Shown: in pieces, positions 1 to 64,000 of the stretch | How the letters are laid out: every line of letters starts with the position of its first letter | How positions within the stretch are numbered: the first letter of the stretch is position 1 | Assembly: GCA_037447435.1 (NCBI GenBank) | Contig: JBBIGR010000008.1 | Span: forward strand, 1-64,000 | Direction: 5' to 3' | Origin: Fibrobacteria bacterium | Lineage (GTDB): Bacteria; Fibrobacterota; Chitinivibrionia; Chitinivibrionales; FEN-1185 | Length of the DNA stretch: 64,000 bases | Position numbers and translations under genes: made by a program | Notes under the pieces: generated by a model | The model's input: the letters and a program-made list of their open reading frames with translations, nothing else | Databases searched by the model: none | What the model was told of the DNA's origin: nothing

Positions 1-67
1 TAAAATACTAAAACACAATATATTGGGGTTACCCATTAAATCACGCGATGCGGCGTAAAAAAAAAGT

Positions 68-1177
68 ATGAACATGTGGGAATACGATTTTCTCGTAGTA
101 GGTTCCGGGTTGTTCGGCGCGACCTTTGCCTACAAAGCTACAAAAGCCGGAAAAAGGTGTCTGGTAATTGACAGGCGCGATAGGGCCGGGGGCAACGTAT
201 ACTGTGAATCCAAAGAGAACATCAACGTCCACATATACGGCGCACACATTTTCCATACGTCGAACAGAATGGTTTGGGAATTTGTCAATTCGATCACGCC
301 TTTTAACCGCTATTGCCATTCGGTGCTCGCGAAACGGAAAAACAAGATCTATAATCTTCCGTTCAACATGAACACCTTTTATCAATTTTGGGGCGTGACG
401 ACGCCAAAAGAGGCGAGGGGGATTGTGCAGAAGTTGCGGGCGGCTTCGGGAATTACCGCGCCGGCAAATTTGGAGGAACAAGCGGTCTACTCGGTCGGTC
501 CCGAAATATATGAAGCGTTAATAAAGGATTATACGGAAAAACAATGGGGCCGCAGCGCCCGGGAGCTTCCGGCCGAAATCGCACGGAGATTGCCGGTACG
601 TTTCTCGTATGACAATAATTATTTCGACGACGCGTATCAAGGGATACCGATAGGCGGTTATAATAACCTGATCGGGAAATTATTGGGCGGCATCGAGGTG
701 CGATTGTCCTGCAATTATTTCCAACGCCGCGATTCGCTTTGCGGGATTGCAAAGAACATTATTTTTACCGGGAGAATCGATGAATACTTTGAGTTCAAAT
801 ACGGAATGTTGGACTATCGAAGTCTGCGGTTTGAAACGGAAACAATGGAAGACGATAATTTTCAGGGTTGTTCGGTGGTGAATTACTGCGATCCGGAAAC
901 CCCGTTTACCCGCATTATCGAACATAAGCATTTTGAGTTCGGCCGACAGGAAAAAACCGTGATCACCAGAGAGTTTCCGCTGAAATGGGAGAAAGACCTT
1001 GAGCCGTATTATCCGGTAAACGATGAAAAAAACAACCGGATTTTTGCACAGTACGAATCATTGGGTCGCGCCGAACCGCGAACTTTTTTCGGCGGCAGAC
1101 TTGCAGAATATAAATATTACGATATGGACCGGGTTGTGGAAAACGCAATAACCCTGGCGCGGAAAATCGCATCATGA
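68..1177 (+). CDS. glf: UDP-galactopyranose mutase
   Basis: N-terminal FAD motif VVGSGLFG, YGAHIFHT, YQGIPIGGY, TRIIEHKHF, EPYYPVND, GRLAEYKYYDMD. Confidence 0.97.
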   Translation: MNMWEYDFLVVGSGLFGATFAYKATKAGKRCLVIDRRDRAGGNVYCESKENINVHIYGAHIFHTSNRMVWEFVNSITPFNRYCHSVLAKRKNKIYNLPFNMNTFYQFWGVTTPKEARGIVQKLRAASGITAPANLEEQAVYSVGPEIYEALIKDYTEKQWGRSARELPAEIARRLPVRFSYDNNYFDDAYQGIPIGGYNNLIGKLLGGIEVRLSCNYFQRRDSLCGIAKNIIFTGRIDEYFEFKYGMLDYRSLRFETETMEDDNFQGCSVVNYCDPETPFTRIIEHKHFEFGRQEKTVITREFPLKWEKDLEPYYPVNDEKNNRIFAQYESLGRAEPRTFFGGRLAEYKYYDMDRVVENAITLARKIAS

Positions 1178-2316
1178 ATATTTACACAATGGAACAAAAG
1201 GAAAAACTGCTGACAGCCGTAAAGTTTTCGGCTATTGCGCTTACCGGGATTTTATTGCGTTTTTTTATTATGACGCTGGGACACAATTTTGATTTTGACT
1301 CGTACCAGATTGTGGGGAAAATCGTAAGCAGCGGGGGAAACGTATATGCAGAGACGACACGGTATAATTACGGACCGGTATTTTCACTGATTCTCGGATT
1401 GCTGTATTATTGCGCGTCTTTTTTTCGGGACCACGTTTTCGCATTCAGGATTTTTATCGTGGGGATGCTTACCGCGGCCGATTGCGCGTTGGCTTTTCTG
1501 GTCTATAAAAAATATGGTTCACTGAATGCGGCCGCATTGTTCCTTTTAAACCCGGTTTCGGTCATCATCACCGGGTACCATAATCAGTTTGACGCCCTTG
1601 CGATTTTGCCGGGATATGCAGCTTGCTTATTGACGGACGCTACCGGCAAATCGTTGACAAAAAAAGATATTGTTCCGATAGCGCTCGTTTCGCTCTCGCT
1701 TATGACAAAACATCTATTGTTCCTTTTCCCGGTGTGGATGCTTTTCAAGGCGAGTATGTCGGGCAAAAAACGGGTTGCGTATGCGTTTGTTCCGCCGGCG
1801 CTTTTCCTGCTTTCATTCCTGCCGTATATTGACAAAGGGCTAAACGGAATACTGCATAACGTATTTTTGTACAGACCGTTCGACAATTTCCCATTGCTCC
1901 ATATGGTTTTCCGGCGATTGAATATTTGCAATCTGGAAATATATTTCTTTGTTGCCTCGTTGGCGATGCTTGGGTATTGGACAAGGCAGAGGCAGTTGAA
2001 AGACCAAATACTTTTTTATTTTATCGGGCTCGTTTGTTTTTCGCCTGCCGTAGCAAATCAGTATTTGGCGATCCCGGTTTTGGCGATTTGCATTCTGGGC
2101 GGTTTTTTTAAGCATGTGTATTTTGCCGTTATAGGGCTTTTTCTTACGTTTAGCCCGGATGAATTAAAGCTGGGAATTTATTATAATCATAATAGCCTGG
2201 TGTCGTGGCTTGTGGGAAAGGGCGGGTATATGACCGCCGCCTGGATTCTTTTTGCCGTTCTTCTGTATAGGCTTTGGATCCGGCGGCAACGGAATAGGTC
2301 GCTTGCGCATGGATAA
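1174..2316 (+). CDS. Multi-pass membrane glycosyltransferase (GT-C fold, GT87/PIG-M-like)
   Basis: Many hydrophobic segments; NFDFDSY loop after TM1, YNYGP, LNPVS...HNQFD, QYLAIP motifs; ATGA overlap with glf. Confidence 0.7.
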   Translation: MNIYTMEQKEKLLTAVKFSAIALTGILLRFFIMTLGHNFDFDSYQIVGKIVSSGGNVYAETTRYNYGPVFSLILGLLYYCASFFRDHVFAFRIFIVGMLTAADCALAFLVYKKYGSLNAAALFLLNPVSVIITGYHNQFDALAILPGYAACLLTDATGKSLTKKDIVPIALVSLSLMTKHLLFLFPVWMLFKASMSGKKRVAYAFVPPALFLLSFLPYIDKGLNGILHNVFLYRPFDNFPLLHMVFRRLNICNLEIYFFVASLAMLGYWTRQRQLKDQILFYFIGLVCFSPAVANQYLAIPVLAICILGGFFKHVYFAVIGLFLTFSPDELKLGIYYNHNSLVSWLVGKGGYMTAAWILFAVLLYRLWIRRQRNRSLAHG

Positions 2317-3055
2317 CGTATATATCGTGATGCCTGCATATAATGAATCGGAGAATATCGATACTATCGTAAATCAATGGTACCCGGTGGTTGAGAAAAT
2401 CGGAAACGCAAGCCGGTTGATAATCGTGGACGACGGCAGTACCGATTCGACGTTTGAAAAAATCAATGTGCTGAAAACGGGAAAACCGTTATTGATACCG
2501 GTAAAAAAAGAAAATTCGGGACATGGCAACACCTGTCTTTTTGCCTACAAATACGCGATACAAAACCAGGCGGACTTTATTTTCCAAACCGATTCGGACG
2601 GACAAACCGATCCGCTGGATTTTTGGCCGTTTTGGGAAATAAGACACGAATACGAGTTCGTTGTGGGGTCCCGGAAAAAACGCAGGGACGGAATCGGAAG
2701 GATTTTTGTTGCGATGGTGCTCAAGCTGTTCTTGTTTGTAATGACCGGACTCTTTATTGAAGATGCGAATACGCCTTTTCGCCTGATGAAAAAAGAATGC
2801 CTGAAAAAGTATGTCGATTGCATCCCGGACAAGTTCTTTTTGGTGAATGTTTTGATCGCGTGTTTTTTTGTCGCAAAAAAGGACAGGTATAAATGGATGC
2901 CGATCGGCTTTAATTGCAGGCAGGCAGGAAAAAATTCCGTGAATTTTAGAAAGATTTTCAAAATAGGTTTTAAAGCTATCCGTGATTTCAGAATAGCTAA
3001 AAAATTGCTGTTTTCGAATAATAATAACACGGGAGGAGCTGAAGTTGCGCCATAA
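2309..3055 (+). CDS. GT2 polyprenol-phosphate glycosyltransferase (DPM/GtrB-like)
   Basis: IVMPAYNE, VDDGSTD, NSGHG, QTDSDGQ, DANTPFRL; start moved to ATG at 2309. Confidence 0.9.
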   Translation: MDNVYIVMPAYNESENIDTIVNQWYPVVEKIGNASRLIIVDDGSTDSTFEKINVLKTGKPLLIPVKKENSGHGNTCLFAYKYAIQNQADFIFQTDSDGQTDPLDFWPFWEIRHEYEFVVGSRKKRRDGIGRIFVAMVLKLFLFVMTGLFIEDANTPFRLMKKECLKKYVDCIPDKFFLVNVLIACFFVAKKDRYKWMPIGFNCRQAGKNSVNFRKIFKIGFKAIRDFRIAKKLLFSNNNNTGGAEVAP

Positions 3056-4580
3056 AAAAAAAGCGGAAATCATCATACTCGGAATTATACTGGCAATCGC
3101 TTTCCATGTTTTGCAGGAACGCATCGTTTGCCGGGCAATGCCGAGCGGTGACGAAGGTTCGTGGATGGCTGTCGCAACGCAATTGTCCAAAGGGCAGGGT
3201 TTCACGACAAAGTGGCTCGAGTACACGTTTCTTTCCCATTGGGACCTTCCGCGACCCGATGATTTCAGGTATCCCGGACTTGTCGGCATCATGGCTTTGA
3301 CATTTAAGATATTCGGGACATCGTTTACCGTCGGGCTTTGGACCGTCGGCGTCATTTTTATGGCGTTTTGCATGGCGTTTTATTGCGCAATCAGAAAGGC
3401 TTTCGGGGTTTCGACGGCAATCGTTTCGACAACCTTAACCGTATTGTCGCTTTTACAATTGTATTGGAACACCAGAGTGTATACCGAAGGGTTGTTCGGG
3501 GTATTACTGGCATTGCTGGTTTTATGGGCTACGATGTTCAAAACAAATCAAATGCGATTTTGGATATATACGGGAGTGACGATAGGATGTTTATATTTGG
3601 TGCGGCCGAATGCGCTCCTGTTCATGGTTGCCTTGGCGGCAACCGGAATTTTAAAAATTTATGGGAAAAAAACACGATCGCTTTTTGTCGTGGTCGGCGT
3701 GCTTGCTTTTTTAGCGGTTGTGGCGCCGTGGCTCGCAAGAATGCAATTGCAATTCGGTAATCCGTTTCATGTGGCGGCAAACGCGGGACTCGCACGGGTG
3801 TCTATTACCGAAAGCCCGGCAAAAAGCGCGATGTCCTTTTTCGCCTCGAACAGCCTCATGTTCTATCCCAAATCAATCGTCATCGGTTTGTGGCATATGA
3901 TCGCTGCCTGGGACGATTTTGAACACGGCATGGAATTCATTCCGGTTTTTTTTGCAGGCATTGCCGCCGTGAGAAGAAAGACCTTTTTTGGGCCCGGCAT
4001 TCTACTTGGGTTTGGTCTTTCGTTTCTTGCCTGTTGCTATGTCGGGTATCTGTATCCCTGGGCGGCAATCCGGTATTTTGTAAGTTTCATACCTTTTTTA
4101 TACGCCTACGGCATTCATGAGGCAATAGCAATGTGCAAAAAATACGCAAACCGTTTTTTGCCCGGTAACCTTCCTTATTCAGCTTCGCTGGTGCTATTGG
4201 CCTGCTGCATTCCGATTTACTATCCGCATAAGTATTATGAGCGGGTGTTGCCTAAAACCCCGAAAAGCGACCAGGTATTTAACTCATTTGTCAAACCGGT
4301 GCAACAAATTTGCAAGGCAAACGATGTCTATTGCGCCCGATCCCTGGCGCAGTTAAACTTTTTATGCGACAGAAAATGCGTCGGCGTGCAAACATTCTTC
4401 GATTCGACGCAGGTGGATACGATCATAAAACGCTTCCACCCCCGACTCATTACGGTGACTGCGGAGGAAGACACCGAACCGGTAATGAAGGGCATAATTG
4501 ATAAGTTCAAAGCCGTAAGCGATACGTTTTATTGTCTGCGCAAAAACCCAAACAACTCCTTTTATGTGCTGAAAAAATAA
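3045..4580 (+). CDS. ArnT/PMT-like (GT39/GT83) membrane glycosyltransferase
   Basis: GDE motif after TM1, RYPG, YTEGLF, LVRPN, RYF; multiple TM helices plus soluble C-terminal domain. Confidence 0.75.
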   Translation: MRHKKKAEIIILGIILAIAFHVLQERIVCRAMPSGDEGSWMAVATQLSKGQGFTTKWLEYTFLSHWDLPRPDDFRYPGLVGIMALTFKIFGTSFTVGLWTVGVIFMAFCMAFYCAIRKAFGVSTAIVSTTLTVLSLLQLYWNTRVYTEGLFGVLLALLVLWATMFKTNQMRFWIYTGVTIGCLYLVRPNALLFMVALAATGILKIYGKKTRSLFVVVGVLAFLAVVAPWLARMQLQFGNPFHVAANAGLARVSITESPAKSAMSFFASNSLMFYPKSIVIGLWHMIAAWDDFEHGMEFIPVFFAGIAAVRRKTFFGPGILLGFGLSFLACCYVGYLYPWAAIRYFVSFIPFLYAYGIHEAIAMCKKYANRFLPGNLPYSASLVLLACCIPIYYPHKYYERVLPKTPKSDQVFNSFVKPVQQICKANDVYCARSLAQLNFLCDRKCVGVQTFFDSTQVDTIIKRFHPRLITVTAEEDTEPVMKGIIDKFKAVSDTFYCLRKNPNNSFYVLKK

Positions 4581-4611
4581 TCGCACGAAAAACCGTGTCC
4601 GTACGTTCCGA

Positions 4612-6459
4612 TCATTTCACAATGCCGAGCTTCCGGCACATCTGCGTCCCGTTCATCGAAATCCGTATGAAATAAACGCCGGATTGTAAATTGACCATTG
4701 GTAATGCCATCGAGTAAGACCCGGCAGTGAAATGCCGGTTTGCCATTATTTGTATAGTTTGTCCGACGGCGTTATGCAGCGAAATCGCGATTATTCCGCT
4801 TTGCGGAACGCTGAAGCGGATCGAACGGGAAGCGATGTCCAATCCAAATTCCGGTTCGTGCCGAGCGGTAAGCCGGCTACCGGCTATTCCGACTACCGGA
4901 ATCGGTTTTGCGACAACGTTGTTCCAACCCGGCATTTTATCGCGTGAGACCGTATTGTCGCTGCCGCCGTAGCTACCCTTAATATCACCGTTTGTCAATT
5001 CGGACCAGCCGCTGAAATACACCCAGCGGGGTTGGGCCTTGAGTTCCGCGGAGGTGGGGACTTTGCCCGTTTCGGCTATTCCTATCAGTCTGTCTCCGGC
5101 AATGTCGAGCATCGCATTGTATTTCTTAGCGGTAAATCCATCGCCAGCGTACACGTCCATAGTCATTAGGTCCCAGTACTCGTCGCCGGGGTTATAGTCG
5201 GAAAAATTCCAGCTTAAATCCTGTATACTCCAGATAAAGAAAACATTGGTAAGGCCGAGCGTATCGACAAGATAATCGTGCGCGATTTGGAATAATCGCG
5301 AGGTGCCGGTGGGGCCGGTTCTTCCTCCCCACCAAAAATCGGCCTGGTTCATTTCGTGAAACGGCCGGAAAATCACTTCGACACCCGCGTCTTTGAGCGT
5401 TTTGAAATGAGTGCCGATGCTTTTCATTCTTTGTTTGAACGTATTGTTCAGAGACGTGCCGTCTGTGGTCAATTGCTTCCATTGGTCGTCAGATAATTTT
5501 GATTTGACGCCGCCGTCCCAACCGCAAGATTCACCTTGTGTTGGAGGGCACATATGGTACATGAGATTGACAACCGCTCCTTTGCTCCATTGATTCTTCG
5601 CTTCGTTGATCATGGTCCCGCGATTCGCGACATTGTCCGATTCGAACAGGAAATCGCCTCCCCATAGTCCCGGATATTTTCCGGTCTGGTTATATATCCA
5701 ATTGGTCCATTGCGCAGGATTGGAATTGGGTTCGCGGTTGTGAATGCCGCAAATCGTTTTTGTCCCGATAATATCGTACATATAGGTGAGGACTTTGCTT
5801 AAACGCCCGGTTGCGGCCTGCTTTTTAAGCGTTGGCGCCGACAGGATGAACTTTTCGTTGTTTCCTATGGAAAGGCCGCTTGCGTGCAAAATAAAAAACG
5901 AAACCGTATACGGTTTCAGCATATCGGGAGTAATGACAAGGGAGGAAGTGTTTTCGCCCGACACGGTTTTGTCAACGGAATGATTCGCGATAGTTGCGGA
6001 ATCATAATACGGGACAATAGTGGTGTCTTCCCGTACAACGGAAACAAAATGCCCGTTTATCTTGGACCGCAATGAAAACGTTCCGTCGTTATTGCCGACC
6101 CAGGAAAAAAGCGTATTTTCGGACACGGTATCGGAGAGGCCTTCAATTCTATTATTTGGTTTGTTCGGGTTGATGGCCAAATATTTATTTGCGTAATGCG
6201 AACGCAAAGCGATATACCCGTTATTCGCATCCACGATATCGAATAATGTCCGGGAATCGGGCTTGTTTGCGCTGGCATGAAGATCTATCTCAATGCCTTC
6301 ATCCCAGGTTACCACATATTTTGCCGTTGCCATTGATTGAAAGGTTATGGTTTTTTCTATTGGTGCAATTGTGATTTGGGAAAAACCGGAACCTTTCAGA
6401 ATTAAAAAGGCGAAAAAACCGATAACACATAAATGTTTAATCGCTTTAATTTTAATCAT
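4612..6459 (-). CDS. GH26 glycoside hydrolase (beta-mannanase family) with N-terminal fascin-like domain and T9SS-type C-terminal sorting domain
   Basis: Signal peptide; IALRS..NKYL and FSLRS.INGHFVS fascin-like repeats; RPFHEMN (acid/base), FWWG, IGIAETG (nucleophile); tail LHNAVGQ...SGVYFIRI...KLGIVK. Confidence 0.9.
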   Translation of the reverse strand: MIKIKAIKHLCVIGFFAFLILKGSGFSQITIAPIEKTITFQSMATAKYVVTWDEGIEIDLHASANKPDSRTLFDIVDANNGYIALRSHYANKYLAINPNKPNNRIEGLSDTVSENTLFSWVGNNDGTFSLRSKINGHFVSVVREDTTIVPYYDSATIANHSVDKTVSGENTSSLVITPDMLKPYTVSFFILHASGLSIGNNEKFILSAPTLKKQAATGRLSKVLTYMYDIIGTKTICGIHNREPNSNPAQWTNWIYNQTGKYPGLWGGDFLFESDNVANRGTMINEAKNQWSKGAVVNLMYHMCPPTQGESCGWDGGVKSKLSDDQWKQLTTDGTSLNNTFKQRMKSIGTHFKTLKDAGVEVIFRPFHEMNQADFWWGGRTGPTGTSRLFQIAHDYLVDTLGLTNVFFIWSIQDLSWNFSDYNPGDEYWDLMTMDVYAGDGFTAKKYNAMLDIAGDRLIGIAETGKVPTSAELKAQPRWVYFSGWSELTNGDIKGSYGGSDNTVSRDKMPGWNNVVAKPIPVVGIAGSRLTARHEPEFGLDIASRSIRFSVPQSGIIAISLHNAVGQTIQIMANRHFTAGSYSMALPMVNLQSGVYFIRISMNGTQMCRKLGIVK

Positions 6460-6529
6460 TATTTACCCTTTCTTTTAAAAACATTTAAAAAAAATGAGGG
6501 GAACAAGGCGGAGTTGATTAAGCGATTAA
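6437..6529. promoter_or_regulatory. Candidate LacI-type operators: TTAAGCGATTAA (6518-6529) and TTAATCGCTTTA (6437-6448, inside the gene start)
   Basis: CG-centred near-palindromes matching the perfect TTAATCGATTAA upstream of the paralog. Confidence 0.5.
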
Positions 6530-6681
6530 AACCGGTATTTTACAGGTTTTATATGAATATTATGTTGTCCCCTCAGACAAGAATTGTAATAAATATACAG
6601 TATATTTTAAAAAAAGCAGGATTTTTAAAAAGCAGGTATGTATGAGACAATGCAAACCATGCAGCGGCTCACTAAAATTGC

Positions 6682-6721
6682 CTTATAAGCACATTTGATT
6701 TTATTCAAATGCGCTTATAAG
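6682..6721 (-). terminator. 17-bp stem-loop between the two GH26 genes (terminator or mRNA-stabilising hairpin)
   Basis: CTTATAAGCACATTTGA-ttttat-TCAAATGCGCTTATAAG; the single mismatch becomes a G-U pair on the minus strand; weak U tract. Confidence 0.65.
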
Positions 6722-6739
6722 ATTAATACCCTTTAATGG

Positions 6740-8587
6740 TCACTTGAGAATTGAAATTTTCTGTGTCGATTCATTGATTGGGGTTGAAAGCCGGACAAAA
6801 TAAATACCCGGGAGAAAGGTTTTTGATGAGAACGACTGCACGTGATTTCCTGCATTGTAAACGCCGTTTGCCACGGTCATGAGTTTTTGGCCAAGTGCGT
6901 TATGAATGGAAATGGTCACGAAACTTTCCCGATTGAGCCGGAAAATGACTGACCGTGCGGTAACGGAACAAAGAATAGGTTGCGCGGCGGACAGTGAGGG
7001 ATCTGGCGTATCGATGCCGACATTTTGAACGGATTTTGCAACGACATTGTTCCAACCCGGCATTTCATCGCGCGATAACGTATTGGTGCTTCCCCCGTAG
7101 CTCCCTTTTATATCACCATTTGTCAGTTCGGACCAGCCGCTGAAATATACCCAACGGGGCTGCGCTTTGAGTTCCGCGGATGTCGGCACCGTGCCGGTTT
7201 CGGCAATGCCGATCAGGCGGTTGCCGGCAACATCGAGCATCGAATTGTATTTTTTAGAGGTAAACCCGTCTCCATTGTAAAAGTCCATGGTCATGAGATC
7301 CCAATAATTTTCTCCGGGATTGTAGTCGGAAAAATTCCAGCTTAAATCCTGTATGCTCCAGATGAAAAAAACATTTGTTAAGCCCATGGTGTCGACCAGA
7401 TAATCATGCGCTATTTGGAATAGCTTCGATGTGCCTGAAGTGCCGGTGCGGCCGCCCCACCAGAAAGCGGATTGATTCATTTCATGAAAAGGCCTGAATA
7501 GCACTTCGACCCCCGCGTCCTTAAGCGTTTTCATATAAGTTCCGACTGTTTTTAGGCGTTGTTTAAAGGTTGTGTTAAGCGTTGTGCCGTTTTGGATAAG
7601 CAGGTTCCATTGATCGGATGAAAGCGATGACTGGACTCCGCCGCTCCAGGCGCAGGCTTCTCCCTGAGTGGGCGGGCACATATGATACATGAGAACGACG
7701 GCTGCGCCGTTGTTCCATTGATTTTTCGCCTCATTGATCATTGTTCCCCGGGTTGCAATATTCTCGGATTCAAATAAAAAGTCTCCGCTCCAAAGCGCGG
7801 GATATTTTCCGCATTGCCCATATACCCAATTCGTCCAATGAGCAGGGTCGGAATTGGGCTCGCGGTTATGAATGCCGCTTATGGTTTTTGATCCGCAAAT
7901 ACCGTACATATAGGTCAACACCTTGCTCAGGCGTTCGGTTGCGGCAGTCTTTTTTAGCGCGGGAACGGAAATGTTGAATTTTTCCCGATCGCCGATGTCG
8001 GGAGAAATCGCATGAAGAACCGAAAATGTCACGATATACGGCTTCAGCATGCTTGGCGTTACGACAAGCGACGTCGTATTTTCGCCTGTGGCGGTTTTTT
8101 CTATCGAATGGTTTGCGATGGTCGCAGAATCGTAGGAAGGAATTATCACGGTATCTTCGGAAACCACGGAAATGAATTTTCCGTTCACCCTTGATTTAAG
8201 AGATATGGACCCGTCGGGATTTTGAACCAAGGAAAACAGTGCGTTATCGGATAAATCGGATGAAGTGCAGACCACTCTGGTATTTGCCGATGATGTATCC
8301 AAAGACCAGAATTTATCGACAAGCCTGGAACGCAGTCCGATAAACCCATTTTCGGCATTGACGATTTCCAGCTCGGCACGGGTATCGTCTGTGTTGGCGC
8401 TTGCATGCAGGTCGGCAGAGTTTCCGTTATCCCATGTTACTATGAATTTTCCCGTTGCCAATGAATGCAGGGAAATAATGCTTTTGTGAGCACCGGTACT
8501 GTTTTGGGAAAAGGCCAAAGAAAAAATGAAAAGAACCGCATAGGAAGCAAAAAGGGATAGTCGGAAAAATGAGATAAAGGCTTGCAT
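6740..8587 (-). CDS. GH26 glycoside hydrolase paralog (fascin-like + GH26 + T9SS-type tail)
   Basis: Same architecture and long identical stretches with 4612..6459 (GIHNREPNS, RPFHEMNQ, SIQDLSWNFSDYNPG, IAETG); start moved to ATG 8587 behind AAGGG. Confidence 0.9.
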   Translation of the reverse strand: MQAFISFFRLSLFASYAVLFIFSLAFSQNSTGAHKSIISLHSLATGKFIVTWDNGNSADLHASANTDDTRAELEIVNAENGFIGLRSRLVDKFWSLDTSSANTRVVCTSSDLSDNALFSLVQNPDGSISLKSRVNGKFISVVSEDTVIIPSYDSATIANHSIEKTATGENTTSLVVTPSMLKPYIVTFSVLHAISPDIGDREKFNISVPALKKTAATERLSKVLTYMYGICGSKTISGIHNREPNSDPAHWTNWVYGQCGKYPALWSGDFLFESENIATRGTMINEAKNQWNNGAAVVLMYHMCPPTQGEACAWSGGVQSSLSSDQWNLLIQNGTTLNTTFKQRLKTVGTYMKTLKDAGVEVLFRPFHEMNQSAFWWGGRTGTSGTSKLFQIAHDYLVDTMGLTNVFFIWSIQDLSWNFSDYNPGENYWDLMTMDFYNGDGFTSKKYNSMLDVAGNRLIGIAETGTVPTSAELKAQPRWVYFSGWSELTNGDIKGSYGGSTNTLSRDEMPGWNNVVAKSVQNVGIDTPDPSLSAAQPILCSVTARSVIFRLNRESFVTISIHNALGQKLMTVANGVYNAGNHVQSFSSKTFLPGIYFVRLSTPINESTQKISILK

Positions 8588-8627
8588 GGAAAATCCCTTC
8601 TTATAACCGTAAAAACGGACCACCTGC

Positions 8628-8639
8628 TTAATCGATTAA
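8628..8639. promoter_or_regulatory. Candidate LacI-type operator TTAATCGATTAA
   Basis: Perfect 12-bp CG-centred palindrome about 40 bp upstream of the GH26 start. Confidence 0.5.
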
Positions 8640-8739
8640 ATAACTTTACGTAAGTTATCCAAATAGCCGTTTTGACTCATAATTGCTCTGAGCCGGCCAT
8701 GTTTTAAATTATACACCCTAAAGCGGTATATTTCTACGA

Positions 8740-9588
8740 TTATTTTTTATTTATAATCTCTGCGATAAGCCCAAAAAAGAAGGTTTGAAATGCCATAAAA
8801 AATAAAATAAGCGTAAGCCCGCCAAAATAATTGGTACCAAGGATGTCCCGAAGGCCGCGGGCGCATGCCAAGGCGAAAAATAATCCCGATAATGGCACGA
8901 AAAACCGGAGCGGTTTGAAATAGAGTCCGAGCCGGAAAATGAGGGAAAAAAACTTAAGCGTATCGGCAATCGGTCGAATTCTTGAATTGCCGATTCGTTT
9001 GAAATACGGGATGTCGATGAATTTGACTTTATAGAAGTTGGTGATGCATATCATGGTGAGGGTGGTCGTGAAAGAAAACCGTTTCGGGAACATTCGTTTA
9101 TATTTAAGGGCAATTTCCTTTTTAAAGATACGCATTCCCGAATTAAGGTCCGGTATGTAAAAATCCGCGATAAAGCTCGCTATTTTTTGTAATAAATATT
9201 TCGGTATTCTTTTAAGAACCGAGATATCGGCCCATCGCCTTTTGCCCACAACCATGTCGAAGTCGTTGGAAAATTCGAAAAAACGTTTGAATTGATCGAT
9301 GGGGTATGTTCCATCAGCATCGACAATTGCGATCCAATCATATTTTGATTGCTGTATTCCGGACAAAAGGCTGGTGCCGTATCCCATATTCATTTCATGA
9401 TGCAGTACGGTAACGTTGTCGAAAGCGATAGACGGAAAACGGTCCGGTTTCGTGCCGTCATTCACGACGATGATTTCGGTTTCCCAAGAATCAAGGCCTT
9501 TTGCGACAAGCCTGATTTGTTCGACGGTATGTAAAATTATTTCGCTGCTTTCCTTGTAACAGGGGACGATAAAAGAACAAGCTTTCAT
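8740..9588 (-). CDS. GT2 glycosyltransferase with two C-terminal TM helices
   Basis: IVPCY, VNDG, NMGYG, VDADGTYP, DLNSGMRIF. Confidence 0.9.
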   Translation of the reverse strand: MKACSFIVPCYKESSEIILHTVEQIRLVAKGLDSWETEIIVVNDGTKPDRFPSIAFDNVTVLHHEMNMGYGTSLLSGIQQSKYDWIAIVDADGTYPIDQFKRFFEFSNDFDMVVGKRRWADISVLKRIPKYLLQKIASFIADFYIPDLNSGMRIFKKEIALKYKRMFPKRFSFTTTLTMICITNFYKVKFIDIPYFKRIGNSRIRPIADTLKFFSLIFRLGLYFKPLRFFVPLSGLFFALACARGLRDILGTNYFGGLTLILFFMAFQTFFFGLIAEIINKK

Positions 9589-9651
9589 GATGGTTGCCTT
9601 GTGGAAATTAATGGATTTGTTGTCGTCATATAAAGGAAATGGACCAGAATA

Positions 9652-11451
9652 TTATCGGTCTGCCGGCAATATGTTTTTTACTTTTGCAACATGCCGGGCA
9701 AAAAATAAAAATTCATTTTCTTTGCTTTTGTTGTTGAGCCACGAACCTATAGGCGCATTGAAACCCGATTTCTTTTTATAAACCGTTTGCCGAGGTAACG
9801 ACGTTTCCATTGCTTTTTTAAGAATATATTTCCCGCAATTCCCCCGGATTTTATAGCGCGACGGAATAGTTGCCGCGTAGGCAACAAGATCGTTATCCAA
9901 AAACGGGCTTCGAGCTTCGAGACCGTAGGCCATGGTGGAACGGTCGACTTTGACCAGAATATCGTCGCAAAGCCAAGTTTTGGCGTCAACATATAAATGT
10001 TGCGAAAGTCGGTCCAAATGCGAAACGGAATCATAATGGCGTTTAAAAATGCGAAAAGGATTTGTGTCTTTGATTTCTTCTGCCGCATGTGCACCGAGAA
10101 TTTTTATCCGTTGGTCTTCGTCAAATAATTCGCGCCAGGTAAAATGCGCTTTTTGGTAATCCATGGTCATGCCGCGGGAAAACTGCTTCAATTTAAATCC
10201 GAAATTCATTTTTTTCCCGCTGTCGAATGCCAATGACGAAAAAGTCTGGGCAACCGCGGTTCGCAAAAAGCCGGGAAACGGCGCACGCAAGGTGTTTGCG
10301 GCCCGGTCTGCCTGATAGGTGATATAGCCGCCGAAAATTTCATCGGCCCCGTCGCCGGAGAGCACGACTTTGACTTTAGATGATGCGAAGCGGGCGATTG
10401 CGACCATCGGCACAAGCGACGTGTCGGCAAAGGGTTCGTCGAAACAGGATACGGCTTTGTTTATGAAATCGTAGTCGTTGCGCAAGTCAACATTGAGCGT
10501 GTTGTGGAACGTGCCGAGAAATTCCGCGACGGTTTTTGCATCGACGGATTCGTCGTAGCTGGATTGGGAAAACCCGACGGAAAATGTCGAGAGCAAGGAT
10601 CTTTTGGGATTGCACAATGCGCAGACCGCGCTCGAATCGAGCCCGCCCGACAATAGCGCCCCGACACCGACATCGGCGACCAGCCTGCGGTTGACGGCAC
10701 CTGTCAATAATGCGCGGACGGTTTCGGCAATTTCGGGTTCAGGATGCGTCGTGGGAGTTTGAAAGCATTTTTTATAGTCCCAATATTCCGATTTTTCTAT
10801 TATGCCGTTGGATGAAACGCGAAGGAACGTAGCTGGTTCAAGTTTATAAATTTCTTTATACAATGTGCACGGACTGAGGATGTAGCCAAGGCTGAAAAAA
10901 TGATTGAGCGCCTCGATGGAAATCGTGCTTTTTTTCGCAATGGAGTCATCGACGAGCAAGGCCGATAATTCGGACGCAAAGCTGAATTCCCGATTTAGTT
11001 CCGTATAGTAAAAAGGCTTTTTGCCGAACCTGTCTCTGGCGCAAATGAGTTGCTTTTCAGTATTATCCCAAATGGCCAGACCGAACATGCCGTTGAATTT
11101 TGCAAAACAGGATGTTCCCCATTGGATGAAAGACTTTAAAACGATTTCGGTATCGCCGGTAGTTCTAAAACGATGCCCGGATTTTTGTAATTGGGTCTTT
11201 AAGTCCCCGAAATTGTAAACTTCCCCATTATATACAATAGTATATCTGTCGCTTTCGTCGGACATGGGTTGATTGGCGGCGGGGGAAAGATCCATAATGG
11301 AAAGCCTTCTGTGTCCTAAAACCGCATGTCGGCCGATGGAAACCACGGTGCCGAAATCAGGACCGCGATGCTTAAGCGCGTCGGTCATTTTCCCGACGGC
11401 CTCCGCCATCGGTTGTTTTGAGAAATTGACTTTACCTGCGATTCCGCACAT
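9652..11451 (-). CDS. asnB: Asparagine synthase (glutamine-hydrolysing) family amidotransferase
   Basis: MCGIAG, HRGPD, HRRLSI, YNGEVYN, RDRFGKKP, LSGGLDSS, SGDGADE, KVDRSTMA. Confidence 0.95.
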   Translation of the reverse strand: MCGIAGKVNFSKQPMAEAVGKMTDALKHRGPDFGTVVSIGRHAVLGHRRLSIMDLSPAANQPMSDESDRYTIVYNGEVYNFGDLKTQLQKSGHRFRTTGDTEIVLKSFIQWGTSCFAKFNGMFGLAIWDNTEKQLICARDRFGKKPFYYTELNREFSFASELSALLVDDSIAKKSTISIEALNHFFSLGYILSPCTLYKEIYKLEPATFLRVSSNGIIEKSEYWDYKKCFQTPTTHPEPEIAETVRALLTGAVNRRLVADVGVGALLSGGLDSSAVCALCNPKRSLLSTFSVGFSQSSYDESVDAKTVAEFLGTFHNTLNVDLRNDYDFINKAVSCFDEPFADTSLVPMVAIARFASSKVKVVLSGDGADEIFGGYITYQADRAANTLRAPFPGFLRTAVAQTFSSLAFDSGKKMNFGFKLKQFSRGMTMDYQKAHFTWRELFDEDQRIKILGAHAAEEIKDTNPFRIFKRHYDSVSHLDRLSQHLYVDAKTWLCDDILVKVDRSTMAYGLEARSPFLDNDLVAYAATIPSRYKIRGNCGKYILKKAMETSLPRQTVYKKKSGFNAPIGSWLNNKSKENEFLFFARHVAKVKNILPADR

Positions 11452-11604
11452 ACGGTATAAAAAAGGGAAAAATGGTTATGGTTATTTGGAACAGGCGCAA
11501 ATTACCTTGAGCATAATTGAGTATAATATAGTTGCTCTAGGATGTCTATAAACCGCATTGTTTGCATTCCAGTCAGTGATTTTTCCGATTCGTTATATGC
11601 GCCA

Positions 11605-11986
11605 ATAGGGGAAAACCATAATGCCTACCTACGGCGATTCCATGTATTCCTATGGAAATGACGCCCGATGCGTCATAGGCGGCTTTTTGGATTTCCCACA
11701 ACCGATTGTATGACCTTAAGCATAAATACCATCCTGTTGTATAGGCGGTTTTTCAAGTTTTTTCATGGGAGATAAATATGTTTTACCTATGAAAAATATT
11801 GTCATAGGGTAATTTAGAATTGACGAGACGATAAATAAAACGCATCGCGCGCCGTGTGTTTACATGTTGTAATGATTGCGCGGGGATCGCCGGTTGGACG
11901 GATGAGGGCTTTTTCATAGGGAAGTCGGCGGGAAAAACATTTGACACATTGTTTGAAAAATAGTATTAATATGATATCGTTATAGG
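11605..11986. repeat. Cluster of about nine (C/T)ATAGG motifs in both orientations in the asnB/SWIB intergenic region
   Basis: Copies at 11605, 11649 (rev), 11674, 11740, 11764 (variant), 11786 (rev), 11803, 11915, 11981. Confidence 0.5.
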
Positions 11987-12023
11987 TATGGTTCTTCAAA
12001 AACACTTTCTAGGAGGTTTACAG

Positions 12024-12317
12024 ATGGCAGCCAAGAAAAAGGCACCGGCTAAGAAGAAAACCGCTCGCAAACCAAACGCAGCGTTCATGAAGCCCATGAC
12101 ACCCGACGATGTTCTCGCAGAAGTCATCGGTTCCAAGGCAATCCCCAGAACTGAAATCACAAAGAAACTGTGGGCGTATATCAAGAAAAACAGCCTTCAG
12201 GACAAAGTCAATAAGAGGAACATCAACGCCGACGACAAACTCAAAGCAGTATTTGGCGGCAAGAAGACTGTTTCAATGTTCGAAATGACAAAACTCGTTT
12301 CAAAGCATTTCAAATAA
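12024..12317 (+). CDS. Stand-alone SWIB/MDM2-domain protein with Lys/Ala-rich N-terminal tail
   Basis: AGGAGG RBS before ATG 12024; AFMKPM...LAEVIG...PRTEITKKLWAYIKKNSLQD..NKRNINADDKLKAVFG...MFEMTKLVSKH. Confidence 0.93.
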   Translation: MAAKKKAPAKKKTARKPNAAFMKPMTPDDVLAEVIGSKAIPRTEITKKLWAYIKKNSLQDKVNKRNINADDKLKAVFGGKKTVSMFEMTKLVSKHFK

Positions 12318-12340
12318 GTCGTTTTTTCTTCTTAATAAAT

Positions 12341-12372
12341 GAGGCTCGGGTTTTATCATCCGGGCCTTTTTT
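12341..12372 (+). terminator. Rho-independent terminator after the SWIB gene
   Basis: GAGGCTCGG...CCGGGCC followed by TTTTTT. Confidence 0.75.
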
Positions 12373-12510
12373 GTTTCAATTTTTCCGCATAAAAAAATCC
12401 ACTGTCCATACTTTGCTCTTCTTTGTTTAGTCAGGTATTTTAATGCTTCATTAATCCGTTGCCGGCAAGGAGAAAGTTGCGGCTACATAGGCACTAAGGA
12501 GATCGGAGAC

Positions 12511-15500
12511 ATGGATTTGGGAAACAAACATTCGCGCATATCGGTATCGGTAGATAATAAAAAAATAGAAGTGTACGATAATTTAACCGTTCTGCAGGCG
12601 TTGATTCAGGAAGGCATACATATTCCTCATCTTTGTTACGACATGCGGCTCACTCGTTCCAATGGAAATTGCGGATTGTGCGTGGTGGAAATCGGCGACG
12701 ATACCACCGCGGTTAAATCGTGTCAGACACCGATAATTGCAGGAATGAAGATCACTACCCAAAGCCCCAGACTCGAAGCGTATCGCAAAATCCGTATCGA
12801 ACAATTGTTGTCGGACCATAATGCCGATTGCGTCGCGCCTTGCGTAACGACCTGTCCGGCAAATATCGATATTCAAACGTATTTGCGACAGGTAGGCAAT
12901 GGAAATTACGAGGCGGCGGTTCGGGTAATAAAAGACAGAAACCCGTTTCCCAGTGTTTGCGGCCGGGTTTGTCCGCATCCCTGCGAGTCGAAATGCCGGA
13001 GAAACCTGGTCGATTCCCCTGTTGCAATTAATTACGTGAAACGGTTTGCCGCAGACTGGGACATGCGCCGCGACAACCCCTGGATACCGCGAAAAATGAA
13101 CGCGACAAGAAAAAAGATCGCGATAGTCGGGGCAGGGCCTTCCGGTTTGTCCGCGGCCTATTATTCCGCAGTCAACGGACACGATGTGACCGTTTTCGAG
13201 CGTCAAAGCCAAAGCGGCGGTATGATGCGGTACGGGATCCCCGCGTATCGGTTGCCGAGGGATACTCTTGACAAAGAGATAAACGTCATGCGGCAATTGG
13301 GAGTGAAAATCATGACCGGGAAGTCTTTGGGTACCCATGTCAGACTCGAGGACCTGCAGGCGGATTTTGACGCGGTGTATCTTGCGATCGGTTCCTGGCG
13401 GGCAACACCGTTGCAAATAGACGGGGAAAATTCGAAAGGCGTTTGGCTTGGAATACAATATCTGGAGCAGGTTGCAAACGGCATCGATGTCGAATTGGGT
13501 GAAACGGTCGTTGTCATCGGCGGAGGGAACACGGCGATAGATTGCGCAAGAACGTGTCTTCGAAAAGGTGCCGGCCAGGTGAAACTGGTATATCGCCGTA
13601 CGCAGCAGGAAATGCCTGCGGAAGCGTTTGAAGTCCGCGAAGCAATGGCAGAAGGCGTGGAAATGGTGTTTCTCACCGCACCAACGAAAATCGTGCAAAA
13701 CGGCGCTTCCAAGGAATTGCATTGCATTAAAATGGCATTGGGCGAACCCGACCGTTCGGGCAGACGCAGGCCGGTCCCGGTTGAGGGAAGCGAATTTGCC
13801 ATTAGCGCGGACACCGTGATCGGCGCGATAGGCCAGAGCACCAATACGCAGTTTTTGTATAACGATTTACCGGTGCAACTTAACAAATGGGGAGACATAG
13901 AAATAAACGGCAAGACCATGCAGACGTCGGTAACCAAAGTCTTTGCCGGCGGCGACTGCGTGACCGGGCCGGCCACCGTCATACAGGCCGTGGGCGCGGG
14001 CCGGCGGGCCGCGGAAGCGATGGACTTCTTCCTGACAAAAGGGTATGTCCGGGAAGAAAACACCAATTACGCGTGTTCGCGCGGATCGCTTGAAGATCTT
14101 CCCAAATGGGAATTTGAAGATATCCCCCGGGTTAGCCGCGCGACGATGCACGAGATCGAAGCCGACAAGCGGCGGACGGGGTTTTTGGAAGTGGAAACGG
14201 GTTTGTCCGAAGACGAAGCGCAGAAAGAGGCGCGGCGATGCCTGAAATGCGGTTGCGCGGTCAGATTCACCTGCGATTTGCGGCAGGAAGCGCGGGCGCT
14301 TGACGTGGCGTTTAAAAAGCCCCTTCATGAAAGGCCGTTTATTCCTATTGTAAACGACCATCCGTTTATCATCCGCGACCACAACAAATGCATTTCGTGC
14401 GGCAGGTGCATTGTCGCATGCCAGGAAATCGAAGGTCCCGACGTGCTCGGGTTTTACATAAAGCAAGGCAGGCAGCTGGTGGGGACGAAGTCGGGAAAGC
14501 CGTTGCAAAAAACCGATTGCGTGAGTTGCGGCCAATGCGTTACCGCCTGCCCGTGCGGGGCCCTTGAATACCGCCGGGAACGGGGAAAAGTATTTAGGGC
14601 GATAAACGATCCTAAAAAAACAGTGGTCGGCTTTGTGGCGCCCGCGGTGCGGAGCGTCGTGTCGTCGGCATTCGATGTGCCGTTTGACAAGGCTTCGGCC
14701 TATATGGCGGGACTTCTCAAAAAAATAGGGTTCGACAAGGTGTTCGATTTTTCATTCGCCGCGGACCTGACCATTGTTGAAGAGACGACGGAATTTTTTT
14801 CGCGAAAGCAAAACAACGTGAAAATGCCGCAGTTCACGTCGTGCTGCCCGGGTTGGGTGAATCTTGTCGAACGCAGATATCCCGCGCTCATTCCGCATTT
14901 GTCGTCGTGCAAATCGCCGCAACAAATGATGGGCGCGACGGTCAAAAACCATTTCGCAAACAAGGCAGGCCTTACGCGCGACGATCTTTTCGTGGTGTCT
15001 ATCGTTCCGTGCCTGGCGAAAAAATACGAAGCTGCGCGTCCCGAGTTTGCGCCGGACAATATCCGGGACGTTGATGCGGTCCTCACGACCACGGAAATGA
15101 TGGAAATGCTGAAGCTTGCCAGAATAGATACCGGCACGGTCGTACCAATGGAATTCGACGAACCGTACAAACGGGTCACGGGAGCGGGCGTATTGTTCGG
15201 GGCATCCGGAGGCGTCGCGGAGGCGGTGCTGCGCATGGCGGTCGACAGGCTGGCCGGCGCCGGCGCGACTAAGGACCGCGTTGACTATAAAGAAGTACGC
15301 GGGTTTGCCGGGGTAAAAGAGACCACTGTTTCGATAGGTGAACACACGATACGGGTGGCGGTCATTTCGGGCCTGGCGAATGTCGAACCCATTGCCGAAA
15401 GAATCTTGGCCGGTGAAGATGTCGGGTACGATATCATCGAGGTCATGGCCTGTCCGGGCGGATGCATCTGCGGCGCGGGCCATCCTGTTCCCCAGAAAGT

Positions 15501-15960
15501 GGACACACTTGAAAAACGGCAAAACGTGCTGGTGGACATAGACAAAACGTCCACCTTCAGGAAATCCCAGGAAAACCCGGATATTTTGAAATTGTACGAA
15601 GATTTTTACCGGGAAGCAAATTCGCCGATCGCGCATAAGCTTTTGCATACGTCCTATGCGCCCTGCAACGGGGATTCTCAAATCGCCGATATCAAGAAGA
15701 AAGACGATTCCGCATTCGTTACACACGAGTTCACCGTATGCGTTTGTGGGTCGTGCCTTGCCAAGGGCTCGCAGGCGGTTTTCGACGAAATGGACAACCG
15801 GGTCAGGGTCTTGAAAATGGATTCGTTTGTGAAGGTCAAATCCATAAAACGGACGACCTGCGGAAGCGAAAGCGGAATCAACGTCACGCTCGACGGCAAA
15901 CGTATAGACCCGCAAAAGCTTTCGAATTTGTATCAAAGCATAAAGGTGTCGGCGTCGTGA
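12511..15960 (+). CDS. hydA: [FeFe]-hydrogenase fused to a GltD/SudA-like FAD/NAD(P)H oxidoreductase module
   Basis: N-terminal 2Fe-2S (IPHLC...CGLCVV...SC); CGRVCPHPCE, GAGPSG, GGGNTAID, YRR; 2x4Fe-4S; H-cluster motifs TSCCPGW, VPCLAKKYE, EVMACPGGCICG; RKSQENP small-subunit region; C-terminal CVCGSC. Confidence 0.92.
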   Translation: MDLGNKHSRISVSVDNKKIEVYDNLTVLQALIQEGIHIPHLCYDMRLTRSNGNCGLCVVEIGDDTTAVKSCQTPIIAGMKITTQSPRLEAYRKIRIEQLLSDHNADCVAPCVTTCPANIDIQTYLRQVGNGNYEAAVRVIKDRNPFPSVCGRVCPHPCESKCRRNLVDSPVAINYVKRFAADWDMRRDNPWIPRKMNATRKKIAIVGAGPSGLSAAYYSAVNGHDVTVFERQSQSGGMMRYGIPAYRLPRDTLDKEINVMRQLGVKIMTGKSLGTHVRLEDLQADFDAVYLAIGSWRATPLQIDGENSKGVWLGIQYLEQVANGIDVELGETVVVIGGGNTAIDCARTCLRKGAGQVKLVYRRTQQEMPAEAFEVREAMAEGVEMVFLTAPTKIVQNGASKELHCIKMALGEPDRSGRRRPVPVEGSEFAISADTVIGAIGQSTNTQFLYNDLPVQLNKWGDIEINGKTMQTSVTKVFAGGDCVTGPATVIQAVGAGRRAAEAMDFFLTKGYVREENTNYACSRGSLEDLPKWEFEDIPRVSRATMHEIEADKRRTGFLEVETGLSEDEAQKEARRCLKCGCAVRFTCDLRQEARALDVAFKKPLHERPFIPIVNDHPFIIRDHNKCISCGRCIVACQEIEGPDVLGFYIKQGRQLVGTKSGKPLQKTDCVSCGQCVTACPCGALEYRRERGKVFRAINDPKKTVVGFVAPAVRSVVSSAFDVPFDKASAYMAGLLKKIGFDKVFDFSFAADLTIVEETTEFFSRKQNNVKMPQFTSCCPGWVNLVERRYPALIPHLSSCKSPQQMMGATVKNHFANKAGLTRDDLFVVSIVPCLAKKYEAARPEFAPDNIRDVDAVLTTTEMMEMLKLARIDTGTVVPMEFDEPYKRVTGAGVLFGASGGVAEAVLRMAVDRLAGAGATKDRVDYKEVRGFAGVKETTVSIGEHTIRVAVISGLANVEPIAERILAGEDVGYDIIEVMACPGGCICGAGHPVPQKVDTLEKRQNVLVDIDKTSTFRKSQENPDILKLYEDFYREANSPIAHKLLHTSYAPCNGDSQIADIKKKDDSAFVTHEFTVCVCGSCLAKGSQAVFDEMDNRVRVLKMDSFVKVKSIKRTTCGSESGINVTLDGKRIDPQKLSNLYQSIKVSAS

Positions 15961-15967
15961 GTGGAAA

Positions 15968-16004
15968 CAAAAAGGCCGGGATTTTAACAATCCTGGCCTT
16001 TTTG
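15968..16004. terminator. Bidirectional terminator between convergent genes
   Basis: CAAAAAGGCCGGGATT-ttaac-AATCCTGGCCTTTTTG with A/T tracts on both sides. Confidence 0.85.
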
Positions 16005-16025
16005 CTTTTTACCAAGGGAATCTTT

Positions 16026-16817
16026 TCACTGGCACGCAATGGTTCTGTGGTTGTAAAGTTTTGAATCCCAGCAATAGGATACGTTTTTCAAAACATCCGT
16101 CAGCGATCCTGCCTCGGTAAATTCGTCCCAGGTTATCAGGTACTTTTCGGGCTTTGCGGATCCATACGCTTCGAACGATTTCGTTCTTCCGGCAGACGAC
16201 CATTTCATATACGAGCCGAAATCCTTATCGCCGGATTTGATATTTGTGACAGTCAATTGCCCGTTTGTCGCGTCCGTGAAGTCGTATGCGAACCGATAAA
16301 ATCCGGGGTTTCCCGCGGCAGTGTCATAGAATGTCCAGTATCCGACTTTGCCGGTTATCGTGGCAGTACCGTCGAACCAGGTAAAATTCTTTAAAGCACC
16401 GGTTGTGACCGTCATGCTGTAGCGGGCGGAATCCCCATCGACGCGGGCGATAAGGACCGCACTGTCGGTAGCGTTGCTGACAACCCATTTCCAGCCGCTG
16501 TTATCGGCCAGGGCGGTCGGTTTGACGATGCGGCACAGTTTGAACAATTCGACCGGCTTAACAAGGGACGCTTGAATATTGATTGACCAATAAGATACAG
16601 CCGTGTATGCAAGCACGAATACGGCGTTTGAATCGGCCGTGGATTTTTGTAAAGTCTGCGCTGCGGGTGTCGCTGTTCCCATTGAAGGAATCGTCATGCT
16701 CAATTCGGATGGAACCGTCGGGGCGCCGCTTTGTTTGGGTCCAATGATATTGTTAGTGCAGCCGATGGCAAAAACCAACATCGATGCTGCGAGAGTCGAA
16801 ACGATTGCCTTTTTCAT
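16026..16817 (-). CDS. Hypothetical lipoprotein, beta-rich
   Basis: AAGGAG RBS before ATG 16817; MKKAIVSTLAASMLVFAIG-C lipobox. Confidence 0.75.
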   Translation of the reverse strand: MKKAIVSTLAASMLVFAIGCTNNIIGPKQSGAPTVPSELSMTIPSMGTATPAAQTLQKSTADSNAVFVLAYTAVSYWSINIQASLVKPVELFKLCRIVKPTALADNSGWKWVVSNATDSAVLIARVDGDSARYSMTVTTGALKNFTWFDGTATITGKVGYWTFYDTAAGNPGFYRFAYDFTDATNGQLTVTNIKSGDKDFGSYMKWSSAGRTKSFEAYGSAKPEKYLITWDEFTEAGSLTDVLKNVSYCWDSKLYNHRTIACQ

Positions 16818-17040
16818 AGGCGTCTCCTTTTTATAAGGTGAAAGAATTTTCATTTTTTTTGCAAGTTCACACCTTCCGTACAACAAGGATAAATGCAAGC
16901 GATATGCCAAGGCTTGTTTGAATGCGTAACAGATTATAGATACGAAGGTTATGAAAACCTATTACCCGGTAAAAGAAAAGTAAGTATCAAAAACGATACT
17001 GTTTTAAGAGGGGGTATTATCATAAGTGATACGGGATAAT

Positions 17041-18186
17041 TTACTTCAAAACAAAAATAAGCAACGATGCTGCAAGAGGGAAAAGAATGCCGAAATAGGG
17101 AATGGAAATACCGAGTATACAGCAAAAGCACGCAAGACCGAATAATGCGGAGCTGCTTCCGTCCCAATCGGATTTGTTCCAGCGCAGTGCAAAGCTGAGG
17201 CAAACGGTAAAACCGGAAGCGAATGCCGCCCCGACCCGTAATAACGGTAACGCCGCAAACAAATGACCGAGCAGGACCGTTTTTACCAATAATGCAAGGG
17301 GAAAAAAGGCAAAGACCAGAATGCAAAGCAGTATGTTGACAAAGAATACATTGTGCGGTTTAAAAGAATAGTACGGGCAAGACGCGGCTTTTTCCGCGGA
17401 ATTGCTCATCGCAGTCGTCATTTCCAATAATACGATTGTCGGCGGAATGCATCCTAAAAAACAGAGAAAAAGAGTTTGGGACGACGGGGTGAAAATAATG
17501 ACCGTCACGTAAAAAACAACGGCAATAAGCATAAAAGCGGCGGTGCTCAAAGGCGAGGTCCTGAGGATATAAAGAAATTGCCTGCGGAGAATGATTTTTT
17601 GTTCGTTTGACAAAAACGGAATTGAAAAACGGGAAAATTTTGAAGACATTGCGGCCGAAAAGAACGAAAACAGGTTCTTTTGTGAAAATGAAAATAGCGA
17701 ACGGGACGGCGGGTCTTTTTTTGACGGCCGGATGATTTTTGCTTTTATAAGCAGCCAAACGGATACTAAGGAGCAAACAATTTCGCCGGACATAATTTCG
17801 AAACTGGAAATGGTTTCTTTCACCGCGATATCGTGGTAACAAATGCTTCGCATGCCAAAAAAGACCAGGGCCGCAATAGCGCAAATCAACGACAATTCGA
17901 CGGTTTTTTTCGTAATAAAATCCAGTACCAATTTCCGTCGGAACGAATACGCAATTCCGAGAATAAACGCCCAATCGTTTTTTCGGGGGGACTTGACAAA
18001 AGTGTATGTCTTAGTCAAAACATACAGGAACCAGGCAAACGGAACGAAGAACAGAACCGGTTGCGCTTCATAGAGCGGCCCCAGCCCCGAAATGACGCCG
18101 ATTACGCTGCCGATAATCAGAATGTCGGTGATTTTTGCGTTGGAGCCGAAAAAGCTTTTTGAAATTTGCTCGTGGAATTTTATCAT
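17041..18186 (-). CDS. Membrane protein, probable ABC exporter permease
   Basis: About 10 hydrophobic segments; overlaps the stop of the ABC ATPase. Confidence 0.65.
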   Translation of the reverse strand: MIKFHEQISKSFFGSNAKITDILIIGSVIGVISGLGPLYEAQPVLFFVPFAWFLYVLTKTYTFVKSPRKNDWAFILGIAYSFRRKLVLDFITKKTVELSLICAIAALVFFGMRSICYHDIAVKETISSFEIMSGEIVCSLVSVWLLIKAKIIRPSKKDPPSRSLFSFSQKNLFSFFSAAMSSKFSRFSIPFLSNEQKIILRRQFLYILRTSPLSTAAFMLIAVVFYVTVIIFTPSSQTLFLCFLGCIPPTIVLLEMTTAMSNSAEKAASCPYYSFKPHNVFFVNILLCILVFAFFPLALLVKTVLLGHLFAALPLLRVGAAFASGFTVCLSFALRWNKSDWDGSSSALFGLACFCCILGISIPYFGILFPLAASLLIFVLK

Positions 18187-18965
18187 TGGATGTTCGATTG
18201 GTCCTGATTTTCCATTATGCCGGACTCGGGCTTATCGAACATGGCCATATAAATTTCTTCCAAGGTTTTTTTCTGCCGCCATTGTTCGAAAACGCCCTGC
18301 AATGTTCCGCCGTATGCCATGTTCCCGTGAGTCAGAAGGAGCACATTGTCTGCGGTTTTTTCAACAAAATCAAGAATGTGCGACGCTATCAGGCTGCCGA
18401 TGCCCTGGTCTTTTTTCAAGGCCAGTATCTTTTTAAGCCCGAAAACCGAAACAGGATCAAGTCCGTTTGTCGGTTCGTCGAGGACCACAAATGCTGGATT
18501 ACCCAGAAAAGCGATTGCAATGGCGATTTTTTTCCGCATGCCGGTCGAACAGTCGCCGCATCTTTTTTCCGATAACCATTCTTCTATATGAAGAAGCCTT
18601 TTAAAAATATCCATTTCCCTGTCAAATTTTTCGTGAGATACGTTTCTGATATCGGCAACAAGCGAAAGAATTTCGATTCCGGTCAGCGCATCGTCGAGAA
18701 CGGGGGTTTCCGGCGCAAAGCCGATAGAATAATCGGCCATAATATTGCCGTTTTGTTCGACGATCGGTTTCTCGTTAATAAAATAATTGCCTTTAAAATT
18801 TATGAGCTGTCCCAACAGAATCCGTATCAATGTCGTTTTCCCGCTGCCGTTTGCACCGGCAAGGCCGGTTACCTGATTCGAAACAATGTCGAAACAAATA
18901 TCTTTGAGGCTATTGGGCAATTGTTTCGAATAGGCAAATGACAAATGGTCGAATTTGAATTGCAT
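18183..18965 (-). CDS. ABC-2 type transporter ATP-binding protein
   Basis: GANGSGKTT, CSTGMRKK signature, VLDEPTNGLDP, ASH. Confidence 0.93.
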   Translation of the reverse strand: MQFKFDHLSFAYSKQLPNSLKDICFDIVSNQVTGLAGANGSGKTTLIRILLGQLINFKGNYFINEKPIVEQNGNIMADYSIGFAPETPVLDDALTGIEILSLVADIRNVSHEKFDREMDIFKRLLHIEEWLSEKRCGDCSTGMRKKIAIAIAFLGNPAFVVLDEPTNGLDPVSVFGLKKILALKKDQGIGSLIASHILDFVEKTADNVLLLTHGNMAYGGTLQGVFEQWRQKKTLEEIYMAMFDKPESGIMENQDQSNIQ

Positions 18966-19127
18966 TGGACGGTGCCTTTGAAAAAAAATACCAAACGAAT
19001 AAAGGATACAGGCTTTGCGACATGGTATTACATATAGAAATTCTTTGTCTAGGAAAATATAACGGTACGATGCTCTTAGCCAATCCCTTGATTCGCAACT
19101 GGATAGTTATAGCTGAGATTATTATCT

Positions 19128-19145
19128 AACCGCGGTACCGAGGTT
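19128..19145. promoter_or_regulatory. 18-bp near-perfect palindrome AACCGCGGTACCGAGGTT
   Basis: One mismatched pair; GC-rich island in an AT-rich divergent intergenic region. Confidence 0.35.
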
Positions 19146-19224
19146 TACCGAGCGTATAATTTATATATAATTACTAATACTACGCATTTGAAATACAAAT
19201 ATGATTCCAAGATCATTATTATTA

Positions 19225-19253
19225 TTGACATCATAAATCCATGACTATATCAT
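19225..19253 (+). promoter_or_regulatory. Sigma70-type promoter for the HTH/Agl-Glt-like unit
   Basis: TTGACA-17 bp-TATCAT. Confidence 0.65.
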
Positions 19254-19438
19254 TAGATCAGGCGTGTGGACGGTATTATACTCGGGTTCTTGGACAGTTT
19301 AATTACATAAAAATCAATACATTATCAGATAATACAATGGGCGGTATAACTTGCGAAAAGATATACCACAGGTTGTGTTGTCTGAATTAGCGTTTTGTAA
19401 ACATTTTTAATGACGAATAGGGTTGGGAGGTGAGTACA

Positions 19439-19723
19439 ATGGGAAATTATTTGACATGCGGGCAAGCCGCAAAGCGATTGCGGGTCTCCATTTCGACGTT
19501 AAAACGTTGGGTCGGCGAACCCGATTTACGCGTTGAAGAATTACGGAACAGGAACGGATGGCGCCTGTTCTCGGAAAAGGACCTTGACAAATTAAGGGAC
19601 TACAAAAAACAGATAAAACGGTCCGGAAAGCGGTTCAACGAGGTCACGCTTTTGCCTATTGATAAAATGTCCATGAAACAATCGGTAACCATGACAACAG
19701 GAAATATGCAGGCGATGCTATGA
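19439..19723 (+). CDS. Small MerR/excisionase (BldC-like) HTH DNA-binding protein
   Basis: YLTCGQAAKRLRVSISTLKRW...RNRNGWRLFSEKDL; GGAGG RBS before ATG 19439. Confidence 0.85.
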   Translation: MGNYLTCGQAAKRLRVSISTLKRWVGEPDLRVEELRNRNGWRLFSEKDLDKLRDYKKQIKRSGKRFNEVTLLPIDKMSMKQSVTMTTGNMQAML

Positions 19724-20889
19724 GTTTTTATCACTGCGCCAAAACAACCGTTCTTGTGCTGATTGCATGCGTATGCATTTTTGCACAGTCGGTAAAGAGA
19801 AATCGGGACGAAGGTACGACCTCGGTCCGAGCATCCAATGTTTTGGGCAACGGCAACATTTCGGCCTTCCTTTCGGGAGCGGCAGCGTATAGCAGGAACG
19901 GGTTTGCGCTTGCACCCATCGTCGGCGCATCGGTCGGCATTACCGATATAATGGAGCTGTACGGGCAACTGGTTCCGGTCACCGCAAAAGGCATAGGACC
20001 CATAGAAGCGCATTTGCAAATCACCACGCCGGCAAACGACAAACTCCGACTCTTGGGTCTGGCGCTTTCCGCTGATTTGTATTTGTCTACTGCGCAGGAC
20101 ACGATTTCTGGTACCAAAGACAAACCGGAGTATAATTCCTATCCGTCGGCAACGTTGCTTTTTGATGTGGATTGGCTGGCGTATAAAAAGTGGTTGCCGC
20201 TTAAAACGTATGTGCGCTTTTCGCTTGTCGACAATCCGGACGTTTTATACCGTTACGACCAAATAGCCCTGGCATCGTCGATCGAATGGAAGATGTTTCA
20301 GCATTGTCTTTTCGCTTCCGCAGGAATGGGTTTATATAAGGAAAAACAAACAAAAATACGCGCAGGCGATGACACGTACGGGCAAAAATACGTATGGGTA
20401 GAACCGGGCATGCGGTACCGATTGTTTCCGCAACTTTCCGTCCTTGCATCGGCAAAAGTCACGGTTTACCAGGATGTTGCGGGCAAAGACCCGCTTAAAC
20501 CGGAATTATTCAACGTTTCCCTGAAGCTTGAGGCCCCGGTTTTTTTTACCGAAACAAATACCGAGGCAATACGCACCCTCATTTTCATGGAACAAAAAAA
20601 GGAAAAGAAAGTAGATGCAATTGTTAAAACGACAAATCATGCAACCGACAAGAATCTTATGGAAGGAATAGATTTGCCTGAGCTTGGCCAAGACAGCCTT
20701 GAGTCTTTTGATTTTAATCAGGAGCGCCAGGATCTCATTAAACGCAGGGAAGAAACACAGAAAAAAATGGCCGATATAGAAAGGCTGTTTGTCGACATTG
20801 CCCGGGAGGATTCCTTGAAGGAATCAAATAATACGGGAAATACGATTTCGGCTCCGCCGAGAATACAACAGGACAGCAAGGTGAAATAA
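19720..20889 (+). CDS. Secreted protein, predicted outer-membrane beta-barrel with helical C-terminal extension
   Basis: Signal peptide; alternating hydrophobic/aromatic strands; charged C-terminal tail; paralog of the next gene. Confidence 0.55.
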   Translation: MSFYHCAKTTVLVLIACVCIFAQSVKRNRDEGTTSVRASNVLGNGNISAFLSGAAAYSRNGFALAPIVGASVGITDIMELYGQLVPVTAKGIGPIEAHLQITTPANDKLRLLGLALSADLYLSTAQDTISGTKDKPEYNSYPSATLLFDVDWLAYKKWLPLKTYVRFSLVDNPDVLYRYDQIALASSIEWKMFQHCLFASAGMGLYKEKQTKIRAGDDTYGQKYVWVEPGMRYRLFPQLSVLASAKVTVYQDVAGKDPLKPELFNVSLKLEAPVFFTETNTEAIRTLIFMEQKKEKKVDAIVKTTNHATDKNLMEGIDLPELGQDSLESFDFNQERQDLIKRREETQKKMADIERLFVDIAREDSLKESNNTGNTISAPPRIQQDSKVK

Positions 20890-22115
20890 TGACGGCAATT
20901 AATACGTGCAAAATCCTTTTTATCGCAGTGACATTGATACTCGCTATCATATGTCCGCTTTCGGCGCAAGGCCCGAAACGAAACCGCGGTGAAGGCATAT
21001 ATCAGCTGCCGTCGTCCAATACATCGGGATTGCAAAACATTTGGGTCACATTGCGGGGCACGGGGTTTTTATGGGCAAACAAATCGCTGGATTCGACGGA
21101 ACAAAAGCCCGGCATTTTTCCGTTTGGGGAATTGTATTCGGAAATCGGAGTGACACAATGGGCATCGCTTTTGTTTGAATCACGGGTGTTTTCGTATACG
21201 AGAAACGGATGGTTCCAATTCGGCAATGTCGTTGCGGGAACAAAACTGACACTGCCGAATAATAAAGAACTCCGTTTTTGGGGAATAGGATTGGAAAGCA
21301 AATACATTTGGAACAATACGAACGATACGTTTCCTTCGTTGGCCGGGTACCGGGCCGGGACAACCGGATTCGCGCCGGAAGGTTACATTGTTTCGGGAAG
21401 CAATATTCAGATTAAGATGATAAACGATTTTGACCTGATAAGCTTGTATTCATGGTTACCTGTCAAGGCCGGCGTTTCTTTAGGCATTCGCATACCTTTG
21501 CAAAAAGCGGAATACGTATTCAATCAATATTTGTTCGATATCGGCGTCTCGTATTTTGGGCCGGGATATGACTTTTTCGTGATGTATTCGCTGGAGGCTT
21601 TGAATAATCTGACTTCGCCGCTTCTGGTGACGAATTTGCCGCAAGGCAGAAGAACGCAGATTGCGTTCAGTGAAAATCCGATGTACCTGACAATCGGCGG
21701 CAAGGTACGATACGATAACGGCATTGCACTTTCCCTTTTCATACCGTTCCTCATGAGTCAAAATTACGGTTCATCGATGACGCGGGACGACTTGCGCGCA
21801 TTAAATGAATCGACAAGCCCGGGTTCGAAGTTCTACGACGAACATCAAAAAGGCCTGACAGACCCGTTCGATCCCTGGTATGCAAAATGGAAAATCGTGG
21901 GCGAAATTTCATTTCCTATTTTATACAAACAGACGGGATCGGAAATGATGCGAAATTTTCTTTTGATGAAAAACCAGGACAAGTCCCGGAAAATAGACAT
22001 CGATGAACAATTACGGGCCGGGGCGATCCGCGATTCCATCGAAGCAAGCGCTCAGGACTCGAAGCAGCGCATAGAAGACATAAAAAAGAGAAGAGAAGAA
22101 TTGCAGAAGCCCTGA
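20889..22115 (+). CDS. Secreted protein, predicted outer-membrane beta-barrel (paralog of 19720..20889)
   Basis: Shared KRNR(D/G)EG N-terminus, P(V/I)(F/L)..T..E..R...M C-terminal block and KRREE tail. Confidence 0.55.
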   Translation: MTAINTCKILFIAVTLILAIICPLSAQGPKRNRGEGIYQLPSSNTSGLQNIWVTLRGTGFLWANKSLDSTEQKPGIFPFGELYSEIGVTQWASLLFESRVFSYTRNGWFQFGNVVAGTKLTLPNNKELRFWGIGLESKYIWNNTNDTFPSLAGYRAGTTGFAPEGYIVSGSNIQIKMINDFDLISLYSWLPVKAGVSLGIRIPLQKAEYVFNQYLFDIGVSYFGPGYDFFVMYSLEALNNLTSPLLVTNLPQGRRTQIAFSENPMYLTIGGKVRYDNGIALSLFIPFLMSQNYGSSMTRDDLRALNESTSPGSKFYDEHQKGLTDPFDPWYAKWKIVGEISFPILYKQTGSEMMRNFLLMKNQDKSRKIDIDEQLRAGAIRDSIEASAQDSKQRIEDIKKRREELQKP

Positions 22116-22138
22116 GAAAATTATCCGGATTCGACACT

Positions 22139-25100
22139 ATGAAAAAAACAATGACAATACTTCGTTTCGTATGCACAAGCGGCCTGTTTGTGCTATTGTC
22201 ATTGCCTGCGATCGCCAAAACGCCTCAAAAAGACGACTGGCACATACGGGAAAACCTGGTGACGCGATTGTCGGGAGAATGGTATAAAATCAACGTTTTC
22301 AATACCGAATTATCAAGCGTTAAGGACATCCTCGACGATTTACGCGACATGGAATTGGTCTCCCCGTCGGTAACCAGGTTGAGCGACGATTCGCTCATCG
22401 CGTTTGATAAGAAAATAGAACGCTGCGAAAAAAAATATGCGGCATTGCAAAAACAAATCGGCACGCTGAAACTTCCCCTTTCCGATGCACTTGCGATTTT
22501 ACGGGAAATGGTCGTGGGCCAGCCGATTGAAGACATGTTCAGCGTTCTGGATAATGACGACCTTGCCCGTATTTCGGCGATGATGGACATCAAACACCAT
22601 GCGGACAGCCTGTGGATTTCGGTCGATACGCTTGTAAACGTACTCGGTGCAAAAATGAAACTGTCCCTGCCGCAAAAGGAGTCGGCGATAGAAGGGTTCG
22701 ATGCGGAATTCTTTCAGATATTACAGGCCAATCTCGGCCAGAAAGCGCAATGGTATTATCACGTACTCGATGTCATGAAAACCGCTTTGGCATTGCGGAA
22801 TAAGGAAAACGCGGTATCGGGAATGTATCCCGTGGAAATCCGAAGGGTCAAAAAATGTTTACAGGAAAGGAATCTGGAAAAAGCGGTCCGTTCGATAAAG
22901 TTCATGCAGGCCCGTTACGACGATAAATCGTGCCAGGCGGAACTCGCATTCCTGTTGGTCAAGGCTTATTTCGAGGTCGCAAATTACGACAGCGCGCTTG
23001 TCGCCTGCGCTGCGGTACACGATACGAGCCGTTTCGGCTCGGAGTTATTGCTGTACAAATTGCAAAGTCAATACCAGTTGGGTAAATACGATACGATTTG
23101 GAATGTCGGCCAGAAATTCCCGTTTTGGTTTTTGAAGGGCAAACAGCGGAATTGCGCGTTATGGATGGTGATGGAAAGCGGTTTGGCACTGAGAAAAACC
23201 GCAGGATTCGGCGATTTGGTTTCCCTCATTGAAAAGGATTCGTCGTATGCGATTCACGTATTGCATGCATTGGCCCGCTCGTATATTTTGCAAAACGATT
23301 TTCCAAACGCTCTACAAGTATTCGAAAGTGCCGATAAATTCAAACAACCCGCGGACATCGATAAAAATGCGTTTTTAGCGGTACGGCTTTGCGCGGCGCA
23401 AACACAATTTGAAAAAGGGAATTACCAAAAGTCCCTCACATCGTTTTTTTCGTTGCTCAACAGCGAAGACGAGACAATATTTTCTCAAGCGTTGTTCGGC
23501 ATTTCCTGGTGCTATATAAAACTCGGTATGTACCAGAAAGCGGAACTATCGCTTCGGAAACTGATAAACCAGTCGCCGAATTCTCCTCTTGCGGTAAAGG
23601 CGATGCTTGTCATGGGGCAACGAAAACTCAACAAAATCCAATTCGACTGGGACAAACTGACGTTCCTTGCGAATGCGGAATCGCGACTGTCGTTATTGAA
23701 AAAAGGCCTGACTGAAAAAACGGCGGACACTTTGCCCAAGGCGTCCCGCGAACGGGTAAAAGCCGGTATTGCCCGTGTCGACGAACTCCTTGCACGATTA
23801 AAAAACGAGAAACGCGAAACACCGGCAACGATTGCGGCAAATTACGATGAAATCACGCGGTTATCGAACCTTATCCAAAAAATGTACGCAACAGGGTCGT
23901 ATCAGGAAATAGCATTTTCAGAAAAACGGGAAGTCCTTTTGCACGTACTCGACTCTTTGACCCTCTGCGCGACCGGGACGCGACAAACATCGAATGCGGT
24001 TTCTTTTACCAATGCATCGCAATCGGTGGGCACGATAAAACAGCTCGTTTTTAAAAGCAAGGTTTTTGACGCGAAAGCACAAATAGACCGGTACCGATGG
24101 GAAAAAGAGAATGTCGATTGGCAAAAAGGCAATACTAAAAAGGAAATAGACCAAACCATTAAAATGTCGAGTACCGCAAAGGATTCTGCGGAACGCGTTA
24201 AAAGCGCAATGCGAATAGGGCAGCTTAATGCGACAATGGATTCTCTGGTCAAAGCCGGCGACAAAATCCACGAACGGTGGTATGGTCAATTGACAAAAAC
24301 ATGTGAGGAACTGACCAGTTTGCCGTTGGAAGTCCAGGATGAAATTTATTTACGGTATCACAACGCCGAATTGCATTATACCCAGGAAAACGAGCAGTAT
24401 GCGCAGGCATATTCCTTGTTCGAAGCCAATATGGCGCGATACGACAGCCTGATACGGTTGTTTAGGGACGGTAAAGAAATCCAAATGCCGCAAAAACCGG
24501 TCGAGCCGTCGCTATCGCACGATTCGAGCACCATGCAATTAGGGTACATCCTTGGAAAATATCCGCGGAGCGAATTGGATTATGCCGTACGTTACTCCCT
24601 TGCGTGGTGCTATAATGACAAAGGCAAATTCGACACCGCTGTCGCGATGATGGATTCGCTGACTCGGCTGTATCCTGATTGTCAATATGCCCCGCAGGCC
24701 TGGATGTACATCGGCGAGTACATGTTCGAGCACGGGAAACTGGACGGCGCGGTAAAAGCGTATCAGGCGGTACTGACCTATCCGGAAAGCGAATGGTTCG
24801 ACAAGGCGCTTTACAAACTGGCTTGGGCGCAGTACCGGATGTCGAACCCGGAAAAGGCCATCAGTTCCTTCCTTGCGCTCGTTGATTTGGGAGGTAAGAA
24901 TTCGTATGGGAAATCGCTTTTGGAGAAGGAATCGATAGACTACATTGCAATCAGTTTCAGCGAGACCGATGTGACCGGCGAACGGGGACTTGAACGCGCG
25001 ACCAATTTCGTGCAACGTTTCGGCGATATGGCGAAGGGTACCGAAATCCTGCACCGGCTTGCCACAATATATAAAGACCAGGGTCGGCTTGACATGGCGC

Positions 25101-25621
25101 AAAAAACGTATCGGACGCTGCTACGGATTTATCCGGAATATAAACAAAGCCCGCAAATCGAGAGCGAATTGCTGGCGGTCATCCAAAAAACCGAGGGGGC
25201 CGATCAGTCGAACTTCCGAAGTTACGATTTTTTTTCAAAGTATAATCGAAACGGCGAATGGGCAAAAGCTCAGTCTGACAAACGCGTGATAGCGGAAGCG
25301 GACAGTTTGGCCCAGAACCATTTATATACGGCCGCCCTCAGTTTCCATCAAATGGCATTGCAGAAAAATGATTCCGCTTTATACCAGACCGCAACAAAGC
25401 AATATGAAGACTTCATAACCACGTATCCGACGTCCGCTCGCGCTCCGGAATGTCATTACAATTTGGCGGAAATACAATTCTCTATTGGTAATTACCAGCG
25501 TGCGGCGGAAGAATATATGGCGGTTTCCAAAAGGTATGCCGATCCTAAGTATAAGGAAACGGCAGCGTGGAACGCCATTGTCGCCACGCAGAATTTATTG
25601 AAAAAGGAAGGAGCGCATTAA
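22139..25621 (+). CDS. Large periplasmic TPR protein (GltC/GltD-like)
   Basis: Signal peptide; many TPRs (ALFGISWCY, AWMYIGEYMF, ALYKLAWAQY, HYNLAEIQF). Confidence 0.8.
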   Translation: MKKTMTILRFVCTSGLFVLLSLPAIAKTPQKDDWHIRENLVTRLSGEWYKINVFNTELSSVKDILDDLRDMELVSPSVTRLSDDSLIAFDKKIERCEKKYAALQKQIGTLKLPLSDALAILREMVVGQPIEDMFSVLDNDDLARISAMMDIKHHADSLWISVDTLVNVLGAKMKLSLPQKESAIEGFDAEFFQILQANLGQKAQWYYHVLDVMKTALALRNKENAVSGMYPVEIRRVKKCLQERNLEKAVRSIKFMQARYDDKSCQAELAFLLVKAYFEVANYDSALVACAAVHDTSRFGSELLLYKLQSQYQLGKYDTIWNVGQKFPFWFLKGKQRNCALWMVMESGLALRKTAGFGDLVSLIEKDSSYAIHVLHALARSYILQNDFPNALQVFESADKFKQPADIDKNAFLAVRLCAAQTQFEKGNYQKSLTSFFSLLNSEDETIFSQALFGISWCYIKLGMYQKAELSLRKLINQSPNSPLAVKAMLVMGQRKLNKIQFDWDKLTFLANAESRLSLLKKGLTEKTADTLPKASRERVKAGIARVDELLARLKNEKRETPATIAANYDEITRLSNLIQKMYATGSYQEIAFSEKREVLLHVLDSLTLCATGTRQTSNAVSFTNASQSVGTIKQLVFKSKVFDAKAQIDRYRWEKENVDWQKGNTKKEIDQTIKMSSTAKDSAERVKSAMRIGQLNATMDSLVKAGDKIHERWYGQLTKTCEELTSLPLEVQDEIYLRYHNAELHYTQENEQYAQAYSLFEANMARYDSLIRLFRDGKEIQMPQKPVEPSLSHDSSTMQLGYILGKYPRSELDYAVRYSLAWCYNDKGKFDTAVAMMDSLTRLYPDCQYAPQAWMYIGEYMFEHGKLDGAVKAYQAVLTYPESEWFDKALYKLAWAQYRMSNPEKAISSFLALVDLGGKNSYGKSLLEKESIDYIAISFSETDVTGERGLERATNFVQRFGDMAKGTEILHRLATIYKDQGRLDMAQKTYRTLLRIYPEYKQSPQIESELLAVIQKTEGADQSNFRSYDFFSKYNRNGEWAKAQSDKRVIAEADSLAQNHLYTAALSFHQMALQKNDSALYQTATKQYEDFITTYPTSARAPECHYNLAEIQFSIGNYQRAAEEYMAVSKRYADPKYKETAAWNAIVATQNLLKKEGAH

Positions 25622-25622
25622 T

Positions 25623-28600
25623 ATGACCGCACCGATGCGCTTTACAAGAATTGCGGCGGTTTTTTATATCGTCGGAATATTGGCGGCCGGTTTCGGGTGC
25701 GCGGGAAGAAAAGCATTGTCCGATAAAAAGGCGATCGAAGAATCCAGAAAAAAAGCATGCCTTGATTCGTTGCAGATCGCGAAAAACGATTCGTTGAAGT
25801 CGAACAGGCCGAAAAGCAAAGATGCCGAAGACCAGCAGGAAAAAATAAAAACCCTATCCCCGGCATCGCAACTCATGGTGAAGGCCTGCGACAATTATTT
25901 GACCATAAATCCCGAAAGTCAAAAATCCGCCGACGTGCTGCTTATTAAAGCTTCGTTGTTTTACAATAATAAACTGTTTGAAGAAGCGCGGACGTCGTAT
26001 AAAACGATTATCGAGAAATTTCCCAAAGATATTCATACCATCGAATCGGTGCGAATGATCGCGCAATCGTATTATGAAGAGAAAAAATTCGATGAGGCGC
26101 AGGCGTGGTATAGGAAACTGAAGGACAGGGCGGTTGAAGGAACCGACAAACAGGAAGCATTGGCCCGCATCGCCGAATCGATTTTTAAACTCGGCGAAAC
26201 CTATGAGTCCCAGGGCAAGTTCAAAGACGCGGCCGCGGAATACGAACGGGTATCGCTGGAGTTTCCGGACTCTAAAATCGCCGACGTCTCCCTGTTCAAC
26301 GCCGGGCTTGCAAATGAAAAAATGTCGGAGTGGTCACAGTCTATTCTCATGTATCAAAAACTCATGCAGAAATATCTGACATCGAAATTGGCCGCAAAAG
26401 CTCAATTTAGGACCGCAAAAAATTATGAGAAATTGCAACAATGGGACAATGCGGGCGAAACGTATTTGCGCGTGGTCGCGAACTTCGGGCAATCGGATTT
26501 GGCCTCGGTTTCACTGTATAATGCCGGGTTTTGCTTTGAAAATGCGAACAAGCTTCCAGTGGCGGCCGCAACGTTTGAAAAAATGGCCCAGTTATACCCG
26601 CAATCGGACGACGCGGCCGACGTTTTATTTCGCGCCGGCGAGATCTATGGAAAAATCAAGGATTGGTCCAGCGTGACCAGGGTAAACCAGGAGTTTATGA
26701 GACGGTTCGGCTCTGATGCCAACAGAGTCATCCAGGCGCAATGCATGGTCGGTGTCGCGATGTACATGCAAAACAGGCAATCCGAAGCCTTGGATCAATT
26801 GACTAAAGCGATATCGACTTTTTCTAAATTGAAGGAGCCGAGCACCACTAATAAATATTACGCGGCAAAGGCCGAATTTACTATCGGCGAAATCAATCAC
26901 GAGGCAATGACGGCAATTACGCTTACCCAACCCAAAGAAACATACAAAAAACAATTAAAGGCCAAATCGGACCTTTTGGACAATTGCATAGCAAATTACT
27001 CCAAAGTCATCAAGTACCAGATTTCCGAATGGACCACGCGCAGCATTTTTTCGATAGCCAAATCATATGAGGATTTTGCCGTTGCCATTTTCAAACAGCA
27101 GCGGCCCTCGTCTATGACGATGGACGAAAGAATCGCATTGGAATTAGGGATCGCCCAGGCCATGGAAGACTATATTGTCAATAAGGCGGCCCATTATTAT
27201 GAAGAGAATGTGAAGTTGGGAATTAAGGAAAAAATCGAAGATAAATATGTTTTGGACTCGAGACAAAAGCTCACTTCCCTGCCGTATTTGGCAGGAGAAA
27301 ATTATCTGGCGTTGGTGACCATTGCCCAGACAGCAACGACTTCCCAGAAGTTGGAGGGGTTCGCCCTCGTTGCAAAGAAACTGGAAACTCTGCAGAAAAT
27401 CGGGCCGTTCCAGGAACGTGCCATCACCTTGTTTCTCAAATGCCTTGAAGACGGCAGCAGATACAAGCAAGTCGACGAGTACTATACTAAAGCAAGTTCG
27501 CTCATAACGAAAACGTCCTGCACCGTGGGCCAGACCTATGCGGATATAGCGGCAACCGCACGGGAAGCGCCGATACCTTCCTCGTTCGATCCGTATGAGG
27601 CTTTTGTCTATAAAACGAAATTGCTCAAACAAATAGAGGCGTATGAAGACAAATCCTTGGAAAACTTTTTGCGAACGCTGAAAATCGCGGAAGCGTACAA
27701 GATAGAAGACGAATTCGTAAAACAAGTGAAACTGGCGCTCCCGAAATTATTGTTCGGCCGCGGACGATGTTACGATGTGTTGTGTGCAGGCGCATTTTCG
27801 GATCCGCCGTTTCCAAAGAACGTCAATGAGGCGGAAAAAGAAGAATACCGGGCGCGTTTTGAGGAAATCGCGATGCAATTCCAGGAAAACGCCTTTGATA
27901 TGTATAAGTCAATAATCGCTTATGCCAAACAGGATTATGCCCTCGGTGACTATGTGACCCATGCGTATGTGAGAATGTACCAAAAATATCCGAAAGAATA
28001 CGGCGTTAAAACCGAGAAAACCGAAACGAGGGTGATTACCAGCGGGCCCGAATGGAAATGCAGCGTCGATACGACGGGCAACTGGTTTGGGCTGGAATTT
28101 CCCGATTCGGGTTTCAAACAAGTTCACAAAGGATCTTTGGGGCAGGCGATTGCGATTTCAGGGTTTCCCGACAATAAAGTCCCGACGCCGATGTGGTGGG
28201 GTGAAGGCGCCGTGGGATCTGCGTCGTATCTTCCCGCCCAACAATGCGTGTTTCGGCGGATGTTTTTCAATTACGATCTGCTCAAGGACGCCACCTTATG
28301 GTTTGCCGCAGTCGACGATTACAAGGTTTTCTGCAATGAAAAGCAATTGATCGTTGATGAAAAAGACACCACCGACTGGACAAAAGCAAAAAAATGGAAT
28401 CTTATGGGGAAACTTCGCGAAGGGAAAAACGTATTGGCCGTTTACGTTAAAAACAATATCAAGCTCGGCAACGGATGTATGCCCTATTTATCCTATTCCG
28501 TGGTCACGAGCATGTACGTACCGCAGCCGCCCAAGGCCACGGCGCCGCTTGACCCGAAGCAGGTTTCCGAAGGAATATATCAATTCCCAACTATTGCAAA

Positions 28601-28643
28601 TTTCCCGATGCCGGCTGCCATCGGGAAGGCGCTCGGGAAATAA
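25623..28643 (+). CDS. TPR lipoprotein (like the C-terminal half of GltD) with C-terminal galactose-binding-like beta-sandwich
   Basis: Lipobox AGFG-C; TPR array (SLFNAG, SLYNAG, VLFRAG); tail WKCS...CVFRRMF...VDDYKVFCNE...LREGKNVLAVYVKN. Confidence 0.78.
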   Translation: MTAPMRFTRIAAVFYIVGILAAGFGCAGRKALSDKKAIEESRKKACLDSLQIAKNDSLKSNRPKSKDAEDQQEKIKTLSPASQLMVKACDNYLTINPESQKSADVLLIKASLFYNNKLFEEARTSYKTIIEKFPKDIHTIESVRMIAQSYYEEKKFDEAQAWYRKLKDRAVEGTDKQEALARIAESIFKLGETYESQGKFKDAAAEYERVSLEFPDSKIADVSLFNAGLANEKMSEWSQSILMYQKLMQKYLTSKLAAKAQFRTAKNYEKLQQWDNAGETYLRVVANFGQSDLASVSLYNAGFCFENANKLPVAAATFEKMAQLYPQSDDAADVLFRAGEIYGKIKDWSSVTRVNQEFMRRFGSDANRVIQAQCMVGVAMYMQNRQSEALDQLTKAISTFSKLKEPSTTNKYYAAKAEFTIGEINHEAMTAITLTQPKETYKKQLKAKSDLLDNCIANYSKVIKYQISEWTTRSIFSIAKSYEDFAVAIFKQQRPSSMTMDERIALELGIAQAMEDYIVNKAAHYYEENVKLGIKEKIEDKYVLDSRQKLTSLPYLAGENYLALVTIAQTATTSQKLEGFALVAKKLETLQKIGPFQERAITLFLKCLEDGSRYKQVDEYYTKASSLITKTSCTVGQTYADIAATAREAPIPSSFDPYEAFVYKTKLLKQIEAYEDKSLENFLRTLKIAEAYKIEDEFVKQVKLALPKLLFGRGRCYDVLCAGAFSDPPFPKNVNEAEKEEYRARFEEIAMQFQENAFDMYKSIIAYAKQDYALGDYVTHAYVRMYQKYPKEYGVKTEKTETRVITSGPEWKCSVDTTGNWFGLEFPDSGFKQVHKGSLGQAIAISGFPDNKVPTPMWWGEGAVGSASYLPAQQCVFRRMFFNYDLLKDATLWFAAVDDYKVFCNEKQLIVDEKDTTDWTKAKKWNLMGKLREGKNVLAVYVKNNIKLGNGCMPYLSYSVVTSMYVPQPPKATAPLDPKQVSEGIYQFPTIANFPMPAAIGKALGK

Positions 28644-28652
28644 GAGGCACTT

Positions 28653-28964
28653 ATGGAAAAACAAAATTTCAAAATCGCGGTTATAGCGCTTGTTCTTTTT
28701 TTCCACGGTATGGCCGCGGCCGCAAAAACGTTGCCGCAGAAGACGGATTCGCTCAATGCCGAAACAAATGCCGCAGGCTATCGAATCGACAAGCCCGGAA
28801 CGATCACCTTTACCGTCGGCGTAAAGATAAAGGGAAAAGTCGAAAAGCCGCAGGTCATGATATTTTTGCCCAAGGAAAAACCGTTTTTCAGCAAAGCGAC
28901 CTTTTCCTATTCTTTCATGGATGACATTATGAAGCCAATGCCATTGACGCCTATTGAAAAATGA
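28653..28964 (+). CDS. Small secreted protein, GltF/CglF-like
   Basis: Signal peptide; IKGKVEKPQ...SFMDDI pattern; lies between the TPR genes and the motor genes. Confidence 0.55.
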   Translation: MEKQNFKIAVIALVLFFHGMAAAAKTLPQKTDSLNAETNAAGYRIDKPGTITFTVGVKIKGKVEKPQVMIFLPKEKPFFSKATFSYSFMDDIMKPMPLTPIEK

Positions 28965-28996
28965 ACGGTAATTTTATTTGTAAGATATTGAAAATA

Positions 28997-29025
28997 TTGA
29001 CTCAATTGGGCTTGTAATGTAGACT
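28997..29025 (+). promoter_or_regulatory. Internal sigma70-type promoter upstream of the motor genes
   Basis: TTGACT-17 bp-TAGACT in a ~157-bp gap; AAGGAG RBS downstream. Confidence 0.5.
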
Positions 29026-29121
29026 ATAAATTGCCGGACGCTTGCAATGGCCAAATAAGTACGGAATTGCTGAAAATTATAAAACTTTTTTGATAAAGCA
29101 ATAGCTACAAAGGAGATCAGA

Positions 29122-29766
29122 ATGGACCAATTTCTTCAGACAATTGCCACGTTTTTCCGAGACGGCGGTTTCTGGATGTATCCGATTGTCGCGACCTCCG
29201 CATTCGCGCTCGCGGTCGTCATCGAACGCGCTTTTTATTATTATATTCGGTCCAGGATAAACGCCAAGGCATTACTGACGCAAGTGACGCGATTGGTACG
29301 GAACGGAGAAACTGAAAAAGCAAGGCAATTATGCTCCAAAATGAAGACGCCGCTGGCCATGATCGTCGAAAGCGCATTATGGCATTACGTCCAAAACGAA
29401 TCGGACCAGGAAATCCAGAACGCGGTCGACGAGATTGCCTTGAGGGAATTACCGAAAATACAGAAGAGAACGCATTACCTTTCCCTTTTTGCAAACCTTG
29501 CGACATTGCTCGGGCTGTTGGGTACTATTTTCGGACTTCAGTCGCAGTTCGCGGCACTTGCCACGGCGGATCCTTCACAAAAAGCAGCCATGTTGGCCGG
29601 TGGTATCGCCATAGCGCTGAATACGACCGCGTTCGGAATTTTGGTCGCGGTCATCTGTATGGTCGCGTTCTCGGTTTTAGGGTCAAAAGCCAATACGATC
29701 ATCGAAGAAATCGATGAAAGTTCGGTCCGATTGCTTAATTTCCTTTTTTCACAGCGCAGGCAGTAG
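29122..29766 (+). CDS. MotA/TolQ/ExbB proton channel (AglR-like)
   Basis: GGFWMYPI, ATLLGLLGTIFGL, GIAIALNTTAFG. Confidence 0.93.
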   Translation: MDQFLQTIATFFRDGGFWMYPIVATSAFALAVVIERAFYYYIRSRINAKALLTQVTRLVRNGETEKARQLCSKMKTPLAMIVESALWHYVQNESDQEIQNAVDEIALRELPKIQKRTHYLSLFANLATLLGLLGTIFGLQSQFAALATADPSQKAAMLAGGIAIALNTTAFGILVAVICMVAFSVLGSKANTIIEEIDESSVRLLNFLFSQRRQ

Positions 29767-29780
29767 AGCGGGAATAATAC

Positions 29781-30305
29781 ATGCCACAGTATGTAGACAA
29801 TAACAAGGAAAAAGACGACCCGTCGAAAAAGGCGTTTCCCGCAACGAAACGCGCGAACAAGTCGCTGTCCAAAGACGTGGAAATGATCGACATCGATCTG
29901 ACGCCTTTTATGAACATATTCATGGTGCTGGTGCCGTTCCTCGCAGTAATGGCGGTTTTCACCAAAATTGCGGTATTGGAATTTTCATTGCCTCCGGCTC
30001 AGGTCGAAGGCGTGGGCGCGAATATGCCGGGCAAAGACCTCGATGTCTCTATTGTCATTACCGACGAAGGGTATCGAATCGTGGGCACCGGCAAAAAACT
30101 CGACATCATCCCTAAAGTCAAGGGACAATATCAATTGGACCAGCTACGGGCATTGCTTAAAGCGATAAAATTCGAATATCCCTCCCAGAAAAGTCTGGTA
30201 CTTGTTCTGGCTCCGGATGTTTTATACGATGACGTCATTCATTTCATGGACGTTTGCCGGGAATCGCAGTTTCCCGACATCGGCCTTTCAGGGGAAATAC
30301 GATGA
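29781..30305 (+). CDS. ExbD/TolR family protein (AglQ-like)
   Basis: DLTPFMNIFMVLVPFL TM segment; VLYDDVIHFMDVCR. Confidence 0.88.
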   Translation: MPQYVDNNKEKDDPSKKAFPATKRANKSLSKDVEMIDIDLTPFMNIFMVLVPFLAVMAVFTKIAVLEFSLPPAQVEGVGANMPGKDLDVSIVITDEGYRIVGTGKKLDIIPKVKGQYQLDQLRALLKAIKFEYPSQKSLVLVLAPDVLYDDVIHFMDVCRESQFPDIGLSGEIR

Positions 30306-30628
30306 GCTTGAAGCTGAAAATGAAAAAACATAATGATATCCCGATCCTGGTTCTGTCGGGTGACGCAGTTGGGCAGGATGTCAGCAAAGTGGCGGAAAAA
30401 ATAGAAAGCCTGATTAAAAGCGGCGCAATGAAGATAGCAATTGACTGTGAAGAGCTCGATTCGATAGACAGCCACGGCCTCGGCATGTTCGTTTTTTCAT
30501 GGAAACTGATGGAAGCGCAAAAACGCAAGCTCGTTTTCCTCAGTCCCAGCGAGTTCATTAGAAATCTGTTTGAAGGCGCGAACCTTCACCGGGTTTTCAC
30601 CATTGTCGCATCGGTCGAGGAATTATGA
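30302..30628 (+). CDS. STAS domain protein (anti-sigma factor antagonist type)
   Basis: LSGD, IAIDCEELDSIDSHGLG, IRNLFEGANLHRVF; ATGA overlaps with both neighbours. Confidence 0.9.
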   Translation: MSLKLKMKKHNDIPILVLSGDAVGQDVSKVAEKIESLIKSGAMKIAIDCEELDSIDSHGLGMFVFSWKLMEAQKRKLVFLSPSEFIRNLFEGANLHRVFTIVASVEEL

Positions 30629-31143
30629 GCTTTCCCGCATCGAAATCAAGCATGAAACGGGTGCGGAAATCGCGCATGAAAAAGGAATTGAAGTCGGTCA
30701 AGCCGCAGATGACTTCGTTGATCGATTTGATGACCGTAATCATAATTTTCCTTTTGCAAAGTTTCTCGACCGAAGGGCAGATCATCAGCGTCTCGAACGA
30801 TCTGGCGCTTCCCAAATCGACGGCGAAAAAAACGCCGGAACTCAATGTCAATATCGTCGTGACAAACAAGTACATCATGGCCGAAAATGAAAAGCTTGTC
30901 AATATAGAAGAGGTTTTGTCCAACGACGAGCTGGTGGTGCCGCAACTGTACGATTGGCTGGGCGAGCGCCGCAAACTGACGGAAAACATCGCGTTGTATA
31001 CCACGAAGACCACGTTCAAGGGGAATGTGACGATTCAGGGGGACAAGCGCATTCATTTCCGGTTGTTGAAGAAAATCATGTATACGTGCGGTCAGCAGGG
31101 ATTCAATAATTTTGCATTGGCTGTGGAATCTACAAGCGAGTAG
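30625..31143 (+). CDS. ExbD/TolR family protein (AglS-like)
   Basis: TSLIDLMTVIIIFLLQSFS, LPKST, IQGDK...LLKKIMYTC. Confidence 0.9.
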   Translation: MSFPASKSSMKRVRKSRMKKELKSVKPQMTSLIDLMTVIIIFLLQSFSTEGQIISVSNDLALPKSTAKKTPELNVNIVVTNKYIMAENEKLVNIEEVLSNDELVVPQLYDWLGERRKLTENIALYTTKTTFKGNVTIQGDKRIHFRLLKKIMYTCGQQGFNNFALAVESTSE

Positions 31144-31172
31144 ATTCATCAATCCTTAAGCGAGCGAATGAA

Positions 31173-32243
31173 ATGGAACGCGAAGGAAATATAATCGTGG
31201 TGGGCGGCAGAAGTGCCGCGGTCGATGCCGCACTGTTACGGTCGGTACGGGGTTCGTTTTTCTCCAAAACCGATTTGCGATTCGTCGTCATCGCGATTTT
31301 GTGCGTGGGTTTGCATGTCGGCGTGCTCAGCGGCTTCAGGCTTGTGAAAATCAAGCATACAAAAGTAAAGTCGATCGAGGAAATTCCCGAGCGTCTGGCG
31401 AAACTCATCGTCGAAAAGCCGATTCCGAAAATCGACAAGAAAAAAAATGAAGCAGCCGCGCAGACAAAAACGGCAACCGAAACTCCCGGGGCGCAGGAAA
31501 CGGCCAAACAGCAGGAGGCAACCCCGTCAAGCGGTTCCGCGCCAATTACAAAAGAGAAGGCGATGGCCCGCAAGGCGGTTGACGCCCAGGTGGCGCGCAC
31601 GGAGCAGAAAATGCGGACCGTCGGCGTCCTGGGCATGCTTACCGGAATGGGAACCACGGCAAAGGGCCCGGCAGTGGTCGATGTGCTCGGATCCGCAATG
31701 AACAATCACAAGGAAAAGTTTCAGGATCTGGACAAGGCGCTTGAAAACGTGACCGGCCTGCAGCAAACGCAGAATGTCGAGGTTTTACAAAAAAAGTTGG
31801 TTAAAAGCAAAGATGTGGAAATCGCGCATAAAGAGAACATAGACGATCTGATTGCCGGAATCAAAACTGCAAAGACCTCGGAACTGACGAAAAAAGGCGA
31901 TATCGTAATATCCCGTCCGCAAAGTATCGAAGGGGCGGCATCGTCGAATGCCAAACGCGATATTGCGGCAATCAACGACATTGTTGCGACGCATAAGACC
32001 AGCATCAGGATGAGTTATGAGCGGTATCTCAAGCGGGCGCCCGATTTGGCGGGAAAAATCACCATACGTTTTACCATAGACGCCTCGGGAGGGGTGAGCC
32101 GCGTGGAGATTGTTGAAAATACGACCGGCAATAAGGAACTCGAAGATGAAATAGTACGGAAGATCGGCATGTGGAGATTTGAGGCCATTAACGAGGGCGA
32201 TGTCACGGTTACGTATCCGTTCGTATTTCAGCCGGCATCCTAA
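31173..32243 (+). CDS. TonB-like energy transducer with AgmX/PglI-type C-terminal domain (GltG-like)
   Basis: Single TM; PERLAKLI, GVLGML; low-complexity linker; YERYLKRAPDLAGKITIRFTI...WRF...VTYPFVF. Confidence 0.85.
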   Translation: MEREGNIIVVGGRSAAVDAALLRSVRGSFFSKTDLRFVVIAILCVGLHVGVLSGFRLVKIKHTKVKSIEEIPERLAKLIVEKPIPKIDKKKNEAAAQTKTATETPGAQETAKQQEATPSSGSAPITKEKAMARKAVDAQVARTEQKMRTVGVLGMLTGMGTTAKGPAVVDVLGSAMNNHKEKFQDLDKALENVTGLQQTQNVEVLQKKLVKSKDVEIAHKENIDDLIAGIKTAKTSELTKKGDIVISRPQSIEGAASSNAKRDIAAINDIVATHKTSIRMSYERYLKRAPDLAGKITIRFTIDASGGVSRVEIVENTTGNKELEDEIVRKIGMWRFEAINEGDVTVTYPFVFQPAS

Positions 32244-32261
32244 AACGATAAGGGATTTACT

Positions 32262-33158
32262 ATGGTTAAAAAAGCGGCAATGATTTGTTGTACGCTGCTT
32301 GCGTTTTTTACGCCCGCGCTTGGGGCGATTATAAAAAGCGGCGACGTTCTTGACATAGTGGTACAGGGGCATCCGGAATTTTCCGGGAATTTCACCGTAA
32401 CAGAGACCGGGACCATAGAGTATCCTCTTTTGGCCGATGAGGTCGTGACCAACATCACCACATCGGAACTCATGAATGATTTGACCCTGAAATTAGCCAA
32501 GCATATCGATAATCCGTTGGTCATTATTGCCGTTTTGGAAAAACCTCCCATGGTTGTTTTTGTGCTGGGCCAGGTTAAAATTCCGGGACCGGTCAAGACC
32601 TATTTGGGTTCAACGCTGCAGGAAGTCCTGCAATTGGCGGGCGGTCCCCTCGAGACCGCGAACATCGAACGGGTGAAAATCATCCATAAGAATTCTCCTG
32701 AAGAAAGTGCTGAATACTACAATTTGAAGGAATTCATGAAAAACGGTACATTGGGCAATTTGCCGAAACTGAAGCCCGACGATACCGTCATTTTGCTTGC
32801 CTCCGAAAAATCGAGCAAGGTGAAAGTCATCGGAGCGGTGAATAAGCCCGGGTTTTTCGATTTGCCCGAAAAAATGAATCTCTTCGAACTCATTTACTTG
32901 GCAGGGGGACCGTCGGAACACGGCGATTTGTCGAAGGTGCGCCGCTTTACCCAGGCAAACGGGAAAACCGTGGAAGAAGTGATCAATATACAGTCGTATC
33001 TGGATAAAGGCGAAATGGAAGGCATACCCCAGGTCGTGCCCGGCGATATCGTCATCGTGTATGCGCGATGGTACGATTGGCAAATGATATTGAGCGTCCT
33101 TAACAACGTACTGCTTTTCGTGGTTGCCGTGCAGGCACTTTCAGGAGTGTTAAAATAG
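32262..33158 (+). CDS. wza: Polysaccharide export protein (OPX/Wza-like, Poly_export + SLBB domains)
   Basis: GDVLDIVV...GTIEYPL, VLGQVKIPG...LAGG, VIGAVNKPG...LAGG, PGDIVIV; C-terminal hydrophobic helix. Confidence 0.85.
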   Translation: MVKKAAMICCTLLAFFTPALGAIIKSGDVLDIVVQGHPEFSGNFTVTETGTIEYPLLADEVVTNITTSELMNDLTLKLAKHIDNPLVIIAVLEKPPMVVFVLGQVKIPGPVKTYLGSTLQEVLQLAGGPLETANIERVKIIHKNSPEESAEYYNLKEFMKNGTLGNLPKLKPDDTVILLASEKSSKVKVIGAVNKPGFFDLPEKMNLFELIYLAGGPSEHGDLSKVRRFTQANGKTVEEVINIQSYLDKGEMEGIPQVVPGDIVIVYARWYDWQMILSVLNNVLLFVVAVQALSGVLK

Positions 33159-35356
33159 TGGAAAAAGATCAATCTATTTTGTCGAGCTTGCAGAAATTCA
33201 AAAGCGGCACCCAAGTCAAGGATTATGTCGCTATTATCATCCATAGGCGATGGATCATCATCCTGTCGCTTCTCTCGGTCGTATTGTCGACCATGTTTTT
33301 CGTTATGCGCATTCCCGACATATACGAGTCGTTTTCTACCGTCGTATTCGAACAGCAGAATATGATGTTGACGCAGGCGATGAATATGGGGGGCGCATCG
33401 TCGGGCCGTTCGCTCGATTTTTACCAGGGAATACTCAACAGCCGGACGTTTTTGGAAATGGTCGTCGACAGCATCGGCATAGACCGTTTTAAGCCGATAA
33501 TGCAGAAAAACGGCCGTGAAGAAGCCATTGCGTATGTGCAAAAAAGCCTTTCGCTCCGTAATACCGAATTCGCTTCATTCATGAGATTCAACGTGCAGGC
33601 GGCGACCAAGGATTTGGCGTATTTAATGGCGACCGTGGGAACCGACCTGTTCAGAAAACGCTGCCAGGAGGTCGAAACGGAGGAATCGAGGCGATCGGCA
33701 ATCGAACTTGACAAACAATTGAAGCTCATCCGGGAAAAGCTCGAGCTGGCCGAACACGATTATCAAACGTACCGGGAGCTTCGCGGCAATATTTCGGAAG
33801 GAACGACGCCGGAACTGAAGACGTTGACGGAAGCGTACGGGTCGAGCGTGGCGCAGCTCGGCCTGAAGGAAGCCGACCTTAATGCCGAACGCAAGCAACT
33901 GGAAAAAATGGAAGGGACCATGACGCCGCCCGAGACCGAACGGGCGCCCGAATTCTTAAAGCTTCGCTCGCGCCTTCATGAGCTCGAACAGGAGAAAATG
34001 CGTCTGGAAAACCTCGGGATAAAACTGGCGGGCCCTTCGGCCGTGGACAGAGAAATCGACGATTTGGAACGGCAATTGCTGCAGTACAAGCAATCGAAAG
34101 GAAGCCAAAGCGCGAGTGTGGACCCCCGAACCGTCAAGCAATGGCAGGAATTGCGGAAATCCGTTCTTGCAAAAGAAGGGGAAATGGAGCTTTTCAAACG
34201 CAAGTTGGAATCGTATAAGAAAGCCATTTCCAATTACAAACAGAGCAATCCGGACATTCTGGCGCAATCCCTGGAACTCATGCGGTTGCAGCGGTCGCGC
34301 GAAGTATACGAAAATGTTTACAATGTATTATTGCAGAAGTCGGAAGAGGAACGAATGCGCAATGCGTCGAATGCGGCCGGCATCAAGATCGTTGACGTCG
34401 CGCGCATGCCGACGCATCCGATGCCGAAAAACGAGGCGCGGTATTACGCCTTGTGCGTCATCCTTGGCCTGCTTTTGGGCCTCGGCCTTGCGTTTATGCT
34501 CGAATTCAACGACACCACGATAAAATCGAATGAAGACATAGAAAAATTTCTCGCCTTGCCCATACTCGGAACCATCCCGCATATTTCCCATAATAAAAAG
34601 GAAGGGATCGAAATTAAACGGCGGTCTTCCAAATCGAAGAAGCAAACGTCGGTTGTCAATTACCCGCGCCAACTATTGTCGTTTTCCGGCGACGATTCGG
34701 TCATTACCGAATCGTACCGGTCGTTGCGGACTAATTTGACATTTGTGAGTCCCGACAGGCCGCTTCAAACCGCAATACTGACCTCTGCGGGGCCCGGAGA
34801 GGGAAAATCGCTTACCATATCCAATCTGGCGATGGCGTATGCGCAAATGGGGAAAAAGACCTTGCTTATCGATACTGATTTGCGGCGTCCGGTACTGCAT
34901 CACTTGTTCGATTTGAAACGCGACCCGGGATTTTGCGATTTGTTTACCGAGAACCCCGATTATTCTGTTGCCATACGCCCGAGCGGACGGCCGAACTTAT
35001 CCATAATCACGGCAGGCATATTCACGCCGAATCCCGCGGAACTCATCGCTTCTCAGAAAATGATGCAACACATAGAATATTTTAAGAAAAATTACGATAT
35101 CATTTTTTTCGATACGCCGCCGGTGCTTGCGGTCACTGATGCAGCGCTGTTAGGGACGAAGGTCGACGGGGTGATCCTGGTCATAAAGGCCCATCATACC
35201 GATAAGGAAGTCGCGGTCCGTGCGGTAAATTCGGTACAGAACGTGGGGGTCAAGGTTTGGGGCGTTGTGCTCAACGACATTAATCTGACCCATCGGTACT
35301 CATCATACGGCTATTATAAATATTATTATCATTATTACAAATCAAAGACGGATTAA
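33158..35356 (+). CDS. wzc: Polysaccharide co-polymerase / BY tyrosine kinase
   Basis: Two TMs flanking a coiled coil; ESYRSLRTN, GPGEGKS, IDTDLRRP, FDTPP; Tyr-rich tail YSSYGYYKYYYHYY. Confidence 0.95.
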   Translation: MEKDQSILSSLQKFKSGTQVKDYVAIIIHRRWIIILSLLSVVLSTMFFVMRIPDIYESFSTVVFEQQNMMLTQAMNMGGASSGRSLDFYQGILNSRTFLEMVVDSIGIDRFKPIMQKNGREEAIAYVQKSLSLRNTEFASFMRFNVQAATKDLAYLMATVGTDLFRKRCQEVETEESRRSAIELDKQLKLIREKLELAEHDYQTYRELRGNISEGTTPELKTLTEAYGSSVAQLGLKEADLNAERKQLEKMEGTMTPPETERAPEFLKLRSRLHELEQEKMRLENLGIKLAGPSAVDREIDDLERQLLQYKQSKGSQSASVDPRTVKQWQELRKSVLAKEGEMELFKRKLESYKKAISNYKQSNPDILAQSLELMRLQRSREVYENVYNVLLQKSEEERMRNASNAAGIKIVDVARMPTHPMPKNEARYYALCVILGLLLGLGLAFMLEFNDTTIKSNEDIEKFLALPILGTIPHISHNKKEGIEIKRRSSKSKKQTSVVNYPRQLLSFSGDDSVITESYRSLRTNLTFVSPDRPLQTAILTSAGPGEGKSLTISNLAMAYAQMGKKTLLIDTDLRRPVLHHLFDLKRDPGFCDLFTENPDYSVAIRPSGRPNLSIITAGIFTPNPAELIASQKMMQHIEYFKKNYDIIFFDTPPVLAVTDAALLGTKVDGVILVIKAHHTDKEVAVRAVNSVQNVGVKVWGVVLNDINLTHRYSSYGYYKYYYHYYKSKTD

Positions 35357-36232
35357 ATGAAGGAAATTATTCCGGCAAAGACCGTCAATGAAAATTCCCA
35401 TGAATCCGGAATGTGGAAAACAAGGGTTTGCACTGCCTCAAACCCCTTTATACGGGCATATGCGGGATTTATTTCGCTCAAGCGGAAAGGCGTGGCGGAT
35501 CTTTCGCGCGGGGAGTTAAACCCCGGTTTCGTGCTTGATGCTGGGGCAGGTCAGGGCGCATATAGTATTTGGTTTGTTACGGCGAAACCTTCGTTACAGA
35601 GGGTTGTGAGCGTCGATATTTCTTTTTCGGCATTACGCCGGTTACAGAAAAACAGAGACACCTGTAAATTGCAAAATAAGATTTTACCCGTTTGTGCGGA
35701 TGTCATGGCTTTGCCGTTTAAGCATGCCCGGTTTTCCGCGGCGTTCAGCATCGACACGCTCGGGCATGTTGAAAATGCCCGGACCGTTCTTGATGAATTA
35801 TTGCGGACGCTTCGGCAGGGGGCAAACGTTTTTCTGCATAGTGAATGCAACGATTATAAAAACCGCTGGCCCGATCGGATGCTGATTAAAACCCTTGGGA
35901 CAGACAGTGTCGCAAATCTGGATCATCACACGGGAAGCATGAGCTCGCAGGACCTTTTTAAAGCGTATTCGCGCCGCTTCAAAGTATTGTCATTCGTTAA
36001 TCCCGCCGGGTACGCGGGCTGGCTTATCGGATATCCGGAAAAATATCATGTCGCTTTTGCCCTGGCGCACAAGCCGGTATTGTCTTTACTGGTGCGTTTT
36101 TTTGCTTTTGTAAAAAATCTTTGGGGCATCGGCATGCTCCTCCGGCTAAAAAACGCATCGACCAATCATTTGGAAAATTTTTTAGGTCTTACGGGCGGCG
36201 GCTCCTGTTTCGCTCATGTTAAAAAACCATAA
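35357..36232 (+). CDS. Class I SAM-dependent methyltransferase
   Basis: VLDAGAGQG, VDIS, ADVMALPF, TLGHV. Confidence 0.88.
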   Translation: MKEIIPAKTVNENSHESGMWKTRVCTASNPFIRAYAGFISLKRKGVADLSRGELNPGFVLDAGAGQGAYSIWFVTAKPSLQRVVSVDISFSALRRLQKNRDTCKLQNKILPVCADVMALPFKHARFSAAFSIDTLGHVENARTVLDELLRTLRQGANVFLHSECNDYKNRWPDRMLIKTLGTDSVANLDHHTGSMSSQDLFKAYSRRFKVLSFVNPAGYAGWLIGYPEKYHVAFALAHKPVLSLLVRFFAFVKNLWGIGMLLRLKNASTNHLENFLGLTGGGSCFAHVKKP

Positions 36233-36250
36233 TACTCAAGGCCCTGACTC

Positions 36251-37117
36251 ATGGAAAATGCCATTGATGTTATAGTGCCGACGTATGGCCGCTCTTCTTG
36301 CATACAACAATGCGTCGACTCGATTTTGCCGCAACTTGAGGGCAAAGACAATCTTTTCATTATTTGGCAAGGAAAACAAAAGCCAAACATCCGGGAATCG
36401 AAGCAATGCCGTTTGCTTCATTCGTCTCCTCCGAATCTCCCTGTGGCGCGCAATAAAGGCGTTTTGGCCGGTACATCGGATATCATACTGTTTTTTGATG
36501 ATGATGTTGTCGTTAATCCCGGCGTTTTACGGTGTCATAGAAATGCATACATCGATATGTCTATCGGCGCAATCGCCGGCAAGATACTAGACCCCCTTTT
36601 TCCGCAAGGTCAGACAAGACCCGCGTCGTTCGACGAAAAAACAGGTAACCTTGTACAGAGTTTCAATGTCGATCAAAGCCAGTTTTCCATAAGCCTCATG
36701 GGCGCACACATGTCGTTCAAACGGGAGGCATTATTACAAATCGGAAAATTCGACCCCAATTTTACCCGTAATGCGTTGTGGGAAGAAGTGGATGTTGCGT
36801 TCAGGTTACGGCAAAGCGGATATACGATATGGTACTGTGCCGAGGCCGTCGTTAACCACCGTCGCCAATTAGACGGCGGCTGTCGTTCGGATTCGGCGCG
36901 ACAGTATTTGTTTCATCAATTTGCCAATACCGCTTATTTTTCTGCAAGACACGCAAACAGAAAGTATGTAAAATCGTGGCTTCAGTTTTGGATGTATCGA
37001 TTGGAATATGAAACCAGAGGGCACGGTGTCCTGAAGCATTCGCCCGCTAAAGTTGCGTCTGCACTTTTAGGGGCGTTTTGCGGTTTGCTGCGGTATTGGA
37101 TAAAAGGCCGAACATGA
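36251..37117 (+). CDS. GT2 glycosyltransferase
   Basis: VIVPTYGR, ARNKG, FFDDDV, EEVDVAFR. Confidence 0.9.
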   Translation: MENAIDVIVPTYGRSSCIQQCVDSILPQLEGKDNLFIIWQGKQKPNIRESKQCRLLHSSPPNLPVARNKGVLAGTSDIILFFDDDVVVNPGVLRCHRNAYIDMSIGAIAGKILDPLFPQGQTRPASFDEKTGNLVQSFNVDQSQFSISLMGAHMSFKREALLQIGKFDPNFTRNALWEEVDVAFRLRQSGYTIWYCAEAVVNHRRQLDGGCRSDSARQYLFHQFANTAYFSARHANRKYVKSWLQFWMYRLEYETRGHGVLKHSPAKVASALLGAFCGLLRYWIKGRT

Positions 37118-38214
37118 AAATCGCATGGCTTGCACCTATTGACAAAAAATGCGGCATTGCATTTTATGCGAAACACTACGTGGATGTTCTGAAAGGTAAA
37201 GTGGCAATCGTTTTCTGCGATCCGGTTGAATATGTGGAAGACAAAAGGTCGTTTGAAATAAAAATATCCGGTTGCGATTGCGTCCATATTCAATATGAGA
37301 CGTCGTTATTTGCAATGCACAATACTAATTTTTATAGAAAACTGTGCGACGGCATCCGATGCAAAAAAATAGTTACGGTCCATGAAATTTATAAAAACAT
37401 TCCGGCTGTTTTTCCCAAAGAGAGAATAACGGGTTTTGCACCGATTAAAAAAATGAAGGAATTTATATGGGACAAACGCCACCCACATTGGGCATGGTAT
37501 GCAAACCACGAAAAACGGGGTTTCTTTTCGGACAGGATTATCGTGCATTCCCGGTTTCAAAAGGATATACTGCATGACCGTGGGATTTCCGCGGAACGAA
37601 TTTCGGTAATACCGCATCCTATCGCATTGCGAAGTAAAGCAATATCCTCGCAGAAGAACGACGACGTCCTGGTCCTCGGGGCGACCGGTTTTATTAGCGA
37701 CGCGTACGATTACGATCTTCTTATAAAAGCATTACTCCGATTGCCCTGTCCGTGGAAATTTATTTGGATCGGCGGGATACGGAAACCCGGGAACGACGAC
37801 GTCCTTGCCTTATTGCTTAATAAGATTAAATCGCACAATATACAAGACAAATTTATCGTTACCGGCTGGGTGGAAAATGAAGAACGGGAGGCCCGGCTTT
37901 CGGAATTGTCGATCTATTGCGCTTTGTTTAAGGACAGGAGCTCGTCGGGGAGTTTAAGCGATGCGATAGCGGGCGGGAAAACGATTATCGCGACCAGAAT
38001 TCAGTTGACAGAGGAATTGAATGAAACCGCGGGTTTGTTGGAGCTTGTTGACCGAGATCCGAACGATATTGCAAAAACCATCATGGCAATAAATGACGAT
38101 GCAACATTGACAGAGAAGCGTAAAGAAGCCGTTGATACGTATGCCCGGCAACACAGTTACGACGCCTGTGCCGAGAAAACAATCGAGTTGTACAAAAAAG
38201 AAATCTTACGATGA
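37114..38214 (+). CDS. GT4-like glycosyltransferase
   Basis: CGIAFYA, HIQYE, VTVHE, SSSGSLSDAIAGGK; start moved to ATG 37114. Confidence 0.85.
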   Translation: MKIAWLAPIDKKCGIAFYAKHYVDVLKGKVAIVFCDPVEYVEDKRSFEIKISGCDCVHIQYETSLFAMHNTNFYRKLCDGIRCKKIVTVHEIYKNIPAVFPKERITGFAPIKKMKEFIWDKRHPHWAWYANHEKRGFFSDRIIVHSRFQKDILHDRGISAERISVIPHPIALRSKAISSQKNDDVLVLGATGFISDAYDYDLLIKALLRLPCPWKFIWIGGIRKPGNDDVLALLLNKIKSHNIQDKFIVTGWVENEEREARLSELSIYCALFKDRSSSGSLSDAIAGGKTIIATRIQLTEELNETAGLLELVDRDPNDIAKTIMAINDDATLTEKRKEAVDTYARQHSYDACAEKTIELYKKEILR

Positions 38215-39296
38215 GAATTTTATGGGACATGAGATTGTATTCGTACGGCTATGGAACCCGCGGTTGCGGCGTATGGACAAAAGCAATGGCTTTATCCATA
38301 AAAGAATCGGAAACAGATAAAAAGCACGAGATAATCATATGGGGAAATAAGAAACTGGTGCCGCATGAAATTGCTTGTTTGGCAAACAAATGGGTACAGT
38401 ATGAAAAGGGGAGTTGGAAAAGCGACCTTTTTATTATTCCCTATCTTGTATTGCGATATCGCGTAAATATCTTTCATTATTGGATGGCGCTGGGCCCGAT
38501 TTTTAAAATCGGCATGGGTTTATTTCATCCGAATTGCAAAGTCTGTCTCTGCGTATATGATTTGGGGGTCGAGTATTTATCGGCTAACGGCCATTGCGCA
38601 CAAACGCGAGGGTCGGTTTACTGGAAAGTTCAAAAGCGATTGCTTAAGGGGCGCTCGAAAATAATTGCGATATCGGAAAAAACAAAACAAGAACTTTTCG
38701 CCTGGACCAAGGGTAAGAAGCAAAGTACGGTATTGTATATGCCGTTGCCCGATACCGGAAAAAGCGTTTCTGAATTGATTAGTGCAAAAAATGATTCGCG
38801 GTGCAATTCGTTCGTGACGCTCGGGGGCGCCTTGCATAAAAACGTTTCTTTGGTGATCGAAGCCTTTGAACTTTTCCGAAAAGAAAACCCCTGCTTTAGT
38901 CTCCATATATGCGGGACAGTCGAGAAAGAAGAGTTGCCGCAGACGATAGGAAAAACCGTTTTCTTTGAAACCTATTCGACCTATGAATACTATTTAAAAA
39001 ATGCCGCCGCGATTATTGTGGCTTCGACGTATGAGGGCCTCGGAATACCGTTGTTGGAAGCAATGAGGTATTCGTGCCCGCTTATTGCCTCGGATATATC
39101 TGTGTTTCATGAAAGCTGCGGGGACTTCGCGAGGTTTATGAATCCGCGCGATGCGCAAAGCATAGCGGAGGCAATGCAGGACATCGTATTAGCGCCGCAG
39201 AAATGGGCCGACAATTCGGCGCGTGCAATGAACAGATATAGGAAAATGAGCGAAAACGCAGGAAAACAATGGTTGACAACGTACGCCAATTTATAA
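38211..39296 (+). CDS. GT4 glycosyltransferase
   Basis: HKN, YEGLGIPLLEAM, ASDISVFHE. Confidence 0.9.
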   Translation: MRILWDMRLYSYGYGTRGCGVWTKAMALSIKESETDKKHEIIIWGNKKLVPHEIACLANKWVQYEKGSWKSDLFIIPYLVLRYRVNIFHYWMALGPIFKIGMGLFHPNCKVCLCVYDLGVEYLSANGHCAQTRGSVYWKVQKRLLKGRSKIIAISEKTKQELFAWTKGKKQSTVLYMPLPDTGKSVSELISAKNDSRCNSFVTLGGALHKNVSLVIEAFELFRKENPCFSLHICGTVEKEELPQTIGKTVFFETYSTYEYYLKNAAAIIVASTYEGLGIPLLEAMRYSCPLIASDISVFHESCGDFARFMNPRDAQSIAEAMQDIVLAPQKWADNSARAMNRYRKMSENAGKQWLTTYANL

Positions 39297-39302
39297 AGTA
39301 CT

Positions 39303-41060
39303 ATGCTGTTATCAATTGTCATAATAACGTATAACCGGAGCACTCCATTGCGCAAGGCCGTCGAGTCGGTATCGGCGGCATTGGACCGTAAAGGGGAATG
39401 CGAGGTCATCGTCGTCGACGATGCTTCCGGCTCGGATCACCGGAGCAAAAATGAAAACCTTTGCCGTGAATATTCTTGTACGTTACTAGTGCACGATTCC
39501 AGAAGGGGAGCGGCGGCGTCACGAAATACCGCAATAGCCCAAAGCAATGGAAAATGGATAGCGTTTTTGGACGATGACGTGATTGCAGACAAACAATGGT
39601 ATTTTCAAGCGAGAAAAAGAATCATGTCGGCCTCGGATGCCGTGGCAGGCATTGAGGGAAAAGTGGTGCCCTTGGGAAAAGGGTTGTGGGACAAGGAAGT
39701 GGAAAATAAAAATGGAAAGCTGTATCTCACCTGCAATTGCATTTACAACGCAGCAATACTAAAAAAAGAAAACGGATTTGATCAACGATTTAACGGAAAA
39801 CACCCGTCGTGTGAAGATCATGAACTTGCCGCACGGATGTTACGATGGGGCGATATTCCGTTCGACGGCTCAATAACCGTGTACCATACGGCACGATCGG
39901 TTTCCCTTATTGCATATGTGCAAAATTCTGTTTCGCGGATGAAAGAGCAGCTCGAGGCAGAGTTTTACTTTTACATGAAGCAACGCGACCGATATCATTT
40001 GTTTCGGCATCGGACTTCTTTTTTCGGAACCCTGAAAGCGATTTGTTTAAAACATATCGTGACAACGTTTAAAAGAAGACTTCTTCCGGATATTATCGGG
40101 CATCCTCTGCAAAGTTTGAGCTTGTTTGCCTCCTGTATAATTGAGCAATTGACCGCATGGGTATTGTTACCGGTATTCGTCGGGCGATTTTTTAAGGGAC
40201 GCGAACGGTATTTTACCAACGATATTGATTTGCAAAGAACAAGCAGTGTTTGGAATTTTAAAAAATCCGTTACAACGGAAAACCTGGTTTTTAAACGATC
40301 GGTTGTAAAATCGATGCTATTCCCCATAACGAATACTCCCGGGTATTCGGCCAGGTCTTTGTTACGAGTGATGCGGAAAAAAATCGATGCTGAAACGGAA
40401 TGCAAATGTTACATTCGTATCGACGACGTGTTTTTAGAAAAACGGGAATTGGTCGTCGGGCTATGCAAAGTATTTCAAAGGTTCAAAGCGCCGTTTTGCG
40501 CAGCCGTGCCCGGCCAGTATCTAACCGACGAACGATATGCGGACCTCTGTTCGTTGATAATTGATAGCGGCGGAACAATCGCGTTGCATGGGTTTTCGCA
40601 TCACGGCATGTTCGGACCCTATGTCAGTGAGTTTTTGCAAATGCAATTCGGCGAATTTGCCCGGAAAGTCGAAAATGTATTCCGTTGTACGTCCGACGAA
40701 TGGAAACCGAAAATACTTATTCCGCCTTTTAACGCCATTTCGCGGTATCATATCAAGGAAGCGGCAAAATATTTTAAAGTAATTTGCGGCGGCCCGGAAA
40801 CCGCACGATTTACAGATGGTTGCTTTGGTCCCGTTGCGCTAACGTACGGAACCTGGTATTTCCCGTCGTTTTATCCGTTTTATTCAAATGCGAAAACGGT
40901 CAATCGGACAAAAGCGTTGAGCTTTTTAAAAAAAACAAAAGGCATCGCCTGCGTGACCTTGCATATGGAGCATGAGGCGCAAAACAACTATGCAGACATA
41001 TCGGAACTATTGCAAAGCAATTCGCCGATCATATTTTCCTGGGAGAGCTATCTATCATGA
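39303..41060 (+). CDS. GT2 glycosyltransferase fused to a polysaccharide deacetylase-like (DUF2334-type) domain
   Basis: IITYNR, VDDAS, FLDDD; C-terminal IRIDDV, ALHGFSH, IPPFN. Confidence 0.82.
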   Translation: MLLSIVIITYNRSTPLRKAVESVSAALDRKGECEVIVVDDASGSDHRSKNENLCREYSCTLLVHDSRRGAAASRNTAIAQSNGKWIAFLDDDVIADKQWYFQARKRIMSASDAVAGIEGKVVPLGKGLWDKEVENKNGKLYLTCNCIYNAAILKKENGFDQRFNGKHPSCEDHELAARMLRWGDIPFDGSITVYHTARSVSLIAYVQNSVSRMKEQLEAEFYFYMKQRDRYHLFRHRTSFFGTLKAICLKHIVTTFKRRLLPDIIGHPLQSLSLFASCIIEQLTAWVLLPVFVGRFFKGRERYFTNDIDLQRTSSVWNFKKSVTTENLVFKRSVVKSMLFPITNTPGYSARSLLRVMRKKIDAETECKCYIRIDDVFLEKRELVVGLCKVFQRFKAPFCAAVPGQYLTDERYADLCSLIIDSGGTIALHGFSHHGMFGPYVSEFLQMQFGEFARKVENVFRCTSDEWKPKILIPPFNAISRYHIKEAAKYFKVICGGPETARFTDGCFGPVALTYGTWYFPSFYPFYSNAKTVNRTKALSFLKKTKGIACVTLHMEHEAQNNYADISELLQSNSPIIFSWESYLS

Positions 41061-41426
41061 TCATATGGTTTGCGGCTGCAATCCCCGAATCCTCCGTAGG
41101 AGGTGTGGCGCACTCGATATCGCAATTGGCAAACGGACTTTCCCGGCTCGGCTATACAACCCGCGGTTGGGAGGAGAAAGCTGTTCAGAGGGTGCGTCGT
41201 ATTTGCGTCGGCGATTCCCGCGAGCACGGGATTTATCGTTAGCAACGTCAACGGAATCGTGCTGGGTGCGGAAAATTTAAATGAAGATTCCGCAAAGATG
41301 CTTGAGACGATTCGTTCGGTAGAAACATGCAGACGATTAGGGCGGAACGCCTATGACTTTTCTTCACGACCATCGTGGGGCAGGGCGGCAAAAAGGCTTG
41401 AAAGAACGTTATGCAAAATACTGTAA
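41057..41426 (+). pseudogene. Internally deleted, frameshifted GT4 remnant
   Basis: One frame gives a GT4 N-terminus (VGGVAHSISQLANGLSRLGY); another gives a GT4 C-terminus (GCVVFASAIP...NGIVL...LGRNAY...SW); the middle is missing. Confidence 0.7.
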
Positions 41427-42355
41427 AAAAGCAATTATCTGTTGTCGTTGCGTCGCATCGAAGCGCCGCCATGCGCAGGCTGGCGTCCGCATTATCCTCG
41501 CGAATGCCGGATTTTGTTGAGATTGTCGTCGTCGCGGATTACAACACGGACAAATTGTCGTGCGAATTTCCCAAGTTTACATGGATGGTTCTTAACAATA
41601 AAAGCATATCCGCAAAGCGCAATATGGGTTGCGATGCGGCCAGCGCCGATATTGTCGCGTTTATCGACGATGATTGCGTGCCGTCGCCCGATTGGATGGA
41701 ACTGGGTCTCGCATTTTTAAACGCAAATCCCAATGCGGCCGGGTGTGAAGGAAGGACCGTTATTGATAAAACAGATGCGATAGCACCGATGTCGGAATAT
41801 AAGCGGTTGGAACAGCCCGGCTACAGGACGAATAATATTTTTTATCGAAAGCAGGCGATTAATTCGGTCGGCGGATTTGACGAACGCTTCACGATTCAAC
41901 GTGAGGACGTCGACCTCGCATACGGCATTTTAGAAAAAGGCCATACAATCGCCTATTGTCCGGAAGCAATTGTTTTTCACAGTACCAGACCGAATGAATA
42001 TTTTGATCTGATTAAAAATTGTATCAACCGTCGTTTTGATCCGCTTTTATATAAAAAGCACAAGGTGTTATATCGAAAGCATGTCGGGTGCCCGATTCCG
42101 CCGAGTATCGGAATTATTCTGACATCTCATTGCGTTTCCTTGTTGGTTTTTATGTTCGCAAAACCGATGACGGAATGGTTTTTTCTTTTGGAATTCATGG
42201 TAGCCTTTTCACTGGCATGGCGACGAAACCAAGGGAGACATCAGTACGGAATTTCTCTTTTTATAGATGGAATTTTATTTTTGATGGCACCGTTTTTTCT
42301 TTTAGGTGCCTTAATCCACGGAAGCGTCAGGTTTAAAAAATGGTTGATTTTTTAA
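41411..42355 (+). CDS. GT2 glycosyltransferase with C-terminal TM helices
   Basis: KRNMG, AFIDDDC, GGFDERF, REDVDL. Confidence 0.9.
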   Translation: MQNTVKKQLSVVVASHRSAAMRRLASALSSRMPDFVEIVVVADYNTDKLSCEFPKFTWMVLNNKSISAKRNMGCDAASADIVAFIDDDCVPSPDWMELGLAFLNANPNAAGCEGRTVIDKTDAIAPMSEYKRLEQPGYRTNNIFYRKQAINSVGGFDERFTIQREDVDLAYGILEKGHTIAYCPEAIVFHSTRPNEYFDLIKNCINRRFDPLLYKKHKVLYRKHVGCPIPPSIGIILTSHCVSLLVFMFAKPMTEWFFLLEFMVAFSLAWRRNQGRHQYGISLFIDGILFLMAPFFLLGALIHGSVRFKKWLIF

Positions 42356-42420
42356 AAGATTATACTAAATGATCCGGAAACAGATGTTACTAAAGTAAAA
42401 GCATCAGGAAAATTACCAGG

Positions 42421-43446
42421 ATGAAAATTGCTTTTTTTACAAAGGACCTTCCGTCGGATAAACCGAACGGAGTATCTTGCCAGGCTCACCGACTTGCAAA
42501 TAGTTTGGTTATTTTAGGAGAAAAAGTGATATGCTATTCATTTTCCGAAAAACCAACGGATGCGTTATATGTGCATATACAACTCGATCGGAAGGCAAAA
42601 TCAAAAACAGCCGCGCTATTCGAAGCGGGGCGGGTATTTGCCGCAATGCAAACATCGGACTACGATGTTGTCCATTTTCATGGAGACGATTATTTCGTTA
42701 AGGGAAAACCGAATCATATCAGGACGTTTTACGGTTCGGCTTTTTTTGAAGCACGGTTCGAACATGATTTCCTCAGAAAAATGCGGCAATCGCTATTTTA
42801 CATTTTTGAATGGGTTTCCTGTTTGCGCAGCGGCCTAAAAGTCGCAATTTCACATTCGACAAAAACCGCGTTACCGTTGGTAACCACGGTGATTGCATGC
42901 GGCGTACCGCTTGATTCGTTCAGCCCGGTACGGGCCAAAACCCCATTTCCGAGCATGTTATTCATAGGTGATCTTGACAGCAGAAAACGCGGCGGACTAT
43001 TGGTAAAGGAATTCGAGACGCATGTCCTTCCGAAAATACCCGATGCGGTTTTGACGATAATTGGACCGCAAGAATGCATTGGTCCCAATATCGTATGGAA
43101 AAAAAAGGTAGACCAGGCGGAGCTGATCGAGCAATACCGCAAAGCCTGGATTTATTGTTGCCCAAGTTCGTATGAAGGTTTCGGCGTTCCGCTGTGTGAA
43201 GCCATGGCCTGCGGGACTGCGGTAGTGGCGTGTGAAAACGAAACGGTTGCGGAAATTATCTCCCATGGAAAAGACGGGATGATTTGCAAAGAAAAAGACT
43301 TGGGCGAATCGCTTGTTTCGGTCCTCGGCAATTCGCATTTGCGCGCAGGACTTACCGATAAAGCGCTTGATACGGTAAGAAAGTACGATATGATGAACAT
43401 AGCAAGGCAGTATGTAAACCTTTACGAGCGTATCGCCCGGCAATAA
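42421..43446 (+). CDS. GT4 glycosyltransferase
   Basis: RKRG, YEGFGVPLCEAMACG. Confidence 0.92.
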   Translation: MKIAFFTKDLPSDKPNGVSCQAHRLANSLVILGEKVICYSFSEKPTDALYVHIQLDRKAKSKTAALFEAGRVFAAMQTSDYDVVHFHGDDYFVKGKPNHIRTFYGSAFFEARFEHDFLRKMRQSLFYIFEWVSCLRSGLKVAISHSTKTALPLVTTVIACGVPLDSFSPVRAKTPFPSMLFIGDLDSRKRGGLLVKEFETHVLPKIPDAVLTIIGPQECIGPNIVWKKKVDQAELIEQYRKAWIYCCPSSYEGFGVPLCEAMACGTAVVACENETVAEIISHGKDGMICKEKDLGESLVSVLGNSHLRAGLTDKALDTVRKYDMMNIARQYVNLYERIARQ

Positions 43447-43452
43447 ATAATT

Positions 43453-44916
43453 ATGCAAAAAAAAGCCCTGAACAGCGTATTGTATTTTGCCGTCATTGTA
43501 ACCGGCATCTTTTTGGCATATAAAACAATATATATACCAAAGCAAGGGGAGCTTGTCGCCCTCATTACGATTTTACTGCTGTATCCTATTTTCCGCTATC
43601 CGTTGACCGGCGTATATGCCGCATTTCTTATTGCGCCTTTTGTATCCTTTTTAAGGCGATTATATTATCTGATTCATGCTCGGCCGACAATTGACCCGTT
43701 GATAATGCTGACAGACATCCTTGTCGCTGTTGTTTTCGCCGGATTGATATTCGAACTTCGGGAAAAATTGAAAGAAAAAGGACATGAGGCAGGCGCATTT
43801 CTTACCGTTGTAACGATCTATATCATTTATATGGTTATCCGTACTTTCGTTTTCAACATTCAACCTCCATCGGAAAGTATTGCAAAACTGAAATACTACG
43901 CGCCGAACGTTCTTTTGTTTTATATAGGTTTTGTCTACGCGGCTCGATTGACCCATGCGAAAGCTATCTGGTACCTTACCTTGGTCATCGGAGTCGTTTC
44001 TTGCCTTTATGGCCTTAAACAACTGTACATCGGGTATTCGAGTTTTGAAAAAATCTGGTTTTCTTCAATATCATTCACGACCTTGTTCATTAAAGGTATT
44101 GCAAGGCCTTTTTCGTTTTTCCAAGCGCCAGCTGCTTTTGCCGATTACCTTGTCATCGGCATGGTCGCGGCCATAATGATCGGTGCCTGGGGAAAGTTTA
44201 AGAGTAAAGTGTTCGCGGCATGTTCGATTCCGCTTTTATTTTCGGGCGTGCTCATTACTTCGGTCCGTTCAAGTTGGATAGGTGCGTTGGCGGTTTTCTT
44301 TTTTTGGTTTGGTTTTTTGAAAGTAAAGAAAACCGCCAACCGGATTGTCATCATAGTTCTGGTGGCAGTTGCATTTTTTTCATATCAAATGGTAGACGAT
44401 GTATTGTCAAGCTGGTTGGGAATTAAGAGCATCAAATCCGCGGTCACCGCCCCGGCGGGGACTGGAAAGAATTACGTGGATTTGCTTGTTACCAACAGGA
44501 CAGGAGCCATAACGAATCCCTTTGAAGAACATTCATTGCTTTCCAGGATGACCCTATGGCAATACGTATTCGAGTCGTCGTTGAGCTTTGAGAGAATTTT
44601 TTTAGGCCGTGGCCTCGGCACTCTTAACTCCGATTCGCTGTATGTAACGTATCTTGCCGAATTCGGTTATCCGGGGTTGATTGTCGCGCTGTTTTTCATG
44701 ATCGGATTCGTTCTGCGGGGCCTTAAAACTCTTGATAGGCTTACCGATGATCGGGTGATTGTATTGACAAAAGGAATAATTGTCATGGACATGGTTTTGG
44801 GGCTCATGTGCGTGACAGGTTCCCATATTCATGCGTTTCCCGGCGATATGTACTTTTGGTTTTTTAACGGGATGTTAATGAATGTCGTTACAATGGAGAA
44901 AAGGATCGTTCAATGA
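43453..44916 (+). CDS. O-antigen ligase/Wzy-like polymerase
   Basis: About 12 TMs; RPFSFF, TSVRSSW, SRMTLW, GRGLG, DSLYVTYLAEFG. Confidence 0.8.
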   Translation: MQKKALNSVLYFAVIVTGIFLAYKTIYIPKQGELVALITILLLYPIFRYPLTGVYAAFLIAPFVSFLRRLYYLIHARPTIDPLIMLTDILVAVVFAGLIFELREKLKEKGHEAGAFLTVVTIYIIYMVIRTFVFNIQPPSESIAKLKYYAPNVLLFYIGFVYAARLTHAKAIWYLTLVIGVVSCLYGLKQLYIGYSSFEKIWFSSISFTTLFIKGIARPFSFFQAPAAFADYLVIGMVAAIMIGAWGKFKSKVFAACSIPLLFSGVLITSVRSSWIGALAVFFFWFGFLKVKKTANRIVIIVLVAVAFFSYQMVDDVLSSWLGIKSIKSAVTAPAGTGKNYVDLLVTNRTGAITNPFEEHSLLSRMTLWQYVFESSLSFERIFLGRGLGTLNSDSLYVTYLAEFGYPGLIVALFFMIGFVLRGLKTLDRLTDDRVIVLTKGIIVMDMVLGLMCVTGSHIHAFPGDMYFWFFNGMLMNVVTMEKRIVQ

Positions 44917-46007
44917 TCGGTTTCCCCCAGAAGATCCTTGTCACGCTTGATTTTCCTCCCGCCCACGGAGGAATACAGCGTTTCTTACATGACTTGGTTG
45001 TTCACACCTATGCGCAAACCGATATGGTTCTAGTTGGTGCTGGAGCCGAAACAAAACAAACGCCGGGCACATATCCTTGTCCGATAATATACGTTTCAAG
45101 TGTGTTATCGACCTATGATGAAAAATTCTCAATTTTTCCTTTATGTATAAAGTTAATAAGATTGCTTACTGCTGATTCTGGAAATGCGACCATATTGTGC
45201 GGCAATATATTTGCAGCTTGTGCGGCTTTTCCACTCAAAATGGTATTTGGTAAATCCTATTCGGTGTATGTTTACGGGACGGAATTGCTCCCCTTACGAA
45301 ATAAACTGTCGATTAAGGCCTTGTTTCTTCGGAGCGTTTTGTCACATGCGGAAACGATCATTTCCATAAGCGATTATACGACGGAATTGGTAAAAAAAAT
45401 TCTTCCCAATGCCACTGTTCAAAAGCAAACGCCTAAGATCTCTTTGGAAAAGTACCCCTTTGCAAAGGATGAAATGCAAGCGAGGTCGGTAAAAAATGAA
45501 AATGCGTTTAAAATTCTCAGCGTTGGCCGGTTGGTAAAGCATAAAGGACACGACTGTCTTATAAAAGCTGTTTCCGACTTGCCAAAAGCAATTAATTGGA
45601 ACCTTGTTATTGTGGGAAGTGGACCGCAATTGAATTCACTGAAGCTCTTGGCTGCAAAATATAACATCCAAAACAAGGTAGAATTCAGGACGGATTTATC
45701 CGATGAAGAGGTATGTAATACCTATCGTGAATCTTCGATATTTGTGTTTCCTTCAGTTTCAAATGGAGGTACGGAAGGGTTTGGTATTGTCCTTTTAGAA
45801 GCCATGGCGCATTTTCTGCCCATAATCGCAAGCGATACCGGGGCTGTACGGGAGGTTCTTGATAACGGAAAATGCGGTATGTTAATCCCGCCGGGCGATA
45901 GCGGCTTTTTATGCAAAGCGATATGTCGCCTTTTCCAAGAGCCTGAGTTGCGCCATTTTTATGCAACAGCCGCAAATCAACGGGTCATTGAAAATTATGC
46001 ATGGTAA
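44913..46007 (+). CDS. GT4 glycosyltransferase (PimB-like)
   Basis: DFPPAHGGIQ, VGRLVKHKG, EGFGIVLLEAM. Confidence 0.92.
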   Translation: MIGFPQKILVTLDFPPAHGGIQRFLHDLVVHTYAQTDMVLVGAGAETKQTPGTYPCPIIYVSSVLSTYDEKFSIFPLCIKLIRLLTADSGNATILCGNIFAACAAFPLKMVFGKSYSVYVYGTELLPLRNKLSIKALFLRSVLSHAETIISISDYTTELVKKILPNATVQKQTPKISLEKYPFAKDEMQARSVKNENAFKILSVGRLVKHKGHDCLIKAVSDLPKAINWNLVIVGSGPQLNSLKLLAAKYNIQNKVEFRTDLSDEEVCNTYRESSIFVFPSVSNGGTEGFGIVLLEAMAHFLPIIASDTGAVREVLDNGKCGMLIPPGDSGFLCKAICRLFQEPELRHFYATAANQRVIENYAW

Positions 46008-47166
46008 AAATCGTCCGACCATATTATTTATTAATCATTGGGCGCACACGATGGGCGGTGCGGAACATTCACTTCTTGACATGCTTTCTTTTATCGCCTC
46101 CGAAGCGGAATGTCATTTGGTCACCGTGGAGCCGGGTATACTTGTTGAAAAAGCCGAACAATCGGGTGTCAAGTGTCATATTGTGCCGTGCCCATTGAAA
46201 ACACAGAAGCTTCTGCGCAAAAATATTATTCGTACGATGCTCACTTCTCTTCCGGATATTCTTGCCTATATCCGGTACGTCTTTTCCATGCGATTGCTCG
46301 TACGGCATATAAAGCCGCAGGTGATCCATGCAAATGTTCCAAAGTCGCACATTACACTTTTTCTCCTGCAGAAATTTGGCTATCGAAAAACTTGTTGTTT
46401 TCATATTCGCGAAATATTCGAACGGGATTCGTTGCCATGGAAAATATACCGATTGCTGTTTTCAAAAAAGCAAAGCGTTGTTTTAGCGATTTCGAACCAC
46501 GTATTCGACATGTTGCCTGCGAAAATGCAAAAAGCCGCGCGCGTGGTGTATAATGGGGTATTTATCCGGCCGGCATGGCCGCTTCGGACGCGGCACAATT
46601 TGCAACTAAAACTATGTTATGTCGGCCGGATCGTTCCTTGGAAAGGATGCGAGTATCTTGTCGAGGTGGTTGCATATATTAAACGACATAATCCGTCAGC
46701 CAAAGTGTCTTTGTCGCTTATCGGCGATACCGCTTATTGGCCGCAAGGCTATCGTGACGAACTGAGGGCATTAATACAAAGGAGCAATCTTGAAGAAGCC
46801 TGCTTTTTATTTCCAAACACAACAGATGTTGATTCAGCCTATAGTACGCATCATGTGTTTGTCAATGCCTCGCATCAAGAACCGTTTGGACGCTCCATTG
46901 CCGAAGCCCAGGGAGCCGGCCTGCCGGTAATAGCATTCGAATCGGGTGCTCTTTCCGAAATCGTTGAAAACGGTGAAACAGGATATTTGGTTCCTTATGG
47001 CGATGTTCCCGCAATGGCCACAATGGTTTTAAAGTTATATTGTGATCCTGAATTATGTGAATCTCTTGGGGCCAATGGACGCTTGCGGGCATTGCGTTTA
47101 TTCAACCGGGATATTCAACTCCCGTTGCTTTATAAAACAATTATTGGTCAAGTAAAGAACTACTGA
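45997..47166 (+). CDS. GT4 glycosyltransferase
   Basis: GGAEHSL, VGRIVPWKG, EPFGRSIAEA; start moved to ATG 45997. Confidence 0.92.
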   Translation: MHGKNRPTILFINHWAHTMGGAEHSLLDMLSFIASEAECHLVTVEPGILVEKAEQSGVKCHIVPCPLKTQKLLRKNIIRTMLTSLPDILAYIRYVFSMRLLVRHIKPQVIHANVPKSHITLFLLQKFGYRKTCCFHIREIFERDSLPWKIYRLLFSKKQSVVLAISNHVFDMLPAKMQKAARVVYNGVFIRPAWPLRTRHNLQLKLCYVGRIVPWKGCEYLVEVVAYIKRHNPSAKVSLSLIGDTAYWPQGYRDELRALIQRSNLEEACFLFPNTTDVDSAYSTHHVFVNASHQEPFGRSIAEAQGAGLPVIAFESGALSEIVENGETGYLVPYGDVPAMATMVLKLYCDPELCESLGANGRLRALRLFNRDIQLPLLYKTIIGQVKNY

Positions 47167-47205
47167 AGAGTGTGTTGAAACACCCTCGTTTTGAACCGGA
47201 GAGGA

Positions 47206-47403
47206 TCAGGTAAACTTTTGGGAGGTTTTTCTTGCTTGTGCAATCGGTACCCATCGACCTTCGCACAAAACTTTACCCTGTGAAAGTCGATCGATTATCT
47301 TCTTCGTCATTTCGAGGCGTTTATTGATGGAAACCCATGTGCCATCATCGTCAATGACTTGCCCATTGTGAACTCTCTGTATAATTTTGTCAACGGTTTC
47401 CAT
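47206..47403 (-). CDS. Small hypothetical protein with internal GxV..GxWV repeat
   Basis: NGQVIDDDGTWVSI / QGKVLCEGRWVPI; 2 bp from the upstream gene. Confidence 0.6.
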   Translation of the reverse strand: METVDKIIQRVHNGQVIDDDGTWVSINKRLEMTKKIIDRLSQGKVLCEGRWVPIAQARKTSQKFT

Positions 47404-47405
47404 AA

Positions 47406-48194
47406 TTAAAAGAAAGAAACACTATCTTTATTTGATTGTTTTTTCTGTTTGCCACTCTTGGGAAGCGACGTCGTTTCTTTTTTCTGCTTTGCCGGCTTTG
47501 TTTCTTTCACCGGCGCAACAACGGGTTCAGGCTTTGGCGCTTCTGTCTCAGTAATTGGCTTTTGCGTTATGGCTGTGTCTACAGGGGGTGAAGCCTCTGG
47601 GCTTACTTTATGAGAAGATGCAGATTCTTCGGCCTCGGCTTTAACTTTTGATAAATCGTCTTTTGCAAAAGGCTCGCCGCCGGAAAGCTTCCGTGCGGTA
47701 TCGAGTTCCGACATTGCGCGCACATACTGTTGTCGTTTCATATAAACGTCTGCAGCAAGTAAGTATGGTGCAGGATCCTTAAATTGTGATGAAATTTTCG
47801 CGTTATCGAGAATAATTACCGCTTCTTTTTCCTTACCGGTTGCAAGCTTCCCAAGCGCTTGGTTTACAAGAGATAAAGTGGATACTTGCGTGTTGATGGA
47901 TTTAACGTAAATGGAGCCCACAATAATGACCGAGGCAAGGCAACAGACGGAAACTACCAAAGAAACAATGGCAAGGACCATCGGCGTTTTAGATGAAACG
48001 ACTATACGTTCCGAAACATTTTTTGCTAAGATTTTTTCAAGTTGGATAACCGAATATCCGCATTCGTTTGATTCCGGAAATTCATCAATAATTGCTTTAT
48101 ACAGGCGGCAGGCTTCAGTTGTCTTTCCTTCATCGTACTGCAGCCGATACGCTTTCTCGTATAATTCCAACGGAGAGTTGGCGGTTTCTTTCAT
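47406..48194 (-). CDS. Single-TM protein with TPR-like motifs and Pro/Lys-rich tail
   Basis: LYEKAY...YKAIIDEFPES; central TM; PYLLAADVY. Confidence 0.7.
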   Translation of the reverse strand: MKETANSPLELYEKAYRLQYDEGKTTEACRLYKAIIDEFPESNECGYSVIQLEKILAKNVSERIVVSSKTPMVLAIVSLVVSVCCLASVIIVGSIYVKSINTQVSTLSLVNQALGKLATGKEKEAVIILDNAKISSQFKDPAPYLLAADVYMKRQQYVRAMSELDTARKLSGGEPFAKDDLSKVKAEAEESASSHKVSPEASPPVDTAITQKPITETEAPKPEPVVAPVKETKPAKQKKETTSLPKSGKQKKQSNKDSVSFF

Positions 48195-48523
48195 CGCAGC
48201 CCTCTTTTAAAATTTTTAAGTAGAGATTTGACCTGTTTATCCGACATACTTTTAGAATCTTCAGGAGCTGGTGTATAACGGCTGCAAATAAAAGAATAAT
48301 CGCCCCCAAAGGATACAACGCCTGCAGTCCCCCCGGTTCGTTTAGATCGGAATTCTGGACATTTTTGTTTCATTTTACAATTGAAGCAAGATGCTTCTTT
48401 TTGTCGTTGCTGGCGATCATAACCTTTTGCCTCCAGATCCTTGTCTTTGGCATCGGATTCATAGACTCTGGCAGTTGCCCTGTTTTTTTCAGCGACTTGA
48501 TCATGGTCAACATAACGCTTCAT
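48191..48523 (-). CDS. Hypothetical basic protein with four Cys (CxxC-x5-C...C)
   Basis: AGGAG RBS before ATG 48523; SCFNCKMKQKC...FICSRY. Confidence 0.7.
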   Translation of the reverse strand: MKRYVDHDQVAEKNRATARVYESDAKDKDLEAKGYDRQQRQKEASCFNCKMKQKCPEFRSKRTGGTAGVVSFGGDYSFICSRYTPAPEDSKSMSDKQVKSLLKNFKRGLR

Positions 48524-48729
48524 GTGAATTCTCCTATTATAAGATACTTCAAGGATAAAATAATCTTTTACCAATGTATCTACAAGCTGTGGGGAAAACA
48601 ATATGAATCCAAGGTGTTCGGTAAATCATTTCTCAAATGGGAGAAATACGATCTGTCGTGGCATGGAGGGATTTTGCATCGCCGCTTCAGGCATTACAGA
48701 CGATTTCCATAAAAAAAATGCAAAATAGG

Positions 48730-49776
48730 CTAAACAGAAAGGGAGTAGTGCCTTTCGGAACAAGCGCGTAACCTACGAGCTGTCTCTTCAGGCGTACTGT
48801 CGCGTTTGTCCATGAAGGCAAGTTCGTAGGCTGTCATGAAGCGTCGGCGGACGGCATTGCGTGCGAGCGGTGGCAGAAAATGAATGTGAAAATGCCATGC
48901 AGCATCGGAAATTTTTGAACCCGCAAAGGGCTTTTGGTGAACAGCCATTGCATAGGGAAACGATGAAAAGTTAAGATTATCTAACTTTACCGTGATTCGA
49001 TGAAGCATATCGGCCATGGCAAACTTCGCATCTCTTGACATGGTGATAATGTCCGAATAATGTTTTTTTGGCAAAATTATTGTCTCGTAAGGCCAATGTG
49101 CCCAAAACGGGACTATGGCGACACAATAATCGTTTTCAAGGATCAAGCGAGATTTCATTTTCAATTCTACTTCGACGTACGTACACAATAAACAGGCATT
49201 ATGGGAAGAAAAATATTTTTCTTGATTAATTGTTTCAATTGCTGGTACCGTAGGCACGGTCGCGCTTGAAACTATTTGACAATGCGGATGCAGTGTGGTT
49301 CCGCCCATGAGTTCGCCGCGATTCTCGAAAATAGAGATATAGCCGGTTTCGCCAGGTATGAACATTTCCTTGTATTCATTTTCCCAAGCTTCAATAATGG
49401 TATAAATTTCTTGCGGAGTTAATAAGGACAGCGAAAGGTCATGGCGGGGTGAATAGCTTATGACGCGGCATAGCCCTTGCTCGCCGTTGGCAACAAGAAC
49501 GTCACGTTCGTTCATCTTTTCCAAAGGAATATCGGGAAGAAGCATAGGGAAATCATTGTCGAAAGTAAACGGCGAGTCGTAATTTGGGTTTTTTTGGTTG
49601 CCTGCTCTCAGGTTGCCAGGGCACAATGCACATTTAGGATCAAAGGGCAAAACCGTTTGTTGCGGAGATGTATCAGGCTTGCCTTGCCATGGACGTTTCG
49701 TCCGGTGGCAAGAAACAAGTGTCCACTCACCACAAAGTGGATTATATCGCCTATGAGGAAAATCAGCCAAATTCAT
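48730..49776 (-). CDS. galT: Galactose-1-phosphate uridylyltransferase
   Basis: HRRYNPL, RTKRPWQG, CALCPGN, FENRGELMG, HPHCQ, PFWAHWPYE. Confidence 0.93.
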   Translation of the reverse strand: MNLADFPHRRYNPLCGEWTLVSCHRTKRPWQGKPDTSPQQTVLPFDPKCALCPGNLRAGNQKNPNYDSPFTFDNDFPMLLPDIPLEKMNERDVLVANGEQGLCRVISYSPRHDLSLSLLTPQEIYTIIEAWENEYKEMFIPGETGYISIFENRGELMGGTTLHPHCQIVSSATVPTVPAIETINQEKYFSSHNACLLCTYVEVELKMKSRLILENDYCVAIVPFWAHWPYETIILPKKHYSDIITMSRDAKFAMADMLHRITVKLDNLNFSSFPYAMAVHQKPFAGSKISDAAWHFHIHFLPPLARNAVRRRFMTAYELAFMDKRDSTPEETARRLRACSERHYSLSV

Positions 49777-49779
49777 AAG

Positions 49780-51024
49780 TTAATTACTTTTACAACAACG
49801 AAAGCCGATAGAGGGCTTTGCGTCTCCACCGGAACCCGGTGATACAGTTTGGCATTTTGAAAGCGGGCCACCCATTGCCGATGCATTTTCACCTTTTTCG
49901 CGCACCCATTCAAAAACATTTCCAACCATATCGACAACACCGAATTTGCTGACACATTTATTTCGGCTTCCGGAAGTTTCAATTGAACTTGAAGTGTTGC
50001 AATTTTCTTTTTCCAAAATCCTTCCATAGGGATAGATATAGCCTTCTAATCCGCTACAAGCCCACCGCCATTCATCGGAAGAACATAGTCGTTTTCCCTG
50101 ATTTTCGCAAAGAGTTTTTGCATCTGAGAAAGAAACATTGACTTGAGGCAGGGCTCCTTCCTTGTTTGGAAATTCGTATTTATCGATACAGACCTTGAAA
50201 TAAGGACGATTGGCTTTGCCCGGAGGTAAATCGATAAGTATCATACCTTGTGGGCAAAACAAAGATTTTGCATATCGTTTAATTTGATCTTCTTCGCCAT
50301 CTTCGGAAGTGTGTCGAAACACACGAACAACTTGATCGAAAGTATATGATGTAGCCTGAGTTCCGTTTGTCAGAATTGTGATGCCGGGTTTGTCATCCCT
50401 TAAAATTTTTCCGATTACCAACACATTTGGTTTGGGTTTCCCTTCTTCATCGAATTCCGAGTTTTTCACGACAACAGTGTCTAGAATTTCTGTTGGGGTT
50501 TGAGAAGCTGAGGTATCAGATGTTAGTGATTTGGCCGAAACATTTCCTATTGCAATTTTATCGACTACAGAATGTGAAATGGGTATCAAAGAACCGTCGA
50601 TATCAAGCTTGATATTGTCGTTATCGATCGAAGAAAGTTTACCACGAAAAAGAATTCCGGTTTTTAGGGTAATTTCGAGGGTTACGCCGGTAGGGTTGCG
50701 CTGCGCAAGGGTCTCATAAGTGACAACTTCCGATTCGCTAAAAGCGGTAGATTGCTTTTGCTGATTTTTAAGCGGAGGTGGAGCAAGCAATGTGAAATCG
50801 GAAATCAACCCGGCATTAAATGTATAGGCATTACCTTTGCAATCAAGAATAATCGATGTGTCGGTTTTAGAATCTACCATACCTTCGAGCATGTCGCCGG
50901 TAGTTAAATTCATACGATAGGTTGCACCAACAGTTATTTCGTCCAAAGAATGTATGGGATAAGCAACATTTATACAGATGAAAAGTATAACTGTAAATAC
51001 TCTAAAAAACTTTTGAGGAATCAT
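49780..51024 (-). CDS. Secreted protein with N-terminal beta repeats and a C-terminal FGE-sulfatase (SUMF1) domain
   Basis: FCPQGM, CIDKYEFP, GKRLCSSDEW, YPYG, DMVGNVFEW, GFRCC. Confidence 0.85.
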   Translation of the reverse strand: MIPQKFFRVFTVILFICINVAYPIHSLDEITVGATYRMNLTTGDMLEGMVDSKTDTSIILDCKGNAYTFNAGLISDFTLLAPPPLKNQQKQSTAFSESEVVTYETLAQRNPTGVTLEITLKTGILFRGKLSSIDNDNIKLDIDGSLIPISHSVVDKIAIGNVSAKSLTSDTSASQTPTEILDTVVVKNSEFDEEGKPKPNVLVIGKILRDDKPGITILTNGTQATSYTFDQVVRVFRHTSEDGEEDQIKRYAKSLFCPQGMILIDLPPGKANRPYFKVCIDKYEFPNKEGALPQVNVSFSDAKTLCENQGKRLCSSDEWRWACSGLEGYIYPYGRILEKENCNTSSSIETSGSRNKCVSKFGVVDMVGNVFEWVREKGENASAMGGPLSKCQTVSPGSGGDAKPSIGFRCCKSN

Positions 51025-51269
51025 ATTCTGCCTACTTTCGGATTTTTGAAAAAGCGGAATGCTTCATTGATGAGCATATTAAAATGCAAAAAGGGATGAG
51101 TTCATGTAAAGGAAAATTGACATAAACCTTAATTGATGCCTATTTCATAAAATTGTCAAATTTCCTAAACCCCTTTATAAAATTAGGGGAAAGGCTTGTA
51201 GATTTGTTTTGCATTGACATTGCCTGGTTCCGTCACTTAATTTTCTCAATGCTTTTTTGAAACAATGAT

Positions 51270-51343
51270 GCCAGCGTAGCTCAGTCGGTTAGAGCAGTGG
51301 AATCATAATCCACGTGTCCGGAGTTCGAATCTCTGCGCTGGCA
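51270..51343 (+). tRNA. tRNA with CAT anticodon (probably elongator tRNA-Met); CCA not encoded
   Basis: Acceptor stem GCCAGCG/CGCTGGC, TAGCTCAG D-arm, GTGGA-ATCATAA-TCCAC anticodon arm, GTTCGAAT T-loop. Confidence 0.95.
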
Positions 51344-51382
51344 TTTTCACCCCTCCCTGCAAATCTGCACATTTGTTCCGCT

Positions 51383-52759
51383 ATGCAATACGAAGGACTT
51401 TATAATGCCGTACTTGAATTTTGGCAAAGCAATGTGCCTGTTGTAAACTCACGCATTTGCGTAGCGGTGAGCGGAGGTGCCGATTCGGTAGCCTTGTTTG
51501 TCCTTTTGAAAAACCTTGCTCAAAAACTTTTGATTGCCGAACTCGGAATTGCTCATGTTAATCATAGCCTCCGCGGAATTGAATCTGATGCCGATGAATC
51601 CTTTGTTAAGAATCTTGCATCAAATTCCGGCGTTAAATATCACTGTATTACATTAGAAGGTATTCCTAAAAGCGGGATCGAAGAATGGGCTCGCAACAAA
51701 AGGTATGATTTTTTATCTTGTGTAATGCAAAAGTACAAATATGATTTTGTGGCTACAGCTCATACGGCTAACGACCAGGCCGAAACAATTCTAATGCGAA
51801 TAATTCGTGGTAGCGGAGTTTTAGGGCTTTCAGCAATTGAACCAAAGCGTAGAGACCGGATAATAAGGCCGTTGCTTGATATTGAAAAAATCGTTCTTTT
51901 AAACTGGCTCGCCAGTCAAAACCAAGAATTTAGAGAAGATTCTACCAATGAAAATACCGCGTTTCTTCGCAATTGGGTGAGGAGAGATCTAATAACAAAA
52001 CTTGTAAAAAAAGAAAAATATGCAGTTAAAAATCTCTGTGCCATAGCAAAAGACGCGAATTCCCTAAATATGGTTATAAATGAAGAAATCAATAAATGGA
52101 TATCCTGTTACGTAGTTGAAAAGACTTTGTCGAGGATAATTATTGCTAAAAAAGGGTTTTTTAACAATTCCATTTGGTCGCATGCAATGGTTTACCTATT
52201 CAGAGAAAACAGCATACTCTATGACAGAAATCATATTGAAAGTATACAGGAAAATTGTGGCAAAAACGGTAAACTTTTTCTTTTGCCGGGAACATGGTGT
52301 TATTGTGTAGCACATAAGACCTTAGAATTTACCAAACAGTTTCATAACTGTGGGTCGGAGCAACTAAATTATGAATTGGCTTTCGACAAAAAGAACGAAC
52401 TCCCCTTCCGCCTCGGCGTGTTGGTTTTAGAATATCTTACTATTAATTCTGAGAATACAATGGATTTTTCTGATCGCCAAATTGCCATTTTCGATGCTTT
52501 AAAATCTGGAAAAAACCTTATTGCTAGATTTATAAATCAAGGTGAAAAATTCTGGCCATATGGTTCAAAAAAACCTATGGATGCAAATGAATTTTTAAAA
52601 AAGCAAAAATGTACCAGATTCGATAGAAATAATGCATTTATTGTTGCCCAAAAAGAGGGCAATATTGTTTGGATTCCCGGAAAGCGAATCGATGAAAGAT
52701 ATAAGGTGGATTCGAAAACAACTAATATAATAAAGATTTCATGGAAGGTCGAATCATAA
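51383..52759 (+). CDS. tilS: tRNA(Ile)-lysidine synthase
   Basis: AVSGGADS, AHVNHSLRG, ARNKRY, AHTANDQAET, IRPLL, EDSTN; start moved downstream of the tRNA. Confidence 0.95.
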   Translation: MQYEGLYNAVLEFWQSNVPVVNSRICVAVSGGADSVALFVLLKNLAQKLLIAELGIAHVNHSLRGIESDADESFVKNLASNSGVKYHCITLEGIPKSGIEEWARNKRYDFLSCVMQKYKYDFVATAHTANDQAETILMRIIRGSGVLGLSAIEPKRRDRIIRPLLDIEKIVLLNWLASQNQEFREDSTNENTAFLRNWVRRDLITKLVKKEKYAVKNLCAIAKDANSLNMVINEEINKWISCYVVEKTLSRIIIAKKGFFNNSIWSHAMVYLFRENSILYDRNHIESIQENCGKNGKLFLLPGTWCYCVAHKTLEFTKQFHNCGSEQLNYELAFDKKNELPFRLGVLVLEYLTINSENTMDFSDRQIAIFDALKSGKNLIARFINQGEKFWPYGSKKPMDANEFLKKQKCTRFDRNNAFIVAQKEGNIVWIPGKRIDERYKVDSKTTNIIKISWKVES

Positions 52760-52841
52760 CAGATATTATTTTCAACAGTTTGGAATTTCCCTAAACCGTA
52801 ATATAATAATAGTATTGAAAAAGAATCCAGGAGGCATTTCG

Positions 52842-54938
52842 TTGTTAGAAACAGAGAAGAAAAAAGGGCAAACAAATCCTAAAAAGCCCCTTTCAAAACA
52901 AAATCAGGATAAGAGCAAGAAAAAACAAAATATGCGAGAACCATCAAGAACCGTAGCGATGTGGTTACTCATTGCGGTTGCAGTATTTGTTGGCTTACGT
53001 CTTATGGAAACAACCGGAATGAGGGAGCAGACTATTACCTACTCCCAATTCCAAACGCTTATTAATTCTCAAGATGCACGAATCGTGAAAATGGAGGTCG
53101 TTCTTAAAGGGATAAACCGTGCATCATTGCACGGGGAGGTGGCTGATGCCGCTTCGTTGACAAAAGTTCTCGGTTCAAAAAACCAGCCGGCAGTCAAAAT
53201 GTTTACCGTGATACTGCCTTATATTGATTCACCCATGCTAAAAGAATGGGATGCTCGTGGTGTACAGTACACTTTTGTACCGGAAAAAATGAATTGGGGT
53301 GATTTGGCCTGGAATACTTTGCCATGGCTCATTTTTATGGTGTTATTTTGGGTTTTCATGTTGAGACAGATGCAATCCGGGCAAAAGGGCGTGTTCTCTT
53401 TTGGAAAAAGCCGTGCAAAACTTCATGCGATGGACCGGCCACAAAACACCTTTGCGGATGCGGCAGGGCTTGATGAGGCAAAAGCGGAACTTGAAGAAAT
53501 CATTGAATTTCTTAAAAATCCTCAAAAGTTCAAACGGCTAGGTGGAAAAATTCCAAAAGGCGTTTTGTTGCTCGGGCCGCCGGGTACAGGAAAAACTCTT
53601 TTGGCTCGTTGTGTTGCAGGTGAGGCGGGAGTTCCATTTTTATCAATGAGCGGTTCGGATTTTGTCGAGATGTTTGTCGGTGTCGGCGCATCTCGGGTGC
53701 GGGACCTGTTCGAGACAGCAAAGCGAAATTCACCCTGCATTATTTTCATTGACGAAATAGACGCCGTTGGCCGTCAGCGCGGAGCGGGGCTTGGAGGAGG
53801 TCATGATGAACGAGAACAAACACTTAATCAAATTCTTGTCGAAATGGACGGGTTTGAAGTTAATTCTGGCGTTATCCTTATAGCTGCAACCAACCGTCCC
53901 GATGTTTTGGATCCTGCACTTTTGCGACCGGGGCGATTCGACCGCCAGATCGTTGTTGATGTGCCTGATATTAAAGGGAGGGAAGGCATACTAAAGGTAC
54001 ACGTGAAAAACGTTCCCCTTGCCCCTGACGTCAATCTCCTTGTTATTGCAAAAGGGACTCCGGGGTTTGTCGGAGCGGATCTTGCGAACTTAGTTAATGA
54101 AGCTGCGCTTATGGCTGCCCGATTCGGACAAGAAAAGGTTACAATGCTTGACTTTGAGGAGTCAAAAGACAAAGTCCTTATGGGCGTTGAACGTAAGAGT
54201 ATGGTTTTGTCGGACATCGAAAAAAAGAACACGGCTTATCATGAAGCGGGGCATGCAATATGTAATTTGCATTGTCCCGCATCGGACCCATTGCACAAGG
54301 TTACCATTATTCCTCGTGGTCGTGCTCTTGGGGTGACGTTTTCATTGCCTGATGAAGACAGGCATAGTTATTCGAAGGATTTCCTTATCGATCGCATATG
54401 TATTGCCATGGGTGGTCGTGTTGCAGAAGAAATTGTTTTCAATGCAATGACAACCGGGGCTTCGAACGATATTAAACAGGCAACTAATCTTGTACGTAAA
54501 TTGATATGCGATTATGGAATGACGCCCGAATTGGGGCCGTTATCCTACGGTGAAAAAGACGAACAAATTTTCCTGGGTCGTGAGTTCAATAGACATCGCG
54601 ATTATTCTGAAAAAACTGCGGAAGTAATTGATTCTCTAATGCGGCGTCTTGTTGAGGAGCAATATGCAAGAGCAAAGACGATTTTAACGGAACACCGAGA
54701 TGAGCTTGACAAGCTTGCAAGTGCTTTATTGGAGTATGAATTGCTCGATCGGGAAGATATCCTCAAAATCATTAAAGGGGAATTGCTTGAAACGCCGAAA
54801 AAAACTAGGTCGGTTATCAAACAGCCGATAAAAATCGAAAAAACAATTCTTCAGGAAAATACTGAAGATACGCCGAACGTATCCAAAGAGGATCCGAAAG
54901 AGACAGAGGGTGATTCATCTAAACCCAGTCAAGGGTAA
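52842..54938 (+). CDS. ftsH: ATP-dependent zinc metalloprotease
   Basis: Two TMs; [35 protein letters not shown] before TTG 52842. Confidence 0.98.
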
Positions 54939-54981
54939 TTTTTTTTTTCGGTCAAAGCAAATAAGTGAACATTGCTTCATT

Positions 54982-55014
54982 AACAGGCACACTTTTATAG
55001 TGTGCCTGTTTTTT
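54982..55014 (+). terminator. Rho-independent terminator after ftsH
   Basis: AACAGGCACACT-tttat-AGTGTGCCTGTT then TTTT. Confidence 0.85.
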
Positions 55015-55061
55015 GAAATGGATGTTAATCGTTCAAACTGCTGAAAGAGACAAAATCAGGG

Positions 55062-55874
55062 ATGCATCCTGTACTTGAAAAACGTTTTTCTGTACTTGGC
55101 ATTGTAAACGTCACTCCAGACTCGTTTTTTGACGGCGGAAAATATGCAACGACAAAACAGGCTGTTGATCACGGACTATCTCTTGCAAATGATGGTGCCG
55201 ATATTCTTGATATCGGCGGTGAGTCGACTCGGCCGGGAGCAAAGCAGCTTAGTGTTGAAGAAGAACTGGCAAGAGTTATTCCCGTTGTATCGGCCTTATC
55301 AAAACTCATTCAAATTCCCCTTTGCGTCGATACGACAAAAGCCGCTGTTGCTGAAGCAGCAATAGAATCTGGTGCTACTTGGATCAACGACATAAGCGCT
55401 GGTCGCTTCGATTCGCGCATGCCCTGTGTAATTGCCAAGAATCAATGTGCAATCATCCTAATGCATAGTAGACATATCCCCGAAACAATGCAAAAGGCAC
55501 CAATTTATAAAAACGTCATTTCCGAAGTTTCTGCCGAATTGCTCCAAAGCGTCGACCTTTTTTGTTCCGCTGGCGTTTTACGCGAAAACATTTTGCTTGA
55601 TCCGGGGTTAGGATTTGCGAAACGTCTTGAAGACAATGTGACAATTCTTTCAAAATGCGAAAAATTTGTATCACTGGGATTTCCTCTTTGTATAGGTGCC
55701 TCCAGAAAATCGTTTATTGGGTTTATCACACAACGAGAGGCCGCAGATAGACTTCCTGGTAGCCTGGCATGTGTTGCAGCAGCATTTTATAAAGGTGCCC
55801 AAATATTTAGGGTACATGACGTGAAAGAAACTGTGGATTTATTGACCATGCTCGAGGCAATTAGGGATCATTAA
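55062..55874 (+). CDS. folP: Dihydropteroate synthase
   Basis: IVNVTPDSF, DIGGESTRPG, DPGLGFAK, SRKSF, RVHDV. Confidence 0.97.
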   Translation: MHPVLEKRFSVLGIVNVTPDSFFDGGKYATTKQAVDHGLSLANDGADILDIGGESTRPGAKQLSVEEELARVIPVVSALSKLIQIPLCVDTTKAAVAEAAIESGATWINDISAGRFDSRMPCVIAKNQCAIILMHSRHIPETMQKAPIYKNVISEVSAELLQSVDLFCSAGVLRENILLDPGLGFAKRLEDNVTILSKCEKFVSLGFPLCIGASRKSFIGFITQREAADRLPGSLACVAAAFYKGAQIFRVHDVKETVDLLTMLEAIRDH

Positions 55875-55961
55875 ACCCGGTTGTTGCGGATGTATTACCG
55901 GAATCTGTCTAATTTGCGAAAAAATCCAAATTCATGATTAAACCTTTTTAAAGAATAGACA

Positions 55962-57053
55962 ATGGCTGAAAAAAGGAATAAAATTATCATCATAAGCGTA
56001 ATGATATTACTCGTGCTTTGCATCGGGCTATTCTTCCTACTGTTACAAAGGGCAAAACAGTTTACAGAAGCGGTTAAACCCCCTAAGCTAAGCATACAAA
56101 AGGGTTTAAATATTGTGGCATCCTCTACTAAAAGTCGGGACACATCTCATGTGAGTATTGCACCCGTAAATAAACCGCATAAACAAAAACCGAGTATGGA
56201 ATTGCCAGTAGTTTCGATACCCGACACCGGCAAAGGAGTAGTGAAACCCGACACGGCAATTCCGATTTCGAATGCAATATCTTCACCCTGCGCCGGAGAT
56301 ACGATAGCGCCCTGGGTGTTTCCCGATCCTTCTGGAGGATTGCACCGAAAGCAGGTAAACGTTACTCTTGAATCAACAAAAAATCCCTGTGTCATAGAAT
56401 GGAAAACCGATTCTGCCGGTTTATGGCAACCATACCAGAAACCTATTTCTATCAAAATGACCACTTCGCTTTTTTTTCGTGCTCACGATTCATGCGGAAA
56501 TGTCATGGCGCCAAGGCAGGAAAAATATGAAATTGACTTGACTCAACCCCTGAAATTTTGTCCCGAAAATATGGAATATGTCAAAGCAGGGCAAACCGCA
56601 TTTTGCATAGACAAATACGAATGGCCGGACAAAAAAGGCGTTATCCCGCAAACATATATATCGTTGTACCAAGCAATGGATTCCTGCGTGGCAGCAGCAA
56701 AACATCTTTGCAGTTCCGACGAATGGACCTTGGCTTGCACCGGACCATATGGTTGGCAATACCCCTATGGCGATTCATATGAAAGGCATGCCTGCGTAAC
56801 ACATGATACGGTTGCGAGACCGTCGGGCAGCAAGCCCGAATGCAGGGGATATTTTGATGTCTACGATATGTCGGGTAATTGCGCGGAATGGACAAGTACC
56901 CGTTCAAGTATTAACAGACAATTTTTCAATGTAAAGGGCGGGTTTTGGGAAAGCGGTCCGCGAAGCGGCTGTTTTGAAACCAGATACAGTTATTATCCGC
57001 AAAATAGGCACAACCCGGTAGGTTTCCGATGTTGTAAAGAGGCTGCGCAATGA
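55962..57053 (+). CDS. Membrane-anchored protein with Pro-rich linker, Fn3/chitobiase-C-like domain and FGE-sulfatase (SUMF1) domain
   Basis: N-terminal TM; PSGG...YQKPISI...LFFRAHDSCGN; FCIDKYEWP, DMSGNCAEW, GFRCC; ATGA overlap with sprA. Confidence 0.82.
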   Translation: MAEKRNKIIIISVMILLVLCIGLFFLLLQRAKQFTEAVKPPKLSIQKGLNIVASSTKSRDTSHVSIAPVNKPHKQKPSMELPVVSIPDTGKGVVKPDTAIPISNAISSPCAGDTIAPWVFPDPSGGLHRKQVNVTLESTKNPCVIEWKTDSAGLWQPYQKPISIKMTTSLFFRAHDSCGNVMAPRQEKYEIDLTQPLKFCPENMEYVKAGQTAFCIDKYEWPDKKGVIPQTYISLYQAMDSCVAAAKHLCSSDEWTLACTGPYGWQYPYGDSYERHACVTHDTVARPSGSKPECRGYFDVYDMSGNCAEWTSTRSSINRQFFNVKGGFWESGPRSGCFETRYSYYPQNRHNPVGFRCCKEAAQ

Positions 57054-60000
57054 GATTTTGTTCTCAACAATTTAAAGCGGCTTGCTTGATTATTGCCTCC
57101 TCAATGGCGATTTGGGCCCAATCGAGTATTCCGTTTTCCTCACCTACCATAGGCAGTTTTCATGCGCTTCCCGAAGATCCTGCACCGCAAAGCGTTCTAT
57201 TAGCTGTCAATTCCATGTTCCTCACTTGCAATACGACGCTGTTTGAAGACCGCCAAATCATTGATTTTGAAAAGCGCGAGATTTCGTTCGAACGTTATGA
57301 TAAAACGTATAATATTCCTATTTGGCAATATAGATATGAAGAACTTGATTCGTATTTGGAGAGCAGACGCCGGTTTGCCCTGCTCAGCGGTTGGTATGCG
57401 GGTCAAACATCTGTTCTGGCGCCGGTCCAGGAAAAAAAGAAAGCATTTACCTCGTTGCAATGGGAATTGCCGGTGGAATATCCATCGTGGGCGCAACGGA
57501 TTTTGGGAAAAGATCCGCCGAAACTTTCCATTACCGGATATGAAAAAATCATTGTCTCCTATGAAAGCAATAAAATTGAAACCGGGTCAAATTTGGACCT
57601 CCCGGCGACTGGGGCGTTAAATTTCGATCAGGAAAACCAATTTTCGATTACGGGAAGCGTCGGAAGGCTTATAAATATCAATATCAAGGGAAGTACGAAA
57701 GAAGGTGTTGATGCTGCGAACGATCCATTAAAAAATTTCAAGATAGAATATAAAGGTGAAGGAAACGAACTTGAGGACGAAATTGTCCAGGAAGTGGTTG
57801 CCGGATATACGTCATTTGAAATGCCGGGAACCCAATTATCGGGCTTTTCAGAAAGTCATGAAGGCTTATTCGGCATCAAAATGAATGCGAAATTAGGTCC
57901 TTTGTCTTTAACCGGTATCGCAAGTACCGAACAGGGTCAATCTCAGACAATGTCTTTTTCACCGACAGGGGCAGGGGAATCAAGTACGAAAATATCAGAA
58001 AAGGACTTTGTTCCAAATAAAATATTCTTTTTAGATTCGATTTATTTGCAAAAATATCTGGGCAAGCGAGCCACGGTCCCTAAAGTCGCCCAACTTCAGG
58101 TGTGGTTGTCAAATGCGAATATGGTCAATGAAGCAAAGCCTGCGGATAATGCAAGCAAGACAAACACCAACATTTATAAGAAAGTTGGGGCCAGTTTATC
58201 ATGGTATAAAAAACTTGAAGAAAAGCGCCATTATTTCTTAAACCAGGATGAAGGATGGATACGATTCGATAGCACGATTTCCGAAAGCGACTTGCTTGGA
58301 ATATATCTGGTGTTTTCCGACACGACTTACAAAACAAAGGGGTATAATATCCTTGACAATCCTGTCGCTGCAAAAGACACGGCAATCGATACTCTGTGGA
58401 CGCTTAAATTTCAGGACCAAAATACTTCTCATCCGACATTTCCGCTTATGTGGCGAAATGTGTATCAATTACCTAATGGATTCGATCAGGATAAATTCAA
58501 GCTTCGGGTGACCCGTTCCAATGCAGACACGGGTGTTGAAAAAACAAGCGATAATAAATATTTTTCCAACGTTCTTGGGTTGGCTAATGATAAGGGGGTT
58601 CCCTACACAACGAACACCCAGATTTTTGACAATGTTCACAACATTATAGTGATACCCGCATTTACATCGTCGGATACCTCGGTTAGGGGCAACGAACCGT
58701 TTTCAAACCCTGCGTTGGGTACCGATGCTGTTGACAAAGATATTTATCATAAAACGGGGGCAAATGATTTCGGCCTCATAATCCCGAAATTCCAGATATC
58801 AATGTCCGGAGCTTCGAGGAAAACAACCTTTACGCTCGGTTTTGGCAGTGTCATGCAGGGAACGGAAATTTTGAAAATCGATGGTAAGCAATTGGTTCGG
58901 GGTACCGATTATTTGATAGATTATCAAACCGGTCAGGTTGATCTTATCAGTAAAGAGGCGATGAACGCCAACCAAATTTCCGCAGAATTCCAAAGTGAAG
59001 CGTTATTCGTGGCAAAACAAAAGGTGTTCTTTGGGCTTCGTGGAGAAACAAAACTGCCCTTTAGCGATAAGTCGATACTTGGTATGAGCATACTATATCA
59101 GGATGCGAGTGCAAGGGAAAATGTACCAAAATTGAATCAGGAGCCGTATTCGAAACTGTTGCTTGATGTGAATTCAAAAGTTGAATTTGAGCCTGAATGG
59201 ATGACAAAAGCGGTTAATGCAATTCCCCTCATTTCGACGGACGCTGCATCGGCCTTGTCGATTGAGGTTGAAGTCGCCCATTCAAGTACAAATCCGAACA
59301 CAAGCTCCGGGAAAGATGCATATATCGATGATTTCGAAAGTAGCAAAGAAGTGTATCCTATGCCGTTTTTGGAGTCATCGTGGTATACGGCTTCTCCACC
59401 CCCGGATGATAATAATTCTCCTATTGACATGCTTAAAAATCCTCCTGCTTGGATTCAATATTGGTATGCACCGTTACAAGGCGATGGACAACCTTTAAAA
59501 ACCGATATCTTCAAGCAATTGCCCGATGTTGCAACGCAAACCGATGCTGAAAAATATGAGCCGGTTTTAAAGCTTTTTGCCCAACCTAAGCCACCCCAAA
59601 ATAATCCATACTATGACACCACATTGCATCCGTGGGCTGGATTCATGACTTCTTTTCCAAGCAATGTGGCAAATCGCAGCAAAGATAAATTTCTCGAATT
59701 CTGGGCCAAAAATAATGGCGGTGGCAGGCTTACTATCGACATGGGGCTTGTGAGCGAAGATATTTCAATTGACGGCGGTCCGCCGAATGGCAGACCTGAT
59801 TTGGAAGATAAAAACAATATCGGGTATTTTGATTCGCTTGATGTTGGATTAGATGGTCTTACTGATGCGGATGAGTATTATGTATATCCGCGTAAAACTG
59901 CAACAGGTACCTATTATTGGGATACTTTGCGATATTTGAAACAGGACCTTACAACAAAAGCATATCTTACTGATCCAAAAACAGGGCGGAATATTATTAA

Positions 60001-63000
60001 CGATTTATTACCGATTCCGGGGGACCCGAGCAAAGATAATTTTCAAATTTACCGTTTAACTCCAGAATCTGATAAACAGAATTTTTCACATATGAATGGA
60101 ACGGAAAAAAACCATTATCTGAATTCGGAAGATATAAATGGAGATGGCTGGCATACAACCGAAGCGTATTACCGGCGATACATCGATTTCGATAGTACCA
60201 ATGATGCCGCTTTCATGTCTAAGAATGCGAATAATTATCGCATCAATGATTCTGTTGCTAATGCAGACACTAGTCACGGATGGCATTTTTATAGAATACC
60301 GCTGAATGACTCGTTAACAGGTGATTGCAAAATCAATGGTTCGCCGAGTTGGTCGGAAATAAAGTTTTTGCGTATTTCCTGGACAAAAATGAAAAACGAC
60401 ACCCAGAGCGTTGAATTTGCCCGTATGCAATTTGTCGGTAATCAGTGGCAGGAATTGTCTCAAGATACACTTCACAAATCAAAAATTGCCATATCTACCT
60501 TAAATACCGAAGAAAACAAGGGGTTTTATACGCCACCGCCAACTTTGGTATTGCAGAAAGATGACCGAGGCAATCTTGAGCGGGAAACTTCCTTAAAAAT
60601 CGATTATAACAACATTTTGCCTGGGGACATTGCTATTGCAAAACGGTCGATGTCAACCAATGCTTTGAATCTTTCATCATATCAAAATATTTCGCTTATG
60701 GTGCATGGTGATTCAATACACAATGATCTTTGGTATGTTTTCCGTTTCGGTACCGATGATTCCACTTATTATGAATGCAAAACCAAGTTTGATATGAGCA
60801 ATTCCTGGAAGGAAATGAGTATTAATCTTAAGGAATTATCTGATATAAAGAGAAAATATATAGATGATCATACCGATACATTCGTTAATACCAGTGCCAT
60901 ATCAAGTAATGGAAGTGGAAATGTTTTGTCAATTCGTTCGCCAAGAGGCAGAACGGCAAGTTTCGCGACCATAACTTATATGGCCATGGGTGTTATGCGC
61001 GATAGTGGGGGTGTTGGGGTAAACGGCTATAGCGGCCAGGTTTGGACAGACGAACTTAAGGTAAAGGGTATAAACCCGATGGAAGGCTTTGCCGGTCGAG
61101 CTTATTTGTCAACTAAATGGGCCGACTTCATGAATTTATCCTTGGGTATGGACTATGAAGACGGCATGTTCAGGCGAATGACCGAAACCGATTTAGCATT
61201 GAAAAGTTCATCTATTTCGACCAATTTCAGTGTGGATTGGCGACTTGATAAATTTATGCCTGCAGATTGGGGCGTTTCCATACCGCTGGGAACCCGAATG
61301 CAGGAAAAACTCATACGTCCGCAAATTAAGCCCAATTCAGACATATTTCTTAATACCAACGGTTCGCCGGATGGAATCATGGACATGTATGCAGAACTTG
61401 TCAATATGATAGGCGGGCGAAATGTGATAGGACCGAAAAACACCTTGTCGAGCCATTATCAAACTGCAACATTCTCGCGTAACTGGCATACGGCATATGA
61501 GAAGAAAACTGCATCCCCAAATTTCTTTATCGATGCATTATTCGACCGCTTTTCCATGACCGATCTTTCATACGATTACGCCACAAATGTGACAGGACGC
61601 GGCCCTGCATCCTTTGGAGGGGCGGACAGGCTCGATGTCGATACGACCGAAACATACCATACTTTGCTAAAATATGATTTGAGCCCGAAACTTGCTCCAA
61701 AGTGGACAAAATGGAAACCGTTTGAAGATTCAAAAATTCTTTGGCTTCCCGAGCGAATTAAAGGATATGAATTCAATTGGCTTCCGACTACCTTTACCGT
61801 CGATATGGCGGATCTTACCTATTCTCGCGAGGCAAAAGGCCTTGGGTTAACAGGGGATAAATCGGAAACAAAAAAGCTTGGAATCGACCATCGCGTAAAT
61901 TTATTGTATGATCCGATCAATATTTTAAACCTCAGTTACAACCTGACCTCGAGCCGGAATTTTGATGATGATGTACAGGATTTGAATCTGAAGGATAATT
62001 TTTATTATTTCATGAGTAAAAAGGTTAGTCAAATGAATCAGGCTTGGCATAGCTTCGGTGTTTTATATGGAGAGCGAAACCGGGCCCAAAACCTGAACGT
62101 ACATTTCGATCCTTCTTTCTTAGACTGGTTGTCGCATTCTTTTGATTATAATACATCGTATGGACAAAGCAAGACTACGATAACTAACGATACTACCGAT
62201 TATTTAAATCTGAAGTCCGATGCTACTTTTAAATTGACAAGTACCTTAAATATGGCGAATTTGTTCAAGAATTTTTCAACGGGGTTTTCAAGCATGAAGG
62301 CGCTTGCGGAAACGTTCAATTCGATAGAAAAAGGCATAGAAAAAATAGCATTGACAAGCATAACTTTCGACTATTCTGCAAAAGCATCGGTGGCCAATTA
62401 TTATTTGGATCCTGCCACCGTGGAAGGTACTGGTGCCGATCTTGGCAGGAGTAAATGGAATTTCTTTCTGTACCAAGTCGGGATGTCGGGCCGGTCGGGA
62501 AAAAATATTTGGAATATCGTTACTGGAGATATGGACGACTATGCATTGGGCGGCATGCGGTTTCGCGGATATAATCCCAATATCAATGGCCAGGATCAGC
62601 GTACCAGCGATAAGACGTATGGTATTACTACCAATTTTGCGTTGCCTGAACCCATTGATCTTCGGATCACATCGATTGGTTTAAAATGGGGAAACAGCTA
62701 TGTTATAACTCCAGATACTACTAAGATTGACAGGACCACGACATTTCCGGACTTTTCGGTGCAGGCACAAACCGGTTTGTTGAATAAATTACAAATTGTT
62801 AACAGGAACGCGAACGCTGTTCAGGTGACATCCGGGTTTAATTATGTTCGAAAACAGCAAGAACGCAACACCGGTACCACTCCGGCAGATCTTGATATAG
62901 TGACCTCAAAAACATATTCTATGACTCCTCTTTTTGGCGTCGACGGCACTTTAAAACAATGGCCGGTAAATATTTCTTATGCGCATACCTGGACAATTAA

Positions 63001-63382
63001 GACTGATAGCAGCAGTAAAACGAATTCGGGCACCAGGACTACCGATCATGATAATAAACTCAATATTCGCTACGAAATAAGCAAAGCTAGTACGGGGAAG
63101 GATGAGTTCAAATTCCTTATGTGGACCATTCCAGTTAAGGGACGAGTAGAGACTGGGTTGGAAGGGGATTTTGCCACCAGTAAAGTTGAATCAAAAACTA
63201 CAGATCAGTCCGATTATAGTACTACAGCAGATTCCTGGACATTGCAAATATCGCCGCATGCCTCGTACGATTTTACCGAAAATATTACTGGAGAAGTTAA
63301 GTATACGGGTACAAGAAAAAAAGAGATTCCTCAGACAACGTCATCACATATTTTCTCTCTTTCGGTCACTATTCGATTTTAG
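57050..63382 (+). CDS. sprA: Type IX secretion system outer-membrane translocon SprA/Sov homolog
   Basis: 2110 aa; KIEYKG...DEIVQEV, GLFGIK, GTDYLIDY, YIDDFES, WHFYRIPL, FVGNQW, VWTDEL; terminal beta-strand ending in Phe. Confidence 0.88.
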   Translation: MRFCSQQFKAACLIIASSMAIWAQSSIPFSSPTIGSFHALPEDPAPQSVLLAVNSMFLTCNTTLFEDRQIIDFEKREISFERYDKTYNIPIWQYRYEELDSYLESRRRFALLSGWYAGQTSVLAPVQEKKKAFTSLQWELPVEYPSWAQRILGKDPPKLSITGYEKIIVSYESNKIETGSNLDLPATGALNFDQENQFSITGSVGRLININIKGSTKEGVDAANDPLKNFKIEYKGEGNELEDEIVQEVVAGYTSFEMPGTQLSGFSESHEGLFGIKMNAKLGPLSLTGIASTEQGQSQTMSFSPTGAGESSTKISEKDFVPNKIFFLDSIYLQKYLGKRATVPKVAQLQVWLSNANMVNEAKPADNASKTNTNIYKKVGASLSWYKKLEEKRHYFLNQDEGWIRFDSTISESDLLGIYLVFSDTTYKTKGYNILDNPVAAKDTAIDTLWTLKFQDQNTSHPTFPLMWRNVYQLPNGFDQDKFKLRVTRSNADTGVEKTSDNKYFSNVLGLANDKGVPYTTNTQIFDNVHNIIVIPAFTSSDTSVRGNEPFSNPALGTDAVDKDIYHKTGANDFGLIIPKFQISMSGASRKTTFTLGFGSVMQGTEILKIDGKQLVRGTDYLIDYQTGQVDLISKEAMNANQISAEFQSEALFVAKQKVFFGLRGETKLPFSDKSILGMSILYQDASARENVPKLNQEPYSKLLLDVNSKVEFEPEWMTKAVNAIPLISTDAASALSIEVEVAHSSTNPNTSSGKDAYIDDFESSKEVYPMPFLESSWYTASPPPDDNNSPIDMLKNPPAWIQYWYAPLQGDGQPLKTDIFKQLPDVATQTDAEKYEPVLKLFAQPKPPQNNPYYDTTLHPWAGFMTSFPSNVANRSKDKFLEFWAKNNGGGRLTIDMGLVSEDISIDGGPPNGRPDLEDKNNIGYFDSLDVGLDGLTDADEYYVYPRKTATGTYYWDTLRYLKQDLTTKAYLTDPKTGRNIINDLLPIPGDPSKDNFQIYRLTPESDKQNFSHMNGTEKNHYLNSEDINGDGWHTTEAYYRRYIDFDSTNDAAFMSKNANNYRINDSVANADTSHGWHFYRIPLNDSLTGDCKINGSPSWSEIKFLRISWTKMKNDTQSVEFARMQFVGNQWQELSQDTLHKSKIAISTLNTEENKGFYTPPPTLVLQKDDRGNLERETSLKIDYNNILPGDIAIAKRSMSTNALNLSSYQNISLMVHGDSIHNDLWYVFRFGTDDSTYYECKTKFDMSNSWKEMSINLKELSDIKRKYIDDHTDTFVNTSAISSNGSGNVLSIRSPRGRTASFATITYMAMGVMRDSGGVGVNGYSGQVWTDELKVKGINPMEGFAGRAYLSTKWADFMNLSLGMDYEDGMFRRMTETDLALKSSSISTNFSVDWRLDKFMPADWGVSIPLGTRMQEKLIRPQIKPNSDIFLNTNGSPDGIMDMYAELVNMIGGRNVIGPKNTLSSHYQTATFSRNWHTAYEKKTASPNFFIDALFDRFSMTDLSYDYATNVTGRGPASFGGADRLDVDTTETYHTLLKYDLSPKLAPKWTKWKPFEDSKILWLPERIKGYEFNWLPTTFTVDMADLTYSREAKGLGLTGDKSETKKLGIDHRVNLLYDPINILNLSYNLTSSRNFDDDVQDLNLKDNFYYFMSKKVSQMNQAWHSFGVLYGERNRAQNLNVHFDPSFLDWLSHSFDYNTSYGQSKTTITNDTTDYLNLKSDATFKLTSTLNMANLFKNFSTGFSSMKALAETFNSIEKGIEKIALTSITFDYSAKASVANYYLDPATVEGTGADLGRSKWNFFLYQVGMSGRSGKNIWNIVTGDMDDYALGGMRFRGYNPNINGQDQRTSDKTYGITTNFALPEPIDLRITSIGLKWGNSYVITPDTTKIDRTTTFPDFSVQAQTGLLNKLQIVNRNANAVQVTSGFNYVRKQQERNTGTTPADLDIVTSKTYSMTPLFGVDGTLKQWPVNISYAHTWTIKTDSSSKTNSGTRTTDHDNKLNIRYEISKASTGKDEFKFLMWTIPVKGRVETGLEGDFATSKVESKTTDQSDYSTTADSWTLQISPHASYDFTENITGEVKYTGTRKKEIPQTTSSHIFSLSVTIRF

Positions 63383-63504
63383 CCAGGATTATCCTGTCTA
63401 AAATCGAAACGCCCTTATATATATTCATTTTATAATATATATCTTTAAGGATAAACGTCCTGCATGGGTGAGACCCCACGAATTGTTTGCAAGGAATAAA
63501 TTTC

Positions 63505-64000
63505 ATGGGAAAAAAGATTCTTTTTACTGCAACGCCCACTGAAAAACGGGCAGCGCTTCTTGATAATGAGCGGGTAGTTGAACTTGTTGTTGAACGTCCC
63601 GATAGCTTGAAAGTTGTCGGCAACATATATCGCGGAAAAATTGTTTCCATATTGCCTGGCTTACAGGCAGCGTTCGTAGATATAGGCCTCCAAAAGGCTG
63701 CGTTTTTGCATGCATCGGATGTTGATCCTTCCTTATTGCTTGACGAAGGAGATGCTTCGCTTGAACGTTACACAGAACAAAACAATAATAAGCGAAAACG
63801 CATTGTTCGTATTCCTATAGAAAAGGTTCTTGAAGAAGGACAGGAGATCCTTGTTCAGGTTATTAAAGAGCCTATAGGTACAAAGGGTGCGAAAGTTACG
63901 ACGCAAATCAGTTTGGCTGGAATGTTTCTCGTTTTGGTACCTGATGCAAATTTTATCGGAGTTTCTAAAAAAACCAGTGACGATAAGCGGCGCCAAAGGC
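63505..64000 (+). CDS. Rne/Rng family ribonuclease (5' part, runs off the window; absent from the ORF track)
   Basis: Translates as MGKKILF...VGNIYRGKIVSILPGLQAAFVDIG...AFLH...EGQEILVQVIKEPIGTKGA; AAGGA RBS. Confidence 0.93.
   Translation, partial: MGKKILFTATPTEKRAALLDNERVVELVVERPDSLKVVGNIYRGKIVSILPGLQAAFVDIGLQKAAFLHASDVDPSLLLDEGDASLERYTEQNNNKRKRIVRIPIEKVLEEGQEILVQVIKEPIGTKGAKVTTQISLAGMFLVLVPDANFIGVSKKTSDDKRRQR

Follow-up and report, generated by a model that had tools for sequence, protein, structure and literature searches.

A trans-envelope motor of apparent Agl/Glt type and one specific polysaccharide export pathway are kept or lost together in Fibrobacterota, and are found in about a quarter of the genomes. 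Genes for both lie side by side in the window, i.e. the whole stretch of 64,000 nucleotides analysed here, from a Fibrobacteria bacterium (assembly GCA_037447435.1, contig JBBIGR010000008.1). On balance, the comparative analysis makes it probable that this cluster is a paralog of the Agl/Glt machine, inherited with one Wzx/Wzy-type pathway, which would be ion-driven and would lay a dedicated glycan tightly on the cell surface as a coat, in the manner of Agl-Nfs. Searches of the published literature did not find the linkage of an Agl/Glt-like motor with wza-wzc. Also new here are a predicted sugar-binding-type domain in TPR2, the model of a FapF-like 12-stranded barrel, a putative 12-bp direct-repeat operator for the HTH protein, and the paralogy to a published "core complex".

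Gene content and transcription units

Open reading frames and Pfam/NCBIfam searches define a same-strand (+) run at 19439-47166, from an HTH gene through glycan genes, with the same gene order and coordinates as in an earlier, sequence-only reading. The motor half comprises the HTH gene, two barrels, two TPR proteins, a small protein, a MotA-like subunit, ExbD, STAS, ExbD and a GltG-type TonB; in the glycan half follow wza, wzc, a methyltransferase and eight glycosyltransferases (GTs), with a Wzy-like gene among the last ones:

19225..19253, +, promoter P1; sigma70-type match, 11/12; many orthologous HTH genes are preceded by similar sites
19259..19304, +, conserved direct-repeat operator (period 12 bp) shortly after P1; predicted HTH site
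19439..19723, +, stand-alone MerR-like winged HTH, about 94 aa; MerR_1 E 1.9e-8, PDB RacA E 2e-4
19720..20889, +, putative outer-membrane barrel B1; N-terminal hydrophobic segment, cross-matches with B2
20889..22115, +, outer-membrane barrel B2; predicted 12 strands and C-terminal helical tail
22139..25621, +, TPR1, secreted, 1160 aa; TPR families, C-terminal part related to GltD-family TPR
25623..28643, +, TPR2, predicted lipoprotein, 1006 aa; TPR array and C-terminal sugar-binding-type domain
28653..28964, +, small secreted protein, 103 aa, in GltF/CglF position; invariant short core in alignment
28997..29025, +, promoter P2, before motA; sigma70-type match
29122..29766, +, MotA/TolQ/ExbB-family subunit, AglR-like, three membrane helices; MotA_ExbB match
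29781..30305, +, ExbD-like subunit 1; ExbD match, membrane Asp39 conserved
30302..30628, +, STAS/anti-sigma-antagonist-like, optional; TIGR00377 over cut-off, likely ATG start (ORF scan start 30254)
30625..31143, +, ExbD-like subunit 2; ExbD match, membrane Asp34 conserved
31173..32243, +, GltG-type TonB-like transducer; NF033768 92.9 bits, cut-off 40
32262..33158, +, Wza/OPX; Poly_export and two SLBB, signal peptide, C-terminal hydrophobic helix
33158..35356, +, Wzc co-polymerase; tyrosine kinase domain and tyrosine cluster
35357..36232, +, SAM methyltransferase, optional; in 8/20 order loci
36251..41060, +, four glycosyltransferases (GT2, GT4, GT4, GT2 fused to DUF2334 domain); orthologs follow wzc in relatives
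41051..41414, +, leftover of a GT gene with an internal deletion; both ends retained, intact homolog on contig C28
41411..47166, +, GT2, GT4, Wzy-like polymerase (43453-44916), GT4, GT4; family matches

The GT series had been recognised earlier, but its count of about seven rises to eight (three GT2 and five GT4-type); the 350-bp gap at 41061-41410 holds the two ends of the internally deleted gene. The same reading took the run for one apparent operon with no terminator between the TonB-like gene and wza. A terminator scan was indeed empty there, where the gap measures 18 bp (median 29 bp in 43 junctions). Promoter P2, however, lies in the 157-bp gap before motA, and a sigma70-type match was present in 26 of 35 motA upstream regions, compared with 1.3 on average, and at most 5, in 200 shuffles. 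This conserved promoter suggests that the run forms two transcription units, and probably not one operon. P2 would be common to motor and exporter, while the HTH protein is predicted to control the barrel/TPR unit only, through the direct-repeat operator. The HTH gene is first in the module in 20 of 20 order genomes, and its product is likely a BldC/RacA-like autoregulator. Over 40 upstream regions the operator motif has an information content of 24.6 (11.0-11.7 in three shuffles) and a self-match at lag 12 of z 14; the operator is also the best site genome-wide (score 33.7, next 20.0). BldC-type MerR-like proteins, as described in PMC5859096, are likewise short, without an effector domain, and associated with tandem direct repeats beside a promoter, but the global regulon described there contrasts with the one strong site predicted in this genome.

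Motor, scaffold and export proteins

One MotA-like and two ExbD-like subunits had been read as the Agl layout. These parts are present: residues T128, T135, T168 and T169 of the MotA-like subunit are conserved across orthologs, and the two ExbD-like subunits differ from each other, with the STAS gene between them in 15 of 20 order genomes. The layout is not diagnostic, however, because the same genome has a TonB-receptor-linked system built alike, the ExbB-ExbD-ExbD-TonB genes on contig C2, which include the closest MotA paralog (45% identity). In that system a canonical TonB and a receptor come next, whereas the window combines an AgmX/PglI tail with a TPR scaffold and is without a receptor. 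A quick MotA tree, which included no Myxococcus sequence, joined core-type and receptor-linked MotA in a clade of 49 rows (support 95) apart from E. coli TolQ and ExbB, with the window MotA sister (support 80) to that of TonB-receptor-linked systems.

The GltG-like protein consists of about 35 cytoplasmic residues, one membrane helix, a linker and an AgmX/PglI C-terminal domain. As to whether ordinary TonB fits better, the GltG/AgmX/PglI tail scored 92.9 bits and ordinary TonB 39.3; the GltG model match (E 7.5e-24) covers the tail of the window protein only, and the full GltG model is far below its cut-off. Tol-Pal identity was rejected, since TolQ (58.7 bits of 221) and TolR (25.5 of 127.3) are both under cut-off and the profile search found no tolB or pal in the run. 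An ExbBD-TonB uptake system was also rejected, since ExbB reached 39.1 bits of a cut-off of 206.2 and a TonB-dependent receptor was found neither in the run nor among 20 order loci. The motor, called proton-driven before, may be sodium-driven instead in alkaliphilic carriers.

For B1 and B2, considered as possible counterparts of the GltA/B/H-family barrels, no NCBIfam or Pfam family passes. The B2 model (pLDDT 81.6) suggests a FapF-like 12-stranded barrel: FapF ranked first (Z 18.7, rmsd 3.8, 239 aligned), also in a second fold comparison, followed by COG4313 (Z 18.4, rmsd 4.0, 237 aligned) and the oligosaccharide porin KdgM (Z 17.8). B1 appears to be a paralog of B2. Both TPR proteins align to the 1288-aa GltD-family TPR protein of the Fibrobacter core cluster (C-terminal part of TPR1, E 1.6e-17; N-terminal part of TPR2, E 8.7e-19), whose family assignment derives from orthology to Fisuc_1893, a listed GltD homologue. 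Neither the GltE nor the CglF profile passes: GltE matched TPR2 at E 0.086, below many generic TPR proteins, and CglF matched 1 of 10 other small-protein orthologs (E 0.056) and not the window protein. TPR2 has a lipobox-like N-terminus in 17 of 21 cases. Its C-terminal domain (about residues 820-960) gives profile matches to the rhamnosidase PDB 3W5M (E 1e-21), to GH2 sugar-binding domains (E 1e-6) and to lectins (E 1e-5), and Bac_rhamnosid_N was found in 5 of 22 orthologs. We regard it as a candidate sugar-binding domain, and as a putative glycan clue inside the motor half; its profile matches only 3 of 8 TPR2 proteins of family f17.

The export genes fit a Wzx/Wzy pathway, with OPX, Wzc, GTs and a Wzy-like protein (Wzy_C 28.5 bits, below the cut-off of 31.7) in the run. 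Flippase and initiating sugar transferase genes were not found in the run and have candidates on other contigs, namely a flippase on C10, which shares 37% identity with the flippase encoded next to wzc in other classes, and several candidate transferases. The C-terminal pore helix of Wza is conserved in 28 aligned Wza; a translocon of short OPX and 18-stranded barrel was rejected given this helix and the 12-stranded B2 model. Like group 1 capsule-type systems, the pathway combines an OPX protein that ends in a C-terminal helix with a Wzc kinase, GTs, a Wzy-like protein and a flippase. The window pathway differs from these in that its Wza has a signal peptide without lipoprotein Cys, in its tie to the motor and barrel/TPR unit, and in that its GTs and Wzy are orthologous across the classes of the phylum, unlike those of variable capsule loci.

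Conservation and co-inheritance in Fibrobacterota

Four markers (gltG, wza, barrel B2 and wzy) were surveyed in 296 Fibrobacterota genomes. A cognate gltG-like gene occurs in 70, all of which have the cognate wza; the two genes are neighbours in 67, with a broken junction in G018, G028 and G295, so that the adjacency, which might have been unique to this genome, is phylum-wide and far above chance. The markers occur in 70 (gltG), 75 (wza), 75 (B2) and 72 (wzy) genomes; 78 genomes have at least one, 65 all four and 218 none, in plain genome counts in which kin are not independent. HTH to gltG is intact in 20 of 20 order genomes, of which one has genes upstream of HTH that match those of the window. 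Only 8 of 42 order genomes have wzy less than 30 kb away from wza. Families f15, f17, f19 and f20 carry the barrel/TPR unit at a locus of its own, 360 kb from wza in the single-contig genome G274. Barrel and wzy genes track wza even when unlinked.

All four markers are lacking in 62 genomes that keep flagellin (of the 218 marker-negative ones). In genera g1 and g63 marker loss coincides with flagellin loss, and a lifestyle change may therefore account for part of the co-loss. In family f15 (G239, G242 and G244; 88, 79 and 98% complete), wza, wzy and B2 are present, but a cognate gltG-like gene was not found, and the six MotA-family genes of G244 in the tree do not include the cognate one; the TPR2 of this family, at about 355 aa, lacks the sugar-binding domain. 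This family keeps glycan and barrel genes without the motor, and the glycan thus apparently can be made without it.

Known machines and possible functions

A close parallel is provided by Agl-Nfs, which moves the Wza-exported Exo polymer of the Myxococcus xanthus spore coat (Wartel 2013, PMC3858216). As described there, it shares with the window a MotA-like and two ExbD-like subunits, a GltG/NfsG-type transducer, large TPR proteins, a small protein, outer-membrane barrels and, as likely cargo, a Wza/Wzc-type polymer. The Agl motor is shared with gliding, whereas that of the window is dedicated and beside wza-wzc; ExoA is a short protein whose partner is an 18-stranded barrel (PMC9601211), whereas the window has a full-length Wza with pore helix, Wzc as one polypeptide, a FapF-like modelled barrel, the TPR2 domain, and built-in HTH and STAS genes. 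In Fibrobacter succinogenes, Fisuc_1892-1897 represent the core complex (aglRQS with gltC, D, E and G) of Luciano 2011 (PMC3169522), which likewise cluster genes for homologous TPR, MotA-like, ExbD-like and GltG-like proteins. In its order of genes and in protein lengths the published cluster matches loci of family f13, whose best match in the present genome is a cluster on contig C39, not the window. The window cluster is a paralog and not an ortholog of the core complex, to which it adds barrels, HTH, STAS and the glycan pathway. A gltC-like gene was not identified: the GltC-like protein encoded in the f13 cluster (746 aa) had no listed match in the window at E 1e-12. The window cluster was not found in 151 f13 genomes.

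Co-inheritance and the predicted sugar-binding domain suggest that the machine likely uses ion flow to grip polysaccharide and lay it on the cell surface. From what is known of these families, GTs would build a lipid-linked repeat unit, the flippase encoded elsewhere would move it out, the Wzy-like protein and Wzc would polymerise it, and the polymer would leave by the helical pore of Wza itself. The ion channel that pulls the GltG-like protein may be formed by five MotA-like subunits encircling the two different ExbD-like ones, and the TonB-like tail of the GltG-like protein would engage a scaffold of TPR1, TPR2 and small protein docked on the two barrels. The TPR2 domain could then contact the polymer or its lipid-linked intermediates, and repeated strokes would move or anchor strands away from few export sites. 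Resting cysts and sessile cells attached to insoluble substrate are candidate stages; a class III-type PHA synthase had no match in the source genome or five others, which gives no support for a tie to lipid cysts.

It is unlikely that the motor and GltG-like protein instead act on the Wza-Wzc conduit, or gate the barrels, and so aid the polymer in crossing. Across classes the most conserved junction is motor-gltG-wza-wzc, which 15 of 19 genomes from other classes retain while the barrel/TPR unit lies elsewhere, and such energised export would also fit the shared promoter P2 and a Wza without lipoprotein anchor. Yet Wza keeps its own pore helix and Wzc its kinase, f15 has wza-wzc-flippase-wzy without the motor, and the modelled barrel has 12 strands instead of the 18 of short-OPX partners (PMC9601211).

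The sequence-only reading had proposed a machine that moves, spreads or anchors its exported glycan, for capsule assembly, adhesion or slime-based motility; its Agl/Glt kinship and wza link hold, and its motility part found no direct support. An adhesion complex moved along the cell, with the polysaccharide as slime or glue on insoluble substrate, is quite unlikely. Kinship to Agl-Glt, whose three-layer plan of inner-membrane motor, periplasmic TPR transducer and paired outer-membrane barrels is similar (Cambillau and Mignot 2025, PMC11761067), would agree with it, as would the attachment of cultured relatives to chitin or cellulose particles (PMC4814513, PMC11700989). But the locus, unlike the machine described in PMC11761067, lacks FHA domains, including in the short cytoplasmic part of its GltG-like protein, locus profile searches found no GltI, GltJ, GltK or CglB-like gene, and core genes do not suffice for motility (Luciano 2011, PMC3169522). 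Moreover, the same accounts of relatives report swimming, not gliding (PMC4814513, PMC11700989), and all 78 carriers have flagellin.

Export or display of a protein (the small protein or an adhesin) by the barrels in the manner of FapF, with the glycan pathway decorating or tethering it, appears improbable: FapF, a peptide transporter, is the best fold for B2, and the Wzy-like protein matches the O-antigen ligase family, which also includes sugar-to-protein transferases, but FapF, COG4313 and KdgM are within one Z unit, so that the fold does not tell the cargo, and Wza and Wzc point to a polymer. Least probable is an ordinary TonB-like energiser and a capsule pathway that merely share promoters and are lost together at lifestyle changes, as the sister position of MotA, the g1 and g63 losses and f15 might suggest, against which stand the lack of a TonB-dependent receptor in the locus, the flagellated genomes without markers, the unlinked loci that track wza, the TPR2 domain, and neighbours outside the cassette that are not conserved.

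The preferred reading, a motor that lays a surface glycan, can be taken further: possibly, if rather speculatively, it is a self-contained, phylum-ancient device in which the barrel/TPR scaffold, through the TPR2 domain, catches the polymer and, powered by a dedicated channel for H+ or Na+, carries it around the cell, building a coat that might be the resting-cyst wall of Chitinispirillum. If so, polysaccharide handling would be an ancient role of Agl/Glt-type machines beyond the myxobacteria, and spore-coat assembly and gliding later uses. We know of no need of Wza-Wzc export for a dedicated ion-driven partner, so either Nfs-like spreading or energised export would be a novelty for a polymer from outside the myxobacteria. 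Luciano 2011 (PMC3169522) called the function of non-myxobacterial Agl/Glt-type clusters "unknown". One such cluster now has a candidate cargo that can be named, a candidate domain for sugar binding and lineages with natural losses, so that this function becomes directly testable, and the results point to a surface glycan conserved among anaerobes that degrade cellulose and chitin.

Gene run, co-inheritance and transcription units

In the window, which opens contig C8 of a 5.0-Mb, 99.6% complete genome (G000), every long ORF called between 19439 and 47166 lies on the + strand. The gene order proposed for this run by the sequence-only reading, i.e. an HTH regulator, two predicted outer-membrane barrels (B1, B2), two large TPR proteins (TPR1, TPR2), a small secreted protein, motA, exbD, STAS, exbD, a gltG-like gene for a TonB-like transducer, wza, wzc, a methyltransferase, glycosyltransferases (GTs) and wzy, was borne out by the ORF calls, and its protein labels by domain scans. 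The AgmX/PglI-type TonB label also held, with 92.9 bits on the tail model (cut-off 40) against 39.3 on the TonB C-terminal model. No terminator-like site occurs in the 18 bp separating the gltG-like gene from wza, again as proposed. Two larger gaps were noted. One, of 157 bp, precedes motA; the other, of 350 bp (41061-41410), contains the two ends of a GT gene that has undergone internal deletion and of which an intact homolog is found on contig C28. In 4 of 20 relatives, the GT tail is followed by a convergent 136-aa ORF (48191-48601 in the window; 59-78% identity) that matches no family and may be part of the system.

The linkage of the Glt-type cluster with the exporter is real and conserved. 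In a set of 60 relatives, the gene after the gltG ortholog is wza at 28 of the 30 best loci, window included. In 20 order genomes picked for long contigs from the 34 other carriers in this set, the HTH-to-gltG order is intact in all 20 and wza-wzc come next in 19, with upstream neighbours as in the window in 1. Across 296 Fibrobacterota genomes, with orthologs called by clear score gaps, the gltG-like gene was found in 70, wza in 75, B2 in 75 and wzy in 72; 78 genomes have at least one of these markers, 73 at least three, 65 all four and 218 none, many partial cases being fragmented assemblies. All 70 genomes with the gltG-like gene have wza, adjacent in 67 (exceptions G018, G028 and G295), so that the adjacency proposed for checking is conserved across the phylum; the unpublished genome G253 contributes one row to each marker count, and adjacency without it is 66/69. 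Co-occurrence does not reflect linkage alone, since B2 and wza lie 360 kb apart in the single contig of G274, and wzy is no farther than 30 kb from wza in 8 of 42 order genomes, although fragmented assemblies inflate the proportion that looks unlinked. Different genomes share orthologous GTs downstream of wzc, suggesting that the glycan is constrained. In other classes, wzc is followed by a flippase and an initiating transferase; in G000, the flippase with two GTs is found on contig C10, and a candidate initiating transferase on C1. In families f15 and f17, the last gene of the glycan cluster is heptosyltransferase-like (GT9), and in G244 it is mltG (loci L165, L166, L167).

The run had been described as one apparent operon. 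It is indeed continuous on one strand, but a conserved promoter match before motA points to two units.

19225-19253, + strand: P1, sigma70-type promoter match before the HTH gene (promoter scan)
28997-29025, + strand: P2, sigma70-type promoter match before motA (promoter scan; conserved)

A P2-type match is kept in 26 of 35 motA upstream regions versus a shuffle mean of 1.3, and its position coincides exactly with the point at which the cassette is split in other classes, where HTH-B1-B2-TPR1-TPR2-small form one locus and motA-exbD-exbD-gltG-wza-wzc another. Upstream of the HTH gene, a tandem 12-bp direct-repeat motif (period z = 14) has an information content of 24.6 over 40 regions, close kin among them, versus 11.0-11.7 in three single-base shuffles. 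This predicted operator is by a wide margin the top site in G000 in a genome scan with the operator matrix. Before 29 motA genes the same matrix does not exceed 3.6, and before 5 detached wza genes it stays under 0; the C10 and C1 satellites are absent from its 40 best genome matches. A shared regulon was thus looked for at these sites and not found. Together with the parallel of BldC-type proteins, described in PMC5859096 as regulating via direct repeats, these scores suggest local autoregulation of the barrel/TPR unit by the HTH protein.

Elsewhere in the window, a tandem pair of GH26 enzymes weakly matching T9SS sorting tails (4612-8623), a stand-alone SWIB/MDM2-domain protein of 109 aa (11988-12317), and an FGE-sulfatase-domain protein followed by a 2110-aa SprA/Sov T9SS translocon (57050-63382) were observed. 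At 12511-15960, a glutamate-synthase-small-subunit-like flavoprotein and a group A [FeFe] hydrogenase are fused into one protein of 1149 aa; the GC content there is ~54%, compared to 44-48% in the surroundings.

Kinship with Agl/Glt machines

The cluster had been likened to the Agl/Glt machines of Myxococcus. The AgmX/PglI tail, the layout, and the alignment of TPR1 and TPR2 to the two halves of the GltD-family protein of family f13 uphold this likeness, but the GltE and CglF profiles gave no passing match for the cassette proteins. Judged by layout and homology, the window machine would work like Agl/Glt, membership of the accessory parts being putative. The model NF033759, also considered, is TraA and irrelevant.

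Fibrobacter core cluster proteins of 746, 1292, 212, 164 and 308 aa are listed in the supplement of Luciano 2011 (PMC3169522). Two genomes of f13, taken to be Fibrobacteraceae, carry a cluster of 746/745, 1288/1281, 212/206, 163/164 and 307/334 aa, which in G000 is matched best by contig C39 and not by the window. The window cluster is thus an undescribed paralog of the Fibrobacter core cluster. The window-type cluster was not found in 151 f13 genomes. In a quick-method tree of 64 MotA-family proteins, no Myxococcus sequence included, 22 window-type rows group together (support 84), with receptor-linked rows as sister (support 80), inside a 49-row clade (support 95) that also contains the core-type and receptor-linked rows and from which E. 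coli TolQ and ExbB are separate.

Further Glt-like pieces, lone AgmX/PglI-tail proteins among them, occur in G000 on C39, C4, C24, C6, C35 and C1. On C39 (L153), a PopA-like porin and a cNMP/HEAT protein come after the core-type cluster, and C4 (L152) carries a Glt-like cluster with two MotA-like genes. On C1 (L150:7062-11106), the genes immediately after a lone AgmX/PglI-tail protein encode an initiating sugar transferase and a Wzi-like protein, which makes this a second GltG-like gene next to glycan genes. The ExbB-ExbD-ExbD-TonB-receptor cluster on C2 (L151:5933-12841) has a 521-aa OPX/SLBB protein immediately upstream, as does that of G003 (L213). A second exporter on C2 (L155:2306-8057) comprises a short 224-aa OPX, a ParA-like ATPase, an AAA_22 ATPase and a 1100-aa Wzc-like protein.

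As to the range outside Fibrobacterota, a B2 profile matched 120 clusters in all, of which 10 were looked up (1 labelled Elusimicrobiota, 9 without taxon), and Atlas look-alikes from Calditrichota and Zixibacteria are candidates. The best 120 of 383 small-protein homologs carry names from Fibrobacterota or hypothetical only. Plasmids yielded a single cluster, from Vibrio alginolyticus (L171, NZ_CP013488.1), in which a barrel, small genes, a MotA-like gene, two ExbD-sized genes and a TonB-sized gene adjoin a transglutaminase-like peptidase and a large Ig-domain protein; wza was not found in its 18.6 kb. A Glt-type cluster linked to wza in Fibrobacterota was not found in the (mainly open) literature, although six supplementary files of PMC3169522 and Figure S9 of PMC3858216 may show such layouts.

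Predicted parts and exceptional genomes

In the model of B2 (pLDDT 81.6), a barrel of 12 strands carries a helical tail; no sequence relative of B2 was found in PDB. Its fold matches are tied between FapF (Z 18.7), COG4313 (Z 18.4) and KdgM (Z 17.8), and therefore do not tell its cargo; GltA/B/H and Wzi have no row in these lists. The membrane Asp is kept in both ExbD-like subunits and the channel threonines in MotA, with roles which we take to be those known from ExbB/ExbD. The motor had been proposed to be proton-driven, but the ion may not always be H+, as Chitinispirillum depends on sodium pumps (PMC4814513). Wza has no lipoprotein Cys and keeps its C-terminal hydrophobic helix, so the 18-stranded barrel that partners OPX proteins lacking their own pore helix, as PMC9601211 has it, should not be needed.

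TPR2 is predicted to be a lipoprotein. When its last 210 residues (23 orthologs) were used as a profile, they matched the accessory domain of rhamnosidase 3W5M (E 1e-21), presumably the CBM67 module, as well as GH2 sugar-binding domains and lectins, which makes this region a candidate sugar-binding-type domain. The domain was detected in 3 of 8 TPR2 proteins of f17 and 0 of 3 of f15; the same candidate domain is present in a 1935-aa TPR protein on C24 (L154) related to TPR1 and TPR2. Complex prediction for the GltG-like tail with the small protein scored 0.18, the mark being 0.32.

Flagellin is found in 140 of the 296 genomes, i.e. in 78/78 carriers and 62/218 non-carriers, the latter indicating that flagella can be retained when the cassette is lost as a block. 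Loss of the cassette goes with that of flagellin in genera g1 and g63, however, and kin are not independent in these counts. The same-genus G001, G002, G004 and G005 lack both, and flagellin-family ORFs are unusually long (600-860 aa) in several genera of non-carriers. Family f15 (G239, G242, G244) is the main exception, with wza, wzy and B2 present, TPR2 short, and no cognate gltG-like gene found in the three genomes. These genomes may draw on another motor, in the way that Nfs borrows AglRQS; otherwise, glycan synthesis does not require the motor. In the sole genome of f16 (G245, 77% complete), wza is the only marker.

A putative glycan-handling machine

In the working that we propose, the exporter would make a conserved polymer and pass it out, the motor would work the TPR/barrel scaffold via the GltG-like arm, and the sugar-binding-type domain of TPR2 would grip the polymer and then spread or anchor it. 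A cyst coat is a candidate for this glycan, since cells of both Chitinispirillum (PMC4814513) and strain ANBcel5 (PMC11700989) become rounded cysts and a Chitinispirillum sp. locus (L119) carries HTH-to-gltG. Against this, the promoters resemble housekeeping ones, and PHA synthase, searched as a link to cysts, gave no match in 6 genomes. Gliding is less likely, as the GltG-like protein has no FHA domain and the locus no adhesin genes. Spreading or anchoring of an exported polymer would liken the window machine to Agl-Nfs, which according to PMC3858216 shifts strands of the spore-coat polymer Exo away from few fixed Wza sites to give a tight coat.
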